A DNA stretch of 64,000 bases from an uncultured Verrucomicrobiae bacterium (GCA_963707025.1 CAVPOM010000004.1:384001-448000), one strand, 5' to 3'. Positions 1 to 64,000 are shown, counted from the first letter of the stretch. A program made the numbers and translations. Notes: generated by a model from the letters alone, not told the origin.

Positions 1-988
1 GGGCCGTGGCGATGCGAAACAGGAAAAAGAACAGGCAGACCGGGAGGACGGGGAGGGCGGCGGCGGCCCACCAGGGCAGGCTGGCGGCCAGCCAGAGGAG
101 CGGCCAAAAGGTCGCGTTGTCAAGACTGCTGAAAAAAAACAGGAGCGGCCGGCAGGCGCGGATGGTGCGCGCCCAGCGCACTTGATGGGCCCAGGCCTGC
201 GCCCAGTTCCGCGGGGTTTCGTGGCAATCCACCACCACCGTGGAAAAAACGATCCGCCGGCCCAGGCGCGCCATCTGCCGGCCCATCTGGAAATCGTCGG
301 CCAGATAATCCGCCAGCACGGCAAAGCCGCCCATTTCGCCCAGTTGCGCCGCGCGCAGGGCCATGACCGCGCCGAGCGCAAAATCCACTTTCTGCAAAGT
401 TTGGGCCTGGGCCACCGCGCTCCAAAAATCGGCGTTGATGGCGATGGCTTCCCAGCGCATGGCCAGGCCGCCGGGATTGCTCAGCCGGTAGAGGCAGTTG
501 ACCAGTCCAATTTCCGGGTCGGCCAAGGGCGGGGTCAGGCTGGCCAGAAAATCCCCCGGCACCCGCACGTCCTCATCACTGATGATGACCAGCGGATGGC
601 GGATCAGCGGCTCCAACTGGCGCAAGGTGGAGATTTTTCCGTTGACGCCCAGAGGCGCGGGGCAGACGACCAACTGCGCGTCCGCCTGCGGAAATTCGGC
701 CAGCAACTCGCCCACCAGCGGGCAGACCGGATCCCCGGCGGAAGCGACGCCGAACAAAATCTGGGCCGGGCCGGGATAATTTTGCCCCAGCCAACTGCGC
801 AGGCAGGATTTGGTTTCCGCATCGCAACCCTTGAGCGGCTTGAGCACGGTGCAGCCGGGCAGGGCCGGGCGCGCGGCGGCGCGGTCATGCAAAGGAAAGC
901 GCGCCGCGGCCACCCAGCGCCACAAGGTCAGCCCAAAACTCAAAAAGGCGGCGCTGGCCAGAATGGGCAAGACAAAATGAAAGTTCAA
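1..988 (-). CDS. HpnI/ceramide glucosyltransferase-like glycosyltransferase (3' end outside window)
   Basis: Manual translation from TTG at 988: N-terminal TM segment, TVLKPLKG, IISDEDV (DxD), LADDF, QVRW motifs; open to the window edge. Confidence 0.8.
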   Translation of the reverse strand, partial: MNFHFVLPILASAAFLSFGLTLWRWVAAARFPLHDRAAARPALPGCTVLKPLKGCDAETKSCLRSWLGQNYPGPAQILFGVASAGDPVCPLVGELLAEFPQADAQLVVCPAPLGVNGKISTLRQLEPLIRHPLVIISDEDVRVPGDFLASLTPPLADPEIGLVNCLYRLSNPGGLAMRWEAIAINADFWSAVAQAQTLQKVDFALGAVMALRAAQLGEMGGFAVLADYLADDFQMGRQMARLGRRIVFSTVVVDCHETPRNWAQAWAHQVRWARTIRACRPLLFFFSSLDNATFWPLLWLAASLPWWAAAALPVLPVCLFFFLFRIATA

Positions 989-1008
989 AGTTGATGCTTC
1001 CGGGCCGG

Positions 1009-2226
1009 TTACAGCTCGTCCACCGAAATGACCCGCTGGATTTCTTCCAGCGTGGTGGCGCCGGAGATGGCGCGCCGCAGCCCCCGCTGCCACATGGTTT
1101 GCATCCCTTGGCTGATGGCCACATCCTGCAAGGCCCGCGTCGGCCGCTTGTCCATCACCGCATCGCGGAACAGTTGATCCACCTTGAGCAGTTCGTTGAC
1201 GGAAGTGCGCCCGGCAAAACCGGTGTTGAGGCATTGATCGCAGCCCGCCCCGCGCCGGAATTGCGCGTTTTCACGGTCGGCCAGCGGCACGTTCTTCAGG
1301 ACATGCGGCTCCGGTTCGTAGGGCTGGGCGCAATACGGGCAGTTTTTGCGGATCAACCGCACGCCCAGGACCCCGGTCACGCTGGAGGAGAGCAGAAACG
1401 GCTCGATGTTCATATTGATCAAGCGCGCGAATACCCCCGCCGTGCTCCCGCTGTGGATGGTGCTGATGACCAGATGGCCGGTCAGCCCCGCCTGCACCGC
1501 GATGTTGGCCGTTTCCGGGTCGCGGATTTCCCCAACCATGATGACCTGCGGGTCCTGGCGCATGAGCGAGCGCAAGGCCCGGGGATAAGTAAATTCCTGC
1601 GCCAGATTCACCTGCGCCTGCGCGATCATCGGCAGGCTGAATTCCACCGGGTCTTCCACCGTGGCGATGCTGATGGACGGCCCGTGCTTCTGCACCAGCA
1701 TGTACAAGGCCGAGTAGATGGCCGTCGTCTTGCCCGAACCCGTCGGCCCGGTCAGCAGAATCAAACCGTTGGGTTTGAGGACCAGCTTGACAAACTCGCT
1801 CAAGATATCCTCTTCAAAGCCGAGCGTCGCCAGGTCGAAACTCCGGTTGCTCGGATCAAAGATGCGCACGACGATCTTTTCCCCGCGCGTCGTTGGAAAA
1901 ATGGAGATGCGTTGTTCCACCCCGCCCAACTCCGGGTCCGCCGGGGCGTGGCCTTCCTGCGGCAGGCCGGTTTGGTAAGTCACCAGGTTGCCCAGCACCT
2001 TGAACCGGCCGGAGATTTTGTCCATCAACTCCAGCGGCAGATGGACCAACTCGGTCAGCACCCCGTTGAGGCGGATGCGCACCGCCAGGGTGCTCTCCCA
2101 CGGCTCGATATGCACGTCGCTGGCCCCGGCGTTGACCGCGTCGAGCAGGATGTACTTGACCAGAGTCCCGATTTCAATGTTGGTTTCGGCGGATTCCGAT
2201 TGCAAATAGCGCAGCGTTTCGCTCAC
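1009..2226 (-). CDS. GspE/PulE/PilB family secretion ATPase
   Basis: ASDVHIEP, Walker A GPTGSGKT, TVEDPVE, MRQDPQVIMVGEIRD, TGHLVISTIH, CPYC...CDQC zinc motif. Confidence 0.92.
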   Translation of the reverse strand: MSETLRYLQSESAETNIEIGTLVKYILLDAVNAGASDVHIEPWESTLAVRIRLNGVLTELVHLPLELMDKISGRFKVLGNLVTYQTGLPQEGHAPADPELGGVEQRISIFPTTRGEKIVVRIFDPSNRSFDLATLGFEEDILSEFVKLVLKPNGLILLTGPTGSGKTTAIYSALYMLVQKHGPSISIATVEDPVEFSLPMIAQAQVNLAQEFTYPRALRSLMRQDPQVIMVGEIRDPETANIAVQAGLTGHLVISTIHSGSTAGVFARLINMNIEPFLLSSSVTGVLGVRLIRKNCPYCAQPYEPEPHVLKNVPLADRENAQFRRGAGCDQCLNTGFAGRTSVNELLKVDQLFRDAVMDKRPTRALQDVAISQGMQTMWQRGLRRAISGATTLEEIQRVISVDEL

Positions 2227-2310
2227 AGGCGGCCTGGGTTCAATCAGCGTTTTTTCAAGATTTAAGCCCTTTCGCGCCGGATGTCAGCAACATTTCGCAG
2301 TCTTCTGATG

Positions 2311-2366
2311 TGTAGTCGTGTCGAGCCGGTGGCCCGACTTCGGCGCACCGCGCCGGCTCGGCAACT
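2311..2366 (-). repeat. REP-like element, inverted homolog of 4431-4478
   Basis: GTAG foot; reverse complement shares CGGCGCGGTGCGCCGAnGTCGGGCCAnnGGCTCGACnCGAC with 4431-4478. Confidence 0.6.
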
Positions 2367-2367
2367 T

Positions 2368-3207
2368 TCAAATCACGACCCTGGCCACCTTCGCGCGGGA
2401 ATCCTCCTTTTGACACTTTGGACACCAGCAGGTGGTGCGGCCGCCGATGGTGGCCTGACGGAGCGGGGCGCCGTCCTTGGGACAGCCTCCGCCCCGTTTC
2501 CAGCGGCGGTCGAAGAGCCAGGCGCGCGGCAGGTCGCCGTAATCCATCCCCACCGTGCGCAGGGCGGTGCGGCAAACGGATTTGACGGTGCGATGGAGTT
2601 TTCTGCTTTCCGCGCGGCGCAGCTTGCCCGCGGGGCGGAGCGGGTGAAGGCCCGCCTGCCAGAGGATTTCGTCGGCCATCCAGTTGCCAATGCCGGGAAA
2701 ACCAGCCTGCAACAGCAACACCGCCTTGAGCGGGGCGGCGCGGTGGCGGCGGAGGAATCTTTCCATGACGGGTAGTGAAAACCCGCCGGTCAGCAGGGCG
2801 GGGGGCAGCCGCCGCCACCACGGCGGCGCGGCGGCCCCGCGGTGAAGCCGCACCCGGCCAAATTGGCGCGGATCGCTGAAAACCAGACTCTGTTGGGCGA
2901 GGCGCAAGACCAGGTGGTCGTGCCGGCCGGGAGAAAATGGGGCGGGGCGGGAAGGGACGGCCTGGAGTTCGCCCGTCATGCCGAGGTGAATTCCCACCCA
3001 GGTCTTTTTGGAAAAGCGGAAGAGCATTTGTTTGCCGTGCGCTTGCGATGCCACCAGGCGGGCGCCGGTCAGTGCCCGGCGGAGGGCCGCCGGGTTGATC
3101 CCGCGAAATATTCTTTTCCCGGCATGAAGATGGACGGCCACGATTGTTTGCTTTCGTCCCGCGTCCCATTGTTTGCGGTAGTATTCAACTTCGGCCAGTT
3201 CGGGCAT
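2368..3207 (-). CDS. mutM: Fpg/Nei family DNA glycosylase (formamidopyrimidine-DNA glycosylase)
   Basis: N-terminal MPELAEVE, HLGMTG, DPRQFG, GIGNWMADEILW (H2TH), C-terminal zinc finger CPKD...CPKCQ. Confidence 0.9.
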   Translation of the reverse strand: MPELAEVEYYRKQWDAGRKQTIVAVHLHAGKRIFRGINPAALRRALTGARLVASQAHGKQMLFRFSKKTWVGIHLGMTGELQAVPSRPAPFSPGRHDHLVLRLAQQSLVFSDPRQFGRVRLHRGAAAPPWWRRLPPALLTGGFSLPVMERFLRRHRAAPLKAVLLLQAGFPGIGNWMADEILWQAGLHPLRPAGKLRRAESRKLHRTVKSVCRTALRTVGMDYGDLPRAWLFDRRWKRGGGCPKDGAPLRQATIGGRTTCWCPKCQKEDSRAKVARVVI

Positions 3208-3309
3208 CCCGCAAGCCTAATTCCCCGCGCCGCATCTGGCAACCCCGACCGCCTTTTCCGCCTCCTTTTCCATTTCGCATTTTGCCTTTTGCGTTTATCA
3301 TTCTTGCTC

Positions 3310-3996
3310 ATGGTCACAGATCAGGCACAGCGCCATTACCTCGGCGAGGCCGGCCACCGCTACCACCGGGACAAGCGCGCCATCCCGGAGCGGGCCATTC
3401 CCTGGGTGGCCCGGTTGCGCGCCGAAAAACTGGCCGCGCATCTCCGCCCGTCCGACGTGGTTTTGGAATACGGCGCCGGTTTGGGCTGGAATCTGGCGCG
3501 CCTGCAATGTCGGCGCAAGCTGGCCTTCGATCTGGCTGATTTTCTCGCCCCCTCCATCCGCGCCGCGGGCGTCGAGTTTGTCCCCGACACAACCTCCCTG
3601 CCCGGCGCCACGGTGGACGCCGTCCTTTGCCATCACGCTCTGGAGCATGTCATGCAGCCGGCGGCGGCGTTGCAGGAAATCGCGCGGCTGTTGCGGACGG
3701 ACGGAAAACTGCTGCTGTTCGCGCCCTTTGAGCGGGAAAGGAAGTACCGGCGGTTTGACCCGGTCGAACCCAATCATCATCTCTATTCCTGGAACGTGCA
3801 GACCCTGGGCAATCTGGTGGAGGAATCGGGCTTCCGCGTCACCGCCGCCGCGACCGGGCCATTCGGCTACGACCGTTTTGCGGCGGTCTGGGCGGAAAAG
3901 CTGCGCCTGGGCGAGGGCGGCTTTCGCGCCTTGCGCCGGCTCCTCCTTGTGCTCAAACCGGCGCGGGAAGTCCGCCTCGTGGCAGCGCGCCCATGA
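3310..3996 (+). CDS. Class I SAM-dependent methyltransferase
   Basis: VLEYGAGLG motif I, HHALEHV, LRTDGKLLL; ATG at 3310 chosen. Confidence 0.8.
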   Translation: MVTDQAQRHYLGEAGHRYHRDKRAIPERAIPWVARLRAEKLAAHLRPSDVVLEYGAGLGWNLARLQCRRKLAFDLADFLAPSIRAAGVEFVPDTTSLPGATVDAVLCHHALEHVMQPAAALQEIARLLRTDGKLLLFAPFERERKYRRFDPVEPNHHLYSWNVQTLGNLVEESGFRVTAAATGPFGYDRFAAVWAEKLRLGEGGFRALRRLLLVLKPAREVRLVAARP

Positions 3997-4009
3997 ACGG
4001 AATTATCCA

Positions 4010-4423
4010 ATGAATTACTGGCTGCTGAAACAGGAACCGGAGTCCTATGCCTGGGCCAACTTTGTCAAGGAGGGCAAAACCTCCTGGACGGGCGTGCGCA
4101 ATTTCCAGGCGCGCAATAATCTGCGGGCCATGCGGCAGGGCGATCTGGCCTGCTTTTACCAGAGCGGGAGCGGCAAACAAATTGTCGGCCTGGCGCGCGT
4201 GGCCAGGGAGGCTTTGCCCGATCCGACCGCGAGGGAAGGAGACTGGGTTTGCGTCGAGCTTGTCCCGGTCAAGCCGCTGGCCAAACCCGTCGCCTTGGCC
4301 GCGATCAAAGCCGACCGCATTCTAAATGGCATGGCCCTGGTCCGCAATTCGCGCCTTTCCGTCTCGCCCGTGACGGCCGTCCAATTTCACCGCCTGCTGG
4401 AACTGGCCGCGACGAAGTTGTAA
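4010..4423 (+). CDS. EVE domain protein
   Basis: MNYWLLKQEP, WTGVRNFQARNNLRAM, RLSVSPV signature. Confidence 0.9.
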   Translation: MNYWLLKQEPESYAWANFVKEGKTSWTGVRNFQARNNLRAMRQGDLACFYQSGSGKQIVGLARVAREALPDPTAREGDWVCVELVPVKPLAKPVALAAIKADRILNGMALVRNSRLSVSPVTAVQFHRLLELAATKL

Positions 4424-4430
4424 AATGCCG

Positions 4431-4478
4431 GTCGTATCGGCGCGGTGCGCCGATGTCGGGCCATAGGCTCGACGCGAC
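4431..4478 (+). repeat. REP-like element, homolog of 2311-2366
   Basis: Hairpin ATCGGCGC-GGT-GCGCCGAT; about 45 bp of similarity to the reverse complement of 2311-2366. Confidence 0.6.
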
Positions 4479-4547
4479 AAAGCAGGACACAACCCGCCTC
4501 GCTTGCCGCTTGCCGCCGCGCGGGCGGTTGTGCTTTAATCCGCCGTC

Positions 4548-5165
4548 ATGGACGTAAAAGTTAAAATCTGCGGCCTGACCAACGTGGAAGACGCCCTGGC
4601 CGCCGTCGCGGCCGGCGCCGATCTGCTCGGCTTCGTGCTTTGGGAAAAAAGCCCGCGCTGTGTCCCTGTCGAAACGGCGCGGGCCATCGCCCGGCAGTTG
4701 CCCCCCGCCACCACCCGCGTCGGCGTGTTCGTGGACGCGACGGTGGAGCAGGTCATGTTCTCGCTGCGCATTTGCGATTTCTTCGCCCTGCAATTCCACG
4801 GTCAGGAATCCCCGGCCTATTGCCGGCAGTTCGGCGTCATGACCATCAAAGCCTTTCGCCTCCGCGACGCCGCCTCCTTGCAGGCCATGTCCGGCTACAG
4901 CACCAACGCCTTTCTGCTCGACAGCCAGGTGGAGGGGCTGCCGGGCGGGACCGGGGCAACCTTCGACTGGTCCCTGGCCGTGCAGGCCAAAAAGTTTAAC
5001 CGGCCCATCTTCCTGGCCGGCGGCCTGACGCCGCAAAACGTTGCCGCCGCCGTGCGCGCCGCCCAGCCCTTTGCGGTGGATGTCTCCAGCGGGGTCGAAG
5101 CCTCGCCCGGAAAAAAGGACCACCATAAGATGCGGGACTTTGTCGCGGCTGTGCGCGCCGCCTGA
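4548..5165 (+). CDS. trpF: Phosphoribosylanthranilate isomerase
   Basis: VKICGLT, LQFHGQE, GGTGATFDW, LAGGLTPQNV, DVSSGVE. Confidence 0.95.
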   Translation: MDVKVKICGLTNVEDALAAVAAGADLLGFVLWEKSPRCVPVETARAIARQLPPATTRVGVFVDATVEQVMFSLRICDFFALQFHGQESPAYCRQFGVMTIKAFRLRDAASLQAMSGYSTNAFLLDSQVEGLPGGTGATFDWSLAVQAKKFNRPIFLAGGLTPQNVAAAVRAAQPFAVDVSSGVEASPGKKDHHKMRDFVAAVRAA

Positions 5166-5170
5166 GGCCA

Positions 5171-5794
5171 ATGCCAGAGGACAAATGCCAATTGCCGCAC
5201 GACGGGCTGGCCCGCTGCCCCTGGCCGGTGGATGCTCTTTATCGGGCCTATCATGACGCGGAGTGGGGCGTGCCGGTGCATCAGGACCGGAAGTTGTTTG
5301 AATTTCTCCTGCTGGAGGGGGCCCAGGCCGGACTGAGCTGGCATCTTATTTTGAAAAAACGGGAGAATTATCGCGCGGCTTTTGACCAGTTCGACCCGGC
5401 CCGGGTGGCGCGTTACAGCGCCTCGAAAATCGCCAGACTGCTGCGCGATCCCGGCATTGTGCGCAACCGCCTCAAGATCGCCGCCGCCGTGCAAAACGCC
5501 CGGTCCTTCCTGGCGGTGCAGGAGGAATTTGGCAGCTTCGACCACTACATCTGGCGTTTTGTCGAGGGGCGGCCGATTGTCAATCATTGGCGCCGCATGA
5601 AGGAGGTTCCCGCCCGCACCCCCGCCTCCGACGCCCTGAGCCGGGATTTGAAAGTGCGCGGTTTTAAATTTGTCGGCTCCACAATATGTTACGCCCACAT
5701 GCAGGCCACCGGCATGGTCAACGATCATCTCACCGGCTGCTTCCGCCATAAAGAATTGCGGACGCGGCCGGTTTGCGCGAAAATTCCGGCATGA
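5171..5794 (+). CDS. tag: DNA-3-methyladenine glycosylase I
   Basis: [40 protein letters not shown]. Confidence 0.95.
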
Positions 5795-6993
5795 GTGTTG
5801 TCGCGGAAAAGAACCTGCCCGATGCCCGAGGCCGTTTCGGCCAGTACGGCGGCCGTTATGTGCCGGAGACTTTGATGTATCCGCTGCAACAACTGGAGGA
5901 GGAGTATTTTCGCGCCCAACGCGACCCGGCATTCCAAACGGAACTCAATTATTATTTGCGCCAGTTCTGCGGACGGCCCACCCCGCTTTATTTTGCCGAA
6001 CGGCTCACCCGCCAACTGGGCGGCGCGAAGATTTATCTCAAGCGCGAGGACCTGCTCCACACCGGCGCGCACAAAATCAACAATGCCATCGGCCAGGTCC
6101 TGCTCGCCCGGCGCATGGGCAAGACGCGCGTCATCGCGGAAACGGGCGCGGGCCAGCACGGCGTCGCCACCGCCACGGTCGCGGCCATGTTCGGCTTGCA
6201 ATGCGTCGTTTACATGGGGGAAGTGGACTGCGAACGCCAGGCCTTGAATGTCTTTCGCATGAAAATGCTGGGGGCGGAGGTCGTCCCGGTCACGGCGGGC
6301 CAGAAGACTTTGAAGGAGGCCGTCAATGAAGCGATGCGCGACTGGGTCACCAACGTCCGCCACACTCATTACATTCTCGGCACCGTCTATGGCGCGCACC
6401 CCTATCCGTTGATGGTGCGCAATTTTCAGCGCGTCATCGGCGACGAGGCGCGCCGGCAAATCCTCGAACAAGAGGAGCGCCTGCCTGATTTGCTGGTGGC
6501 GTGCGTGGGCGGCGGCTCCAATGCCATCGGCCTTTTTTATCCCTTCCTGGAGGATGCCGGGGTGCAAATGCTCGGCATCGAGGCGGGCGGGGAGGGGATC
6601 CTTCCCGGGAAACACGCCGCGCGATTTCAAGGCGGCTCGCTGGGCGTTTTGCAAGGGACGCGCTCCTACATTTTGCAGGATGAAAATGGCCAGGTGCAAT
6701 TGACCCACAGCGTTTCGGCCGGGCTGGATTACGCGGCGGTCGGGCCGGAGCACGCCTGGCTGCGCGAGCAAGGGCGGGTGGAATACGGCTTCGCCACCGA
6801 TCCGCAGGCGCTGGAGGCCTTCCTCCGCCTGGCCCGCCTGGAGGGGATCATCCCCGCCCTGGAATCGGCCCACGCCGTCGCCGCCGTCATCGAGCGCGCC
6901 CCGAAAATGGCGCAGGAGCAGTTGATCATCGTGAACCTTTCCGGCCGCGGCGACAAGGACGTGGCCCAAGTCGTCAACAAGATTAAACTTTAA
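5791..6993 (+). CDS. trpB: Tryptophan synthase beta chain
   Basis: [11 protein letters not shown] (PLP Lys), [33 protein letters not shown] overlap with the tag stop. Confidence 0.97.
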
Positions 6994-7030
6994 GGCCGAA
7001 GCGTGGATGTTAGACCGGGCTATCCTTTAC

Positions 7031-7112
7031 GGTAGGGCGAGACTCCGTCGAGCCGAAACTCGATTTCTCGGGAAAAAGAAGAGGACACGGCTCGCCTGAG
7101 TCTCGCCCTCCC
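7031..7112. repeat. GTAG-type REP inverted pair
   Basis: GGTAGGGCGAGACTCCGTCGAGCCG ... CGGCTCGCCTGAGTCTCGCCCTCCC between convergent trpB and rnpB. Confidence 0.7.
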
Positions 7113-7126
7113 GGGGAAAGAATTGA

Positions 7127-7533
7127 TTTTGGAAGGGCTGTAAGCCGAATTTTGTCTGCCCCGAAAAACGGGGGAGAGAATCATTTGTCTCAGCAGCCGA
7201 TACCCGAAACCTGTCCCGCCGTGGCGGAACGTGGAGCGGGCCGCTCCGGGGTTTCCTATTTGGCCTTGCACCCGATGGGGTTTTCCGTGCCCTGCCGGTT
7301 GCCCGGCAGGCGGTAAGCTCTTACCTCACCTTTTCACCCTTGCCCCGCTCTTGCGAGCGGGGCGGTTTGCTTTTCTGTGGCACTGTCCGTCGAAATGCCT
7401 TGAAACATTCCGCCCGCGTCTATCCGGCCGCCGCTGCGCGGCGGGGTTACGCGGCATCGCGCCCTCTGGTGTTCGGACTTTCCTCCCCCGTCCCGCTTGC
7501 ACGGGGCGGAAGCGATTCTCCGCCCTTCCAAAA
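7127..7533 (-). ncRNA. rnpB: RNase P RNA (bacterial class A)
   Basis: Minus strand carries GAGGAAAGTCC near the 5' end and ACAAAATTCGGCTTA near the 3' end; terminal P1 helix TTTTGGAAGGG/CCCTTCCAAAA. Confidence 0.95.
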
Positions 7534-7541
7534 TCACCGCT

Positions 7542-7570
7542 AATATAACAGGGCAAAGGCGGGTTGACAA
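7542..7570 (-). promoter_or_regulatory. Sigma70 promoter of rnpB
   Basis: TTGTCA, 17 bp spacer, extended -10 TGnTATATT directly upstream of the P1 helix. Confidence 0.7.
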
Positions 7571-7582
7571 CTCCATCCCCGC

Positions 7583-8311
7583 TTAATCAATCGCGGCCAG
7601 GTCCATGTCGCTGCTGTAATAGAGGATGCGGCCGCAGTTGGGGCAGGTGACCAATTCGCGCTCCGCCTGGCAGGCCACCATCAGTTGCACGGGAAATTTC
7701 ATGTGGCATCCGCCGCACACGCCGTGCTGGATGCCCACCACCACGCTGCCGCCCTTCATTTTCAGAAGGCGTTCGTAACGTTGCAAGGCGTGGCCGTCCA
7801 CCGCCCCTTTGGCCTGGTCGCGATGGCTTTCCAATTCGCCCAGTTCGGCGGTGAGGATTTGCTCGCGGGCGGCCAAATCGCGGAGCTGGCCGTCGGCCAG
7901 TCTTTTCAACTCCTCCGCCTGGCGGCTGCCCGCCAGGAGCTCGCGCTGGGTCGCTTCGGCCTGTTCCATCAATTCCAACTGGGCGTCCTCCAGCTTGACG
8001 ATTTCGGCGTTGCAGGTCTGGATCTCGTGGGCCAGGGCTTTGTATTCCTCGTTCTTCTTGGTTTGAAACTGTTGCAGGGAATACCGGCCGATCTGCTGCT
8101 TTTTGGCATCCGCTTCCAGTTCCCGCTGTTTGCGTTCGCTTTCGATTTGTTTGCCGCGCGCCTTGGCGGCGTCCACGGCGGCCAGGGTGGCGGCGGTTTG
8201 CGAGCGGAGCGTCTCGCGCTCCGGCCCGAGGCGGGCCAACTGCTCCCGCACCTGCATAATTCTTCGATCCCGGTCTTGCAAAATGAGGAGTTTTTCTATA
8301 ATATCATACAT
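7583..8311 (-). CDS. Coiled-coil protein with C-terminal C4 zinc ribbon (DUF164/HP0958-like)
   Basis: Long heptad-rich region followed by CGGCH...CPNCGRILY. Confidence 0.88.
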   Translation of the reverse strand: MYDIIEKLLILQDRDRRIMQVREQLARLGPERETLRSQTAATLAAVDAAKARGKQIESERKQRELEADAKKQQIGRYSLQQFQTKKNEEYKALAHEIQTCNAEIVKLEDAQLELMEQAEATQRELLAGSRQAEELKRLADGQLRDLAAREQILTAELGELESHRDQAKGAVDGHALQRYERLLKMKGGSVVVGIQHGVCGGCHMKFPVQLMVACQAERELVTCPNCGRILYYSSDMDLAAID

Positions 8312-8433
8312 GGCATATCCGTTCGTCTGGAAAGAAAACGTTATCTGTCGCTGGAAGGCATGTCAATGGAGACGCGAGTTTTTCCGGCGTGTTCGCCGTG
8401 CAGGAACCAGTGGAAACGGGTTGCAGTGAAATT

Positions 8434-9933
8434 ATGAACCGATCCAAAGCAGCGGTTTTGTTGGCCCTTGTCGCCGCCTTCATCGCGGGGTGCATCATGC
8501 CCAACCGGAAGGCCGACCCGCCCGCCCCGGCCCCGCAGGCGGAATTGCCCGGCCTGAATGTGGCCCGCCAGCTCAATGAAGCCTTCGTCGCGGTCGCCGA
8601 AAGGGTGTCCCCTTCGGTGGTGGTGTTGGAGGTGACGGAAAAGCCGGCGCGGGGGCGGCGCGGGGGCTATCGGCCCCGTTCCATGGGCGAGGGATCGGGC
8701 ATTATTGTGACCAAGGACGGTTATATTTTGACCAACCATCACATCGTGGATAATGCCGACAAGATCAGGGTGTGGCTCAAAGATGGCCATTCCTTTGTCG
8801 CAGAGGTCAGAGGAACGGACCCCAAAACCGACATTGCCGTGGTGAAGATCAATCCGGCCGGCGTCAAATTGCAGGCCGCCACACTGGGCGATTCGGACAA
8901 ACTGCGGGTGGGTGAATTTGTCGTGGCCATCGGCCATCCGTTGGAGTTGACCTACAGCGTAACGGTGGGCCACGTCAGCGCCATTGCCCGGCAGCTTCCC
9001 ACCGATTCCTATGCCAACACCACCGACGACCAGGAATACATTCAAACCGACGCCGTGATCAATCCCGGCAACAGCGGCGGGCCGCTCATCAACCTCAACG
9101 GCGAGGTCGTTGCCGTCAACGCCATGATGGAAGGCTACACCGACCCCATTTCCGGCTTCACCCAAAACCGCGGCATCGGCCTGGCCATCCCGATCAACGA
9201 GGCCAAGGTGGTCAAGGACCGTTTGATCAGCGACGGCAAGTTCACCCGCTCCGTCATTGGCATCAGAATGGCCCCGCAATTAAGAGGCACGCTGGATGTT
9301 TTAACTCTGGAAGGCGTCGGTGAAGGCGTGCGCGTGGCCTCGCTCGCCCAGAACGGTCCCGCCGAAAAAGCCGGTTTGAAGACCAACGACCTGATCATCT
9401 CGGTGGACGGAACGCCCGTGAGAACCGCGCGGGACTTGCGCAATACTGTGGCGCTCAAAAAGCCCGGCCAAAGCATCACCGTCAGCGTGCGGCGCGACAA
9501 CGGCGCCAAACTCCTTCCCTTCAAAGTGGTTACCGAGGCGGACGCCCCCGCGGAAGAAACCCTGGTCTCCATCTCCTCAGGCCGGCCCAGCCCTCCCAGC
9601 CCTCCCAGCCAGGTGGAGCGCAGTCCGGAACAGGACTATGGTTTTTCGGCCAGGGCTTTGACCGAGGACTTGGCGGCGCGATACGGGGTCGAAAGCACCT
9701 CGGGCGTCATTATCACCGACGTGCTGCCTTTCGGCCAGGCCTTCTACCGGGAAATCGAGCCGGGCGACATCATCACCAAGATGAACAACCAGAAAATCTC
9801 CACCATCAAAGAGTTTAACCAGGTTCTCAATGCCGTCGCCCCGGGCGATCAGTTGACCATGGAGTTGAAACGCAAGGACGGCTCTGAACCGTTCAAAGTG
9901 TTGAGCGCCCCCGCGCGCGCACCCCAGCAGTGA
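8434..9933 (+). CDS. HtrA/DegP family serine protease with two PDZ domains, probable lipoprotein
   Basis: GSGII, LTNHH, TDIAV, INPGNSGGPL; lipobox-like IAGC after a hydrophobic stretch. Confidence 0.92.
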   Translation: MNRSKAAVLLALVAAFIAGCIMPNRKADPPAPAPQAELPGLNVARQLNEAFVAVAERVSPSVVVLEVTEKPARGRRGGYRPRSMGEGSGIIVTKDGYILTNHHIVDNADKIRVWLKDGHSFVAEVRGTDPKTDIAVVKINPAGVKLQAATLGDSDKLRVGEFVVAIGHPLELTYSVTVGHVSAIARQLPTDSYANTTDDQEYIQTDAVINPGNSGGPLINLNGEVVAVNAMMEGYTDPISGFTQNRGIGLAIPINEAKVVKDRLISDGKFTRSVIGIRMAPQLRGTLDVLTLEGVGEGVRVASLAQNGPAEKAGLKTNDLIISVDGTPVRTARDLRNTVALKKPGQSITVSVRRDNGAKLLPFKVVTEADAPAEETLVSISSGRPSPPSPPSQVERSPEQDYGFSARALTEDLAARYGVESTSGVIITDVLPFGQAFYREIEPGDIITKMNNQKISTIKEFNQVLNAVAPGDQLTMELKRKDGSEPFKVLSAPARAPQQ

Positions 9934-11096
9934 GCAGTTCCCCCGCCGCCCAGCCGCCCGCCCCGCCGGAGGCGGGGAACATCGCCGATATCCGCTCCCA
10001 AACACTGGAAGATTTGCAGGGGCAATTTGCCGCCTGGAAGGAGCCGGCCTACCGGGCGGCGCAACTGCTGGAATGGCTTTACACCCACCGCGCCACCAGT
10101 TGGGACGTGATGACCAATCTGCCTGGGGCCCTGCGCCAGCGTCTGCAACGGGCCTACTCGTTTTATTCGGTGGAGATGGCCCGCCACCAGGGAGCGGGCG
10201 ACACCACGCAAAAATTTTTGTGGCGGCTGGCCGATGGGGCCTTCATCGAAACGGTCCTCATCCCGGCCAGCCCGGGCCTCTACGGGGAGGCGAGCGACCG
10301 CCACACCCTGTGTGTCTCCACGCAAGTGGGTTGCGCTTACGGCTGCCGCTTTTGCGCCAGCGGCCTGGATGGCTGGAAACGCAACCTCCGCCCCAATGAG
10401 GTTGTGGAGCAAGTGCTCGCCGTCGAGCGCTGGCAGGCCGCCCTCCCGCCGGCGCCGCCCGCGGCGCGGCCGGGCGCGCCCGGCGCGCGCCTCGTCAACA
10501 ATCTGGTCATCATGGGCATGGGCGAACCGCTGGCCAATTATGAAAACCTGCTCCGGGCCTTGCGCATCCTCAACGCGCCCTGGGGCGGGGGCATCGGCGC
10601 GCGCCGCATCACCATCTCCACCAGCGGCCTGGCCCCGCAAATCCGCCTGCTGGCCGACGAGCCGCAACAATTCCGCCTGGCCATCTCCCTGCATGGCGCG
10701 ACCGATGAGACCCGCGGACGAATCATGCCTGTCAATAAAAAGTATCCCCTGGCCGAACTCGCCGCCGCCGCCCGCTATTACCAGGATAAAAAGGGCGGCA
10801 TGATGACGCTGGAATACATTCTCATCGCCGGGGTCAACGACGGCTTGGACCAAATCAAGCCGCTGGCCGCGTTGGCCCGCCGTCTGGCCGCCAAGGTCAA
10901 TCTCATTCCTTACAATAAGGTGGAGGGGCTGGCCTGGCAGCGCCCGCCGGAGGCCGCACAGGAAAAGTTCCTGGCCGCCTTGGAGCGCGAAAAAATTCCC
11001 GCCACCCTGCGCCGCGAGAAGGGCCACGACATTGACGCCGCCTGCGGCCAGCTTCGGCTGAAAACCGAACAGGAATTACGCGGCGTCGCATCGTGA
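9930..11096 (+). CDS. rlmN: 23S rRNA/tRNA m2A methyltransferase RlmN
   Basis: CVSTQVGCAYGCRFC, MGMGEP, DIDAACGQL. Confidence 0.95.
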   Translation: MSSSPAAQPPAPPEAGNIADIRSQTLEDLQGQFAAWKEPAYRAAQLLEWLYTHRATSWDVMTNLPGALRQRLQRAYSFYSVEMARHQGAGDTTQKFLWRLADGAFIETVLIPASPGLYGEASDRHTLCVSTQVGCAYGCRFCASGLDGWKRNLRPNEVVEQVLAVERWQAALPPAPPAARPGAPGARLVNNLVIMGMGEPLANYENLLRALRILNAPWGGGIGARRITISTSGLAPQIRLLADEPQQFRLAISLHGATDETRGRIMPVNKKYPLAELAAAARYYQDKKGGMMTLEYILIAGVNDGLDQIKPLAALARRLAAKVNLIPYNKVEGLAWQRPPEAAQEKFLAALEREKIPATLRREKGHDIDAACGQLRLKTEQELRGVAS

Positions 11097-11145
11097 CGGC
11101 CTTTCCCCGGGACGCCTGGCCATTTCAAGGGTCTTCGGCGAACGT

Positions 11146-11961
11146 CTATCTGGTGGCCGGTTGGGCGAAGCGGCGCAAGTATTTTGTGGCGACGGTGAGG
11201 TCTTTGGGCCAAGGGGCGGTGATCCTGATTTCCGCGCCGGTGACGGGATGGGCGATGGTGAGCTGTTCGCAGTGCAGGGCGGCGTCGGAAATCAACGGAC
11301 GCTCGGTTTGGCCCGGTTTAAGACGGTAGCCGGGCTTGAGACTGGACAGGAGCAGGGGAGGGCCGCCATAGATCGGATCGCCGACGATGGGAAGGCGAAG
11401 GTGCTTGAGATGGACCCGGAGTTGATGGGTGCGGTCGGCGCAGGGACGACATTCCAGCAAGAGGCAGCCGGCGGCGGTGAATCTTTCGCGCACGGTGAAC
11501 TCGGTGCGCGAGGGTTTGCCGCTCTTCAGGTCCACCCGCATCACCCCGCTTTGCAGGGGGTGGGGCGCAAGGCTGGCTTCGGCGACGAAGGTGTTTTCCG
11601 TTTTGGAACCGCGCACCAGGGCAACGCAGGTTTTGTGCGGCCTGGCCGAGCCGAATTGGTTGGCGAGGGCCACCAGCGCGGGCTTGTTTTTGGCCAGAAG
11701 GATGACGCCGGTGGTGGCGGCATCCAGGCGGTGCGCGTTCATCAACCAGCCCAGGCCGCGCTGTTTGGCCCAAGGCGCGCCCCGCTCCATGCCGCCGTGC
11801 AGCATCTTCATCAGGCTGGGCCGGTCCGGATCGGCACGTTCCGGGGAGACGGGCAGGCCGGCGGGTTTGTTCAAGGCCAGCAGGTGATCGTCCTCCCAAA
11901 GAACGGGAATCGCCCAGAATTGCCCGGTCTCCGGCGAGGAAAGTCTGATGGGCCCGGCCAC
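11146..11961 (-). CDS. RluA family pseudouridine synthase
   Basis: LNKPAGL, HRLDAATTG, RTHQLRVH, PIVGDPIYG; GTG at 11961 follows the upstream stop (alternative ATG 12018/12024). Confidence 0.85.
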   Translation of the reverse strand: MAGPIRLSSPETGQFWAIPVLWEDDHLLALNKPAGLPVSPERADPDRPSLMKMLHGGMERGAPWAKQRGLGWLMNAHRLDAATTGVILLAKNKPALVALANQFGSARPHKTCVALVRGSKTENTFVAEASLAPHPLQSGVMRVDLKSGKPSRTEFTVRERFTAAGCLLLECRPCADRTHQLRVHLKHLRLPIVGDPIYGGPPLLLSSLKPGYRLKPGQTERPLISDAALHCEQLTIAHPVTGAEIRITAPWPKDLTVATKYLRRFAQPATR

Positions 11962-11962
11962 G

Positions 11963-13720
11963 CTAACCTGAGGATGGCGGGGCTTCTGCGGCGGCGGGCT
12001 TGGCCGCCTCGTGGACATGCACATGCATTTCCTGGTTTAACCAGATGCCGAAGGCGGCCGATTGGCGCAGTTCGCGCTGCGAGACGAGAAAGGCCGGCAA
12101 ATCCCGCTGCACGATGGACTCGTCCACGGGGGTCCGCCCCTTGAGATAGATGACGAATCCGTCGGCGGCGGGCTGCTCAAAAGGAGCAATCTGGCCCACC
12201 GGCAATTGATAGGCAATTCCCTTGATGTAATCAAATTCATTCTCGTCCTGGATTTCGGGAATGGCCTTGGTCTCATGACTAAAGGGCGTGAGGATTTGCG
12301 GCTTGATTTTCTGCTCCGCGCAAATGTCGTCGAAACTCAGGCCCTTGGCCAGGCCCTCCCGGGCCACCGCTTCGAAATTGGTGCCGGCGTGGATGGCCAG
12401 GTCCATGGCTTTTTGGTTGCGATAATCCTCGATCACCCTGGCGCGGACGGCTTCGAGCGGCTGGTTTTCACTGGGCAATTTGCGCTCCAGCACGACGAGG
12501 AAAAAACCGTTGGTGGCCGGGACCAGCTTGTACTGGTCGTCAGGATCGCTGGTGTCCAAATGAAAGATCATATCCAGATACACAGGGGGGATTTGCATCT
12601 CCTTGGGCGGGTTCTGCTCGTCGAAGGGCGGGGGGGTGACCACGCTCAGCCCGTTGCTGGCGGCGAACTTCTCCAGCTCATCCCGGGTGATGAGCTGATT
12701 GGTAGCGGGCGCATTGGTGGCGGGCGCATTGGTGATGAGTTGATTCTTTTTTCGGCTGTCAAAAAACAACTGGGTCAGTTGCATGGCGTTGGTGCGGGCG
12801 GCCTCCGCGCTTCTCTGCAGGCGGTAATTCTCCTTCATTTTGGCCTTGGCCGCCTCGGCGCTGAGTGGATTGCCCGCCTCGTCCTTCCAGGACGCCGCGT
12901 CCTGGCTCAGGTATTTTTGTTCGATGAGGCTGTCCAGATTAGACGTTCCCGCCATGATGGTGTCGGCGATGGCCAGGTAATTGCTCGGATTAAACTGGAT
13001 GTAGTCAATCTGTTCGCGGTCGGGCAGGCGGTAGGCGGCTTGTCGTTTGACGTATAAATCCTGGATGTCCTGCTCGGTGGGGACGATTTGGGCCGTGTAA
13101 TTGGTCAGGGGAAAACGGGCCAGCTCGACCGACATGGATTCATGGTCGCGCCGGAAGAAGGATTCCACTTCCTTGGAGGTGATGAGTTCCCCGTTCATGC
13201 CGTAAAGCTCGATTAAAATCTTCATGCCCACTTGATCGCTCACCCAGTGATAAAAGTCATCCTCGCTCACTTTGCCCTTGTCGTTGAGATCATTTCTGAC
13301 AAACTCCTCAAACTTGTCCTTGGACAAGGTTTGGCCCGGCTGAACGCGGAAGATCTTCCGGGTCAACTCGGCCGTCGCTTCCACCGGCACGTCCAGATCC
13401 ATTTCTTTGAGCTTGGCCGCGATGTAGAGTTGCCGGAAGGCCAGGCCCGTCAACTGCTGCGTGGTCTCCTCGGAGGTGGCCGGCCAGCGTCCCGTCATCA
13501 TAAACATGGCCACTTTGGCCTCCCGCATAGCCGCATCGAATTGGGGCTGGCCGACCGGTTCGCCATCAATCGTCCCGGCCGCAACGGACGGGCCGGAACC
13601 GCCGCCGCCGCCGCCGCCCCGGTTGGCGTTGGGCGTCAGGTAGTAAACAAAGGTAACGATGGTCGCGACGATGATGATCCACATGACCGTCTTGTGATGC
13701 CGCCGAAATGCATTGGTCAT
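11963..13720 (-). CDS. SurA/PpiD-like membrane-anchored periplasmic chaperone
   Basis: N-terminal TM helix, then PpiD-like architecture (AGTIDGEPV, PTEQDIQDLY, YRLPDREQIDYI, PLEAVRARVIEDY). Confidence 0.7.
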   Translation of the reverse strand: MTNAFRRHHKTVMWIIIVATIVTFVYYLTPNANRGGGGGGGSGPSVAAGTIDGEPVGQPQFDAAMREAKVAMFMMTGRWPATSEETTQQLTGLAFRQLYIAAKLKEMDLDVPVEATAELTRKIFRVQPGQTLSKDKFEEFVRNDLNDKGKVSEDDFYHWVSDQVGMKILIELYGMNGELITSKEVESFFRRDHESMSVELARFPLTNYTAQIVPTEQDIQDLYVKRQAAYRLPDREQIDYIQFNPSNYLAIADTIMAGTSNLDSLIEQKYLSQDAASWKDEAGNPLSAEAAKAKMKENYRLQRSAEAARTNAMQLTQLFFDSRKKNQLITNAPATNAPATNQLITRDELEKFAASNGLSVVTPPPFDEQNPPKEMQIPPVYLDMIFHLDTSDPDDQYKLVPATNGFFLVVLERKLPSENQPLEAVRARVIEDYRNQKAMDLAIHAGTNFEAVAREGLAKGLSFDDICAEQKIKPQILTPFSHETKAIPEIQDENEFDYIKGIAYQLPVGQIAPFEQPAADGFVIYLKGRTPVDESIVQRDLPAFLVSQRELRQSAAFGIWLNQEMHVHVHEAAKPAAAEAPPSSG

Positions 13721-14021
13721 ATTATGCCTTCAATTGCTTTAAAACTTTGCAAGCCACCAGAGTAGCTGCCGCGCGGGGGCATGGTCAAACGCAAAAAGGC
13801 GGCTGCGGACTCGATCCCCAATCATAAGCGGCTTTTCCGCGAGCGAGGTCGTCTCGACCGCATCCGCCGGTGTCCGGCAGGCGGAACCTTTCCTCCGAAA
13901 CTGGCCCGCCTGTTGGGTGAGTCCGCAAGCACCTCGCTAATGATTCGGGCTATGCAAGGTTTGGCGCTGGAGATTTTGACCTGCCCCGGTAGATTAAGCT
14001 AGGCGCAGAGCCAAACATAAT

Positions 14022-15848
14022 ATGAATAACAAGCACGCAAATGAACCGGTTCATCCCAGGGAACAGCGCGGTGCGCGGCTGCTGCGGCCCCGGCGCTTGC
14101 TCCGGGTGCTGACGTGCGTGGGTGTGTTGGCTGGGATGGCCGGGCATCTGCGGGCGGCCACGTACGTGGTTGATCAGGCCGCCCCCGGCGCGGCCGACAC
14201 CAATCCGGGAACCGGGGAGCAGCCTTTCAAAACCGTGCAGCACGCCGCCGACATCGCCAAGCCGGGCGACACCGTCTACGTCATGGCGGGCCAGTACGAC
14301 GAACGGGTCAGGGTCAGGACCGGCGGCATGGAGGGCCAGCCGGTCGCCTTCGTGGCCATGCCCCGGCGCTCGGCCACCGTGGGCGGCTTCGACCTGGGCG
14401 CAAGTTACATCCGCGTGGAAGGCTTCGAGATCACGGCCGGCCGGCCCGCCACCGCCTTCCAACTGCGCGCCAGCCACTGCGAAATCCTCGACAACTACAT
14501 CCACGACATGATGGTGGGCGTCAACAGGACGACCGGCAAGCCGGCCGCCGATGGCACTCGCGATTACTCCGCGGTGGCGCACAACCGCATCGCCTATAAC
14601 AAGGTTTACCACAGCGAGTACGGCTTCGTTCTGGGCGGGGACGACTGGCTGGCGGAGAACAACGAAGTCAACCGCCTCTTCATGTACGCCTCGGGCAACA
14701 AAAACGACGACTGCGATTACTCCCGCTTCTTCGGCAAGGGCTGCATCGAGCGTTACAATTACTATCACGGCAGCACCCAGCAGGAAATCAAGACGGCCCA
14801 TGTGGATTGCCTCCAGACCTTCTGCGTCAACGGCGAGGTCGCGACGGACCTGCTCTTCGAGTACAACACCTGTTTTGACTTCCACCAGATGTGCATGGTG
14901 GAGAGCACTCCCCACCTCGGCAGCGTGCGGAACTGGACCTTCCGCCACAACATCGCCTCCCCCAATTCCCCCTCCATGCGCGGCGGCTGGGGCCCGGACA
15001 TCATTCAGACCCTCGACGTGACCATCGAGAACTGCACCATCTCCACAGTCAATTGGGCCGCCATCGGCCTGCGCGGCAAGGAATCCACCGGCGGGCTGAT
15101 CCGCAACAACATCCTCTGCGAGGCCGAGCGGGCCGTCGTGGACGGCGACAACGACTTCTCCGCGGCCAACCCGGTCATGGAGTACAACCTGACCTTCAAG
15201 ACCGCGCCGCTCGCGCGCGGGACCAACCTCAACGGCCAGGACCCGCTCTTTGTGGACCCGCAGAAGCGGGATTTCCGCCTGCGCAAAGGCAGCCCGGCCA
15301 TCGGGGCGGGCAAGGGCGGCGTGACCATCGGTGCTCTGGAGTACCCCAACATTTATTACGTGGATCCTCGTCATCCCGCCGCCGCGGATGAGCCGGCGTG
15401 GGGCTATCCGGCCGTGCCGCTGGCCACTCTGTCCAAGGCTTGCGCCCTCGCCCAGCCGGGAGAAACCATCCTCCTCCGGGGCGGAATATACCGCGAGCTT
15501 CTGGCCCCAAAAAACGACGGCGTCACCGTTCGCGCCATGAAAGGCGAGAAAGTGGCGATCAGCGGTGCCGACCTGATCGAAGGCTGGCAGCGCGAGGCCG
15601 ACGGCAGTTGGTCGGCGCCGTTGCCCGCCGGGCCAAAGAAACTCCTGCGCGACCGCCAGCTCTGGACCCAGTTCAGCTATAACCAGCCAGCCCGGCGAAT
15701 CATGTTAAAGTCCGGCGGCGACCCCCGCCTTCACCTCTTCGAGACAGTCCTGCGCGAGCAGCCCATCGCCCTGGCCGGCCACAAGGACGTGAAAATCGAG
15801 GACATCACAGTAGTTGACACTTTAAAGGCGGCAGCCCCTAACCAATGA
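14022..15848 (+). CDS. Secreted right-handed parallel beta-helix (pectin lyase fold) protein
   Basis: Signal peptide, DTNPGTGEQPFKTVQHA, PGDTVYV..GQYDE cap, Asn-rich rungs, DPLFVD...DFRLRKGSPAIGAG. Confidence 0.8.
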   Translation: MNNKHANEPVHPREQRGARLLRPRRLLRVLTCVGVLAGMAGHLRAATYVVDQAAPGAADTNPGTGEQPFKTVQHAADIAKPGDTVYVMAGQYDERVRVRTGGMEGQPVAFVAMPRRSATVGGFDLGASYIRVEGFEITAGRPATAFQLRASHCEILDNYIHDMMVGVNRTTGKPAADGTRDYSAVAHNRIAYNKVYHSEYGFVLGGDDWLAENNEVNRLFMYASGNKNDDCDYSRFFGKGCIERYNYYHGSTQQEIKTAHVDCLQTFCVNGEVATDLLFEYNTCFDFHQMCMVESTPHLGSVRNWTFRHNIASPNSPSMRGGWGPDIIQTLDVTIENCTISTVNWAAIGLRGKESTGGLIRNNILCEAERAVVDGDNDFSAANPVMEYNLTFKTAPLARGTNLNGQDPLFVDPQKRDFRLRKGSPAIGAGKGGVTIGALEYPNIYYVDPRHPAAADEPAWGYPAVPLATLSKACALAQPGETILLRGGIYRELLAPKNDGVTVRAMKGEKVAISGADLIEGWQREADGSWSAPLPAGPKKLLRDRQLWTQFSYNQPARRIMLKSGGDPRLHLFETVLREQPIALAGHKDVKIEDITVVDTLKAAAPNQ

Positions 15849-16054
15849 CTTACTTTTCGTGAGGCGTGAAGCCCACGCCATCCCGGTTTCCCTCTTCCCA
15901 GGGAATTAGCCAACATGGCGAAGGAAGGGTAGCTCATTAAAGGGGTCCTCGCAATGCCGCATTTATGCTTGACCTGCCTGGCCGGGTGGTTCAGCCCGCC
16001 TTGGCGCGCCGGGACAGGGCCGGGCGCAGCATGGCAATCATCACTCGAGGCATA

Positions 16055-16086
16055 ATTCTGCATTCTGCATTCTTCATTCTGCATTT
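16055..16086 (+). repeat. Tandem ATTCTGC-type heptamer repeat
   Basis: ATTCTGC ATTCTGC ATTCTTC ATTCTGC directly after the GH2-like stop codon. Confidence 0.6.
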
Positions 16087-16091
16087 CTCTG

Positions 16092-19000
16092 TCACCACCC
16101 GAAGAAACGATAGGGGTCATCCCACTCGGTGGGCCGCGTCAGGTATAGCCCGTCCAGCCAGCGGCCGACGGCCGGGTCCGCGACCGGCTCCAGGCGCACA
16201 TCGGCCAGCCACAGTTTGCCAGTGCCGGTGAACCAAATCTGGAACTTGCTCCCTTTGGCTGCGGTGTCCTTGGCTTGGAGCACCACGGTGTTCGTCTGCC
16301 ATTCCGCTTTGGGCGTGAAATTCTGGTAATCGAAGAGCGCCTGCCAATTGGCTGTATTCTGCACGGTCCAACTGATCTCCTTGCTGGTCAGCCCCTCGGC
16401 TCGCGTTCGCAGCGACAGCCGGTACCACTGCCCGCCCCGGATGGGCAGATCGTGTTGGGCGATCATGACCTCCGGCGCTTTGGCCCCGGCCACGGCGGGC
16501 GGCACCGCGATGAGTTGCGCCCAACCGCCGTCCGGCCCGGCCAGCGCCTCCCGCGCGCAGGTGGCGTCTTTGGGGCTTGCGCTGAATTCCCATTGGTCGG
16601 CCAGGCCGTTGCCGTTGGCAGCGGCGCTGAAGTCACCATTCCTTGCCACCGACGGCCCGTTGGCCGCGCCCACCGGGTCGCCGAACCTCTCCAACAGCGG
16701 CGTCGAGCCGGACACGCCGAGATTTCCCAGCAGCCGGCTCACTGCGAAGGAGGCGCGCCCGAAGGTGCGGCGCAGGTTGAATGGCTCGGGCAACGCTCCC
16801 ATCACTTTGCTCACTTGAAACGGCGGGAGTTGGCAGAAGACGATGTTGCCCGTCGCTGCCAGCACCCCGTCGCCGTATGGCGTTGCGCCCTCCGCCACCA
16901 AGGGCAGCTTGCGCGGATCGCGGTTATGCACATCCGCCGGTGCTACTCCGGCCAGCAGCGAATGGGCGCTGAAAGGGGGAAAGAAGGCCGCGATATGCTC
17001 CGCCGCCTGCATTGTCACCTTCGTGGGCAGGAATGAGTTGGCTTCCGCCTGGTCCAGTCCGAGGGCCAGGACGCGGCCTCCCGTCTTCACCCAAGCGCCG
17101 ACAGCCGAACTCTGGGCCGCAAGCTCGCGGTCTCCGCCCGGTCCAACCACCAGCACCTGATCGGCCGCTGGCGGCTCGCCTTTAAAGGGCGCGGCTTCGA
17201 CCCCGCAGGCCGCCAGCCAGGCCAGGCCGGCGGGTTCGCCGGCGTAAACGGCAGTGCGCCGGGGAGATGGACGCCACGCCTCGATATACCGCAGGATGTT
17301 GCCCGCCAATGTCTCAGCCGCCGGGTCGCTCTCGGTCCGCCCGGTCACGTCCATCTGGCAGAACAGGACCAGGCCGCGGCCCTCGCGGTATTCCAGCAGC
17401 GGGCTGTACTGAAGGGCGTAGCCGCCGTCAACAATCGGCAGGAAGTCACCCCGCGGCGGCTTCTCGATCAGCACCGAGGCGACGTTGCCCCAGTTGCCGC
17501 AGCGCCACAGCCGGGTGACTTCCAGTCCGCACCAGCGCACCGTCGGCGCGCCGTTGTAGCGTTGACTCAGCGTATAAGACATCGTGGGGGGCAGCAGAGT
17601 GGAGGAGCCGCGCCAGTCGCGCAGGTTTTCGGTCTTGAGGCCGGCCAGCAGCGGGCTGTCCGGCACGCGCGGCCAGACCTGCCGCAGGCCGTATTCCTCG
17701 ACTCTGAAGCCGAGCCGCTTTTCGAGCGTCTCGGCGGTCTGCTCGAACACGACCACCTTCAGTCCATCGCGCACGCGCTTGAGAACGGGCGCCGGGCCGT
17801 CCACGGTCAGGGCGCTTTTGCCGATCAGGAGCACGTCGAAGCCCGAAAGATCCGCGCTGGCGCTCGACCGGCTGGCAGGCGACGCCCAGCCCGGCCAGCA
17901 ATTTGGCCGTCTGCCCGGGCGGGTCGAACAGCGCAATTCTGGAGAGCGGGCGTGGCGGCGCGGAACGCGGGATGACTTGCAGCTTAAAGGAGTCTTCCTG
18001 GCTCTCGCCGGTGCTGAACCTGAAGCTCGCGGTGATCTGATAGTCGCCCGGCGGCACGCCGGCCGGCAGCTTGAGTTGCACCGGGACGCGCGCTTGGTCG
18101 CCGGTCGGTATGACAACCTGTCTGGCACCCCCAACCGCCGGGCCAAGGTCGGCCGACCAGGACGCGTCGCAGGTCACGGTCAGGCGGGAGTTGTTGATCA
18201 CAATAAGCTGCTTCTCGATGGTTTCACCGGGGTAAAAAGTGTGGTCCTTGGTGGTGAAGTGCTCCGGCTTGCCCGCGATCCAGGCCAGCAGCGGCAGGTT
18301 ATTGCGGAGCAACGACGCGGCTGTGGGCGTGGGGACCCAGTCGGACCGCTCGTAAGCCAGATCGAAGCGGGCGTACGTCCGGTCAATGAAGTCCGGGCTG
18401 TAGCCCGGTTGCTGCAAGTTGTCCCAGTCCACGGGCAGATCCTGGCGGCGGTGTTCGAAGCCGTCGCGCAATTTCCAGAAGCGGTCGTGCTCCCAGGGCG
18501 AGTTGGCCGACAGCCCCCAGGTGCGAAAGGCCCGCCAGTTATCGGTCGTGTAGGCGGCTTGCACCGGCTGCAGTTCATCCAATCGCGCGTCGCCCACCGG
18601 GTAGGGGTAATCCCAGCGGAACCAGCCCCGCTTCTGGCGGAACTGCTGCGCTTCCCACCGCAGGTTGCGTTTTTCCCGGTCACTGATCTGGTAGGCCGCG
18701 TCGCCGAGGAACTGGGCGTTCCATTCCGCGAGGCAATACTCCCAGGGCACGGCGGCGCTGCCGAACTCGCGCACGGCCGTTGTACCAGCCGCGGTACATG
18801 GTCCAGTCCCAGCCAAACGGCGCGCCGTACTCAACCAGCATCAGCGGTTTGACCCCCGCCGTCGACCAGTGCTCGAACCAGTCGTCCAGCTCCTGGATCG
18901 GGCACGAAGTTAGGGTAGAAGTTGAGCGTGTACATCGCGCCGAGGTTGCCCGAGGAGTGATGATAGACAATGCGCGCGGGATCCAGGCGCTTGACGATGG

Positions 19001-20545
19001 CTTCGCAGCGCAAGGCCAGCCTGGCGTTGCTGCCGGCCCACTGCGTCCCGGGGATCGCTCAACCCGTCAATCATCGGGGGGTTAATATCCTCGTTGTAGC
19101 CGGTGGCATTGTGGCTCATGGCGTAGCAGACCACCGACGGGTGGCTGCCCGCGACGCGCACGTAGAACGCCGCGTGGCGCGCGTAGCCGTTGGTTTGGTC
19201 GGCCTCGGCCGACTTCCAATCGTAGGCGCTGAAGTGCGGCTGCGACAACGCCACCAGCATCCCGGTGTCGTCCGCCGCGCGCAGAATTTCCGCGAAGCTC
19301 AGATGCGAGCCAGGCTCGCAGCCGTAGTTGTGCGTATAGACAAAGTTGATCCCGAAACTCTTGAGGCGCAGGAGGCTCTCCCTGGCCCCGGCGTAGGTCG
19401 CCAGCGCCGCTCCCACCTCGGCGTTGTCCAGCGGGCACCAACGACAAGTATAATCGAGTGCCGTTCAGGTAGAAATCACGGCCATGAATCCAAAACTCCC
19501 GGAACCCGAACCGAACCGGCGTCGCGATGTCCACCGGCCTGGCCTCTCGCCTCGAGGAGCGACAGCTCGGCGTCATACTGGTTCTGAGGGCGTGTTGATG
19601 TCCCATAGTTTCGGCGGCTTCCACGACTCCGTGAACGTCGCGCGCCCGTCTTTGACGTCGCGCGCAGTGAAGGTTGGGCCGGTGAACTCGGCCACTGGGC
19701 GGCCCTGCTCGCTGATCCTGGCCCTCAGTTGGTAGTGCCCGTCGTCTGCCAGCCCCTTCAGCCCGGCCCCGAACGTGATCTGGCCCTGGCGGAACGACGT
19801 GTCAATCCTAACGTCCGAGAGCCGCGCCCCAGCCGGCTCGCCGATCAGCCAGACGTCCCCGCACAGGCCGCGGCGTTCGACGGCGCCCTTCTTTTGTTTG
19901 CCGGTGTTGGTGTCGTTGTACGACTCCATCACGGCTTTGAGCGGCATGGCCACCACCAGCAGGCTCAGGACATGCGTGGCCCCCGGCCGGACCGCGGCGG
20001 AGAGGTCCACCTGGCCGGCGGGGAAGCGAATCTCGCCCGCCTTCCGGCCGTCAACATAAACTTCCGCGTAGGAATTCAGATACTCCACATCCAGCGCAAT
20101 GCGCCGGCCCGCCCAATCGTTGGGGATGGTGATCGTGCGTTCGTACCAGGCGCTCTGGACCTCGCTTCAGATTCGTGTTCCTCCAACTCGGATCGCGGTA
20201 GAGCGTCTGGTAATCGCTCTGCATGTAGTCCTGATTGCCGGGCCAGCAGGCGGGCACCTTGTAATAACCCCAGGCGGCGGTGGGCGGCTGCGGGGCGTTA
20301 TCCGCCGCCGGCTGCCAGCGCCACAGCCCGTTGATGCAAAGCCGTTCGCGGGTGGGCGTGGTCTCGTGGAAGGCCCTGTCCGCGTCCCAGACCGCCTTGA
20401 CGCCCGGCGGCAGTGCCACCGCGGATGGCTCTTGCGCCCCTGCCGGGCTGGGCAAGGCAAGCATCGCCCACGCGAGGGCGAGCAGCAGCACCGATGGAAG
20501 TTTCGTAGTGGGAACGTCCGACGGATGGGAGCTCAGTGGGCACAT
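16092..20545 (-). CDS. Large secreted GH2-like glycoside hydrolase with C-terminal CBM4/9-like domain, split by about eight +1 frameshifts
   Basis: Consecutive frames join into signal peptide, LCINGLWRWQP, GFREFWIHGRDFYLNG, TIM-barrel motifs and NGDFS...WLADVRL. Removing single extra bases near 20168, 19587, 19535, 19432, 19044, 18900, 18775 and 17863 gives 1482 codons. Confidence 0.7.
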
Positions 20546-20932
20546 TTCGCGGGCATCTTCCCCCACCCGTGCCTGAGAATCGAGTCGAAAATCATGGCGT
20601 TTCATGCCGGGGGCGTATCAGCGAAGCGGTCGCGCCATGGTTTCGGAAACTGGTCAGTCCCGCATAATCGCATATCATCGCTTTCGTCCTGCATCGGCGG
20701 AGCCGGTTTGCCATTGAACCAGCCACTGCTATGTTCAACGGTTTCGCCATCCAGTTCAAGCCCATGCTCAAGCGCACTGGCGGTCAGCGACTCGCCCAGC
20801 GCAATGAAAGAGGTCGCGCTGGTTTCAAACGCGGTTTTTTACAGAATGGTTGTCCGCCATCTTCCGCCGGGTCCCGATTGGATCGGGACGGGAAGGGTCC
20901 CGATTGGATCGGGATTCCACCCATGCGGCAAG

Positions 20933-23604
20933 TTAATCTTCATCCCGCGCCGGGGCGGCCCAGGCGGGATAGGGTTCTTTGGAGCCTTTCATGGCGCGCC
21001 ACAATATCCGGTTCAACAAATCCTCCGGGCATTGGTCGGGCAACAGCAACGGCAGGCGCGCCGAAGCGTAGGCGTCCTGGCGCAGGACGGCGTCGGAGAT
21101 TCTTCTCGGCGCGGGATTCATCTGATCCAGCGGGATGTTGCTGGGCAGGGCCACAAACGGCGTGAAATCCGGCTCGGCGGCAAAACAATCGGACATGGGA
21201 GTGGCCGTGGCATCCATCTGGTTCATGGGCGGCAGGGCAAGGATGAGTTCCATCGTGCGCAACAGGCTGGTCTGATTGTATTGCGTGCCCACCACTTGGC
21301 GGCGCTTGGTATAAGGGCTTACCACATAGGCCGTGGTGCGATAGCCGCTCACATGGTCCCAGCCCGCCTGCGGGTCGTCCTCGATGCCCAGAATGCAGGT
21401 GTCCTTCCAAAATGGGCTGTGCGAAATCGCCTCCACGATTTGTCCGAAAGCCAGGTCATTGTCCGCCACCTGCGCCGCCGGCGTCGGCGAACCGGCGCTG
21501 GTACCGCTGGTGTGGTCGTCGGGCAGGCAGATGATCACCAGGTTGGGAAACTGGCCGGTCTGCTCGAATTGTTTGAGTTCCTTGATGAATTGTGCCGCGC
21601 GGAAGACATCGGGAACCGACAGGTCCCACCCCACCGTCTCTTTGTCCAGGTAGGGCCGCAGCGATTCTATGGCAGGCTCGCTGTGAAGGTTGATGGTGTC
21701 GGTGCCTTGCACAAACTCATGGTAATGATCCAGGAAGCGCGGACGGCCCCGGCGCGCCGGGTCCTTCCAGGATTTGCGGGTGATGGCGAATTCGCCGTAA
21801 TCGCGCAGCGTCCGGCCGTGCGCCACCGCGTCATCCCAAATAAAACCGGCCGTGGAATAGGCCAGCGCGTCCACCTCGGTGTCGCCCATGCCGTCGGGAT
21901 AGCTGCGGGGAAAGCCCGCGAAGGATTTCTCCATATAATCGTTGGCCATGGCGCTGTCGGCCCATTGATGGCCGTCGGCGCTGAGGATGCCGGAGCAGTA
22001 AGTATTGTCCAACAGCACGAAATCGTGGACGAATTGGTGCTGGTTGGGAGTGATGTTCCGGCCGAAAACACAGAGACTGGGGTCGCCGTTGCCCTCCTTG
22101 ACATCGCCCAGCACCTGGTCGTAGCTCCGGTTCTCCTTGATCACATAGACCACATGGTGGAACACGCTCGGTTCGCCGACGCGTTCGGGCACCGGTCGCG
22201 CCGGCTGGCCGGGCCGCGCCGGCAAAGCCGCCAGGGCCAACATCGGATAACGCATGTCAAACAAAGCTTGGACGGTCAGCTCTTTCAATTCCTTCGCGGA
22301 GGGCCGGGGAATGACCGACAACGAGCCGTTATACTGGTGGGAATTGTATTCCGGCCCAGCTTCCCCGGGCGGGGCAGGCCGTAGCCGATGCCTTTGATGT
22401 TGGCCACGCACAGGCTTTGCCGGCGCGCGTCATAGACAATGGCTCCGGGAAACCAGCCGGCCGGGACCAACCCCTGCAACTTGGAATCCCCCGGCTGGAA
22501 GGATATTTCCGCCACCGCATTCTGCGTTCCGTTGCACACGAATAGCGTCCTGCCCGAAGGATCGAAGACCAGCGCGTTGGGGGTCGCGCCCAGCAAGTCG
22601 GCCGGACTCTGCCGCGTGCAAATGGTTTCCACCACCTGGTCCTTGCGCGTGTCAATAATACTGACACTGTCGCTCTGCGCGTTGGCCGCGGCGAGGTGGC
22701 GTCCGTTTGGGGAAAGGGCCAGCGCGCAGCAATGCGCTCCCGTGACAATTTCGCCGGTGACTTTGCCGGCCGCCAGATCAATCACGCTCACCGAACCGTC
22801 GTTGGCCGCGTAGCGGGTCGCATCCACCCGCACCCGCGTGCCGTGCCCGGCCGGTCCGGTGACGCTGTTGGCCGCGGGACGCCGTCCGCCCCAGTTGCTG
22901 ACGTAAGCCTTGTGGCCTGCAAGCACAACGTCATAGGGCGCGAAGCCGGCCTCCCAAACTCGCAGGACTTTTCCGGTGGCAGCGTCCAGTTCGGCCAGGC
23001 GGTTGCCCAGGTTCAATGCCACGTAGAGGAGTTTGCCATTCCGCGAGACCGCCAGGCCGGCGGGAATTTCCGCCTTGCGCCCCGGCGCGTTGGCCGGCGG
23101 CAGGAGAAAGGAGCACTTCCCGGTCACATGATGATTTTTGTCCACGTCAAAAACCTTGATGCTGCCATTGACGTTAGCCAGGTAGAGCCTGGAGCCGTCG
23201 GGCGCAAAGACCAATCCGGTGTAGCTGACCTCCGCCTCCTTATCCGGCTGCAATTCATGGGTGGAGCCTGGTTCGGCTTCCGCCAGCGCGGCTTCGGATG
23301 GCAGCGGCACGGTTTGCAGAATGCGGACGCTCACGGGATCAACCAGCACCACTTCGTGCGACTTGCCGGAAACGGCGAGAAGTTTGCAGTCCGGGCTGAG
23401 CGCCAGAGCCTGCGGGCGCAAGCCCGGCAAATCCAATTGTTGACCGGCAGGGGTGGTGATCTGATTGACCGGAGTTACGGTCCGCGCCGCGCCGCTGCGC
23501 CCGACCGCCTCCGTGGCGGGCGGCGGGGACACTTCATCCTGCCCCCGGCCGCCAGGCAGAAAAACAGCCAGGGCCAATACCGCGAGCGTGCATTTCGTTT
23601 TCAC
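20933..23604 (-). CDS. YVTN/YncE beta-propeller fused to alkaline-phosphatase-like phosphoesterase, one frameshift near 22365
   Basis: Propeller repeats (SVSVIDL, SVSIIDT) in 22285-23604; HVVYVIKENRSYDQVLGD, LPDDHTSG, EDDPQAGWDHV in 20933-22411. Confidence 0.82.
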
Positions 23605-23634
23605 AAGCGCGCTGCGGCCAGGCCGTCTCCTTCC

Positions 23635-23952
23635 TTAGGGTCTGTGTATTTGCTCATGTTCTTGCGATTCTCTGGCGTGGAAATAGGCCATTCGCCCGAT
23701 AGTTCGCCGCGCCAGCCTGATCAAGCTCCTGCGGAAGAACATGCGCCTCGTGGCGTGCCGGCCAGCCAGGTAATCACGGCGCACACCCTCAATGGCCGGC
23801 TTGAGTGGCGTCACATCCATGCCCTTTCCGGTCCCTTCTGCCGGCTCGTCACGCCCGGACCGGCTGTGCTCCCTTTGACGATGCTTGAGGCCTAAATAGC
23901 TCAGCAGCACCGCCACGGCAGCCAATCCGACGATGTTTTCGAAAACAGACAT
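23635..23952 (-). CDS. Small hypothetical membrane-anchored protein
   Basis: 105 aa ORF with N-terminal hydrophobic helix, in operon spacing with its neighbours. Confidence 0.5.
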   Translation of the reverse strand: MSVFENIVGLAAVAVLLSYLGLKHRQREHSRSGRDEPAEGTGKGMDVTPLKPAIEGVRRDYLAGRHATRRMFFRRSLIRLARRTIGRMAYFHARESQEHEQIHRP

Positions 23953-23961
23953 ACCGGCCCC

Positions 23962-24783
23962 TTAACCATCGCCCGGATTTCCGGGCTGGGCAATGCGGAT
24001 GTTGACTTTAAACGCGCCCGGCACCGGCTGGTTGGAGACGACCATCAGATAACCGCCGCCGCAGCCGGAATACATGGCGCCCAAATACTGCCGCTGATAG
24101 GCTTTGAGCAGCGGCATCAAATCCAGCCGGAGCAGGGGGTGCCGGACGACGTGCGGCAGGAGCCTTTCCCAGCATTTCATGTTCAAATTCAACGCCGCGC
24201 CGAGCGCTTTGGCATCCATTTTCACAATGGCCTGGTAGCAATCCCGGCCCGACTGGCCCAGGCGCGCCACCCATTTCGGATCGAGGTTCTTTATGCCCAG
24301 CGGACTGTAGCCGTCCGGCCGCGGCTCGACTGGAAGCAGATGCAAGACTTGGCTGAGCCAGCGCGCCACCTTGGGGCGGTTGCACGATTGGATGTGCGAC
24401 GGAAATATGCCTTGATGGACTTTGCAGTCATAATCCAGGCGGTTCACGCCGGGATAAACCAGGCCGATCATGTCCTGCGAACCGCTCGGCTCGGCTTTGC
24501 CCCTGTTTTCCACTTCGTAAAGCTCGCGCGCCAATACTTCCGGCGGACGGTCGGGCAGCCGGCCATGCCAGATTTTCATCGCGACCGCGCGCGTGCCGCT
24601 GGCGAAGCCGCAGCGGTCCATCGGGCGAAAATCCGGCTGGATTTGCGCCACCACCATGGAACCGGGCGGCCTGGGGTTGTGCCGCGAAACAAACGGCTGG
24701 TCAATCCACCCCCCCGCCAGTTGCAGCCGGTTTGGAATGGAACCCAGCAATTCGGCGACGGGCGAAGCGGTCCGGCGGTTCAT
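23962..24783 (-). CDS. GHMP-kinase-like protein (putative sugar kinase)
   Basis: PNRLQLAGGWID, GFASG, GSQD and SGCGGGYL resemble GHMP motifs. Confidence 0.6.
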   Translation of the reverse strand: MNRRTASPVAELLGSIPNRLQLAGGWIDQPFVSRHNPRPPGSMVVAQIQPDFRPMDRCGFASGTRAVAMKIWHGRLPDRPPEVLARELYEVENRGKAEPSGSQDMIGLVYPGVNRLDYDCKVHQGIFPSHIQSCNRPKVARWLSQVLHLLPVEPRPDGYSPLGIKNLDPKWVARLGQSGRDCYQAIVKMDAKALGAALNLNMKCWERLLPHVVRHPLLRLDLMPLLKAYQRQYLGAMYSGCGGGYLMVVSNQPVPGAFKVNIRIAQPGNPGDG

Positions 24784-25834
24784 TCAGCCAATCCCCACGC
24801 GTTGGCCGGCCTTGCGCTTGTTGTATTGTCCCTGGATCCAGGCGTACGTTGCCGCCAGACCTTTGTCCAGTTTGGTCTTCGGCTCCCACTTGAGAACTTT
24901 CTTGATGAACGTGTTGTCGGAATTGCGGCCCGCCACGCCCAGCGGCGCGCTGAGGTCGTGCTGGCGGTTCAACTTCACACCCGCGATCTTTTCGATCTTG
25001 CTCAGCAGTTCGTTGATGGAAACCAGTTCGCTGCTGCCAAGGTTGATGGGCGTGGCGATCAATTCATCGCAGTGCATGATCTTGTCAATGCCCTCCACGC
25101 AGTCCTCGATATACATGAAGCTCCGGGTCCGCTCGCCGTCGCCCCAGATGGTGATGTCCTTCTCCCTGCGGTCAATCGCCTCGATCACCTTGCGGCACAG
25201 CGCCGCGGGTGCCTTTTCCCGGCCCCCGTCCCAGGTGCCGTGGGGTCCATAGACGTTGTGGAAACGGGCCATCGCCGTCTTCAGCCCGCGCTCGTGCCAG
25301 TATTCCTCGCAGACCATTTCGGAAAACAATTTTTCCCAACCGTAGCCGCGCTCGGCCATCGCCGGATAAGCGTCCGATTCTTTCAACGCCCGCACCTTGG
25401 GGTCCTTTTGCAGAAGGGTGTTGTAGGCGCAAGCCGAGCTGGAGAAAAAGTAACGGCGCGCCCCCGCCTGGTAAGCGGCCTCCACCATGTGCGTATTGAT
25501 GAGCACGCTGCGCAGGCATTCCACGCGGAAACGTTCGATGAAACCCATGCCCCCCATGTCGGCGGCCAGGTTGTACACTTCCACCGCCCCTTCGCAAACC
25601 CGGCGGCAGTGCTCCGCATGGCTCACGTCCAGGCGAGAGGTTTTGCACGCCGGGAACGTGCAAATACCATTCGTAAAGCGGTTTCTTGTCCACCGCCCGG
25701 ATGTTGGTGAAGCCGCGGTTTTTGAAGTAGAGCGCGAGGTTGCCGGCAATGAAGCCGCCCGCCCCGGTGATGACGATCAAATCGTCCTTGTGCAGCGGGG
25801 CGTCCTTCTCCACAAGTCGTTTTGTTTGTTCCAT
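24784..25834 (-). CDS. NAD-dependent epimerase, GDP-mannose 3,5-epimerase-like, +1 frameshift near 25634
   Basis: GAGGFIA, NLAADMGGMGFI, SSSACAY, YGWEKL, GTWDGGREKAPAALCRK, GRNSDNT. Confidence 0.85.
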
Positions 25835-25971
25835 AAATCTGTTTCCTGTTGCCGACGGATTTGACTATGACCAATCCCGGCGGAGCAATCAACCTCAACG
25901 TGAACAAAACCGATTCGGATGCGCCCGCAAGCGCCTTGGCCGGACCCGCCCGCGGCGCGCCGGCAGGCCGG

Positions 25972-26865
25972 TCAGTTGTCCGGCATAAACCGCTGGAGTA
26001 TCTGGTGGCGCGGCACGGCTTGATGGTTGAGCGCTTGCTGCCGCGCCGCCACACCCTGGCCGTAAGTCGGCGGCGGGTTGGGGTTGCGATAGAGGATGCC
26101 CGTGTAAAACTTGCTCCCGCATTCGCGCGCCCGCGCGTTGGCCAAGGCCCGATCCACCGGATCGTGGCCGATGGATTCCAGGCTCTGCAGCCTGGCCTTT
26201 TGCGCTTTGAGCTGCTGTTCTTCCTCCCCGTAGGTCACGCAAGGCGAGTCCACGTGGATGAAGGCGAATCCCGGAAAGCGGATGCCCTCTTCAATCATCC
26301 GGGCCAGTCCCGCCATGTCCGCCGGCGAGCCTTGCGCCACGAACGACGCGCCGTAGCCCAGGACGTAGAGCAGCGGGTTGACCGGCTCCTCCAGGCTCCC
26401 GAAGCTGGAGGTGACCGTCTTGCGTCCGCGCTGCGAGGTGGGCGACAACTGCCCCTTGGTCAGGCCGTAAATCTGGTTGTCCATCACGATATAGGTCAGG
26501 TCTATGTTGCGCCGGATGACATGCGCCACATGCCCTCCGCCAATGGAAAAACCGTCGCCGTCGCCGCTGGCCACCAGGACGAGCAGCTCCGGGTTGGCCA
26601 GTTTGATGCCTTGCGCGATGGGCAGCGCGCGCCCATGCACGGTATTGAACCCGTAGGCCTTGGTGTAACCGGGAATGCGGCTCGAACAACCAATGCCCGA
26701 AATGAAGGCGATCTCGTGCGGCGGCCGCCCGATCGCCGCCAGCGCCCGCGTGATGGCCGTCACCACGCCAAAATCCCCGCAGCCCGGACACCAGATCGGT
26801 TTGAGGTCGCTCTTGAAATCGCCGGCTTGGAATTTGGCCACCGCAATGGGTTCGAGCGTTGTCAT
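25972..26865 (-). CDS. korB: 2-oxoacid:ferredoxin oxidoreductase beta subunit
   Basis: WCPGCGDF, SGIGCSSR, GDGDGFSIG, DNQIYGLTKGQ, SPCVTY. Confidence 0.9.
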   Translation of the reverse strand: MTTLEPIAVAKFQAGDFKSDLKPIWCPGCGDFGVVTAITRALAAIGRPPHEIAFISGIGCSSRIPGYTKAYGFNTVHGRALPIAQGIKLANPELLVLVASGDGDGFSIGGGHVAHVIRRNIDLTYIVMDNQIYGLTKGQLSPTSQRGRKTVTSSFGSLEEPVNPLLYVLGYGASFVAQGSPADMAGLARMIEEGIRFPGFAFIHVDSPCVTYGEEEQQLKAQKARLQSLESIGHDPVDRALANARARECGSKFYTGILYRNPNPPPTYGQGVAARQQALNHQAVPRHQILQRFMPDN

Positions 26866-26900
26866 GTTTGTTTCATCTCCTAAATCGTTTGTTTCCCGCG

Positions 26901-28697
26901 TCAGTCTGCGAACGCCTCGGGCTGATGCGGGTTGCGGTTGCCTTGGAGCGCGACCACCATTTTGCGCAGCCGTTCCAGCACTTCCCCCGGCTGTATCGGA
27001 TTGGACCCGCTCTTGGCCAGCGGTTTGACCAGGGCCGGCAGATCCACGTACATCCGGACCAGCCGGTAAAGTTGCCCTTGGAAGGATTGCTCGATGAACA
27101 GCCCCCGCTTGACCGACGCGAAGAAGTCCTGGTAAACCTGTTCGGCTACCGGATAGAGCAGTTTGGGCACGAGCAATTTTGCGTGCAACCCTTCCGCCTG
27201 TGCCAGCCGGAGCGCTTCCCGAGCCACCCCGGCCACGCTTCCCCAACTGACCAGCCCGATCGGCGCCTCCGGGTCGCCTTCCACCACGAACAAATTGCGG
27301 CGGTTCTTGAGCGGGTTAAACTTGCGAAATCGCTTTTCGTTCATGCGCGCGTGCATCTCCCCGCTGGCCGTGGGCCGGCCCAGTTCATTGTGCTCGATCC
27401 CCGAAGCCAGATAGTTGCCCCCGGCCATCCCCGGATGGCTGATCGGGCTGATGCCGGACTCCGTCAGCTTGAACCGCGTGTAGTTGGCCAGTTCGGTCTC
27501 CGTTGGCCGCCGCCGCTCCACCAGCCGGAACACCGAAGTGTCTATCTGGTCCACGATCTCCTTGCGCTGCGAAATCTCCTGGTCCGACAAAATGATCACC
27601 GGCGTCTGGTAATGCTCCGCCAGGTTGAAGGCTTCCACTGTGATGCCGAACATGTCCCCAACGCTGGTCGGCGCCAGCACGGGCCGCAGGCAATCGCCGT
27701 GCGCCGAAAAGGCCGCCTGCAACAAATCCGACTGCTCCGCCTTGGTCGGCATGCCGGTGGAGGGGCCGCCCCGCTGCACGTTGACGCACACCAGCGGCAG
27801 CTCCGCGATGCTGGCCAGCCCCAGCATCTCCGTCTTCAGCGACATGCCGGGGCCGGAGGTGGCGGTCATCGCTTTCTTGCCGGCGAACGACGCCCCCACC
27901 ACCGCGCCGATCCCCGCAATTTCATCCTCCGCCTGTAGCACCGTCCCGCCATACTTCCAAATCTCCCGGTCCAGAAACTGCATGATCTCGGTCGAGGGCG
28001 TGATAGGGTAGCCCGCGAAAAAGGTGCATCCGGCAAAAATCGCCGCCGCCGCGCACATATCGTTGCCGTCGGTCAGCTGCTTGGCTCCCCTTCCGCTTGG
28101 CGGCGCCGTCAGCTTGCGGTCCCCTTCCAGCGGATGCGCCTCGGCAAACTCCAATCCCGCCTGAAACGCCCGCGCGTTGCCCTCCACCACCGCCGCCCCT
28201 TTCTTGGCAAATTTCTTGCGAATCCCCGCCAGCATGCTCTCGCGCCCGATGCCAAACCACCCCGCCAGCAAGCCGACCACCACGACATTCTTCGCCTTGT
28301 CCGTGCCGGCGTGTTTCTCCGCCATCTCCGTGATCGGCACGCTGAACACTACCCCCGGTGTCACCCCTTCCAAGGGCAGCTTGTCGGGGGCGACCCCGGT
28401 CTTGCTTTCATAGATCACCATCGTGGCCGATTCCACCGGCAGTTCCCAGCCAAACCGCCGGAAATCCTCCCAGTTCAGCGCCACCGCCACGTCCAGCGGC
28501 CCGTTCGGATTGAGCACCGGCCGGGTCGCCAGCCGCAGCCGGCACGAGGCCTCGCCCCCGCGGATTTGCGAGCCGAAACTCTTGGTCATCATGCCGTAAT
28601 AGCCCTCCAGCGCCGCCGCCGTGATTAAGGATTCACCCGCTGAAATCACGCCGTCCCCGCCGGCGCCGGCAATGCCGATTATCAAATCTTGACTCAT
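26901..28697 (-). CDS. korA: 2-oxoacid:ferredoxin oxidoreductase alpha subunit (gamma-alpha fusion)
   Basis: IRGG, AGYPITPST, QAEDE, TSGPG, QRGGPSTGMPTK. Confidence 0.92.
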   Translation of the reverse strand: MSQDLIIGIAGAGGDGVISAGESLITAAALEGYYGMMTKSFGSQIRGGEASCRLRLATRPVLNPNGPLDVAVALNWEDFRRFGWELPVESATMVIYESKTGVAPDKLPLEGVTPGVVFSVPITEMAEKHAGTDKAKNVVVVGLLAGWFGIGRESMLAGIRKKFAKKGAAVVEGNARAFQAGLEFAEAHPLEGDRKLTAPPSGRGAKQLTDGNDMCAAAAIFAGCTFFAGYPITPSTEIMQFLDREIWKYGGTVLQAEDEIAGIGAVVGASFAGKKAMTATSGPGMSLKTEMLGLASIAELPLVCVNVQRGGPSTGMPTKAEQSDLLQAAFSAHGDCLRPVLAPTSVGDMFGITVEAFNLAEHYQTPVIILSDQEISQRKEIVDQIDTSVFRLVERRRPTETELANYTRFKLTESGISPISHPGMAGGNYLASGIEHNELGRPTASGEMHARMNEKRFRKFNPLKNRRNLFVVEGDPEAPIGLVSWGSVAGVAREALRLAQAEGLHAKLLVPKLLYPVAEQVYQDFFASVKRGLFIEQSFQGQLYRLVRMYVDLPALVKPLAKSGSNPIQPGEVLERLRKMVVALQGNRNPHQPEAFAD

Positions 28698-28811
28698 TTA
28701 TTACCCATCCTCCTGCATTCCAGCTTCCACGCTCACCGTCCATTGGCAAAACCTTACCATTTTTGGCCATCCGCCGCACCGTCTGCCGGAGGGCACTGGC
28801 ACCGGCGGGTT

Positions 28812-28839
28812 TGGTGCGCGAGAGAGGATTCGAACCTCC
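28812..28839 (-). other. tRNA 3'-end fragment (putative att site), possibly tRNA-Leu
   Basis: GGAGG-TTCGAAT-CCTCT T-arm, acceptor strand CTCGCGC, discriminator A and CCA; no 5' half upstream. Confidence 0.75.
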
Positions 28840-28859
28840 TATAGGGCCACTTTCTGATG

Positions 28860-29113
28860 TTGCGCCATTGCTCATAGACCGTTTGCCAGGGAGGGAGGTC
28901 CCCTGGCAGAAGCCGCCAGGCGCAACCCGGGCGCACCGCATAAACAATCGCATTGACAAGGACCCGGCGATGCAGAGCGGGCCGTCCCCGCTTGGTTTTT
29001 GCAGAATTTGGAATCGGGACCGGCGATTGGGTTTTGCTCCATTCTTCCTCGGTAGAATTGGTTGGATAACTTTTTGGATGCGTCGGCATCCATTCTATCT
29101 CTGACACAGGTCC
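28860..29113 (-). mobile_element. IS5-family transposase N-terminal remnant
   Basis: YPTNSTEEEW...RVLVNAIVYAVRPGCAWRLLPGDLPPWQTVY (DUF4096-like) from ATG 29089; truncated next to the tRNA fragment. Confidence 0.8.
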
Positions 29114-29247
29114 AGTGCTGGACAACATGAGCAATTTACTCAGGATTGACGAACCGGCATTTTTAGAACACTCTCCAAGAGCCACGAGCAGGATGAATAT
29201 GTGCCCGCCAGCACTTCTGGAAACCCAAAAAGCGACTAATGAATTCT

Positions 29248-32200
29248 ATGAGCCGAGCAAAAAACAATCTGCTGAAAACAATCCTAATCGCCGCCTTTTT
29301 AATGATTGCCGGCTCGTGGCCGCTGGCAGGATCAGTCGTGCCGGTGAATTTGCAATGTGAGTATCATTCCAATCCGCTGGGCATTGATGAGGCGCAGCCG
29401 CGCTTAACCTGGCAGGTGCAATCGAACGAACGCAATCAAGAGCAGACCGCCTATCAAATTCTGGTCGCGGGCAGCAAGGAACTTCTCCAGAACAATCATG
29501 GGGATTTGTGGGATAGCGGCAGGATTTCCAGCGATGAAACCCTCAACATTGCTTATGGGGGAAAACCACTGGCGTCAGGTGGCCGCTGTTTCTGGAAGGT
29601 CAGGATTTGGGATAAAAATGGCCGGGCCTCGGCCTGGAGCGTGCCCGCCCTGTGGAGCACGGGACTGCTCGAAGGAAAGGACTGGCAAGGAAAATGGATT
29701 GGATTGGATCAAGGCGAGACCACCAATCCACTCGACGGCGCGAAATGGATTTGGTTTCCCGAGGGAGATCCGGCGGTCAGCGCGCCGGTGAGCACGCGTT
29801 ATTTCCGCCGCGTCTTTGAATTGCCGGCAAATCAAGCCGTTCGCTCGGCGACCATCACTATGACGGCGGACAACGAGTTTCAATTTTTTGTGAACGGCCG
29901 GGAAGCGGGCAAGAGCGACAATTGGAAGGCGCCGGGAAAGATTGCCATAGATGCTTTATTGAGGCCTGGGAAAAATCTTCTTGCGGTGGCGGCGCGCAAT
30001 GTTGGGGATGGGCCGAATCCTGCCGGATTGATCGGCCGACTGAATGTTATTTTTGAACAAGGCCATGCCTTGACGCTGGACACGGACGGAAGTTGGAAGT
30101 CGGCCACGAATGCTGACAACGGATGGAATGCCTTGACTTTTGACGACACCGCCTGGGCGGGGGCCAAGCCGCTCGGAGAATATGGAATGCAGCCTTGGGG
30201 AATTATTGGAAACGAAGACCGGCGGCTGCCAGCCCGTTATTTGCGGCGTGAATTTATCGTGGAGAAAAAAGTGCGGCGCGCCACGGCTTATGTCTGCGGA
30301 CTGGGGCTTTTCGAGTTATACCTGAATGGCCAGAAAATGAGCGAGGACGTGCTCTCGCCCGCTCTCTCCGAGTATGAGAAGCGCGCGTTTTACCTGACCT
30401 TCGACGCGACCGGCCAACTCAAGCAGGGCGCTAATGCCATTGGGGTCATTCTTGGCAACGGGCGTTTTTTTGCGCCGCGTTCCAGCGTGCCGATTGGGAC
30501 GCTGTCCTTCGGTTTTCCGAAGCTGCTCTTGCAATTCAACATCGAATACACCGATGGCACAACGGCGCAAATTGTCAGCGACGAGAATTGGAAACTGACC
30601 GCCGGCGGCCCCATTCGCGCCAATAACGAGTATGACGGCGAGGAATATGATGCGCGGATGGAAATGCCCGGCTGGTGCCAGCCAAAATTTGATGATTCCA
30701 ACTGGCAGCCGGCGCAGTTGGTGAAGCCGGCCTCGCCGCTGTTATCGGCGCAAATTGGCGAACCGATCCGCGTCATGGATACGCTGCATCCGGTGGCGAT
30801 CACCAACCCCAAGCCCGGCGTCTATATTTTTGACCTGGGACAAAACATGGCGGGCTGGTGCCGGTTGAAAGTCAGCGGGCCTCGGGACACCGTCGTCAAA
30901 CTTCGCCATGGTGAAACACTTCAGCCCGACGGCACGCTATACACCGATAATCTCCGCAGCGCGAAACAGGAGGACCTTTATACCTTGAAGGGAAAGGGCG
31001 TCGAAACTTATGAACCGCGCTTCACCCATCACGGTTTTCGTTATGTGGAGGTCACGGGGTTTCCCGGCCAGCCGACCTTGAATGCCGTCGCCGGCCGATT
31101 GGTTTATGACGCCGTGCCCGCCGCGGGGCAATTTTCCTGTTCCAATCCCTTGCTCAATCAGATTTACCATAACATTTATTGGGGCACACGCGACAATTAC
31201 CGCAGCATGCCCACGGATCTTCCCCGCGACGAACGTCAAGGTTGGATGGGAGACCGGCAGGAAGTGTCAAAAGGGGAAACTTATCTGTTTCAAGTTGCGC
31301 CGTTGTATGCCCAGTGGTTAACCGATATGCAGGATGATCAACATGGCAATGGCAGTGTTCCTGACGTGTCTCCGGCCTACTGGCCTCTCTATCAGGACGG
31401 TGTCGTCTGGGCCAGCACTTACATCATCATCCCCCACATGCTTTACGATCAATATGATGATCTTGGGATTCTGCAGCAGCACTATGATTCGATGAAGAAA
31501 TGGACGGATTACATGACGGCATTCCTGAAGAATGACATCATGCCGAGAAACACCTATGCCGACTGGTGTGTTCCGCCCAAATCCCTGACGGAAATCAATT
31601 CCAGCGATCCAACGCTGACCACCAGCGGGATTTTAATCAGCACGGCAGTTTTTTATCATGATTTGCGCCTGATGGCGCAGTCGGCACGGCTGCTGGGCAA
31701 AACGGAGGACGCCGAACATTTCGAAACGCTGGCAGGCCGGATAAAAATTGCCTTCCACCACCGCTTCTATGATGCCGAGCTGGGCTATTACGGCAACGGC
31801 ACGCAGACATCCTGCGTGCTGCCTTTGGCATTTGGCTTGGTGCCGGATGAATGCAAATCCAACGTTTTCTCCCAACTGGTCGAGAAAATCACAGTCGAGA
31901 GCGGCCATCATCTTGCCACCGGATTGGTGGGCGGACATTATTTGATGCGCGTATTGTCCGACCAGGGGCGGCCCGACCTCGCCTTCACGATTGCCACGCA
32001 GACAACCTATCCCAGTTGGGGCTACATGATTGCAAAAGGAGCCACCACCATGTGGGAGCTCTGGAATGGCGATACCGCAGGATCCGGGATGAATTCCCGC
32101 AACATCGTCATGCTCACGGGCGATCTCAACATCTGGCTGCACGAATATTTGGGCGGCATCCGTCCCGATCCTGAAGCTCCGGGTTTCAAAAAGATCATTA

Positions 32201-32490
32201 TCAAGCCCGAACCGGTCGGCGACCTCACCTGGGTCAAAGCCGGTTATGACTCCGTTCACGGCCGCATCAGCAGCGAATGGCACAAATCCGCCGGGCAATT
32301 TGATTTGCAAATCACCATTCCCGCGAACACCATGGCCAGGGTGTACCTGCCGGCGAAAAATATTCAATCCATCACCGAAAATGGACGGGATCCAACAAAG
32401 AGCGCGGGCGTCAAATCAGCTAGAATGGAAGCCGGCCGCGCGGTGTTGGAGATCGGCTCCGGCGGTTATCATTTTGTGTCGAACTGGTAA
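29248..32490 (+). CDS. Alpha-L-rhamnosidase, GH78, secreted
   Basis: NLQCEY..NPLGID, ARYLRREF, DLGQNMAG, PTD.PRDERQGWMGD, ATTMWELW. Confidence 0.9.
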   Translation: MSRAKNNLLKTILIAAFLMIAGSWPLAGSVVPVNLQCEYHSNPLGIDEAQPRLTWQVQSNERNQEQTAYQILVAGSKELLQNNHGDLWDSGRISSDETLNIAYGGKPLASGGRCFWKVRIWDKNGRASAWSVPALWSTGLLEGKDWQGKWIGLDQGETTNPLDGAKWIWFPEGDPAVSAPVSTRYFRRVFELPANQAVRSATITMTADNEFQFFVNGREAGKSDNWKAPGKIAIDALLRPGKNLLAVAARNVGDGPNPAGLIGRLNVIFEQGHALTLDTDGSWKSATNADNGWNALTFDDTAWAGAKPLGEYGMQPWGIIGNEDRRLPARYLRREFIVEKKVRRATAYVCGLGLFELYLNGQKMSEDVLSPALSEYEKRAFYLTFDATGQLKQGANAIGVILGNGRFFAPRSSVPIGTLSFGFPKLLLQFNIEYTDGTTAQIVSDENWKLTAGGPIRANNEYDGEEYDARMEMPGWCQPKFDDSNWQPAQLVKPASPLLSAQIGEPIRVMDTLHPVAITNPKPGVYIFDLGQNMAGWCRLKVSGPRDTVVKLRHGETLQPDGTLYTDNLRSAKQEDLYTLKGKGVETYEPRFTHHGFRYVEVTGFPGQPTLNAVAGRLVYDAVPAAGQFSCSNPLLNQIYHNIYWGTRDNYRSMPTDLPRDERQGWMGDRQEVSKGETYLFQVAPLYAQWLTDMQDDQHGNGSVPDVSPAYWPLYQDGVVWASTYIIIPHMLYDQYDDLGILQQHYDSMKKWTDYMTAFLKNDIMPRNTYADWCVPPKSLTEINSSDPTLTTSGILISTAVFYHDLRLMAQSARLLGKTEDAEHFETLAGRIKIAFHHRFYDAELGYYGNGTQTSCVLPLAFGLVPDECKSNVFSQLVEKITVESGHHLATGLVGGHYLMRVLSDQGRPDLAFTIATQTTYPSWGYMIAKGATTMWELWNGDTAGSGMNSRNIVMLTGDLNIWLHEYLGGIRPDPEAPGFKKIIIKPEPVGDLTWVKAGYDSVHGRISSEWHKSAGQFDLQITIPANTMARVYLPAKNIQSITENGRDPTKSAGVKSARMEAGRAVLEIGSGGYHFVSNW

Positions 32491-32694
32491 TCGCGAAAAA
32501 AAGGAATCATCCCGGATTGCAAGACGACCCAGCCGCCGCCTCCCAAACCATGGGCGTTATGAATGCTACCCATCCACTCACGCAGGAATTCGCCCGCGAA
32601 ATTGGCGCCGACGATTACGCGGCGGATGCGGGCAGGGCGGGGGATACCGCGTTGGAATTATTGCAAGGCAAAGCCGGGGAAGGAAATTGACACC

Positions 32695-33832
32695 ATGACT
32701 CCGCGCGAACGCATTCTAGCCATCCTCCACCGCCGACCGGTGGACCGCCTGCCGGTGGACCTCTGGCACACGCCTGAAATCGGCGCGCTCTTGCGGCAGC
32801 ATTGCGGCGTCGCGGATGACCTGGCGATGTATCAGGCGCTGGGCCTGGACAAGATTGTCTGGGTGTTCCTGGATTACCAGACCGCCGCCGGGGAACGCGC
32901 CGGGGGGCAATCCGGCGCCGGCGCCGAGGACGGCGGCAGTCGCACCGTGTGGGGCGCGCCGCTCAGGGATATTCAGGCCGGCGCCGCGCGTTACGCCGAG
33001 TTTGGCGCCGCGCCGTTGGCGGGTTACGACACTCCCGAGTCATTGGCCGATTATCCCTGGTGGCCCAGCGTGGAGCGTTTCGATTACGACGGCGCGGTGG
33101 CAAAGGCGCGGCAGGCAGCGCAACATTTTGCCGTGATCGGGCCTTGGGTGTCGTTTTTTGAAATATACTGCCAGTTGCGCGGATTGGAACAGTCGCTGAT
33201 GGATCTGTTGGAAGCCCCGGAACTGGTGGAAGCGATTCTTGACCGCGTGGAGTCCATCCAGGCCGAAATGATGCGCCGTTTTTTAGCCCGTGCCTGGCAA
33301 GTCGCTCGATCTGGTTTTTATCAGTGACGACATTGCCGGACAGACCTCGCTCTTGATGTCGCCCGCCCTGTGGAAACGCCATTTGCGACCGCGGCTGCGG
33401 CGCTGGTGTGAGTTGATTCATGCCCATGGCTTGCGGGTTTTTTACCACACCGACGGCGCGGCGCGTCCTCTGCTGGGGCCGATTCTCGATTGCGGCGTGG
33501 ATGTGCTTAACCCGATTCAGCACGCCTGTCCGGGAATGGAAATGGAGGAACTCAAACGCGAGTTCGGCCAGCGGGTCGTTTTTCACGGCGGGGTGGACAA
33601 TCAGTTTGCCCTGCCGCGCGGCACTGCGGAGGACGTGTGCCGCGAGACTCGTCACTGCCTGGAAACCTTGGGCGCCGGTCGCGAGGGTTTCATTTGTTGT
33701 TCCTGCCACAACGTGCAGGCCGGCACCCCGCTGGGGAACATCCTCGCCATGATTAAAACTGTGCAAGACGCCTCCGTCCCCCAAAAGGCAAAGCCAAATG
33801 CTGGCGTCTTCCTCCGGACGAATACGCTTTGA
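32695..33832 (+). CDS. URO-D/MtaA-CmuA family corrinoid methyltransferase-like protein, +1 frameshift near 33295
   Basis: MTPRERILA...VDRLPVD, SDDIAGQ, YHTDG, DVLNPIQ, HGGVDNQ, HNVQAGTPLGNI. Confidence 0.8.
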
Positions 33833-34038
33833 AATGAATCGCGCGTCTGACTGCGGATCAGATCTCCATCAGGTGATTTTGCTCCAAGCCAATTATTCCA
33901 TGAAGCCGGCCCAGAGATCGAGCCGACCCGGATTAACCCTGGTGTTTTCCGTTGCTCTTTCATACAAATCGAGCTTGACTGGTGTTTATCTACAAGAGAG
34001 CCATGATGCAGACCAAAGCTTCTTCGCCGCCCAAGCTC

Positions 34039-35012
34039 ATGAGAGGGATGATTCCTATCCTGGCTTTTCTCCTTTGGCTTTGCCCCCGCGGTGCCTGGGC
34101 CGGTTCCAAATCCGCCGCTGATTCGGGGGGGCATTCAAAGTCAGTTTTTTGGAGTTGGAGTCGTCGCTGGAGGACACCTGCCGGATATTGACGAGGAGCG
34201 GCTTTCCCGATGCGACGGTCACGATCTTCAGGAAGCTCGTGAGGTTTCATAACCAGAACGGCAATCGGGTTGACCGGGCCAAGTTTCCACAGGCCCGCGG
34301 CGGCTATTATGAATTTCAAAATTTCGATGATTTTACCAACCGCTTGCAGTGCCCTTTGAGCAGGACGCCGGCAACCAATTCCATCCGGCAGAATACGTTA
34401 CAGTGTTTTGAAATGGTCTGCCTGCTGCTGCACGACGCGGGCTATGGAGTGCCGGCCCTGAAACAGGATTTCGAGTCAAAAGGCATCATGCTCCTGCGCA
34501 CGAACGGTTTGCTGGTTTCAGTTTCATATGAGGCGTGGTCTGGAGGTTTCCGATGGGTTCTGCCCTCTGAAAAGGATTATGAGTTTTTAGTTGGCCGGAC
34601 AATGAGCGAATCAGAGAGCCTCCTGAACCTGGGTTTTCGCGCCGCCCGGCGGACCGGCGATGCCGGACCGGATAACGGGGAAATATTCAGCAAATCATTT
34701 CCGGTTTTTGTCAGCGGGTTGCAACGGAGCGGCTTCGTCTTTCCGACGAAATTCAAGGTGGGCTTTGTGTTCGTCGCGCAGCCGTTTCATAATTATGTCT
34801 GGGCCGATCACGCATTCCTTTGTTTTTCCCAAGACGGAAAGTTGATTTGTCTCGAAAAGGCCGGCAGCCGCGGTCCCTATGTTCGGGCGGAATTCGGCTG
34901 CGCAGAAGATTTGGGGCACTTCGTATGTGAGGATTATTTAAGTGAACCCCGGAAATCCTCCTTGGCCGTCTCGCTTAATGACCGATTGATTGGCCTTTGG
35001 TCGCGCCAGTAG
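34039..35012 (+). CDS. Hypothetical secreted protein, frameshift probably at the G7 tract 34125-34131
   Basis: Signal-peptide frame joins the 287 aa ORF if one G is added. Confidence 0.5.
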
Positions 35013-35176
35013 AAGTCTCGCTGCGAGCCGCCAAGCCAAAACGAAGAAGCGGCATCCCGCCTGGGTCCTCACGATTTCAACTGATTGAGAGTGGCGGACT
35101 TTGCGGCAGGCCAACAGAGGCCGCTAAAACCACATTGCCCTTGCGATCGCGTTCGCGCAACATCCCCCCAACTTAT

Positions 35177-37288
35177 ATGCGCTCATACAATCCATTTCGT
35201 CCCGGCCTCTTCGTGACCCTGGTGTTCGCCGCCGGAGTTGCCCTCGCGCAAGAGGCCAATCCATTTGGCGCTCCCAGCATCTTGCCGCTCCAGGCCCCCA
35301 GGTTTGATCAGATCAAAGACACCGACTACATGCCCGCGTTCGATGAAGGGATGAAACAACAACTGGCCGAGATAGATCGCATCGCCAACGATCCGGCGGC
35401 GCCGACCTTCGAGAATACGATCGTTGCCATCGAAACCTCCGGCCGCATGCTGGATCGCGTCTCCGAGACTTTCTCCGCTATTTACCAGGCCAACACCAGC
35501 GACACGTTGGACCATACCCAGACGGTGGAAGCGCCCAAACTTGCCGCCCAGCAGGATGCCATCTTCCTGAACGCCAGGCTCTTTGCCCGCGTCAAGGCCG
35601 TGTATCAAAGCCGCGAAAAGAAAAAGCTCGATCCGGAATCACAGAAACTCCTCAACGTCTATTACCTGCAATTCCTCCACGCCGGCGCCAACCTCCCCGG
35701 CGCGGACCAGGCCAAACTCCGCGAAATCAATCAACAAGCCGCCACGCTGGAAACCGCCTTCGAACAAAAATTGCTGGCCGCGGCAAAAGCGGGCGCGCTG
35801 ATTGTTGACACCAAATCCGCGCTCGCCGGCCTGACCGACGAGGAAATCGCCGCGGCCGCGCACACCGCCGAAACCCGCGGCCTGACCAACCAGTATTTGA
35901 TTCCGCTCCAAAATACCACCCAGCAGCCTTCCCTCACCGGGCTTTCCGACCGCGCCACCCGCGAGCTGCTCTTCCACCACTCATGGACCCGTGCCGAAAA
36001 GGGCGATACCAACGACACTCGCGAAACCATTCTCCAACTCGCCCGCTTGCGCGCCCAGAAAGCCCATCTGCTCGGCTATGGCAATTACGCTGAATATGTC
36101 CTCTACGACCAAATGGTAAAATCGCCCAAAGCGGTGGACAAATTCATCGGGCAACTCGTCCGTCCCACCGCCCTCAAGGCCGCCGACGAAGCCCGCCAAA
36201 TTCGGGCCATGATTGACAAGTCCGGCGCCCACTTTGACCTCAAGCCCTGGGATTGGAAACGCTATTCGGAAGCGGTCCGCAAAGAGAAGTATGACCTCGA
36301 CCAGGACGAACTGAAGCCTTACTTCGTCCTGGACAAAGTGCTGCAGGATGGCGTGTTCTACGCCGCCAATCAGCTTTACGGCATCACCTTGAAGGAACGC
36401 CACGACCTGCCCGTTTATCAGCCGGATGTCCGCGTTTTCGACGTCTTCGACCAGGACGGCGCGCAACTGGGTCTCATCTATTTCGATTACTTCAAGCGGG
36501 ACAACAAATCCGGCGGCGCGTGGATGAACAATCTCGTCCAGCAATCCCATTTGCTGGGAACCAAACCGGTGGTCTGCAACGTCGCCAATTTCCCCCAGCC
36601 TGCCCCCGGCCAGCCGGCCTTGCTGACTTTTGATGACGTCACCACCATGTTTCACGAGTTCGGCCATGCGCTCCACGGCCTTTTTGCCAGCGGGCAATAT
36701 CCCAGCCTCTCCGGCGCAAATACCGCCCGGGACTGGGTCGAGTTTCCATCCCAATTCAACGAGCATTGGGCGCTCTATCCCGCCGTCCTCAAACATTATG
36801 CCGTCAACTATAAGACCGGCGAGCCGATTTCCCAGGCCCTGGTGGACAAGATCAAGAAATCCCGGACCTGGGGACAAGGTTACGATCTGGGCGAACTTCT
36901 CGCGGCCTCCGAACTGGACATGCAATGGCATGAGATCGGCGCTGCCACGGCGGTGGGCGACGTTGATGCTTTTGAGCAGCAAGCCCTGGCACGCACCCAT
37001 ACCGACTTCCCCGACATCCCCTCCCGCTACCGCTCCAGTTATTTCCTGCACATTTGGGCCAATGGATATGCCGCCGGATATTACGCCTACCAATGGACCG
37101 TCATGCTCGATGACGATGCCTTTGCCTGGTTCACGGCGCATGGCGGCATGACCCGCGCCAACGGCCAGCGCTTCCGCGACCTGATCCTCTCGCGCGGCCA
37201 GACCCAGGACTACAGCGCCATGTTCCGCGCCTTCTATGGCAAGAATCCCGACATCGGTCCCATGCTGCAAGACCGCGGCCTCAAATGA
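35177..37288 (+). CDS. dcp: Peptidyl-dipeptidase Dcp, M3 metallopeptidase with signal peptide
   Basis: NTTQQP, RDNKSGGAWM, FHEFGHALHG, VEFPSQFNEHW, GYAAGYYAY. Confidence 0.92.
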   Translation: MRSYNPFRPGLFVTLVFAAGVALAQEANPFGAPSILPLQAPRFDQIKDTDYMPAFDEGMKQQLAEIDRIANDPAAPTFENTIVAIETSGRMLDRVSETFSAIYQANTSDTLDHTQTVEAPKLAAQQDAIFLNARLFARVKAVYQSREKKKLDPESQKLLNVYYLQFLHAGANLPGADQAKLREINQQAATLETAFEQKLLAAAKAGALIVDTKSALAGLTDEEIAAAAHTAETRGLTNQYLIPLQNTTQQPSLTGLSDRATRELLFHHSWTRAEKGDTNDTRETILQLARLRAQKAHLLGYGNYAEYVLYDQMVKSPKAVDKFIGQLVRPTALKAADEARQIRAMIDKSGAHFDLKPWDWKRYSEAVRKEKYDLDQDELKPYFVLDKVLQDGVFYAANQLYGITLKERHDLPVYQPDVRVFDVFDQDGAQLGLIYFDYFKRDNKSGGAWMNNLVQQSHLLGTKPVVCNVANFPQPAPGQPALLTFDDVTTMFHEFGHALHGLFASGQYPSLSGANTARDWVEFPSQFNEHWALYPAVLKHYAVNYKTGEPISQALVDKIKKSRTWGQGYDLGELLAASELDMQWHEIGAATAVGDVDAFEQQALARTHTDFPDIPSRYRSSYFLHIWANGYAAGYYAYQWTVMLDDDAFAWFTAHGGMTRANGQRFRDLILSRGQTQDYSAMFRAFYGKNPDIGPMLQDRGLK

Positions 37289-37463
37289 GCAATGGCTTGG
37301 CAGCCTTCCCCGTCGAGGTGGAGGGCCGGTTCTTTGCCGGCGCAAGCCGCGCCCCGCGAACGGATAACCCCGCACAAAGCGAACCTTCGAGCGGCGGCGG
37401 GCCTGGCTCTAACGTGCTCGCGGGCTTTCTGACCACAGGATGGCAGGATGCGGCGCGCCACAC

Positions 37464-37542
37464 CCGTTACACCGTTACACTCGTTGGCTTTGAGGGACTT
37501 ACGCAATTCATGCCCGTTACATGGCCGTTACACTCCGTTACA
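37464..37542 (+). repeat. Five copies of CCGTTACA
   Basis: Copies start at 37464, 37472, 37514, 37525 and 37535. Confidence 0.8.
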
Positions 37543-37574
37543 GTGGCTGCGCTTGGCCGCATCCAGGCAGAGGA

Positions 37575-37606
37575 GAACCGCTGATGAACACGGATGGACA
37601 CGGATT
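37575..37606 (+). repeat. Dispersed CACGGAT-type repeat, homolog at 44123-44156
   Basis: GAACCnCnGATGAACnCGGATGGACACGGATT present at both sites, each in a convergent intergenic region. Confidence 0.65.
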
Positions 37607-37726
37607 CCAAGGCGCAGAAAAGGAGATTTCCCGTGCTCCTTTCGCTCAGGATTTGGCAGCTCTGCCCAGCCCCAGGAAAAAGCCCGTCATCGCCTTGCCT
37701 TATCCGTGTCAATGCAGTAGGAATTG

Positions 37727-37877
37727 GGGAGCGCACGCGCCCCCGCGTGCAGCCAACCGGCGCCGTCGCCGGTTGGTCTTGCGTTTCCGGTTGGACGGAA
37801 GGGTGGGGAGAATTTGAGCGGTGGGCTGTCGTTGGCGAGGCGCCAACCACCGCACGCGAGGGCGCGTGCGCTCCCCG
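37727..37877. repeat. GGAG-type REP inverted pair
   Basis: GGGAGCGCACGCGCCCCCGCGTGC ... GCACGCGAGGGCGCGTGCGCTCCCC. Confidence 0.7.
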
Positions 37878-37956
37878 CGCAACTGCATCGTTCCGGCTTG
37901 GGTGGCCGCCAGGAATTGCCGGTGAATCTGAGCAACGAGGTTATTCGAGCCACCTT

Positions 37957-38910
37957 TTAACGGGGGGGGCCACCGGGCGGGCCGGATGAATTGGGCTTGA
38001 GCGACTGGCTCTGGTTGAACTGATCCATCACCTGGCGGATGGCGCGCGTATGTTCGGCGGTGCTGCCGCAGCAGGAACCGACAATCATCGCCCCCGCCGC
38101 CAGAACGCCGGGCAAGGCAATGACCATGTCGGCGGGAGATTGTTTGTAAACGGCTTTCCCGCGTTCCAGAACCGGCAGGCCGGCGTTGGGCTGCACCATC
38201 GCCGGCAGTTGGCAGTGCGCGCGATAAATCCCCGCCACCATGGCCGCGCCCGTCATGTCCATGCCTGTCCCGCAATTCAAGGCCGCAAAGTGCGCGCCTT
38301 TTTCCTCCGTGAATTCGGCGGCTCTTTCTGGCAACACTCCCATCATCGTCACGTAAAATGTCTTGTCCGCCGACAAATCATAAGCCAGCGAAGCAATGAT
38401 GCTGCGCGCTCCGGCAGCTTTGGCGGCGTCAATGGCCAGGCCCAGTTCCTCCAGCGAGGTCTGCGTTTCGATAATGATCGCATCCACGCCGCCCTCAACC
38501 AGCGCCGAAGCTTGTTCCTCCAGGGCAAGCTGTGCTTCCGCTTGTGAAAGCTCGCCGTACGGTTCCAAAATGGCGCCGACCGGCCCGATGTCGCCGAGCA
38601 CATATCCCGCGCGCCCGCCAAAGGCCTCCCGCGCGATGCGGGCAGCGGCTTGGTTGATGGCGCGCGCGTCCCTGGCCGCGCCATGCCGTTGCAGAGAAAT
38701 GCGGCTGCCGCCGAAAGTGTTGGTGATGAGGCAATCCGCCCCCGCCTCCGCATAGCGCCGCTGAATGGCCAGGACCCGTTCCGGCTGGGTGAGATTCCAA
38801 AGCTCGCCGCATTGGCCGCTCTCCAAGCCGGCCAGCATCAATTGCGTGCCCATCGCCCCATCGCAGACAAGCCGGCGCTCGCGCACCATTTCATGAAGCA
38901 GTTTTTGCAT
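37957..38910 (-). CDS. Homocysteine S-methyltransferase (stand-alone MetH Hcy-binding domain)
   Basis: DGAMGTQL, TNTFGG, GDIGP, IIIET, ALNC, QPNAGLP, VGSCCG zinc ligands. Confidence 0.92.
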   Translation of the reverse strand: MQKLLHEMVRERRLVCDGAMGTQLMLAGLESGQCGELWNLTQPERVLAIQRRYAEAGADCLITNTFGGSRISLQRHGAARDARAINQAAARIAREAFGGRAGYVLGDIGPVGAILEPYGELSQAEAQLALEEQASALVEGGVDAIIIETQTSLEELGLAIDAAKAAGARSIIASLAYDLSADKTFYVTMMGVLPERAAEFTEEKGAHFAALNCGTGMDMTGAAMVAGIYRAHCQLPAMVQPNAGLPVLERGKAVYKQSPADMVIALPGVLAAGAMIVGSCCGSTAEHTRAIRQVMDQFNQSQSLKPNSSGPPGGPPR

Positions 38911-39040
38911 GGTCAGCAACGCATTATTTCCCGCCAGTTGACCTCGCCGCAACAGGGAGGTCAGCCACAGAGTAGATAGGGTTTTGCCGCCCCCGGCACA
39001 AGCCCCAACTTCCCAAAATCCCCAAATCAGGCGGGCTGGC

Positions 39041-39245
39041 TGAGGGTACCTCGATTTGACGGACAGAGAATCGGGTGAACAATGAAAGGAAAAGCCCATG
39101 AAAGAAGCATCTGTCCCAGAGCGCCGGAAATTCGACCAAACATTCAAACGCGAAGCGGTTCTGAACTGGCTCCCTAGGGGCAAGTCCGCGACGGTGGTGG
39201 GGGAGGAGCTGGGCATCACCGCCAACCTGCTTTACGCTTGGAGAT
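39041..39245 (+). mobile_element. IS3-family left end and truncated OrfA
   Basis: TG-starting end TGAGGGTACCTCGATTTGACGGACA; RRKFDQTFKREAV...ELGITANLLYAWR HTH. Confidence 0.75.
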
Positions 39246-39458
39246 ATTCAGCCCGTTTATTTGCCGGAAATGGTTGTCAGTGTGGCAATTGTGGCTGATC
39301 CGAGAAATCATCCGATTTCCTTTGACTTGGCTCCCAAACTCTCGTAAATTCATTTGATGGAAGAGACGCGCAGTCGGTGGGCGCATTGATCTCGGCACCA
39401 TTGTTTATGCTGCGTCAGCATACGCCGATAATATGGTGTAATGGCGAGAGAAAAGAAT

Positions 39459-39689
39459 ATGAAAATCACTTTTGACAAAAGCGCGCGCGCTTTCGTCCTG
39501 GATGCTTTTGGCAAAACGGCCAAAGACGGGTTTGTTGTTGAAAAATCCAATACCGCACAAAAAGTTCTTACCCCAAGAGGCGAGGAGATCCCGGTGCAGG
39601 AATTTGCGGGTGTGCGGAAGGGTTCCGCCATATTCGTCAAATCTGACATTGTTTCATTGGTTGAAGCTGCTGAATCCATGAAGCCGTGA
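39459..39689 (+). CDS. Small hypothetical protein (low-GC cassette)
   Basis: 76 aa ORF with AG-rich upstream sequence, 10 bp before the next gene. Confidence 0.65.
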   Translation: MKITFDKSARAFVLDAFGKTAKDGFVVEKSNTAQKVLTPRGEEIPVQEFAGVRKGSAIFVKSDIVSLVEAAESMKP

Positions 39690-39699
39690 CCAGCCCCTG

Positions 39700-40518
39700 A
39701 TGAATATTTTGGAAAAGCTGAAGGCCGTTGGACTTTATTTTCCAAAACTCAAGAGTGTTTCCCTTTTCAAACTGTCCCTCAATATTGACAAGTCAATTCA
39801 TGTTGAGCGGTCAACAGTCACAATTAACCCTAAGAAGCTAAATGGTAAACAAAAGCGGGCGTTAATGGAAATCATTCGCGGCGAGGCTTTGGATTCTGCG
39901 GGTTTGATTTTGGATGAGGAAAAAGCGCCAACGGTTGAGCAGGTCATTCATGCTTTACAGGGCATCCATGAAGTAGAAGATAAATTTAAGCCTATCATTC
40001 CTTCTTCTGATATTCCCCTCCTAAAGGCCTGTGTCTATCTGCGCCTTAAATTTGAGCAAGGCGAATGTGTGGACGCACTGAAGGCGCAAATCATGCGTGT
40101 ATATGGGACGCGGGGCGGAAATTTTGCAAATTTGTGCTCTGCTGGATATTTGGAAACCTGGTTCCTGCCGCTTTACGATGAACTGCTGCGAGCCAATCCT
40201 GATAATCCCCTTTTGGCAAAGGCTAAATTTGTTTCGCTTTACAATAACATCTTGAGTGAATTGCCCTGGACCGAATTTGTATCTGCCCGTGCGAGTGCAG
40301 CCAAGATTACCGCCCACATCGTTGAAAAAATGAATCGCAATATTGCTAATGGCGTTCGCTTCTTAAACATTCACGGTCTTGGCGAGGGGAATGTGGAGAA
40401 AATACGTGGTCTGCTTTTTGATCTCCAAAGGCAGACTGGAGCTTTGGCTGTTCAGGTTGATAGGGACCGTTATCGGATTTTTGTTCGACTGGAAATTCCT
40501 CCTCAAATTACAAATTGA
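39700..40518 (+). CDS. Hypothetical protein (low-GC cassette), possible Smr-like C-terminus
   Basis: 272 aa ORF in AT-rich DNA; GVRFLNIHGLGEGNV resembles the Smr IHGxG strand-loop. Confidence 0.7.
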   Translation: MNILEKLKAVGLYFPKLKSVSLFKLSLNIDKSIHVERSTVTINPKKLNGKQKRALMEIIRGEALDSAGLILDEEKAPTVEQVIHALQGIHEVEDKFKPIIPSSDIPLLKACVYLRLKFEQGECVDALKAQIMRVYGTRGGNFANLCSAGYLETWFLPLYDELLRANPDNPLLAKAKFVSLYNNILSELPWTEFVSARASAAKITAHIVEKMNRNIANGVRFLNIHGLGEGNVEKIRGLLFDLQRQTGALAVQVDRDRYRIFVRLEIPPQITN

Positions 40519-40756
40519 CCTTTTATCTTAGGGCCAGCCGCCGTGGTTTCGGATATCCACTTGGCTACGACTGTATTTTGGAGTGGCCCAAGCCATTTCC
40601 CCACTAGATTTCCAATGGAAGATTTCATCAAGCATAGATTTTATGAATTGAGGCGGGAGGGCATAAAGCACCTTGCTTGCCAACTTTGTGAAAGACCTGA
40701 ATTTATCTCAAATTAGGCCACTACCCAAAGTTGCGTGCAGGAGCGGGTTGAGCCAT

Positions 40757-40777
40757 GATGTTCGAGGCCCGAACTAA
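40757..40777 (+). promoter_or_regulatory. Putative ROK-repressor operator
   Basis: GATGTTCGAGGCCCGAACTAA overlaps the -10 of a TTGCGT-17-CATGAT promoter; matches three other sites. Confidence 0.6.
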
Positions 40778-40794
40778 ATGACACCAGCAGTTGC

Positions 40795-42462
40795 ATGAGC
40801 GTCGAGTTGCATTTCAATCAACAGCACACGTGTGTTGCGCCCGGGCCGTCGCTGTTCGACTGCGCCGAAGCGCTCGGCATCAAGGTCCCCACTTCCTGCC
40901 GCAAGCAGGGCAAATGCAAGGAATGTCTGGTGGAAATCACCGAGGGAATGGAGTTCCTTTCGGGCAAAGGGCCGGAGGAAAAGCATCTCCGGGAAAACTT
41001 CCGTCTCTCCTGCCGCTGCCACATGGTCAAGGATTGTGGCGCGGTGCGATGCCATACCCTGCGGCGGGGCGACATGCGCATCGAACGCCACGCCCTGCAA
41101 CTTCCCACCACCGGCCAAAAGTTGCCGCTTGATCCCGCCGTCACCCGCGACGGTGAGCGCATTCTGCTGGACGGAATGGAAATTGATCGTGGCGGCGGAC
41201 CGATCCACGGGCTGGCCATGGACCTGGGAACCACCACCGTCGTCCTGCGCCTGCTCAACTTGGAAACCGGCGAAATCGTGGCGGACGCATCCTTCGAAAA
41301 TCCGCAACGCTTCGGCGGCTCCGATGTGATGTCGCGCATCCATTACGACACGGAGGACGGCAGCAAATTGCTGCAGCGCACTCTGGCCGGTTACATCACC
41401 CATGCCATCGAGGACTTTCCGGCGGACCCGAAATCCATCTACGAAGTGGTCGTCGCCGCCAATTCCACCATGCGCGATCTTTACTTTGGATTGAATGTCC
41501 ATTCCATCGGGCAAAGCCCCTATCAATCCATCACCGAGTTGGAAATGGGGCAAGGCCGGCGGACCACGACCAGTCTGGCCGCGCCGGCCGGGCGATTGTG
41601 GCTGCCGATTCATCCCAAGGCGCGCGTTTATGGGTTGCCCGTCATTAGCGGCCATGTCGGCGCCGACGCCGCCGCCTGCCTGCTGGCGGTGGATCTGGCC
41701 AACGAAGAACGGCTCGTGGCCCTCATGGACATCGGCACCAATACGGAACTGATCCTCGGCAACCGGCACAAAATCCTGGCGGCGTCCTGTCCCGCCGGCC
41801 CGGCCTTCGAAGGCGGCAAAATTGCCTGCGGCATGCCGGGTCTGCCGGGCGCCATTGAAAAAGTGGCGATTGACCCGGACGGCTCCCTGCGGGCACAAGT
41901 CATCGGGGGCGGCGCGGCGGAAGGGATTTGCGGTTCGGGGCTGATAGATCTCTTGAGCGAACTGCTCAAGACCGGGCGCATGAACTCGCTGGGGCGTTTT
42001 GAGGCCGGCGGGGAACCGTTTGTGCTGGAGGCCGGGAGCGAGCGACCGATTTGCCTGACGGAGGGCGACGTCAACGAACTGGCCCAGGCCAAGGGCGCCA
42101 ACGCGGCCGGGCTGCACGTTATGTTTGACAGATACGGCATTCGCTTCGACGACCTGGCCGTTTTCTACCTGGCGGGCGGTTTTGGCCGGCATCTCAGCCT
42201 GGCGGCCTCCAAACGCATCGGGCTGATACCCGACCTTGACGAGGCAAAAATCCTGCAAGTGGGCAACGCCTCCATTGAAGGCGCCAGTCTGGCGCTGCTG
42301 TCGCGCGCCAAACGCGCGGAGTTGGAGAAGCTGGTCAAACGTGTCACCCACTGCCGCCTGGAAACGCACCCTGACTTTTTCCATTACTTTGTGGAGGGGT
42401 GCCAGTTCAACCCCATCACCTCGCTGGCGGCGCCAAACCCGCCCGTCTTGAATGCGATTTGA
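40795..42462 (+). CDS. ATP-dependent reductive activator of corrinoid enzymes (RACE/RACo, ASKHA DUF4445) with N-terminal 2Fe-2S domain
   Basis: SCRKQGKCKEC...RLSC, MDLGTTT, NPQRFGGSDVMSRI, DIGTNTE, AGPAFEG, GICGSG, LAGGFG. Confidence 0.92.
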   Translation: MSVELHFNQQHTCVAPGPSLFDCAEALGIKVPTSCRKQGKCKECLVEITEGMEFLSGKGPEEKHLRENFRLSCRCHMVKDCGAVRCHTLRRGDMRIERHALQLPTTGQKLPLDPAVTRDGERILLDGMEIDRGGGPIHGLAMDLGTTTVVLRLLNLETGEIVADASFENPQRFGGSDVMSRIHYDTEDGSKLLQRTLAGYITHAIEDFPADPKSIYEVVVAANSTMRDLYFGLNVHSIGQSPYQSITELEMGQGRRTTTSLAAPAGRLWLPIHPKARVYGLPVISGHVGADAAACLLAVDLANEERLVALMDIGTNTELILGNRHKILAASCPAGPAFEGGKIACGMPGLPGAIEKVAIDPDGSLRAQVIGGGAAEGICGSGLIDLLSELLKTGRMNSLGRFEAGGEPFVLEAGSERPICLTEGDVNELAQAKGANAAGLHVMFDRYGIRFDDLAVFYLAGGFGRHLSLAASKRIGLIPDLDEAKILQVGNASIEGASLALLSRAKRAELEKLVKRVTHCRLETHPDFFHYFVEGCQFNPITSLAAPNPPVLNAI

Positions 42463-42463
42463 C

Positions 42464-43764
42464 ATGCTGGAACTGTTCGACACCCACCCGGACTGCCAGG
42501 TGCAGGAATCCGAATTCAAACGCCTGCTGGGCTATCCGCCGCGTCATAATCTGGAGGGACGCGCCCGCGAAATCGCGGAGGCGAGCCGGCAGTGGTATGT
42601 CCAATTCGGCCGGCCATGGATTTACGCGCGGCAGGCGGAAGGGCTGGAACTGTCCGGCAGCCAGATTAAAATCAACGGCGCCGCCTTCTCCTCCGCCCCG
42701 CTGCACGAGCAATTCCACACGGCGCAAGTTCACAGCGCGCTGCTGCTGGCCGTGAGCGCCGGCCCGCAATGCGAAGAAAAAGCGCGGGCCTTTTGGCAGG
42801 AAGGAAAGCCCGACGAATACTTCTTCATGGAAATGTTCGGCTCGGCCGTGGTGGAGCATTTGGTCGCGGTCGCCAACGGCCGCCTGTGCGCCTGGGCGGA
42901 CCAACAAGGGATGGTCGCGCTGCCCCATTACAGTCCGGGTTATTCGCGGTGGGATGTCCGCGAGCAAACCAAATTGTGGGACCTGATCCGCCCGGAGGCG
43001 GGCGGCAAATTTGCCGGCCAGCTCGAGGTGTTGGACACCGGCATGCTCCGGCCCAAAAAGTCGCTTTTGGCCGTCGTCGGCCTGACGCGCCACTTGGACA
43101 AGGTGCGGTCCTACGCCAGGCTGGTGCCGTGCGAAAACTGCTCCTTGTCCGGCTGCCAGGTACCCGGCGCGCGCCCTTCGAGCATTTTCCGCCGCAAATT
43201 GAAGAGGTCGTCCGGCTCCAGCCCGGCGGTGAGGAAGCTTTATCCCCGCCCAACGGCAAGGTCCTGGCGTTGAACCATCAGGCCAAGTATTCCATTAACG
43301 GCAAAGCCTTGCGCAAATGGTCGCAGGAGCGCCTGCAATTAAAGTCCTTGCCAGACGGCGCCGTTGAGGCGCGGTTCCGCTACGAAGGCACCACTTGCTC
43401 AAACCTGGGCCGCCTCCTTGAATTCGACTATCTGGTGCTGCTGGCGCCGGGACACGACCGCTATAAAATTGTGGCGGCCTCGTGCGTCCCTGCGCCCGGC
43501 GACACCGGCCACACCTGGCAATGCGAATATCTGGAGGACCCCGCCTCCTTCCTGCGCGCCATCGCTGAGGAAAGGCCGCTGCTGGGCCGCCCGCTCGACG
43601 ATGTCCTGGCCTGGGAGCGCGCCTGGCGCCCGTCGGGCTGCTACTGCGACGCCGAGCGGCGCTTCCATAAATGGGGCCTGGTCTTTGAGGTGATTCACTA
43701 CGCCCTGGTGGAGCGCGAGAAAGCCGCGGCCAATCCTCGACAGCCGGACCGGGTTTTGGAATAA
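42464..43764 (+). CDS. MetH reactivation-domain-like protein fused to an unknown Cys-rich domain, frameshift near 43160
   Basis: YSPGY..WDVREQ, MLRPKKSLLAVVG, CENC...C; removing two inserted bases gives CQYRRAPF and joins the downstream frame. Confidence 0.7.
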
Positions 43765-43778
43765 ATAATCCATCCTTT

Positions 43779-44105
43779 ATGACTCAATTGTGCAGCATTG
43801 ACACGACGGCGCTACAAAAACTGCCGCCCGCTTTCCCGGAAAAATCCGGCATTGGCGCGCATTACACCGACGCCTTCATCAAACCGATGAACACCAAACT
43901 GGCGGATGGCACGCGCGTTTCCTGCAAGCGCAAAGGCTTGAAGATAATCCTGGTGGTCGGCGCAAAAAAAGGCGAAGGGTTGATGCGCCGGCTGGAGGTG
44001 AGCCGGGACCCGGTGGTGATGTTAAAGGCCGCCTTGCAGGAGGCGGCCAAAGCCGCCGGCGTTGAGTTGCAAATCACCGGCAGCGAAATCCTGGTCGCCC
44101 CCTGA
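43779..44105 (+). CDS. Hypothetical protein in the corrinoid activator operon
   Basis: 108 aa ORF 14 bp after the previous stop, native-looking codon usage. Confidence 0.7.
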   Translation: MTQLCSIDTTALQKLPPAFPEKSGIGAHYTDAFIKPMNTKLADGTRVSCKRKGLKIILVVGAKKGEGLMRRLEVSRDPVVMLKAALQEAAKAAGVELQITGSEILVAP

Positions 44106-44333
44106 GCCGCAGCCATGGGGAAGAGAACCACGGATGAACGCGGATGGACACGGATTTACCGGCACAGAAGAGCGGGTTTTACGTTGTTTTACAAGAACGA
44201 GCCTTCAATTACTTTTGGCTGCATCGCCGGCGCGCAGCCACTGACCACATGATAGAGCGCCGGGATGTCTCCCACATTGCGCCAAGCCGGCATCTTTCAA
44301 ACCGCTCGCCGCGGCGTCCGAAAAATCCAGCCG

Positions 44334-45317
44334 TCAGGGAAACCTCGCCTCCATCTCATTTTTGACAGCGGCGGCGACTTCGGCGGGCGTGCCGGGACGC
44401 TCGGCTTCTTGGCCCCAGCGCAAGTGCGCCATGTAAGAGTCGGCCTGGATCAATCCTTGTTTCTGCGCCGAGAGATCAATGTGTTCGGCGAAACGGTTGT
44501 CGAGATTGAGCTTGATTTCGTCGAAGTCATCCCAGGCTTTGACTTGCGAGGGGATGTCCTGCCAGTAGAGCACTTGATATTTCGATTTGGCGCCGGGCGG
44601 ACGCGCCGCCCGCGCTTCTGCCCGTGCGGCCATGACCGGGGCCAGCGCTGCCATTTTGGTTTTATGGACTGGAGCGGCGCCTTTGCCGACAAAATACAGA
44701 AACAGATCCACCGCGCTGGAAGCGTCCGCCCCGTAGCCGTCGGCGCCGATTTCGTCCGCATACATCTGGCTGATGGGCGCGCCGCCGATGGCCATTTTGA
44801 TGTGGCCGAGGCCTTTCGCCTCAAAGCCGTCAATCACCACCTTCATATAAGTCATCGTCGTGGTCAGCAACGCGCTCATGCCGATGATGTCCGGCCGGTG
44901 CCGCTCGGCGGCGGCGAGGAATTTATCGAGGCTCTGATCCGCCCCGATGTCATGCACCTGGAAACCGGCGCCCTCGGCCATCATGCAAACCAGATTTTTT
45001 CCAATGTCATGCAAATCGCCGCGCACTGTTCCCATGAGCACCGTTCCGGCCGACGAACTGGCGGCGCCCCGGGCGGTCAGGAGCGGCTTGAGCACGGCCA
45101 TGCCGGCCTTCATGGCGCGGGCCGCGATGAGCACTTCGGGCACGTAAAGCACATTATATTTGAAATCCTCCCCCACCACGCTCATGCCGGCGATCAGCCC
45201 TTCGCTCAGGATTTCCTGCGCGCTCCGGCCCTCGGCCAACGCGTCGCGGGTCATTTGTTCGACCTGCACGGCCTTGCCCTCGTAAACGCACTGATTCATT
45301 AAAGCGTAGTCCGGCAT
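44334..45317 (-). CDS. Corrinoid (cobalamin-binding) protein with C-terminal Virulence_fact-like domain
   Basis: Cap domain YVPEVLIAARAMKAG; DLHDIGKN, SALL, GGAP; C-terminal YQVLYWQDIPSQV...RFAEHID. Confidence 0.92.
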   Translation of the reverse strand: MPDYALMNQCVYEGKAVQVEQMTRDALAEGRSAQEILSEGLIAGMSVVGEDFKYNVLYVPEVLIAARAMKAGMAVLKPLLTARGAASSSAGTVLMGTVRGDLHDIGKNLVCMMAEGAGFQVHDIGADQSLDKFLAAAERHRPDIIGMSALLTTTMTYMKVVIDGFEAKGLGHIKMAIGGAPISQMYADEIGADGYGADASSAVDLFLYFVGKGAAPVHKTKMAALAPVMAARAEARAARPPGAKSKYQVLYWQDIPSQVKAWDDFDEIKLNLDNRFAEHIDLSAQKQGLIQADSYMAHLRWGQEAERPGTPAEVAAAVKNEMEARFP

Positions 45318-45341
45318 GGGTGCTTGCTTTTCCGAAACGGG

Positions 45342-46388
45342 TCAGCGTTTGGAATTAAATTCCTCCAGAGCTTGCAGCATCGCCCGGATGTTCTCGCGCG
45401 GCATGCCCGGACTCGTGCCGCCGCCGACGGACAGCACGATCCCCTCGCCGCCGCTTTTTTCCAGAACGTCCAGGGTGGCCGCGCGCACTTCCCCGGGCGT
45501 GCCGCGCACGCCCACTTCCAGCGGATTCACATTTCCCATCAGGCACATGCGGCCGCCGACGCGCGCCTTCACTTCGGCGTAATCGGTTTGCTTTCCCCAG
45601 TTCAGCATGTTGAACCCGGCGTCCGGCAGATGATCCAGGCAGGCCCCGACCTCCGCGTCGTTGTGATAGAGCTTGACCCAGTCCTTGGGAAAGGCGTCGC
45701 AGATTTTTTTCAGGCGGGGATGGGCGAATTCCAGGTAGTGCTCCTCGTTGACGAAGCCAACAATGTCGTCGAGAATGAAAATGCCCTCCACCGTGCCGCC
45801 CATGGCTTTTTGCTGGGCCTTGAGCCAGTCAATAATGAGATTGGTGCAAAGGTCGAGCAGTTTGTGCGCCCACTCCGGTTTTTCCACCAGATCAATCATG
45901 AAATCGGTCGTGCTGCGGACGAAGCCGGCGGTACACATCGGGCCGCGCGAGGTGACCAGGGGCAGAATCTCACCGGTGTCCAGGATGCGCTGGCGCTGCA
46001 TGCGGATGCGGTGCAGGGTCATGGCCATGAAGGCGTCGTTTTCCACCTCGTATTCCGGGAACCTCTCGATGTCCTCAATATGAAAGAGGGTGTGGTATTC
46101 GCTGGGCGTGTTGTCCTGCCAGAATTTGATCTTGGCGCCCAGAGCCGACGGTTCCGCCGCCATGCCGTATTCCATCCACCAGGAAGGGACAAAGATGATG
46201 TCGGGGAATTCCCGGTGAATTTTCAAGTGCGACTGGAACCACAATTCCGGGTCGAGGTAGAAATCCATGTGCTTAAGGCCGAGATAACCGGGAATCCACG
46301 GACTGTCCACGATCAGGGCCATCGGCACCTTGTCCAATTTCTCCAGGCGCGAGGCCCGTTTAAATATGTCCCATTGTTCAGGTCTCAT
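45342..46388 (-). CDS. URO-D/MtaA-CmuA family corrinoid methyltransferase-like protein
   Basis: RGP, ILDD, LYHND, LMGNVNPL, GTPGEVRA, PRENIRA; 24 bp upstream of the corrinoid gene. Confidence 0.85.
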   Translation of the reverse strand: MRPEQWDIFKRASRLEKLDKVPMALIVDSPWIPGYLGLKHMDFYLDPELWFQSHLKIHREFPDIIFVPSWWMEYGMAAEPSALGAKIKFWQDNTPSEYHTLFHIEDIERFPEYEVENDAFMAMTLHRIRMQRQRILDTGEILPLVTSRGPMCTAGFVRSTTDFMIDLVEKPEWAHKLLDLCTNLIIDWLKAQQKAMGGTVEGIFILDDIVGFVNEEHYLEFAHPRLKKICDAFPKDWVKLYHNDAEVGACLDHLPDAGFNMLNWGKQTDYAEVKARVGGRMCLMGNVNPLEVGVRGTPGEVRAATLDVLEKSGGEGIVLSVGGGTSPGMPRENIRAMLQALEEFNSKR

Positions 46389-46476
46389 AGCAATTGACTG
46401 GCAAAGGCGTCGCTGTGACGCCGGCCATTTTCGCGCCTTCCGGCCCTCGCATTTCAAGCAGAAAGCGCCGGCTCGT

Positions 46477-46509
46477 AGGATTGTCCATTCAAATCATAAC
46501 ATTGTCCAT
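46477..46509. promoter_or_regulatory. Putative AraC-family tandem binding site
   Basis: AGGATTGTCCAT-N10-ACATTGTCCAT, 21 bp period; same layout at 57468-57500. Confidence 0.5.
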
Positions 46510-46560
46510 GCGTAGGAGAGAGAGGACAGGCCGCATGGAGAATGCTATGATGGAGTTTGC

Positions 46561-46640
46561 CTGGACACCAGCAAGAGTTACGCGGTGGAACCGGGAGCAT
46601 ACGAAATCCTGGCTGGCAGCGCATCCAACAAGCTGCGCGA
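46561..46640 (+). pseudogene. Remnant resembling the C-terminal Fn3-like segment of GH3 glycosidases
   Basis: Translates to LDTSKSYAVEPGAYEILAGSASNKL; no intact gene around it. Confidence 0.4.
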
Positions 46641-46675
46641 GGGATTGAAGCCCGTCGTGCAGCGAAACCTCTTGC

Positions 46676-47533
46676 TCATACCACAGCCACGGTGTTTTGC
46701 AGGACGCCGATTCCGGTGATTTCGATGCCGACCACATCCCCGACTTGCAAGGTGAAGGCGGCTGGGGGGACGATGCCGGTTCCCGTCAATAACACTGCCC
46801 CATGGGGAAATCTCTGGCAGCGAAAGAGGAAGGAGGCCAGTTCCTCGAAACGGCGTTTGATCTGGGCCACGGAAGTTTCGCCCGCGAAAACAGGCTGTCC
46901 GTCGCGGCGGATTTCCAGCCGAATGGTCCACTGTCGCGCCTCGGCTTCGGTCGCGCCAAGCGTAATCCACGGACCCAGGGCACAGGAACGGTGGTAGGTT
47001 TTGGCCTGGGGCAAATACAACAGATTCTCCCCTTCGATGTCCCGCGAACTCATGTCGTTGCCTATGGTGTAACCGGCGATCTTCCCCTTGGAGTTGAGCA
47101 CCAGGGCCAGTTCCGGTTCCGGCACATTCCAGCGGGCGTCGCTGCGGATGCCCACTTCATCGCCGGTGGCGGCCACTTTTTCGGCCAGCGATTTGAAGAA
47201 GATTTCCGGGCGTTCCGCCGAATAGACCTTGTCATAGGCGGAGGCGCTGAAATCGGATTCCTCCATGCGCGCGGTTTTGCTGCGGAGGTAAGTAACGCCG
47301 GCAGCCCAGACTTCCTGCCGTTCGACCGGCGCGCATAATTGAACCTCAGAAAGCGAAACGTGGGGAAGAGGCGCGTACTTTGCGAGAAGCGGCGGCAGAT
47401 CAGGATTGTCCAGTTCCAGCAATGGTTGCAGTTGGGTGACACCGGCTGGAGTCAAGTCGAGCACCGTCGCATCCTCGTTGACCAATCCCACCTTGATCTC
47501 CCCGGCTTGGTTTTTAAAGCGGCAGATTTTCAT
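46676..47533 (-). CDS. FAH-family protein, 2-keto-3-deoxy-pentonate dehydratase-like (XylX/KdaD type)
   Basis: EVWAAGVTYLRS..ARMEES, AERPEIFFK, VPEPEL, GNDMSSRDIEGEN, LLTGTGIVP. Confidence 0.8.
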   Translation of the reverse strand: MKICRFKNQAGEIKVGLVNEDATVLDLTPAGVTQLQPLLELDNPDLPPLLAKYAPLPHVSLSEVQLCAPVERQEVWAAGVTYLRSKTARMEESDFSASAYDKVYSAERPEIFFKSLAEKVAATGDEVGIRSDARWNVPEPELALVLNSKGKIAGYTIGNDMSSRDIEGENLLYLPQAKTYHRSCALGPWITLGATEAEARQWTIRLEIRRDGQPVFAGETSVAQIKRRFEELASFLFRCQRFPHGAVLLTGTGIVPPAAFTLQVGDVVGIEITGIGVLQNTVAVV

Positions 47534-47541
47534 AATTTTCT

Positions 47542-48819
47542 TCACGGCGCCATCGCCACGGGCGGACTGGCGGGATGCTTTTGTTTCGGCAGCAAAAAGG
47601 CAAGCCCGACGCACACCAGCATCCCCGCGCCCAGCGCGTCGAAGGCGATGGCCGTGCTGTTATATTGCCTGACCAACCAGCCCACCACATAAGGTCCGGC
47701 GAAGCCGCCCAGGTTGCCGAAAGCATTGACCAGTCCCGTGACCGATCCCATGACGTTGGCGGGCAGGGTCTCGCTGACAATGGCCCAAAAGGGAGCCATG
47801 CCGGCAAAGGGTCCCGGTATGGCCAGGCAGAGGAAAGCGTAGGAAACCCAAAAATGCCCGCGCAAGGCGACGCTGAGAATCAGGCTCAGGCCGCTCATGG
47901 CATACATGGCCGCAACGTGGGTTCGGCGCTCCTGGGTTTTGTCGGAGTGCCAGGAGTTGAGGATCATCACCAGGGCGGTCACGACGTAGGGAACGGCGAA
48001 CAGAATTCCGTACTGCGTGGCGCTGTAACCCCGGTCCTGCAGGCGGTCGGTGAAGAAGGTCATGCATCCGTACGCGGCGCAATTGTGCAGAAAATAAAGC
48101 GCAATCATGACGAAGATGGACGGCTCGAAGAATCTTTTCCAGGCCGGTGTTTTTCGCGGAGGCTCCACTGCGGCCGCTTCCTTTTGCAGCGTCGTTTCCA
48201 GAAAATTCCGTTCTTCCGGCGAAATCCAATGTGCCTCGGCGGGATGATCTCGAATGACCATCCACCAGAGTGGAAGCCAGAGAAACGGCAGGATGCCCTC
48301 GGCCATAAGCATGGTCTGCCAGCCATAAGCTCCGAGCAGCCATCCGGTCACCGGCGCCGAACCGGCCACGGCCAGGGGCTGGCAAAGCTGCCACGCGGCG
48401 TTGGCCCGCGCCCGTTCGGCGCGTGGAAACCAATTGGCCAGCAGGACGAGCGTCGCCGGAAAAACGGCGCTTTCCGCCACACCGAGCAAAAAGCGCATGG
48501 CCTCAAATTGCCGGAAGGTCCGGGCCAGCCCGCAGCCCATGGCGCAAAGGCCCCAACTGACCAGGCAGAGGCTGACGACCTTGCGAGCGCTCCAGCGCGA
48601 CGCGAGCCAGCCGCCGGGAATTTGCAGCAGGAGGTAACCGAAGAAGAATATGCCCGCCGCTTCTCCTTTCATGGCGGCATCCATGTGCAGGTCCCGCAGC
48701 ATGGTGGAGACGTGAGGATCAGGATCCAGGGAGAGGGAGATGTTGGTGCGGTCCACATAGGAGATGGTGTACATGATCAGCGCGACGGGAATGATGCGCA
48801 GCCAGCGTTGTTGCTTCAT
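47542..48819 (-). CDS. MFS transporter, anion:cation symporter (sugar-acid) family
   Basis: YVDRTNIS, FFFGYLLLQIPGG, RFLLGVAE, WFPRAERARA, about 12 TM segments. Confidence 0.9.
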   Translation of the reverse strand: MKQQRWLRIIPVALIMYTISYVDRTNISLSLDPDPHVSTMLRDLHMDAAMKGEAAGIFFFGYLLLQIPGGWLASRWSARKVVSLCLVSWGLCAMGCGLARTFRQFEAMRFLLGVAESAVFPATLVLLANWFPRAERARANAAWQLCQPLAVAGSAPVTGWLLGAYGWQTMLMAEGILPFLWLPLWWMVIRDHPAEAHWISPEERNFLETTLQKEAAAVEPPRKTPAWKRFFEPSIFVMIALYFLHNCAAYGCMTFFTDRLQDRGYSATQYGILFAVPYVVTALVMILNSWHSDKTQERRTHVAAMYAMSGLSLILSVALRGHFWVSYAFLCLAIPGPFAGMAPFWAIVSETLPANVMGSVTGLVNAFGNLGGFAGPYVVGWLVRQYNSTAIAFDALGAGMLVCVGLAFLLPKQKHPASPPVAMAP

Positions 48820-49181
48820 AGAGGCGCGAAGGCGATGCCAAACTTCCCTGTCAAATCCCCGCCAGGCCCGTCAAGGCCGTCAACTTGGCGGGCGGGCGGC
48901 GGACCGCGTTGTATTCGGCGCTGTAAATCAACCGGGGACCTGCGAAACGCAGGGTGATCGTGGCGGTGAGTAATGAGAGCCAGAGGATGAATTTCATGTT
49001 CATAATGTCGCGACGGATGGGAACGCGCTCCTTTTTACTCGATGGCACTTCCGACGCCAGCTTTTTTATACCGGGAGGATTTCCGGGCTGGCCCCGAGCG
49101 GTTTTTCGTCCCTACCTGAACCTATCTGAACAGTTACGGTTTTTCTTTGTCCCGCGGCGGCTTGCTGGTTCAATGGCTTTC

Positions 49182-51152
49182 ATGAGTTCCACTGACGAAG
49201 TTTTTGATTCGGCGGCGCCGGAGATTTATCAAATCAAAACCCAGGCACCCGGCCCGGCGGGGAGTTTGCCGATCACGGAGGAGATGCTGCTCAACCGGCC
49301 CAGCGGTGATCTTTTCGGTTTATCGCTCAATGTGGGAATGGGGTGGAACCCGGCGGAGGCGGGACGAAAGCAGTTTCTGATTTTGAGCACCCAAGGGGGG
49401 TTGCGCGCGCCGGATGGAAAACCGGTGGCGCTGGGCTATCATACCGGGCATTGGGAAATCGGGCTGCTGGTGCAGGCGGCGGCGGAAGAATTGACCCGGC
49501 GGCAGACCATTCCGTTCGCCGGGTTTTGCTCCGATCCGTGCGACGGGCGGACCCAAGGGACGACGGGTATGTTTGACAGTCTGCCCTATCGGAACGACGC
49601 GGCGGTGATATTCCGCCGGCTGGCGCGCTCCCTGCCGTTGCGGGCCGGCGTGCTCGGGGTGGCCACCTGCGACAAGGGATTGCCGGCCATGATGATGGCG
49701 GTGGCGGGCTTGCGCGATCTGCCCTGCGTGGTGGTTCCCGGCGGAGTGACGCTGCCCGCCACGGGGGGCGAGGACGCGGGGACGGTGCAGACGCTGGGGG
49801 TTCGTTTCGCGCACGGACTGGTTTCACTGGCGGAGGCCGCCGACCTGGGATGCCGCGCCTGCGGGTCGCCGGGAGGAGGCTGCCAATTCCTGGGCACGGC
49901 GGCGACTTCCCAAGTGGTGGGAGAAGCGCTGGGCCTTTGCCTGCCGCACGCCGCGCTCGCCCCTTCGGGCCAGCCGGTGTGGCTGGACCTGGCCCGGCGC
50001 TCGGCCCGCGCCCTGATTGGATTGGAAAAACGCGGGCTGACCATGCGGGAATTGATGACGGCGGAGAGCATAGAAAATGCGATGGTCGTTCACGCGGCCT
50101 TTGGCGGTTCCACCAATTTGTTGCTGCACATTCCCGCCATTGCCCATGCCGCCGGGTTGAAAGCTCCGGCGGTGGAGGATTGGATTTCGGTCAATCGCCG
50201 GACGCCCCGCCTGGTGAGCGTGCTGCCCAACGGCCCCGTCGCCCATCCGACGGTGCGCGTTTTTCTGGCGGGAGGAGTGCCGGAAGTGATGCTGCACTTG
50301 CGGCAACTGGGGTTGCTGCATTTGAACGCGCTGACGGTTTCCGGAAAGACGCTGGGCGAAAATCTCCAGTGGTGGGAAGGTTCCGAACGCCGCCGGCGGT
50401 TCAAGGAATTGTTGCGCCAGAAGGACGGAGTGGACGCCGGCGAGGTGATCTTCGCGCCGGAGCGGGCGCAAGCCAGGGGCCTGACCAGCACGATGGTTTT
50501 CCCGCGCGGCAACCTGGCCCCGGAAGGTTCGGTGGTCAAAAGCACAGCCATTGATCCAGCCGTGGTGGAGGCCGATGGCGTTTACCGCAAGGAGGGGCCG
50601 GCGCGGGTCTTTGTCAACGAGAAAGATGTCATGGCGGCCCTGAAACAAGGGCGCATCAAGGCGGGGGATGTGCTGGTCTTGACCGGCGTCGGGCCGCGGG
50701 GAACCGGCATGGAGGAAACCTACCAAGTGACCGCGGCGCTGAAACATCTTCCCTTCGGCCGGCAGGTGGCGCTGCTGACCGATGCGCGTTTTTCCGGGGT
50801 ATCCACCGGCGCGTGCATCGGCCACATCGGCCCGGAAGGGCTGGCAGGAGGGCCGATCGGGAAGGTTTTGGACGGGGATGTCATCAGAATTCTAATTGAC
50901 CGCCATAACCTGGAGGGAACGGTGGATTTGGTGGGAGAGGGAACGCGCCGCTTCACGCCGGAGGAAGGCGCCCGGGTCCTGGCCGGCCGCGCGCCGCGGC
51001 CTGACCTGGCGCCGCATGCCGCCCTGCCTGAGGACACACGGCTTTGGGCCGCCTTGCAATCCGCCGGCGGCGGGACTTGGGCCGGGTGTGTTTACGATGC
51101 CGACAAAATCATCGCCGCCCTCGAAGCGGGACGGGCCGCCGTGGCTGGCTGA
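49182..51152 (+). CDS. YjhG/YagF family D-xylonate dehydratase (IlvD/Edd superfamily)
   Basis: [50 protein letters not shown]. Confidence 0.9.
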
Positions 51153-51317
51153 GGGAGGCAAGGGCCGGGGGTTGCCGACCGGCCGCATCTCGGCACAACC
51201 GCCGTGGATACCAAGCCCCCGCTGACTTTCTCCCCGTTGCCAGGCGCATCTTGACACTGCTACCGGAGTCAGGCGCAAGAAGGCTACAGGAGTGCGCCCG
51301 TCCTCGGGGAATGGCGC

Positions 51318-51665
51318 TTAAATAAGACCTAAAACTTTCTTACCCAGCCTCTTACGACGCGGGGGATGCGGGATGGTTTCAAACAAGACCTGACGGCTCA
51401 AGCGTTGCATGGCTTTGATGGTGGCTTGCACCTCCCGCCACTCGGCAATGGCGTCATGGAGCCACTCATATTGTTCTTTGGAGAGAGCGACACTGACCGT
51501 TTTGCCTTTGACCTTGCGGGTCCACTGATAACAAGGGCCGCCTGCTCCGGGGCCGCGGTCTTGCACGTAGCCCTCGCTGATCCAGCCGGTTCTGGCCAGC
51601 CGGTCGCGTAATTGGGCGTATTGGGCCTGCCATTGGGCTGGCCGGGTTGTTTTGTGAGTCGGCAT
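51318..51665 (-). CDS. IS accessory protein (DUF6788-like)
   Basis: GPCYQWTRKVKGKTVSVALS motif; stop codon lies inside the left TIR. Confidence 0.75.
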   Translation of the reverse strand: MPTHKTTRPAQWQAQYAQLRDRLARTGWISEGYVQDRGPGAGGPCYQWTRKVKGKTVSVALSKEQYEWLHDAIAEWREVQATIKAMQRLSRQVLFETIPHPPRRKRLGKKVLGLI

Positions 51666-51690
51666 AAAGAAAAGAGTAGCAGACGTGTCA

Positions 51691-51716
51691 ATAAGGCGGT
51701 ATATATACCGCCTTAT
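51691..51716. promoter_or_regulatory. Perfect 26 bp palindrome between the divergent IS genes
   Basis: ATAAGGCGGTATATATACCGCCTTAT; its last two bases begin the transposase ATG. Confidence 0.8.
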
Positions 51717-53202
51717 GCCCGACACCCCCTTCTTCCCGGCCTGGCGGCCCCGTCTGGCGGCGGCGGGCCGCCGCTGTGCCCACAGCCTGGCGCGCCTCCG
51801 TCACGCCACCTTGAGTCAGATCGAGGACCGCCTGGCTCCCGCCTTGCCCACCGACCTCCTGCGAAAACCGGCCGCCGGCGACTACTCCCGCGAGCAGGTT
51901 TACACTCTGGTTCGCACCTGGTGGTGCTGGGTCTGGCCAGTCTTCCAAGCCAACACTTCCTGCCGCCACGTCGTCCTTCAGGTGCAGGCCCTGCTGGCCT
52001 TGGTCCAAGGCCCGGAACCGGAGCCGGACAGCAGCGCCTATTGCCAGGCCCGCGCCAAACTCCCCCTGGCCTTGCTGGAGCAAGCCTTCGCGGCCAGCGC
52101 CGACAGCGCCGAAAAGCGCGCCCCGGCCAGTACGCTGCTACAGGGCCGCCCGTTGAAAGCGGTCGATGGCAGCGGCACCCACCTGCCCGACACCCCGGCC
52201 AATCGGGCGGCCTTTCCCCCCAGCCAAAGCCTGCAGCCCGGCGGCGGCTTTCCCCACCTGCGCGTGGTGGCTCTGTTCTCCGCCGCCAGCGGCGCCCTTT
52301 TGGCCAAAGCCACCGGCAGCCTGCGCTCCTCCGAACTGGCTCTGTTTCTCCACGGCTTGCGCTCGGCTTTGCACCCCGGCGACATCCTCTTGGGCGACCG
52401 CGCCTATGGGGTTTATATTATCGCCGCCGTCCTCCAACTCCTGGGCGTGGATTTGCTCGCGCGGGTCTCCGTGCGCAACCGCAAGGTGGATTTCCGCCAG
52501 GCCCGCCAACGCCTGGGTCACTGGGACGCGCTCTTTACCTGGTCCAAACCCGGCCGGCCTTCGCCCCTGCTTTCGTTCCTGGAATGGCTCGGACTGCCGC
52601 CGCAGATCACGGTGCGGGTGCTGCGCGCGCGCCTGAGCCGGGCCGGCTTCCGCACCCGCCACCTGACCCTGGTCACGACCCTGTTGGATGCGGCGCTTTT
52701 TCCAGCGGAGGAACTGGCGGCCGCTTATGCCCGGCGCTGGCGCATGGAACTGTGCCTGGATGATCTCAAAACCACCCTGGGCATGCAGAGCCTGCATTGC
52801 CTCTGTCCCCGCATGGTGGAGAAAGAACTCCTGCTCTTCCTCACCGCCCATAATTTCCTGCGCTGGATCATGGCCGAAGCCGCGCAAAGCCAGAACGTGG
52901 ACTTGGATCGGATCAGTTTCAAAGGCAGCCTGGACGCCTTCCGGCAATGGACGCAGGCACTGGCACAACTCGGACACGCCCGGAACAAAGGGGGACGGCG
53001 CCGCCAATTATGGCAGCGGCTGCTCCGAAGGCTGGCGACCGATCTGGTGCCCAGGCGTCCGGGAAGAGCGGAGCCGCGCGCTGTCAAGAAACGATCCAAA
53101 TACCCCCATTTGAACAAATCGCGGCATCAATACCGCCAGCCCTGGAGCCGCAATAAACGCCGCCGTCTGGCCCGGGCCAAAAGAAAGGCTTCCCTTATTT
53201 AA
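51715..53202 (+). CDS. IS4 family DDE transposase
   Basis: SAYCQARAKL, AVDGS, GDRAY, YARRWRMELCLDDLK (YREK signature), EPRAVKKR. Confidence 0.92.
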   Translation: MPDTPFFPAWRPRLAAAGRRCAHSLARLRHATLSQIEDRLAPALPTDLLRKPAAGDYSREQVYTLVRTWWCWVWPVFQANTSCRHVVLQVQALLALVQGPEPEPDSSAYCQARAKLPLALLEQAFAASADSAEKRAPASTLLQGRPLKAVDGSGTHLPDTPANRAAFPPSQSLQPGGGFPHLRVVALFSAASGALLAKATGSLRSSELALFLHGLRSALHPGDILLGDRAYGVYIIAAVLQLLGVDLLARVSVRNRKVDFRQARQRLGHWDALFTWSKPGRPSPLLSFLEWLGLPPQITVRVLRARLSRAGFRTRHLTLVTTLLDAALFPAEELAAAYARRWRMELCLDDLKTTLGMQSLHCLCPRMVEKELLLFLTAHNFLRWIMAEAAQSQNVDLDRISFKGSLDAFRQWTQALAQLGHARNKGGRRRQLWQRLLRRLATDLVPRRPGRAEPRAVKKRSKYPHLNKSRHQYRQPWSRNKRRRLARAKRKASLI

Positions 53203-53211
53203 GCGCCATTC

Positions 53212-53312
53212 CCCGTCCTCGGGCGCAGCAGCGCGGGAAACACGGCGCGCCGGTAATCTTCCTGCGCACCCAAAAAATCCCCGGCTTGCTGCCGCCGGGG
53301 ACGGCCGCACTC
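53212..53312. repeat. REP pair interrupted by the IS4 element
   Basis: Reconstructed target GGAGTGCGCCCGTCCTCGGGCGCAGC pairs with the inverted GCTGCCGCCGGGGACGGCCGCACTCC near 53288-53313. Confidence 0.7.
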
Positions 53313-53437
53313 CGCCAGCAACAGTGTCAAGCTGCGCCCCCCGCTGCGCGGGGAGAAAGCAGATTGGCTTGCTCATCGGGTTATTTCTTGAAAAGAGAAG
53401 AGATAGCGCGCATCCATCCTTTTGCACCGCCTCATAT

Positions 53438-54518
53438 ATGACGCAAATGAAACTTGGCCTGGGTTTATATCGTCACGCCCTTACCCGCGATAATTTTCAG
53501 TTTGCGCGCCAGGCGGGGGCCACGCATATCGTCGCCCATCTGGTGGATTACTTTCACGGTGGCGGGCAGAACCCGCGCGACAATCAACCCACCGGCACCG
53601 AACAGGGCTGGGGGCGGGCGGGCGACCCCAATCGTCTCTGGTCTCTGGAGGAATTGGTGTCGTTGCGCCAGGAAATCCAGGCTGCCGGCCTGGAGCTGGA
53701 GGCCATCGAGAATTTTGACCCCGCTCACTGGCACGACATCCTGCTCGACGGCCCCAGGAAGAAGCAACAGATGGAGAACGTCAAAACGATTATCCGGCGT
53801 CTCGGCCAGGCCGGCATCCCGATCATGGGCTACAATTTCAGCATCGCCGGAGTTTGCGGGCGCACGAGCGCGCCTTACGCGCGGGGCGGCGCGGAATCCG
53901 TCGGCATGGAAGGCCCGCTCGACACGCCGATGCCCAAAGGGATGGTTTGGAACATGATTTATGACCCGGATGCGCCGGAGGGCTGCGTGCCCGCTGTTAG
54001 TCCGGAGGAACTTTGGCGGAGATTCAGCGAGTTTTTGCGTGAAATCACCCCCATCGCCGCCGAGTCCGGCGTCCGGCTGGCGGCGCATCCCGATGATCCC
54101 CCCTTGCCGACCCTGCGCGGCCAGCCCCGCCTGGTTTATCAGCCGCAGCATTATCAGCGTTTGCTGGACCTGGTGCCCAGCCCGGCCAACGCGCTGGAGT
54201 TCTGCCTTGGCTCGCTGGCGGAAATGACGGAGGGCGACCTTTACGAAACGGTGGATCGCTGCAGCCGGCAAGGGCGCATTGCCTACGTCCATTTCCGCAA
54301 TGTCCGCGGCAAAGCGCCGTTCTATCGGGAAACTTTTGTGGATGAGGGTGATGTGGATATGTTGCGGGTGCTGCGCATCCTGAAGAACAACCAATATGAC
54401 GGTGTGCTCATACCCGACCATACTCCGCAAATGCGGTGTGGCGCGCCCTGGCATGCCCGGCATGGCCTTCGCGCTGGGCTATATGCGCGCCGGCTTGCAG
54501 TGGATTGGCCGGGAATAG
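53438..54518 (+). CDS. uxuA: Mannonate dehydratase, +1 frameshift near 54458
   Basis: GYNF, AHPDDPP, HFRNV, DEGDVDM, PDHTP; removing one C gives GMAFALGYMRA to TAG at 54518. Confidence 0.85.
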
Positions 54519-54643
54519 ATTGGGCGCGCGCCATTTCCGGAATTTACCCGAAATCGCCAAAAATATGTTATTGATAACCAGCAGGTTACATCAATTCTAA
54601 TCCCCCTGAAGATATTTTTACTGGACATTTTGTGCGATCTCAT

Positions 54644-54664
54644 TTAGTTTTGCCTCCGAACTAA
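54644..54664 (+). promoter_or_regulatory. Putative ROK operator (autoregulatory)
   Basis: TTAGTTTTGCCTCCGAACTAA overlapping the -10 of TGGACA-17-TAGTTT. Confidence 0.65.
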
Positions 54665-54696
54665 TCCACAGCGAAAAAAATGCTCACGGCATTGTC

Positions 54697-55908
54697 ATGC
54701 GCAAAATTGATCTAAACAATTTTCAGGTGGCGACCAGTGAAACGATTCGCGACATCAACAGCCGCATCGTTCTCAACTTGGTGCGCAAACATCAACCGGT
54801 TTCGCGGGCGGATTTGATGCGCTTCTCCGGTTTGCAGCGCAGCACTGTTTCGGCCATCGCCGAGCGGCTTCTGGCTGACAATTGGTTGAAGGAAGGGGCC
54901 CTGGGTGATTTGCCGCGGGGCCGCAAACCGACTTATCTGCACCTCAACGCCGAGCGCTGCGGGGTGATTGGCGTGGACGTGCAGCCGGCGGCCACGACCA
55001 TGGCCGTGGCCAGCACGGAGGCGGAGTTGTTGGCCCAGGAATCCATGCCGACGCCCAAAGATCCTGCCGAGTTTATTTCCCGTTTAAGCCGCCGGGTGAA
55101 GGATTTGATCCGGGCCCATCCCAAAAGCTCCTACGAAGGGGTCGGAGTCAGCCTGCCCGGGCGGATAGACGCGATGACCGACCGGCTGATTTTTGCCCCG
55201 ACCCTGGGGTGGAATGACCTGAACCTGAAAACGCCGCTCGAACAGGCCATCGGACTGCCGGTGAAACTGGAAAACTCCGCCAACGCCTGCGCGCTGGCTG
55301 AATTATGGTCGGGGCGGCTGACGGAGGGCGCGGGCAATGTGGTGGCGGTGACCGTTTCGGATGACATCGGAGTGGGCATGATCATGAACGGCCAACTGAT
55401 CCGCGGCTCGACGGGCATGGCCGGGGAGTTTGGGCATGTGGCGCAAATGCCGGGCGGCCCCAAGTGCAGTTGCGGCAACAGCGGATGCTGGGAAGCGCTG
55501 GCCTCCAACGCCGCCGCGGTGCGCTATTACGCGGAGGCCACTTCCGTTCCCAAAGGCGAGATCGGCTCCAAAAGCGACATGGCGCGGGTCCCCTTCGCGG
55601 ACATTCTGCGGCTGGTCGAACAAGGGGACCCCAAAGCTGGCCGGGCCTTGCACCGCATGGCGCACCATTTGGGCGTCGGCATTGCCATGCTGGCGACCGG
55701 TCTGGCGCCCGATGTGCTGGTCGTGGTGGGAGAAGTGACGCGGGCCTGGGAAAAGGTTGAGCCGGTCGTGGCGGCGGCGGTGCGGCGGCGGCTGTCGGCG
55801 CGCGCCTCCATCCGGATTGTGGCGGGCGATGCGGAGTTGCAGCCGCGGCTGCGGGGCACCATCGCGCTGGTTCTACAGCAACACTTTGTCGCTCCTTCCA
55901 TCGCATGA
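54697..55908 (+). CDS. ROK family transcriptional regulator (XylR/NagC-like)
   Basis: N-terminal HTH SRADL...TVS, GRKP, ENSANACALAE, AGEFGH, CSCGNSGCWE. Confidence 0.92.
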   Translation: MRKIDLNNFQVATSETIRDINSRIVLNLVRKHQPVSRADLMRFSGLQRSTVSAIAERLLADNWLKEGALGDLPRGRKPTYLHLNAERCGVIGVDVQPAATTMAVASTEAELLAQESMPTPKDPAEFISRLSRRVKDLIRAHPKSSYEGVGVSLPGRIDAMTDRLIFAPTLGWNDLNLKTPLEQAIGLPVKLENSANACALAELWSGRLTEGAGNVVAVTVSDDIGVGMIMNGQLIRGSTGMAGEFGHVAQMPGGPKCSCGNSGCWEALASNAAAVRYYAEATSVPKGEIGSKSDMARVPFADILRLVEQGDPKAGRALHRMAHHLGVGIAMLATGLAPDVLVVVGEVTRAWEKVEPVVAAAVRRRLSARASIRIVAGDAELQPRLRGTIALVLQQHFVAPSIA

Positions 55909-55946
55909 TCACAACAAGACAAACTAATGCTGCGGCATGTGCAGAT

Positions 55947-55967
55947 ATAGTTCGCAAACCGAACTAA
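55947..55967 (+). promoter_or_regulatory. Putative ROK operator upstream of the AraC-family gene
   Basis: ATAGTTCGCAAACCGAACTAA. Confidence 0.65.
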
Positions 55968-55986
55968 TTCACTTTGAGGACATCCG

Positions 55987-56598
55987 ATGAAGAATGACGC
56001 CATAGGATACGCCGGCACGGACCTTCCCAGCCTGACCGTGCTGGCCGCCCTGGGCGCCGGGCGGCGTCAGGAGGAAGATGAGCGGAGGCCAACCCGGGCC
56101 AGATCGGCAGGCGCGCGCAAAATCGAGCAGAGCATTGATTACATGATGCAGCACCTCAACCAGCCGCTGCAAGTGGCCGAGTTGGCGGAAGCGGCCCACA
56201 CCTCCCCGTCCCATTTCTTCGTGCTCTTCAAGCGCTGGGCCGGGCTTTCACCCATTGACTATTTCATCCGCTTGCGCATGCGGCAGGCCTGCCACTTGCT
56301 GGCGGCCACGCCCATGAGCGTCAAGGAGGTGGCGGCGGTTCTGGGTTACGACGATCCTTTTTATTTCTCCCGCCTCTTCAAATCCGTCAACGGCACGCCT
56401 CCCACCGATTACCGGCTGCGGATGGAAATATCGGACCCGGGGCAAAACCCGGGCGGGAGGCCGCGAGCAGTGGAAGAGGTGTCGTTGCCCCGGCTTCCGC
56501 TGGCACAACATTTCCCACAAAATGGCGGCGGTGTGGAGACGGCGCACGAAGATCAAGGCAAGCTCCAGCCCGCCCGCAGGATGGTGTCATTGCGTTGA
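55987..56598 (+). CDS. AraC family transcriptional regulator, lacking a full sensor domain
   Basis: SPSHFFVLFK...SVKEVAAVLGYDDPFYFSRLFK..G.PP..YR double HTH. Confidence 0.9.
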   Translation: MKNDAIGYAGTDLPSLTVLAALGAGRRQEEDERRPTRARSAGARKIEQSIDYMMQHLNQPLQVAELAEAAHTSPSHFFVLFKRWAGLSPIDYFIRLRMRQACHLLAATPMSVKEVAAVLGYDDPFYFSRLFKSVNGTPPTDYRLRMEISDPGQNPGGRPRAVEEVSLPRLPLAQHFPQNGGGVETAHEDQGKLQPARRMVSLR

Positions 56599-56617
56599 GG
56601 AAAACCCATAAAATAAC

Positions 56618-57442
56618 ATGAAAGCTATGAACCGAATCTCATCCCCACTGCAAAAAAACAGGCGCGGTGGTTTCACCCTGATCGAATTGCTGGTGGTCAT
56701 TGCCATCATTGCCATTTTGGCCGCGCTGCTCCTGCCGGCCCTGGCCAAGGCCAAGGTCATGGCCAATCGCACCACCTGCAAGAGCAACGAGAAACAACAA
56801 GTCCTGGCGCTGAACATGTACGCAGGAGAGAACCGCGACAACCTTCCCATCAGCGACGCGGGCTATTGGGCGCATGACATGAGCAGCAACATCTGTCAGG
56901 CCATGAACGCCAATGGCGCCACCTACAAGATTTGGTATGATCCCACCGACCGCGGGGATTCGTCCGCCAATCTCCTGCAGGAATGGACCAACTGGGAATT
57001 CCTCGGTTATGCGCAGGTGGGCTATGCTCAAACTTTCCCCGGCACGGCTTCCTACTCCCAATACGGGAATTGGAAATTTCAGACCAATCTGAATTTTAAA
57101 CTGGGTGCCAGTTCGATTACCATCCCGTCGGGAGTGATGAGTCCTCCGAGTCTTACCTTCCCAATTTCCGCCGCCAGCCGCCCGCAGGTGGCGTGCGAAA
57201 TGCTCACCACCGCGAATGGCAGCCCTCCCCCCAGTGTCATAACCCCAACTGTTTTGAACAGCTACCCTTGGATTGGGCTTATTGGGCAGTACACATATAC
57301 CACTTCCCACATGGCCAATGCGACTACTCCCGCCGGCATCAATATCGGAATGCTGGACGGCCACGTCGAATGGCGCTCTTTTAGTTCCATAAACATTCAG
57401 CCCCGGGCGGGCGATGGCACGGCGCCGGTGTACTTTTACTGA
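56618..57442 (+). CDS. Prepilin-type N-terminal cleavage/methylation protein with H-X9-DG-like motif (DUF1559-like)
   Basis: [27 protein letters not shown]...[13 protein letters not shown]. Confidence 0.9.
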
Positions 57443-57467
57443 CGGCGGATGTGGCCCAGGCCATCAG

Positions 57468-57500
57468 AGGATTCTCCATGAAAACAATAGTTTTGTCCAT
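57468..57500 (+). promoter_or_regulatory. Putative AraC-family tandem binding site
   Basis: AGGATTCTCCAT-N10-GTTTTGTCCAT; TGnCAGAAT -10-like element about 22 bp downstream. Confidence 0.5.
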
Positions 57501-57606
57501 TCCATTGCCACCCGTTTATTGGCAGAATTAGAGCAATCAACATTCCACTGGCAACGGTTGCGGCGCTTTGCTGTCGCCCCATGCCCTCGAAAAAATAGCT
57601 GATGAT

Positions 57607-57627
57607 TTTGTTCGCGGCCAAAACTAA
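57607..57627 (+). promoter_or_regulatory. Putative ROK operator upstream of the large secreted protein
   Basis: TTTGTTCGCGGCCAAAACTAA. Confidence 0.6.
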
Positions 57628-57780
57628 TCGGCTGACCGAAAAACGAAAACCCGGACAGTCTAAATATTGAGACCACCACCAAAGATGAAACACCCGGATC
57701 AATTTTGGCCATGAAACGATTTTGAAGGACAGCCCCTCTCCTCCAGCCTGCAACCAAATAAAAAAGCAAATAAAATCCCT

Positions 57781-60360
57781 ATGAAAAAGCAAATCATGCA
57801 GTGTCTGTCGTTCGCCCTGACAGCCCTGGGCATAATGTTGATGGGCGCCGCGGCGCGAGCCGACATCAACGGAAGCAGTACGACACAAACGACCAACGCT
57901 TGGCCGAGCGAGGCGAATCCAATCATTTACAGCACAGCGCCGCTGGCGACGTTTGCCGGCACCACCAGCCTGACCGCGGACGGAACACCCACGCCCGCAA
58001 CGGGGGCGCTGGCAAACGCGTTGGGCGAGCTAATCACCATATCCAACACCGCGGGGACTTTGGGAGGCATTGCGGGACCCGGCGCCGGGACCAACTATGT
58101 CCTGACGGGCATTGCCATGCTGGTTTCGGGCTACAGCGCGACCGTGCCATGCACCCTGCATATTTACGACGTGACCAGCAATTTGACCGCCAGCAGCGGG
58201 AACCCGCTTCAGGTCGCCTCCGGCAGTTTCAAAGCGGCGACGCCATTGCCGGTGGGGGATCTTTTGGGCGAGAATCAGGGATTGGAATTCACCAATGCGG
58301 CCGCCGCAGGGGCGGAACATATCCTTTATTTGGGCCTGATGAACGGGCCGAACACGTATGGCGACGAAGTGATACTCGCATCCAACCACACCTACGCCAT
58401 AGTCGTGTCGGTGCCAACCGCAGCCGCTCCGGGCGGCGCGGGTGGATTTGATTGGTTCAAGAGCGCCACGGCGGACCTCGGCGGGCAGGCGATGGGCAGC
58501 GTGGACGCGCTGAATCCAAACCAGGCCTACCAGACCATCAACGCTTTGGGCCAGGCGGGCGGCGCACCCCGCACCTTCGCCCTGGCCCTTTACGGGGTGC
58601 CGGCGGCGACCAATCAGGCGCCCTCAGTCAATAACTCCACCAATGTGGTGGCGACGACGAATTACTGGATTGACCAGTTCAACGCCCTCTCCGTCTTGCC
58701 GGGAAACCCCTATTACACCAATGCGGCCAATCCCGCGGGGGTTGACTACAGCGCCGGTAACATCAGCGCCATCTGGGGGAATTGGTTCGGCCAAGCCGTG
58801 ACTTTTACGTGGGACAACACCCAGGATGCCCAAGGCAACCTGAACGGCGGGCTGGGCGGCTCGATGGTCGTTCAAACCACCTTCACCCAGGGCTCGCAGT
58901 TGGAGGCCTGGGATGGCGCCAGCGGCATCACTCCCAACTTGAATGGCGCGGCTCTTGGATTCACCACCTTCGAGTGTGATGTGATGTTTGACTCCAGCTC
59001 CGCCACTCAGACCAATTACACGACGGGCCTGGTGTATTTCGGCAACCTGCAGTTCGGACAACGCACGGCCCCGGCCTTTGGCCAGGATTATTTTCCGGGC
59101 GTCGTTCTCGTTCCCCAGGCCATGTCCAACCAGTGGGTTCACGTCAAGCTGAATCTCAACACGAGCGATCCGGCCTTAACCGACATCGCCGACATCCTCG
59201 TTCACATTTATGGGCCTTTTGGAAATGGAGGCACCAATGCCGATGATTTAATCGGGCCGGCCATGTTCTGGGTGGACAACATGAAGTTTAAAGGCCCGCT
59301 CGCCATTCCCCTGATCCCGCCCCCCTCGGTGAAAATCGCCAACACCACGCCGGGCGCGGCGCGGTTTTTCGCAGTGGCTCCACAATACACCCGCGTCATC
59401 CTTGCGACGACGGACACCAGCCAGTCCTGGATCGGCAGCAAAACCGACACGGGCGATCCCACGGCCCCATTTGCCTCTCCCGTGAGTTATTCTTTCACCC
59501 TCAGCCACATTGCCACCCAGCCCGGCGTTCAAACCGGCATTTGGCTGGTGCAAAACGACACCGGAACCTACAACGGACAAGATTACAGCGGGCCCACCGA
59601 ACTCTGGCTTGAGATTCTGGGCAACGGCGCCAACGGCGTCACAGGCAACGTGGCCTGGAAAGCCAACGATCCCGGCGCCAATCCCACCAACACCGTGCTC
59701 AATTTTACCAACACGGTTGGCGCAGGCACCTGGACGCTGACGTTCACCGGGGAAACCAACGGCACACTCATGGCCCCGGGTTGGACGACCGCCTCCAACT
59801 TCACCATCCCTGATCCCACTGTCGCGACCGATTTCGCCAATCCCTTGACGGCTGTTTTTGGAATGCAAGACAATAATGGCGCCGCCGTCGGGGCTTGGGA
59901 CGACTTCACGCAAATCAGCGTCACCAATGTGACCGGCGTGAACGAGCTGGACGTGTTCTCCCTGGACACGGCCATTGATTTGACGAACCAATGGACGGGT
60001 AAATACAACACCGGCACACCCACCGGCTATTATCAGATCACTAATGCCGCCGCCAATGGCGGGGCTGGTTTTACTTCGGCTTATCCCGCCAATCTGGCAA
60101 CCCCCATCGTCCTGGTGACGACCAACACCCCGTTCTGGATTACGTGGAATGTCACGACCAATGGGTACGGCTTGGCGGAAAGCACCAACGGCGTGTTGCC
60201 GATCACGTCACTGGTTTCGCCAGCCTCGCTCAGCGGATACATAGATGTGCAGCCACAACTTGTCCAGGCCGGCACGAACTGGGCCTTGATTCCGCTGGAT
60301 TGTCTCCCCGCGACAAACCAGGCTTTTTTCCGCGTGGTCAATCCGCCTCCACAGAATTAG
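57781..60360 (+). CDS. Large secreted Thr/Asn-rich beta-strand protein of unknown function
   Basis: Signal peptide ending ARA; internal domain shared with the next gene; ends QAFFRVVNPP. Confidence 0.85.
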   Translation: MKKQIMQCLSFALTALGIMLMGAAARADINGSSTTQTTNAWPSEANPIIYSTAPLATFAGTTSLTADGTPTPATGALANALGELITISNTAGTLGGIAGPGAGTNYVLTGIAMLVSGYSATVPCTLHIYDVTSNLTASSGNPLQVASGSFKAATPLPVGDLLGENQGLEFTNAAAAGAEHILYLGLMNGPNTYGDEVILASNHTYAIVVSVPTAAAPGGAGGFDWFKSATADLGGQAMGSVDALNPNQAYQTINALGQAGGAPRTFALALYGVPAATNQAPSVNNSTNVVATTNYWIDQFNALSVLPGNPYYTNAANPAGVDYSAGNISAIWGNWFGQAVTFTWDNTQDAQGNLNGGLGGSMVVQTTFTQGSQLEAWDGASGITPNLNGAALGFTTFECDVMFDSSSATQTNYTTGLVYFGNLQFGQRTAPAFGQDYFPGVVLVPQAMSNQWVHVKLNLNTSDPALTDIADILVHIYGPFGNGGTNADDLIGPAMFWVDNMKFKGPLAIPLIPPPSVKIANTTPGAARFFAVAPQYTRVILATTDTSQSWIGSKTDTGDPTAPFASPVSYSFTLSHIATQPGVQTGIWLVQNDTGTYNGQDYSGPTELWLEILGNGANGVTGNVAWKANDPGANPTNTVLNFTNTVGAGTWTLTFTGETNGTLMAPGWTTASNFTIPDPTVATDFANPLTAVFGMQDNNGAAVGAWDDFTQISVTNVTGVNELDVFSLDTAIDLTNQWTGKYNTGTPTGYYQITNAAANGGAGFTSAYPANLATPIVLVTTNTPFWITWNVTTNGYGLAESTNGVLPITSLVSPASLSGYIDVQPQLVQAGTNWALIPLDCLPATNQAFFRVVNPPPQN

Positions 60361-60385
60361 GGTAGGATTGGCTGAAAGGTTCCAG

Positions 60386-60417
60386 GAAGGCGTCGGGAAA
60401 CCGGCGCCTTCTTTTTT
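60386..60417 (+). terminator. Rho-independent terminator
   Basis: GAAGGCGTCGG-GAAA-CCGGCGCCTTC followed by T6. Confidence 0.8.
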
Positions 60418-60443
60418 CGGTCGCGGTGTAAAGCAGAAAACTA

Positions 60444-62897
60444 ATGAAGGTGATTAGAGCTAATTCCGGTTCGGACCGGTGGCGGCGCAAGACCGCCAGG
60501 GCGGCGCTGGCTGCCGCATGGATGTTGGGCGTGTGCAGCCCCGAACTGCGCGCCCAGGCGGTGACCAACTTTATTGACCAGTTCAATCCAGGCGGCACGG
60601 GCGGCTACAGCTATGCCGCGGGGCAGATCACCAACGTCTGGAACAACTGGTTCGGAGGCGCCTTTCAATCGCTTGTCTGGGACCCCGGTAATGACGCCAA
60701 CAACAATCCGGAGTCAGGCTCCATGAAGGTCACCGCCGATTATCAGTCCACCAATAACCAGATCGAAATCTGGGACGAGGGACAAATCAATCCGCCGTTG
60801 AACGGCTACTTGCTGACCAATTTCTCCTGCAACGTCATGTTCGCCTCCGGCTCGGCCACGACCGTCAACGGGAGCGGGCAAACCATTTACGGCCATCTGC
60901 AGTTTGGCACGAGAACCAACGGTTACGGCCAGGACTACTTCGGGAGCGTCGAGGTCCCGGCCGGTGACAACGGCTGGACGCATGTGAACGTTCCGATCAA
61001 CGTCAGTGCCGACCCGGGCCTGGCGGCCATCGTGGATGTGCTGGTTCACATTTACGGGCCTTATTATTCCGGTTCGCCGCTCAACGGGCCGTCAACCTTC
61101 TGGGTGGACAACATCGCCTTTTCCGGCGCGGCGCCGCCGCCCTTGTCCACCAACTGTTACATTGACTATAGCAACGTCTTTCAACGCATAGACGGCTTTG
61201 GGGCGTCCTCGGCGTGGAATGGCGGCATCACCGCCACCCAGGGCAATCTGCTCTTCTCCACCAACACCAACATCGTTTACACGGACAACCTGGGCGCCAA
61301 GACCACCAACCATGGCATCGGCCTTTCCCTCCTGCGCAGCCGCATCGCCCCCGGAGGCACCACGGTTGAAAACGGCATCATGCAACAGGCCCAGTCACTC
61401 GGGGCCAGGGTTTGGAGCACGCCGTGGAGTCCGGCCGCCAATTTCAAGAGCAACACGAATGTCAACGGCGGCAGCTTCGTCGGCACCAGCAACAACTACT
61501 ACGCCTACGCCAGCCAGATGGCCGGTTATGTCGCTTCCATCAAGCGCAACTACGGTATCAACCTTTATGCCATATCCGTCCAAAACGAGCCGGACGCCAA
61601 CGTCACCACTTACGAATCCTGCAACTGGACAGCGCAACAGATTCATGACTATGTGCCTTTCCTTTACAACGCACTGGCTGCCAGCAATGTCAGCGCCACC
61701 AAAATCATTCTCCCCGAATCGGAGAATTGGCAGGATTATTCAAGCCTCATGGGCATCGCCATGAACGACGCAACTGTGGCCGCGGACGTGGCCATCATTG
61801 CCGACCACAACTACGATGGCGCCAACGGGCCGGCGGTCCTGGCCAAGACGACCTACGGCAAGGCCCTCTGGGAAACGGAGGTTTCCATTCTCAGCGGCAG
61901 CGACAGCAGCATCACCAACGGCGTCTATTACGCGCAGCGCATTTACCTTTTCATGACCCAGGCCCAGGCCAGCGCCTGGCATTATTGGTGGCTCATCAGT
62001 GGCGACAGCACCGGCAACGAGGGACTCCTGGACAACAACGCCGCCCTCACCAAACGCCTCTTCACCCTGGGCAACTACAGCCGCTTTGTGCGCCCCAACT
62101 ATTATCGCATCGGCGTCAGCAACACCAGCGCCGCCTTGATCAGCGCCTACAAGGACTCCGCTTCCCCAAACTTCGCCATCGTGGCTGTCAACACCAATGC
62201 CACGGCGAACCAGCCGCAAACCTTCATCCTCACCAACTTCATCACCACCGGCTCGGTCACTCCGTGGATCACTTCAGCCGCCATGTCCCTCAGCAACCAG
62301 CCTCCCGTGGCGGCCAGCGGCAACTCGTTCAGCTACTCGCTGCCGCCACTCAGCGTCGTCACCTTCGTCGGCCAGGCCAGCACTAATACCGCCCCCGTCC
62401 TGGCGCACATCGCCGACCAAACCATCAACGCCGGCGTTATCCTCATGCTGACCAACGAGGCGGCGGACGCGGAATCCCCGCCGCAGACTCTCGCCTTCAG
62501 CCTGTTGGCCGCGCCTTCCAACGCCACCCTCGACAGCGCCAGCGGTCTTTTCACCTGGCGCCCGCTCGTGGCCCGGGCGGGCACGACCAACCCGGTGACC
62601 GTGGTTGTGACCGATAACGGCTTGCCGCCCCTCAGTGCGGCCAACAGCTTCAACGTCATCGTCAATCCGCTCACTCCCGTCCTCCTCGGCCCCATCGGGT
62701 CGGACGCCGGCGGCGGGGTCAGCATCCCGGTGACCGGGCCGCGCGGGCCGGACTATACTTTGCTGATGGCCACCAATCTGCCCGCCGCCCATTGGCAGCC
62801 ATTATTCACCACCAATTCGCCGGTGCTGCCGGTGACACTGGTGGACACAAACCACGCCAACACCGCGCGGTTCTACCGAATCCAGATCGGGCCATGA
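60444..62897 (+). CDS. GH30 (glucurono)xylanase-like enzyme with N-terminal CBM-like domain, Ig/cadherin-like domain and C-terminal RFYR domain
   Basis: [33 protein letters not shown] (acid/base), LWETE (nucleophile), NYSRFVRP. Confidence 0.85.
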
Positions 62898-63766
62898 AGG
62901 ACGCAAATCAAACGGGGAGAACACCCCATACAACTATGAACAATAATTTTACTCCAAGCCGGCCGGCGCCGGAGGTCCGCCGCCTTGCTTGGCCGGCGGG
63001 ATTGGCAACATCAGGGAAAACCCGGCGGTGGCGCGGCTTTACCTTGATCGAGCTTCTCGTGGTCATTGCCATCATCGCCATTCTCGCCTCGCTGCTGCTC
63101 CCCGTCCTGGCGCTGGCCAAGGAGAAGGGGAGACGGACCCAGTGCCTGAGCAACTTGCGCATTGTCTTGCTCGGCTGTTCCATGTATGCCACCGACAACC
63201 ATGAGATGTTCTTCAATGCGCGGGACAACGAGGTCCAGATCTGCCTGGATCCTCCGGAGGGCATCACCTCCACCGAAGCGGGCTTGCTCGTCAAATCCAA
63301 CACCCCCAGCGTCTGGACCTGCCCGAACCGGCCGGGATTTCCCTATTATGATGCCGGCAATGTGCAGTGGGCCATCGGTTACCAGTATTTCGGCGGCATC
63401 AGCAATTGGCTCAATCCGCATGGAACCTTCCTCTCCCGCAGCCCCATTAAACAGTCCGTCGCCCAGCCCTACTGGGTTCTGGCCTCCGACACCACCCTGA
63501 AAATTGACGGAGCTTGGGGCGGGGGCGGGGTGGATGCCGATGGATTCGACTTCCGCTACATGCCCTCCCATCTTCCCAACAAAGTCCCGGAAGGAGGCAA
63601 TGAAGTCTTCATGGATGGCTCCGCCCGCTGGGTTACCTTCAGGACCATGTATTACTTGACCACTTGGAACGCGGATGGGTCCCGCATCGCCTACTTTTAC
63701 CAAAGTCCTGTTGATTTTGACCCAAAACTGGTAAATGTGCTGAGCCAATTGGCCGCCACGCCCTGA
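62894..63766 (+). CDS. Second prepilin-type H-X9-DG-like protein
   Basis: [26 protein letters not shown]...[17 protein letters not shown] overlap with the GH30 stop (alternative ATG 62936). Confidence 0.88.
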
Positions 63767-63860
63767 CCGATTAGCCTTGGCAATGGGCGGTTCTTGCCAT
63801 TTCATCACCTCATAAATCTGTCATGATTGGACGATGATAAACCCCCGGACTTGAAGAGAT

Positions 63861-64000
63861 ATGCCTGCCATCAAAAGCTCACATCCTGTTCCGCCGCCTG
63901 TTGGATCGTTCTGCCGCATGGCCTTGCCGGCGCTGCTCCTGTTGTTCCTGGCGTCGCCCAGTCTGGCGCAGCGGTTGACGCTGACGCCGCACAACAAGAC
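63861..64000 (+). CDS. 5' fragment of a secreted protein
   Basis: MPAIKS...LPALLLLFLASPSLA-QRLTLTP signal peptide, open to the window edge. Confidence 0.55.
   Translation, partial: MPAIKSSHPVPPPVGSFCRMALPALLLLFLASPSLAQRLTLTPHNK

Follow-up and report, generated by a model that had tools for sequence, protein, structure and literature searches.

The known systems closest to the locus analysed here include corrinoid-dependent demethylation systems. MtgBCDE of Ruegeria pomeroyi and Phaeobacter inhibens was described as a glycine-betaine demethylase and split methionine synthase (PMC12478193). The four-component aryl O-demethylases include OdmABCD/VdmB of Acetobacterium dehalogenans, MtvABC of Moorella, and MtoABCD of Methermicoccus (PMC10418091, PMC8630106), and OdmB and VdmB were described as phenolic O-demethylases of the UroD superfamily (PMC10418091). 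In the case of methylated sugars, a cytochrome P450 demethylates 6-O-methyl-galactose, and a paper that describes this enzyme stated that the anaerobic route of sugar O-demethylation had not been elucidated (PMC12316285). No corrinoid-dependent sugar demethylase was found in the literature searched.

Gene content of the locus

The window was a stretch of 64,000 nucleotides from an uncultured Verrucomicrobiae bacterium, and the source assembly was 88% complete. An earlier note had placed a corrinoid methyl-transfer system beside sugar-acid genes at 37957..54518, and every gene it named was located, mostly by profile matches (Pfam, NCBIfam, and PDB). Corrections included the reading of 42452-43764 as one gene and the addition of a gene for a 108-aa protein, which had been missed. 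The features, in window positions, were as follows.

37957..38910, minus strand: stand-alone homocysteine S-methyltransferase (HMT), 317 aa; PF02574 (E 4e-55), ALNC and GSCCG motifs
about 39035-40745: low-GC insert, interrupting the region
40795..42462, plus strand: RACo/ASKHA ATP-dependent corrinoid reductive activator (RACo) with N-terminal 2Fe-2S (Fer2) domain; PF00111, PF17651, PF14574
42452..43764, plus strand: MetH-type AdoMet reactivation domain, fused at its C-terminus to a Cys-rich domain; the assembly has a frameshift near 43160
43779..44105, plus strand: conserved 108-aa protein, no assigned function
44334..45317, minus strand: corrinoid (B12-binding) protein with D-x-H-x-x-G; PF02607, PF02310, C-terminal PF13769
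45342..46388, minus strand: 348-aa methyltransferase of URO-D fold, proposed as the MT1 that activates the substrate; PF01208 (E 5e-39)
46676..47533, minus strand: FAH-family 2-keto-3-deoxy-pentonate dehydratase, variable neighbour; PF01557, PDB 2Q18
47542..48819, minus strand: MFS transporter of sugar-acid type, variable neighbour; PF07690, best NCBIfam TIGR00893, below cut-off
49173..51152, plus strand: YagF/YjhG-type D-xylonate dehydratase (xylD), variable neighbour; TIGR03432, 1125 bits (cut-off 808)
51293-53227: IS4-type element, interrupting the region
53447..54574, plus strand: divergent UxuA-family mannonate dehydratase, 3' end probably frameshifted near 54456; PF03786
54697..55908, plus strand: ROK-family regulator; PF00480 and HTH
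55987-56598: AraC-type gene, following the ROK gene
60444..62897, plus strand: GH30-like glucuronoxylanase candidate; PF02055/PF14587 (E 2e-7), NF052681 XynC (E 2e-42, below cut-off)
63861..64000, plus strand: acetyl xylan esterase gene, start only
equivalent positions about 65250-77300, past the window end: CE15-GDSL, GH115, GH8, GH10, MFS_2 transporter, and GH3 (genome search and Pfam scan of locus L085)

ROK and AraC-type genes also adjoined a RACo-GH67 pair in another genome (G042).

A conserved six-gene cassette

The genes for the URO-D enzyme, corrinoid protein, RACo, reactivation protein, 108-aa protein, and HMT form one conserved cassette, in agreement with the corrinoid system claimed earlier. 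The corrinoid gene immediately followed the URO-D gene in 80/80 related loci (24 nt separate them here); by the design of the locus search, every corrinoid gene counted has a URO-D gene next to it. RACo was present in 54, the reactivation gene in 55, the 108-aa gene in 60, and a stand-alone HMT in 44 of these 80 loci, many of which end at contig ends. In a sample of 151 genomes of the order, RACo was found in 34/35 genomes that matched the query URO-D protein and in 18/116 others.

The RACo of this genome was its only PF14574 match, and PF14574, PF17651, and Fer2 were all above cut-off, as expected of the reductive activators of corrinoid O-demethylases. The corrinoid protein carries GDLHDIGKN, and D-x-H-x-x-G was kept in 80/82 matching ORFs. 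The 108-aa protein had a mean column identity of 82% (55 sequences); it yielded no Pfam match, no Atlas match, and no clear fold match.

The reactivation gene is one gene: it is longer by two bases, near 43159 and 43163, than in all four close relatives compared, and both halves formed a single ORF in 45/56 related ORFs. Its product had no Pfam sequence match, PF02965 included, and had an Atlas match to PF02965 clusters. The intact homolog from locus L005 (85% identical) showed the MetH activation-domain fold: it resembled TM0269, the split MetH activation domain of Thermotoga maritima (1J6R; Z 19.1, rmsd 2.3, 194 aligned; Foldseek E 4e-8). TM0269 superposes on the N-terminal 208 residues; beyond these, the reactivation protein continues with a linker of the pattern Cys-x2-Cys-x4-Cys and a Cys-rich domain of 150 residues. 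Cysteines were invariant among the homologs, and the C-terminal domain had a weak RnfG-like similarity (Z 6.5).

The URO-D-fold enzyme

The best PDB profile match of the URO-D protein was 4AY7 (E 5e-30). When aligned to 4AY7, H242-N243-D244 and G323 fell at the positions of the MtaA H-x-C and C (motif-column numbering runs one higher than protein residue numbering), which we take to be the zinc ligands of MtaA/MtbA-type thiol methyltransferases. H-N-D and G occurred in all aligned rows of clades 1-4, apart from one H-D-D row, whereas three outgroup rows had H-I-C and C. Because the thiol-activating motif is replaced in all four clades, the protein is not a typical MT2; it was also below the TIGR01463 cut-off, the cassette already has an acceptor enzyme in HMT, and the genome had no match to MtaB or MttB. 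The fold family and the position beside a corrinoid gene would fit an MT1. An invariant Arg148 and many polar residues suggested a larger anionic ligand, and the H-N-D family probably has several substrates, since clades 2 and 3 had no GH115 link (0/14 genomes).

HemE was also considered for this protein and rejected: TIGR01464 gave 59 bits against a cut-off of 303, the RQAGR motif did not align, and contig C5 carries a far stronger match to PF01208.

Proposed homocysteine acceptor

The proposal of homocysteine as acceptor was supported by the cassette HMT, which has the three-cysteine Zn-binding homocysteine module (ALNC and GSCCG, both in 42/47 related ORFs, the misses being fragments). The homocysteine link recurred in three ways: through orthologous HMTs (39), through HMTs of an unrelated type (5, at 37-39% identity), and, in locus L056, through a full MetH. 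As had been noted, no Pterin_bind gene was found in the window. Elsewhere, contig C6 carries a fused, full-length MetH (1275-aa frame with PF02574, PF00809, and PF02310), and the two other Pterin_bind matches were a 281-aa frame, assigned to FolP on its score, and a DHPS-like protein. No stand-alone pterin methyltransferase (MT2 to tetrahydrofolate) was found in the 88%-complete genome. On this evidence, the cassette is not merely a split methionine synthase with its methyl-THF module elsewhere, the case named in advance as fatal to the proposal. A pterin-binding methyltransferase was present in 27/80 related loci and a MetF-like gene in 28/80; the cassette's pterin methyltransferase was not found in 44/50 genomes that lack it in the locus.

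Link to glucuronoxylan genes

The glucuronoxylan context was stronger than the window could reveal: GH115, CE15, GH8, and GH10 follow shortly after the window ends, at a distance of about 19-27 kb from the URO-D gene. The co-occurrence check that the earlier note called for gave GH115/GH67/CE15 within 10 kb in 27/80 URO-D loci, against a background of 1.2% in random windows of one genome, the source genome. The remaining 53 loci had none of these genes nearby; the fraction was 21/51 among near-full-length loci, 11/80 for GH115 or GH67 alone, and 0/28 beside distant URO-D paralogs. The positive loci came from records titled Verrucomicrobiota, Bacteroidota, Ignavibacteriota, and KSB1. CE15 was found in 19/80 loci, part of this count being one block common to close relatives, and a BD-FAE esterase in 3/80.

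At the genome level, GH115 was present in 44/50 cassette genomes and in 21/151 genomes of the order sample, which was the sole comparison set. Within the order sample, GH115/GH67 was found in 14/17 genomes with a URO-D protein of clade 1 (the query clade) or clade 4, compared to 10/134 others, and among 52 RACo-positive genomes the counts were 13/16 and 1/36; clade 4 was joined to clade 1 post hoc, after the GH115 list had been seen. Clade 4 was not the sister group of clade 1 in a quick tree, and only 2/10 clade 4 loci had an adjacent corrinoid gene. Two of the seven clade-1 genomes in the order sample had neither GH115 nor GH67, and 0/5 clade-1 loci taken from this sample had GH115/GH67/CE15 within 10 kb.

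Ten of the 24 GH115/GH67 genomes had neither clade 1 nor clade 4, and nine of these ten lacked RACo. Seven of the ten had the same uxuA variant, which stood beside xylan genes in four of the nine RACo-less genomes. Thus, the cassette is dispensable, and the idea that the sugar becomes available only through demethylation went unsupported.

Sugar-acid neighbours

No PF03786 gene other than uxuA was found in the genome. Compared with its counterpart in the close relative L006, uxuA contains an additional base near 54456; the L006 UxuA homolog matched PDB 3BAN (E 2e-38). The product was not a canonical UxuA: TIGR00695 gave 115 bits (cut-off 199.6) and NF003027 gave 152 (cut-off 191), and an intact homolog was likewise below both. 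The genome also carries uxaC, with an adjacent SDR and transporter, on contig C18.

The xylonate dehydratase, KDX dehydratase, and MFS genes, which the earlier note had listed beside the system, behaved as variable passengers, and their membership in it was not supported. A xylD of at least 70% identity was found in 7/80 loci, and the FAH-family gene, whose product best matched the KDA/KDX dehydratase 2Q18 (E 2e-50), in 5/80. On peat contigs, the URO-D gene was joined to xylD without FAH or MFS, and L006 lacked the whole block.

Proposed function and alternatives

We put at about 50% the probability that the six genes work as a cobalamin-dependent module for methyl salvage, tied to glucuronoxylan breakdown, that passes the methyl group of 4-O-methyl-glucuronate to methionine. 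GH115, helped by CE15 and xylanases, would release 4-O-methyl-glucuronate, as is established for these families. The URO-D enzyme would bind this compound, or a product of the uxaC/uxuB route that retains the methyl group, polarise the ether oxygen at its Asp/His/Asp metal site, and methylate the cob(I)alamin carried by the corrinoid protein. By family function, HMT would then methylate homocysteine to methionine, and corrinoid that had been oxidised to cob(II)alamin would be recovered by RACo and by the AdoMet reactivation protein, which may bring a Cys-liganded electron carrier of its own. In the roughly one-third of relatives with an added folate methyltransferase and MetF, surplus methyl could be oxidised; here, flux is probably limited to the methionine and SAM demand because the genome lacks a stand-alone folate module. 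Methyl salvage seemed likelier than obligatory unlocking of the sugar, given the xylan/uxuA loci without a corrinoid activator and the variable xylonate genes. A general chemical point against the proposal is that aryl ethers donate methyl groups better than alkyl methyl ethers do. More tentatively, the URO-D protein may be an alkyl-ether-cleaving, oxygen-independent 4-O-methyl-glucuronate demethylase that feeds methionine without folate, with the H-N-D clades serving different O-methyl sugars and the reactivation unit (AdoMet domain, Cys-liganded redox domain, and 108-aa protein) being new.

The main rival, which we consider unlikely, is that the URO-D enzyme is a non-MtaB methanol:corrinoid methyltransferase that channels methanol into methionine. 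By this route, uxaC/uxuB would turn 4-O-methyl-glucuronate into 3-O-methyl-mannonate, in which the methoxy group occupies the position where UxuA normally removes OH, and the divergent UxuA would eliminate this C3 substituent as methanol. Some fermenters release methanol from methylglucuronate. The uxuA variant tracked GH115/GH67 (16/24 genomes compared to 8/127 others), occurred beside GH115 or CE15 in four genomes without RACo, and in L006 was directly divergent from the URO-D gene; the source genome had no match to MtaB. Against this, the variant was found in only 28/50 cassette genomes, we know of no methanol-activating enzyme with a URO-D fold, and Arg148 and the polar residues point to a ligand larger than methanol. 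For a methanol scavenger, one would also expect a link to pectin genes as strong as that to GH115.

Less likely still, the donor may be another plant cell-wall O-methyl sugar or sugar acid, such as O-methyl xylose/xylonate or O-methyl rhamnose, with GH115 merely marking a hemicellulose-eating lifestyle. The adjacency of xylD, KDX dehydratase, and sugar-acid MFS genes here and in up to 9/80 loci, GH28-like genes in 12/80 and arabinose genes in 3/80, and the missing GH115 link of clades 2 and 3 are consistent with this idea. However, the physical linkage in several phyla is to glucuronoxylan enzymes, GH115/GH67 in RACo-positive genomes was nearly confined to clades 1 and 4, and the xylonate block was broken up on the peat contigs and missing from L006.

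It is improbable that the enzyme demethylates methoxylated aromatics (ferulate, vanillate, or syringate) that CE15 and esterases release from lignin-carbohydrate complexes. Such a role would suit the CE15 and BD-FAE genes and the UroD-superfamily membership of OdmB and VdmB (PMC10418091), but no ring-cleavage, UbiD, or other aromatic-catabolism family was found in a scan of 96 additional neighbour proteins, out of 330 clusters that remained, and the 348-aa protein compares with 47-48 kDa for MtoB1/2 (PMC8630106). Most improbable is a split methionine synthase fed by folate, in which the URO-D gene would be incidental and would not encode a methyltransferase: MetH has four parts, three of which have counterparts in the corrinoid, HMT, and reactivation modules, a third of the loci have folate genes, and the assembly is incomplete, but the full MetH on C6, the missing pterin methyltransferase here and in the 44 genomes, and a URO-D gene that tracks RACo and always (by construction of the search) adjoins the corrinoid gene argue against it.

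Comparison with known systems

The cassette resembles MtgBCDE, as described in PMC12478193, in using one corrinoid carrier for a substrate methyltransferase and a PF02574 homocysteine module, in having a Ram/RACE activator, and in not being confined to strict anaerobes. MtgBCDE also has a pterin module and MetF paralog, which only about a third of the cassette's relatives share; the source genome lacks the pterin module, has a full MetH besides, and places the cassette in a xylan context. The substrate enzyme is PF06253 in MtgBCDE and of URO-D fold here, and in place of DUF1638 the cassette has the AdoMet reactivation protein and the 108-aa protein (PMC12478193).

Like the aryl O-demethylases described in PMC10418091 and PMC8630106, the cassette combines a corrinoid protein and an ATP-dependent activator with a UroD-superfamily enzyme that is the proposed MT1 for cleavage of an O-methyl ether; OdmB and VdmB are likened to the URO-D enzyme by superfamily, from their descriptions (PMC10418091). 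Their acceptor is a pterin methyltransferase, whereas that of the cassette is a homocysteine methyltransferase; the cassette's neighbours are sugar genes, and its proposed donor is an alkyl ether. The MtaA/MtbA methylcobamide:CoM methyltransferases (4AY7) have the same fold as the URO-D enzyme, and type 1 mlp clusters, in the account of PMC10418091, likewise combine a corrinoid protein and Ram/RACE with no folate methylase, but the cassette has one URO-D gene, as opposed to two or three. The P450 demethylase of 6-O-methyl-galactose, encoded in polysaccharide loci, likewise strips an O-methyl group from a polysaccharide-derived sugar; unlike the route proposed here, it is described as needing O2, ferredoxin, and a reductase (PMC12316285).

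Gene content of the cassette and state of the assembly

The window (contig C4:384001-448000) lies in a genome of 6.96 Mb and 88% completeness, and profile and PDB matches recovered every gene that the earlier note had named in it. The gene content, motifs, folds, linkage, and co-occurrence of the cassette were directly observed. Among the relatives listed for its URO-D gene, the closest were in records titled Verrucomicrobiota or Limisphaerales.

Features of the region (window coordinates)
32695-33832, plus strand: second, unrelated URO-D-family gene with S-D-D, H-T-D-G, and C-S-C-H motifs; frameshift near 33280
37957-38910, divergent from RACo: homocysteine methyltransferase (HMT)
39035-40745, between HMT and RACo: low-GC insert (44-51%) carrying orphan ORFs (76 and 272 aa) and, at 39098-39259, an HTH_Tnp_1 remnant
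40795-42462, plus strand: RACo activator, overlapping the reactivation gene by 11 nt
42452-43764, plus strand: MetH-type reactivation gene, 14 nt before the 108-aa gene
44334-45317, minus strand: corrinoid protein gene, starting 24 nt after the URO-D gene; GDLHDIGKN motif and C-terminal PF13769
45342-46388, minus strand: URO-D gene, preceded on the same strand by an FAH-family KDX dehydratase gene and an MFS gene
51293-53227, between xylD (xylonate dehydratase) and uxuA: IS4-type element with DDE_Tnp_1 (51685-53202), DUF6788 (51318-51725), and 34-nt terminal inverted repeats

Frameshifts split several genes of the assembly, so a break in any one gene may be an error of assembly. Compared with four relatives, the reactivation gene had two additional bases near 43160, and it was a single ORF in 45 of 56 related ORFs. 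The low-GC insert was skipped by peat contigs (two runs from one study), and its orphan ORFs had no Pfam or PADLOC match. A repeat search of the region returned the IS ends and chance matches, and nothing else. Farther along (56618-63766), two genes with prepilin-type N-methylation motifs flanked a GH30-like gene and a gene for an 859-aa protein without a Pfam match; other xylan loci of the order carried similar prepilin-like genes. One P450 gene was located on C4, about 155 kb away.

An intact homolog of the reactivation protein (from locus L005) was modelled with a pLDDT of 82. In this predicted model, the N-terminal 208 residues matched T. maritima TM0269 (Z 19.1, rmsd 2.3), and the C-terminal domain gave a weak RnfG-like match (Z 6.5, within the whole-protein model). 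The alignment showed an invariant C-x2-C-x4-C motif plus four more cysteines. The 108-aa protein had no Atlas or PADLOC match, and its model (pLDDT 77) had a best structural match of Z 3.5; these results do not establish a function or a new fold.

Conservation of the cassette

The cassette is real and conserved. Of 586 relatives confirmed by scanning species genomes, the best 80 loci were used, two of them from one genome and 29 of them shorter than 18 kb. Among these best 80 of 586, the URO-D protein was 80-94% identical in records of several phyla, and the corrinoid gene was found in 80/80 loci. The 108-aa protein was encoded in 60 of them, the reactivation protein in 55, RACo in 54, and a stand-alone HMT in 44. 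The URO-D gene followed by the corrinoid gene was a fixed order (median gap near 32 nt), and the rest of the gene order varied. The xylonate genes, which the earlier note had set beside the system, were not supported as part of it: xylD at ≥70% identity occurred in just 7 of the 80 loci, and xylD, FAH, and MFS were dropped as core parts.

Additional genes in the 80 loci encoded a pterin-binding methyltransferase (27 loci), a MetF-like protein (28), an amidohydrolase (23), and PurU (7). The amidohydrolase gene lay 3' of the MetF-like and pterin methyltransferase genes, as at L051:14667-15983 in one of the homologous loci. An HMT or a pterin enzyme was present in 57 loci and both were present in 14. 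The gene behind the corrinoid gene encoded a different HMT (37-39% identity) in five Ignavibacteria/Bacteroidota records and a full MetH at one locus (L056).

The URO-D-fold enzyme

The URO-D protein, which most databases annotate as uroporphyrinogen decarboxylase, scored under the hemE and the MtaA/CmuA cut-offs. HemE was thus rejected as its identity. An MtaA-type MT2 was rejected as well, since the H-x-C and distal C positions of MtaA (4AY7) aligned with H242-N243-D244 and G323. With the MtaA thiol ligands replaced by H-N-D...G, a thiol-activating role is unlikely. D28, E73, E79, R148, D207, D208, H242, and D244 were invariant in 49/49 alignment rows of clades 1-4, and three outgroup rows retained H-I-C...C; from this pattern, we predict a metal site with O/N ligands and an arginine that binds a carboxylate. 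Neither MtaB nor MttB was found in this genome, which leaves the URO-D protein as the sole candidate in the cassette for the methyl-donor step. RACo was present in 34 of the 35 order genomes with a match to the URO-D protein, compared to 18 of the 116 without one (151 genomes, this one included).

The four URO-D clades were defined by a quick tree, with SH-aLRT values of 86 for clade 1 (that of the window), 100 for clades 2 and 4, and 93 for clade 3. The three further H-N-D clades (loci L094-L121) were mostly without an adjoining corrinoid gene, clade 3 genes were often followed by a GFO/IDH/MocA oxidoreductase gene, and a clade-4 query matched at least 7825 proteins at E 1e-60.

The second URO-D gene of the window lay directly 3' of a GH78 alpha-L-rhamnosidase gene (29239-32490). 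It is a candidate for an O-methyl-rhamnose donor step that would share the corrinoid system; a search of 150 other genomes of the order with its N-terminal half gave no match at E 1e-25. A further stretch, L001:9100-11082 (genome G000, contig C16, about 147100-149100), held an HMT 3' remnant, a second corrinoid protein gene, and a frameshifted MtaA-type URO-D gene that kept H-I-C...G-C-E, and these genes adjoined pectate lyase and GH28-like genes.

Linkage to glucuronoxylan degradation

GH115 and GH67 families liberate (4-O-methyl)glucuronate. Immediately beyond the window end, we found genes for acetyl xylan esterase, CE15-GDSL, GH115, GH8, GH10, an MFS_2 transporter, and GH3, and the GH115 start was 21 kb from the URO-D gene. 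Contig C18 carried uxaC, an SDR gene, and a transporter gene, and the uxuA of the window was the sole PF03786 match in the genome. GH115, GH67, or CE15 occurred in 27 of the 80 loci (21 of the 51 that were ≥18 kb), compared to a background of 1.2% of random 21-kb windows (this genome only) and 0/28 loci around distant paralogs. GH115 or GH67 alone accounted for 11 of the 80 loci, and adding GH10/GH8 brought the total to 36. In one genome (G042), the half-cassette that includes RACo adjoined GH67.

GH115 was present in 44 of 50 cassette genomes versus 21 of 151 order genomes; GH67 was present in 12 of the 151. The co-occurrence proposed in the earlier note was borne out in the order sample, in that GH115/GH67 occurred in 5/7 clade-1 and 9/10 clade-4 genomes versus 10/134 genomes without either clade, although the genomes include kin and are not independent and clades 1 and 4 were pooled post hoc, so P values overstate the association. 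Genomes with only clades 2/3 gave 0/14, and among RACo-positive genomes the counts were 13/16 with clade 1 or 4 versus 1/36 for the others.

The methyl donor and the role of the cassette

RACo proteins reduce Co(II), AdoMet domains serve to remethylate oxidised cobalamin, and PF02574 enzymes methylate homocysteine. The URO-D enzyme would methylate cob(I)alamin, and a 4-O-methyl-glucuronate-type substrate is probable for it. That its donor is 4-O-methyl-glucuronate itself or a methylated intermediate we put at a probability of about 0.5.

The chief rival, that the enzyme takes its methyl from methanol, appears unlikely.

Atom mapping on the known pathway would make the 4-O-methyl of glucuronate the C3 substituent of mannonate, which is eliminated by UxuA, so xylan methyl could be released as methanol and disposed of without B12. 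The divergent uxuA subfamily (window 53447-54574; loci L122-L141) is a candidate methanol-eliminating dehydratase acting on 3-O-methyl-mannonate. It was present in 24 of the 151 genomes of the order (16 with GH115/GH67) and often adjoined GH115 or an SDR gene; the variant was present in 10/80 loci and 28/50 cassette genomes.

The xylan locus also exists without the cassette. Genomes G032, G135, G107, and G061 carried the uxuA variant beside GH115 and/or CE15 and no RACo, which does not support demethylation as a required step in freeing the sugar. Ten GH115/GH67 genomes lacked clades 1 and 4; nine of these were without RACo and seven had the same uxuA variant. Two of the seven clade-1 genomes had neither glucuronidase. 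If homocysteine is the sole acceptor, methionine and SAM turnover would limit the flux, probably to less than the methyl that growth on xylan supplies. Methyl salvage is the best reading of the cassette; in relatives, a folate branch is an optional addition.

Another O-methyl sugar as donor is somewhat less likely than methanol. An aryl ether is improbable, as no aromatic-catabolism family was found among 96 further neighbours scanned (of 330 clusters). A plain split MetH, raised in the earlier note as a refuting outcome and the least probable explanation here, was rejected: a fused MetH was present on C6, no separate pterin enzyme or MetF-like partner was found in this 88%-complete genome, and genomes without these genes in the locus carried them elsewhere in only 6 of 50 cases (50 of 53 such loci checked), so the cassette is neither the methionine synthase of the cell nor dependent on a folate module.

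Significance and comparison with known systems

Among the methyl ethers of plant biomass, the 4-O-methyl group of glucuronoxylan ranks with the most abundant. Full-text searches, largely outside subscription journals, yielded no corrinoid sugar demethylase and no enzyme assigned to the fate of this group; omics tables of xylan degraders may list these genes. The cassette supplies a single candidate each for enzyme, carrier, and acceptor and few candidate donors, and so narrows the question to one reconstitution. If the 4-O-methyl-glucuronate reading is true, thousands of sequences would be re-annotated from uroporphyrinogen decarboxylase, and hemicellulose decay in soils and peat would be tied to B12 demand and methionine supply.

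The available text of a 2025 paper (PMC12316285) describes anaerobic demethylation of 6-O-methyl-galactose as not elucidated, and that of PMC3071791 lists glucuronate genes in GH67 loci and names no demethylase. The cassette does not belong with MtaA-type MT2, HemE, or split MetH, nor, with its single URO-D gene, with type 1 mlp clusters. By analogy, and as far as the accessible parts of these reports describe the systems, it would act like MtgBCDE of R. pomeroyi (PMC12478193), with the URO-D-fold enzyme replacing MtgB. It would also resemble the aryl O-demethylases (PMC8630106, PMC10418091), but with homocysteine as the acceptor.
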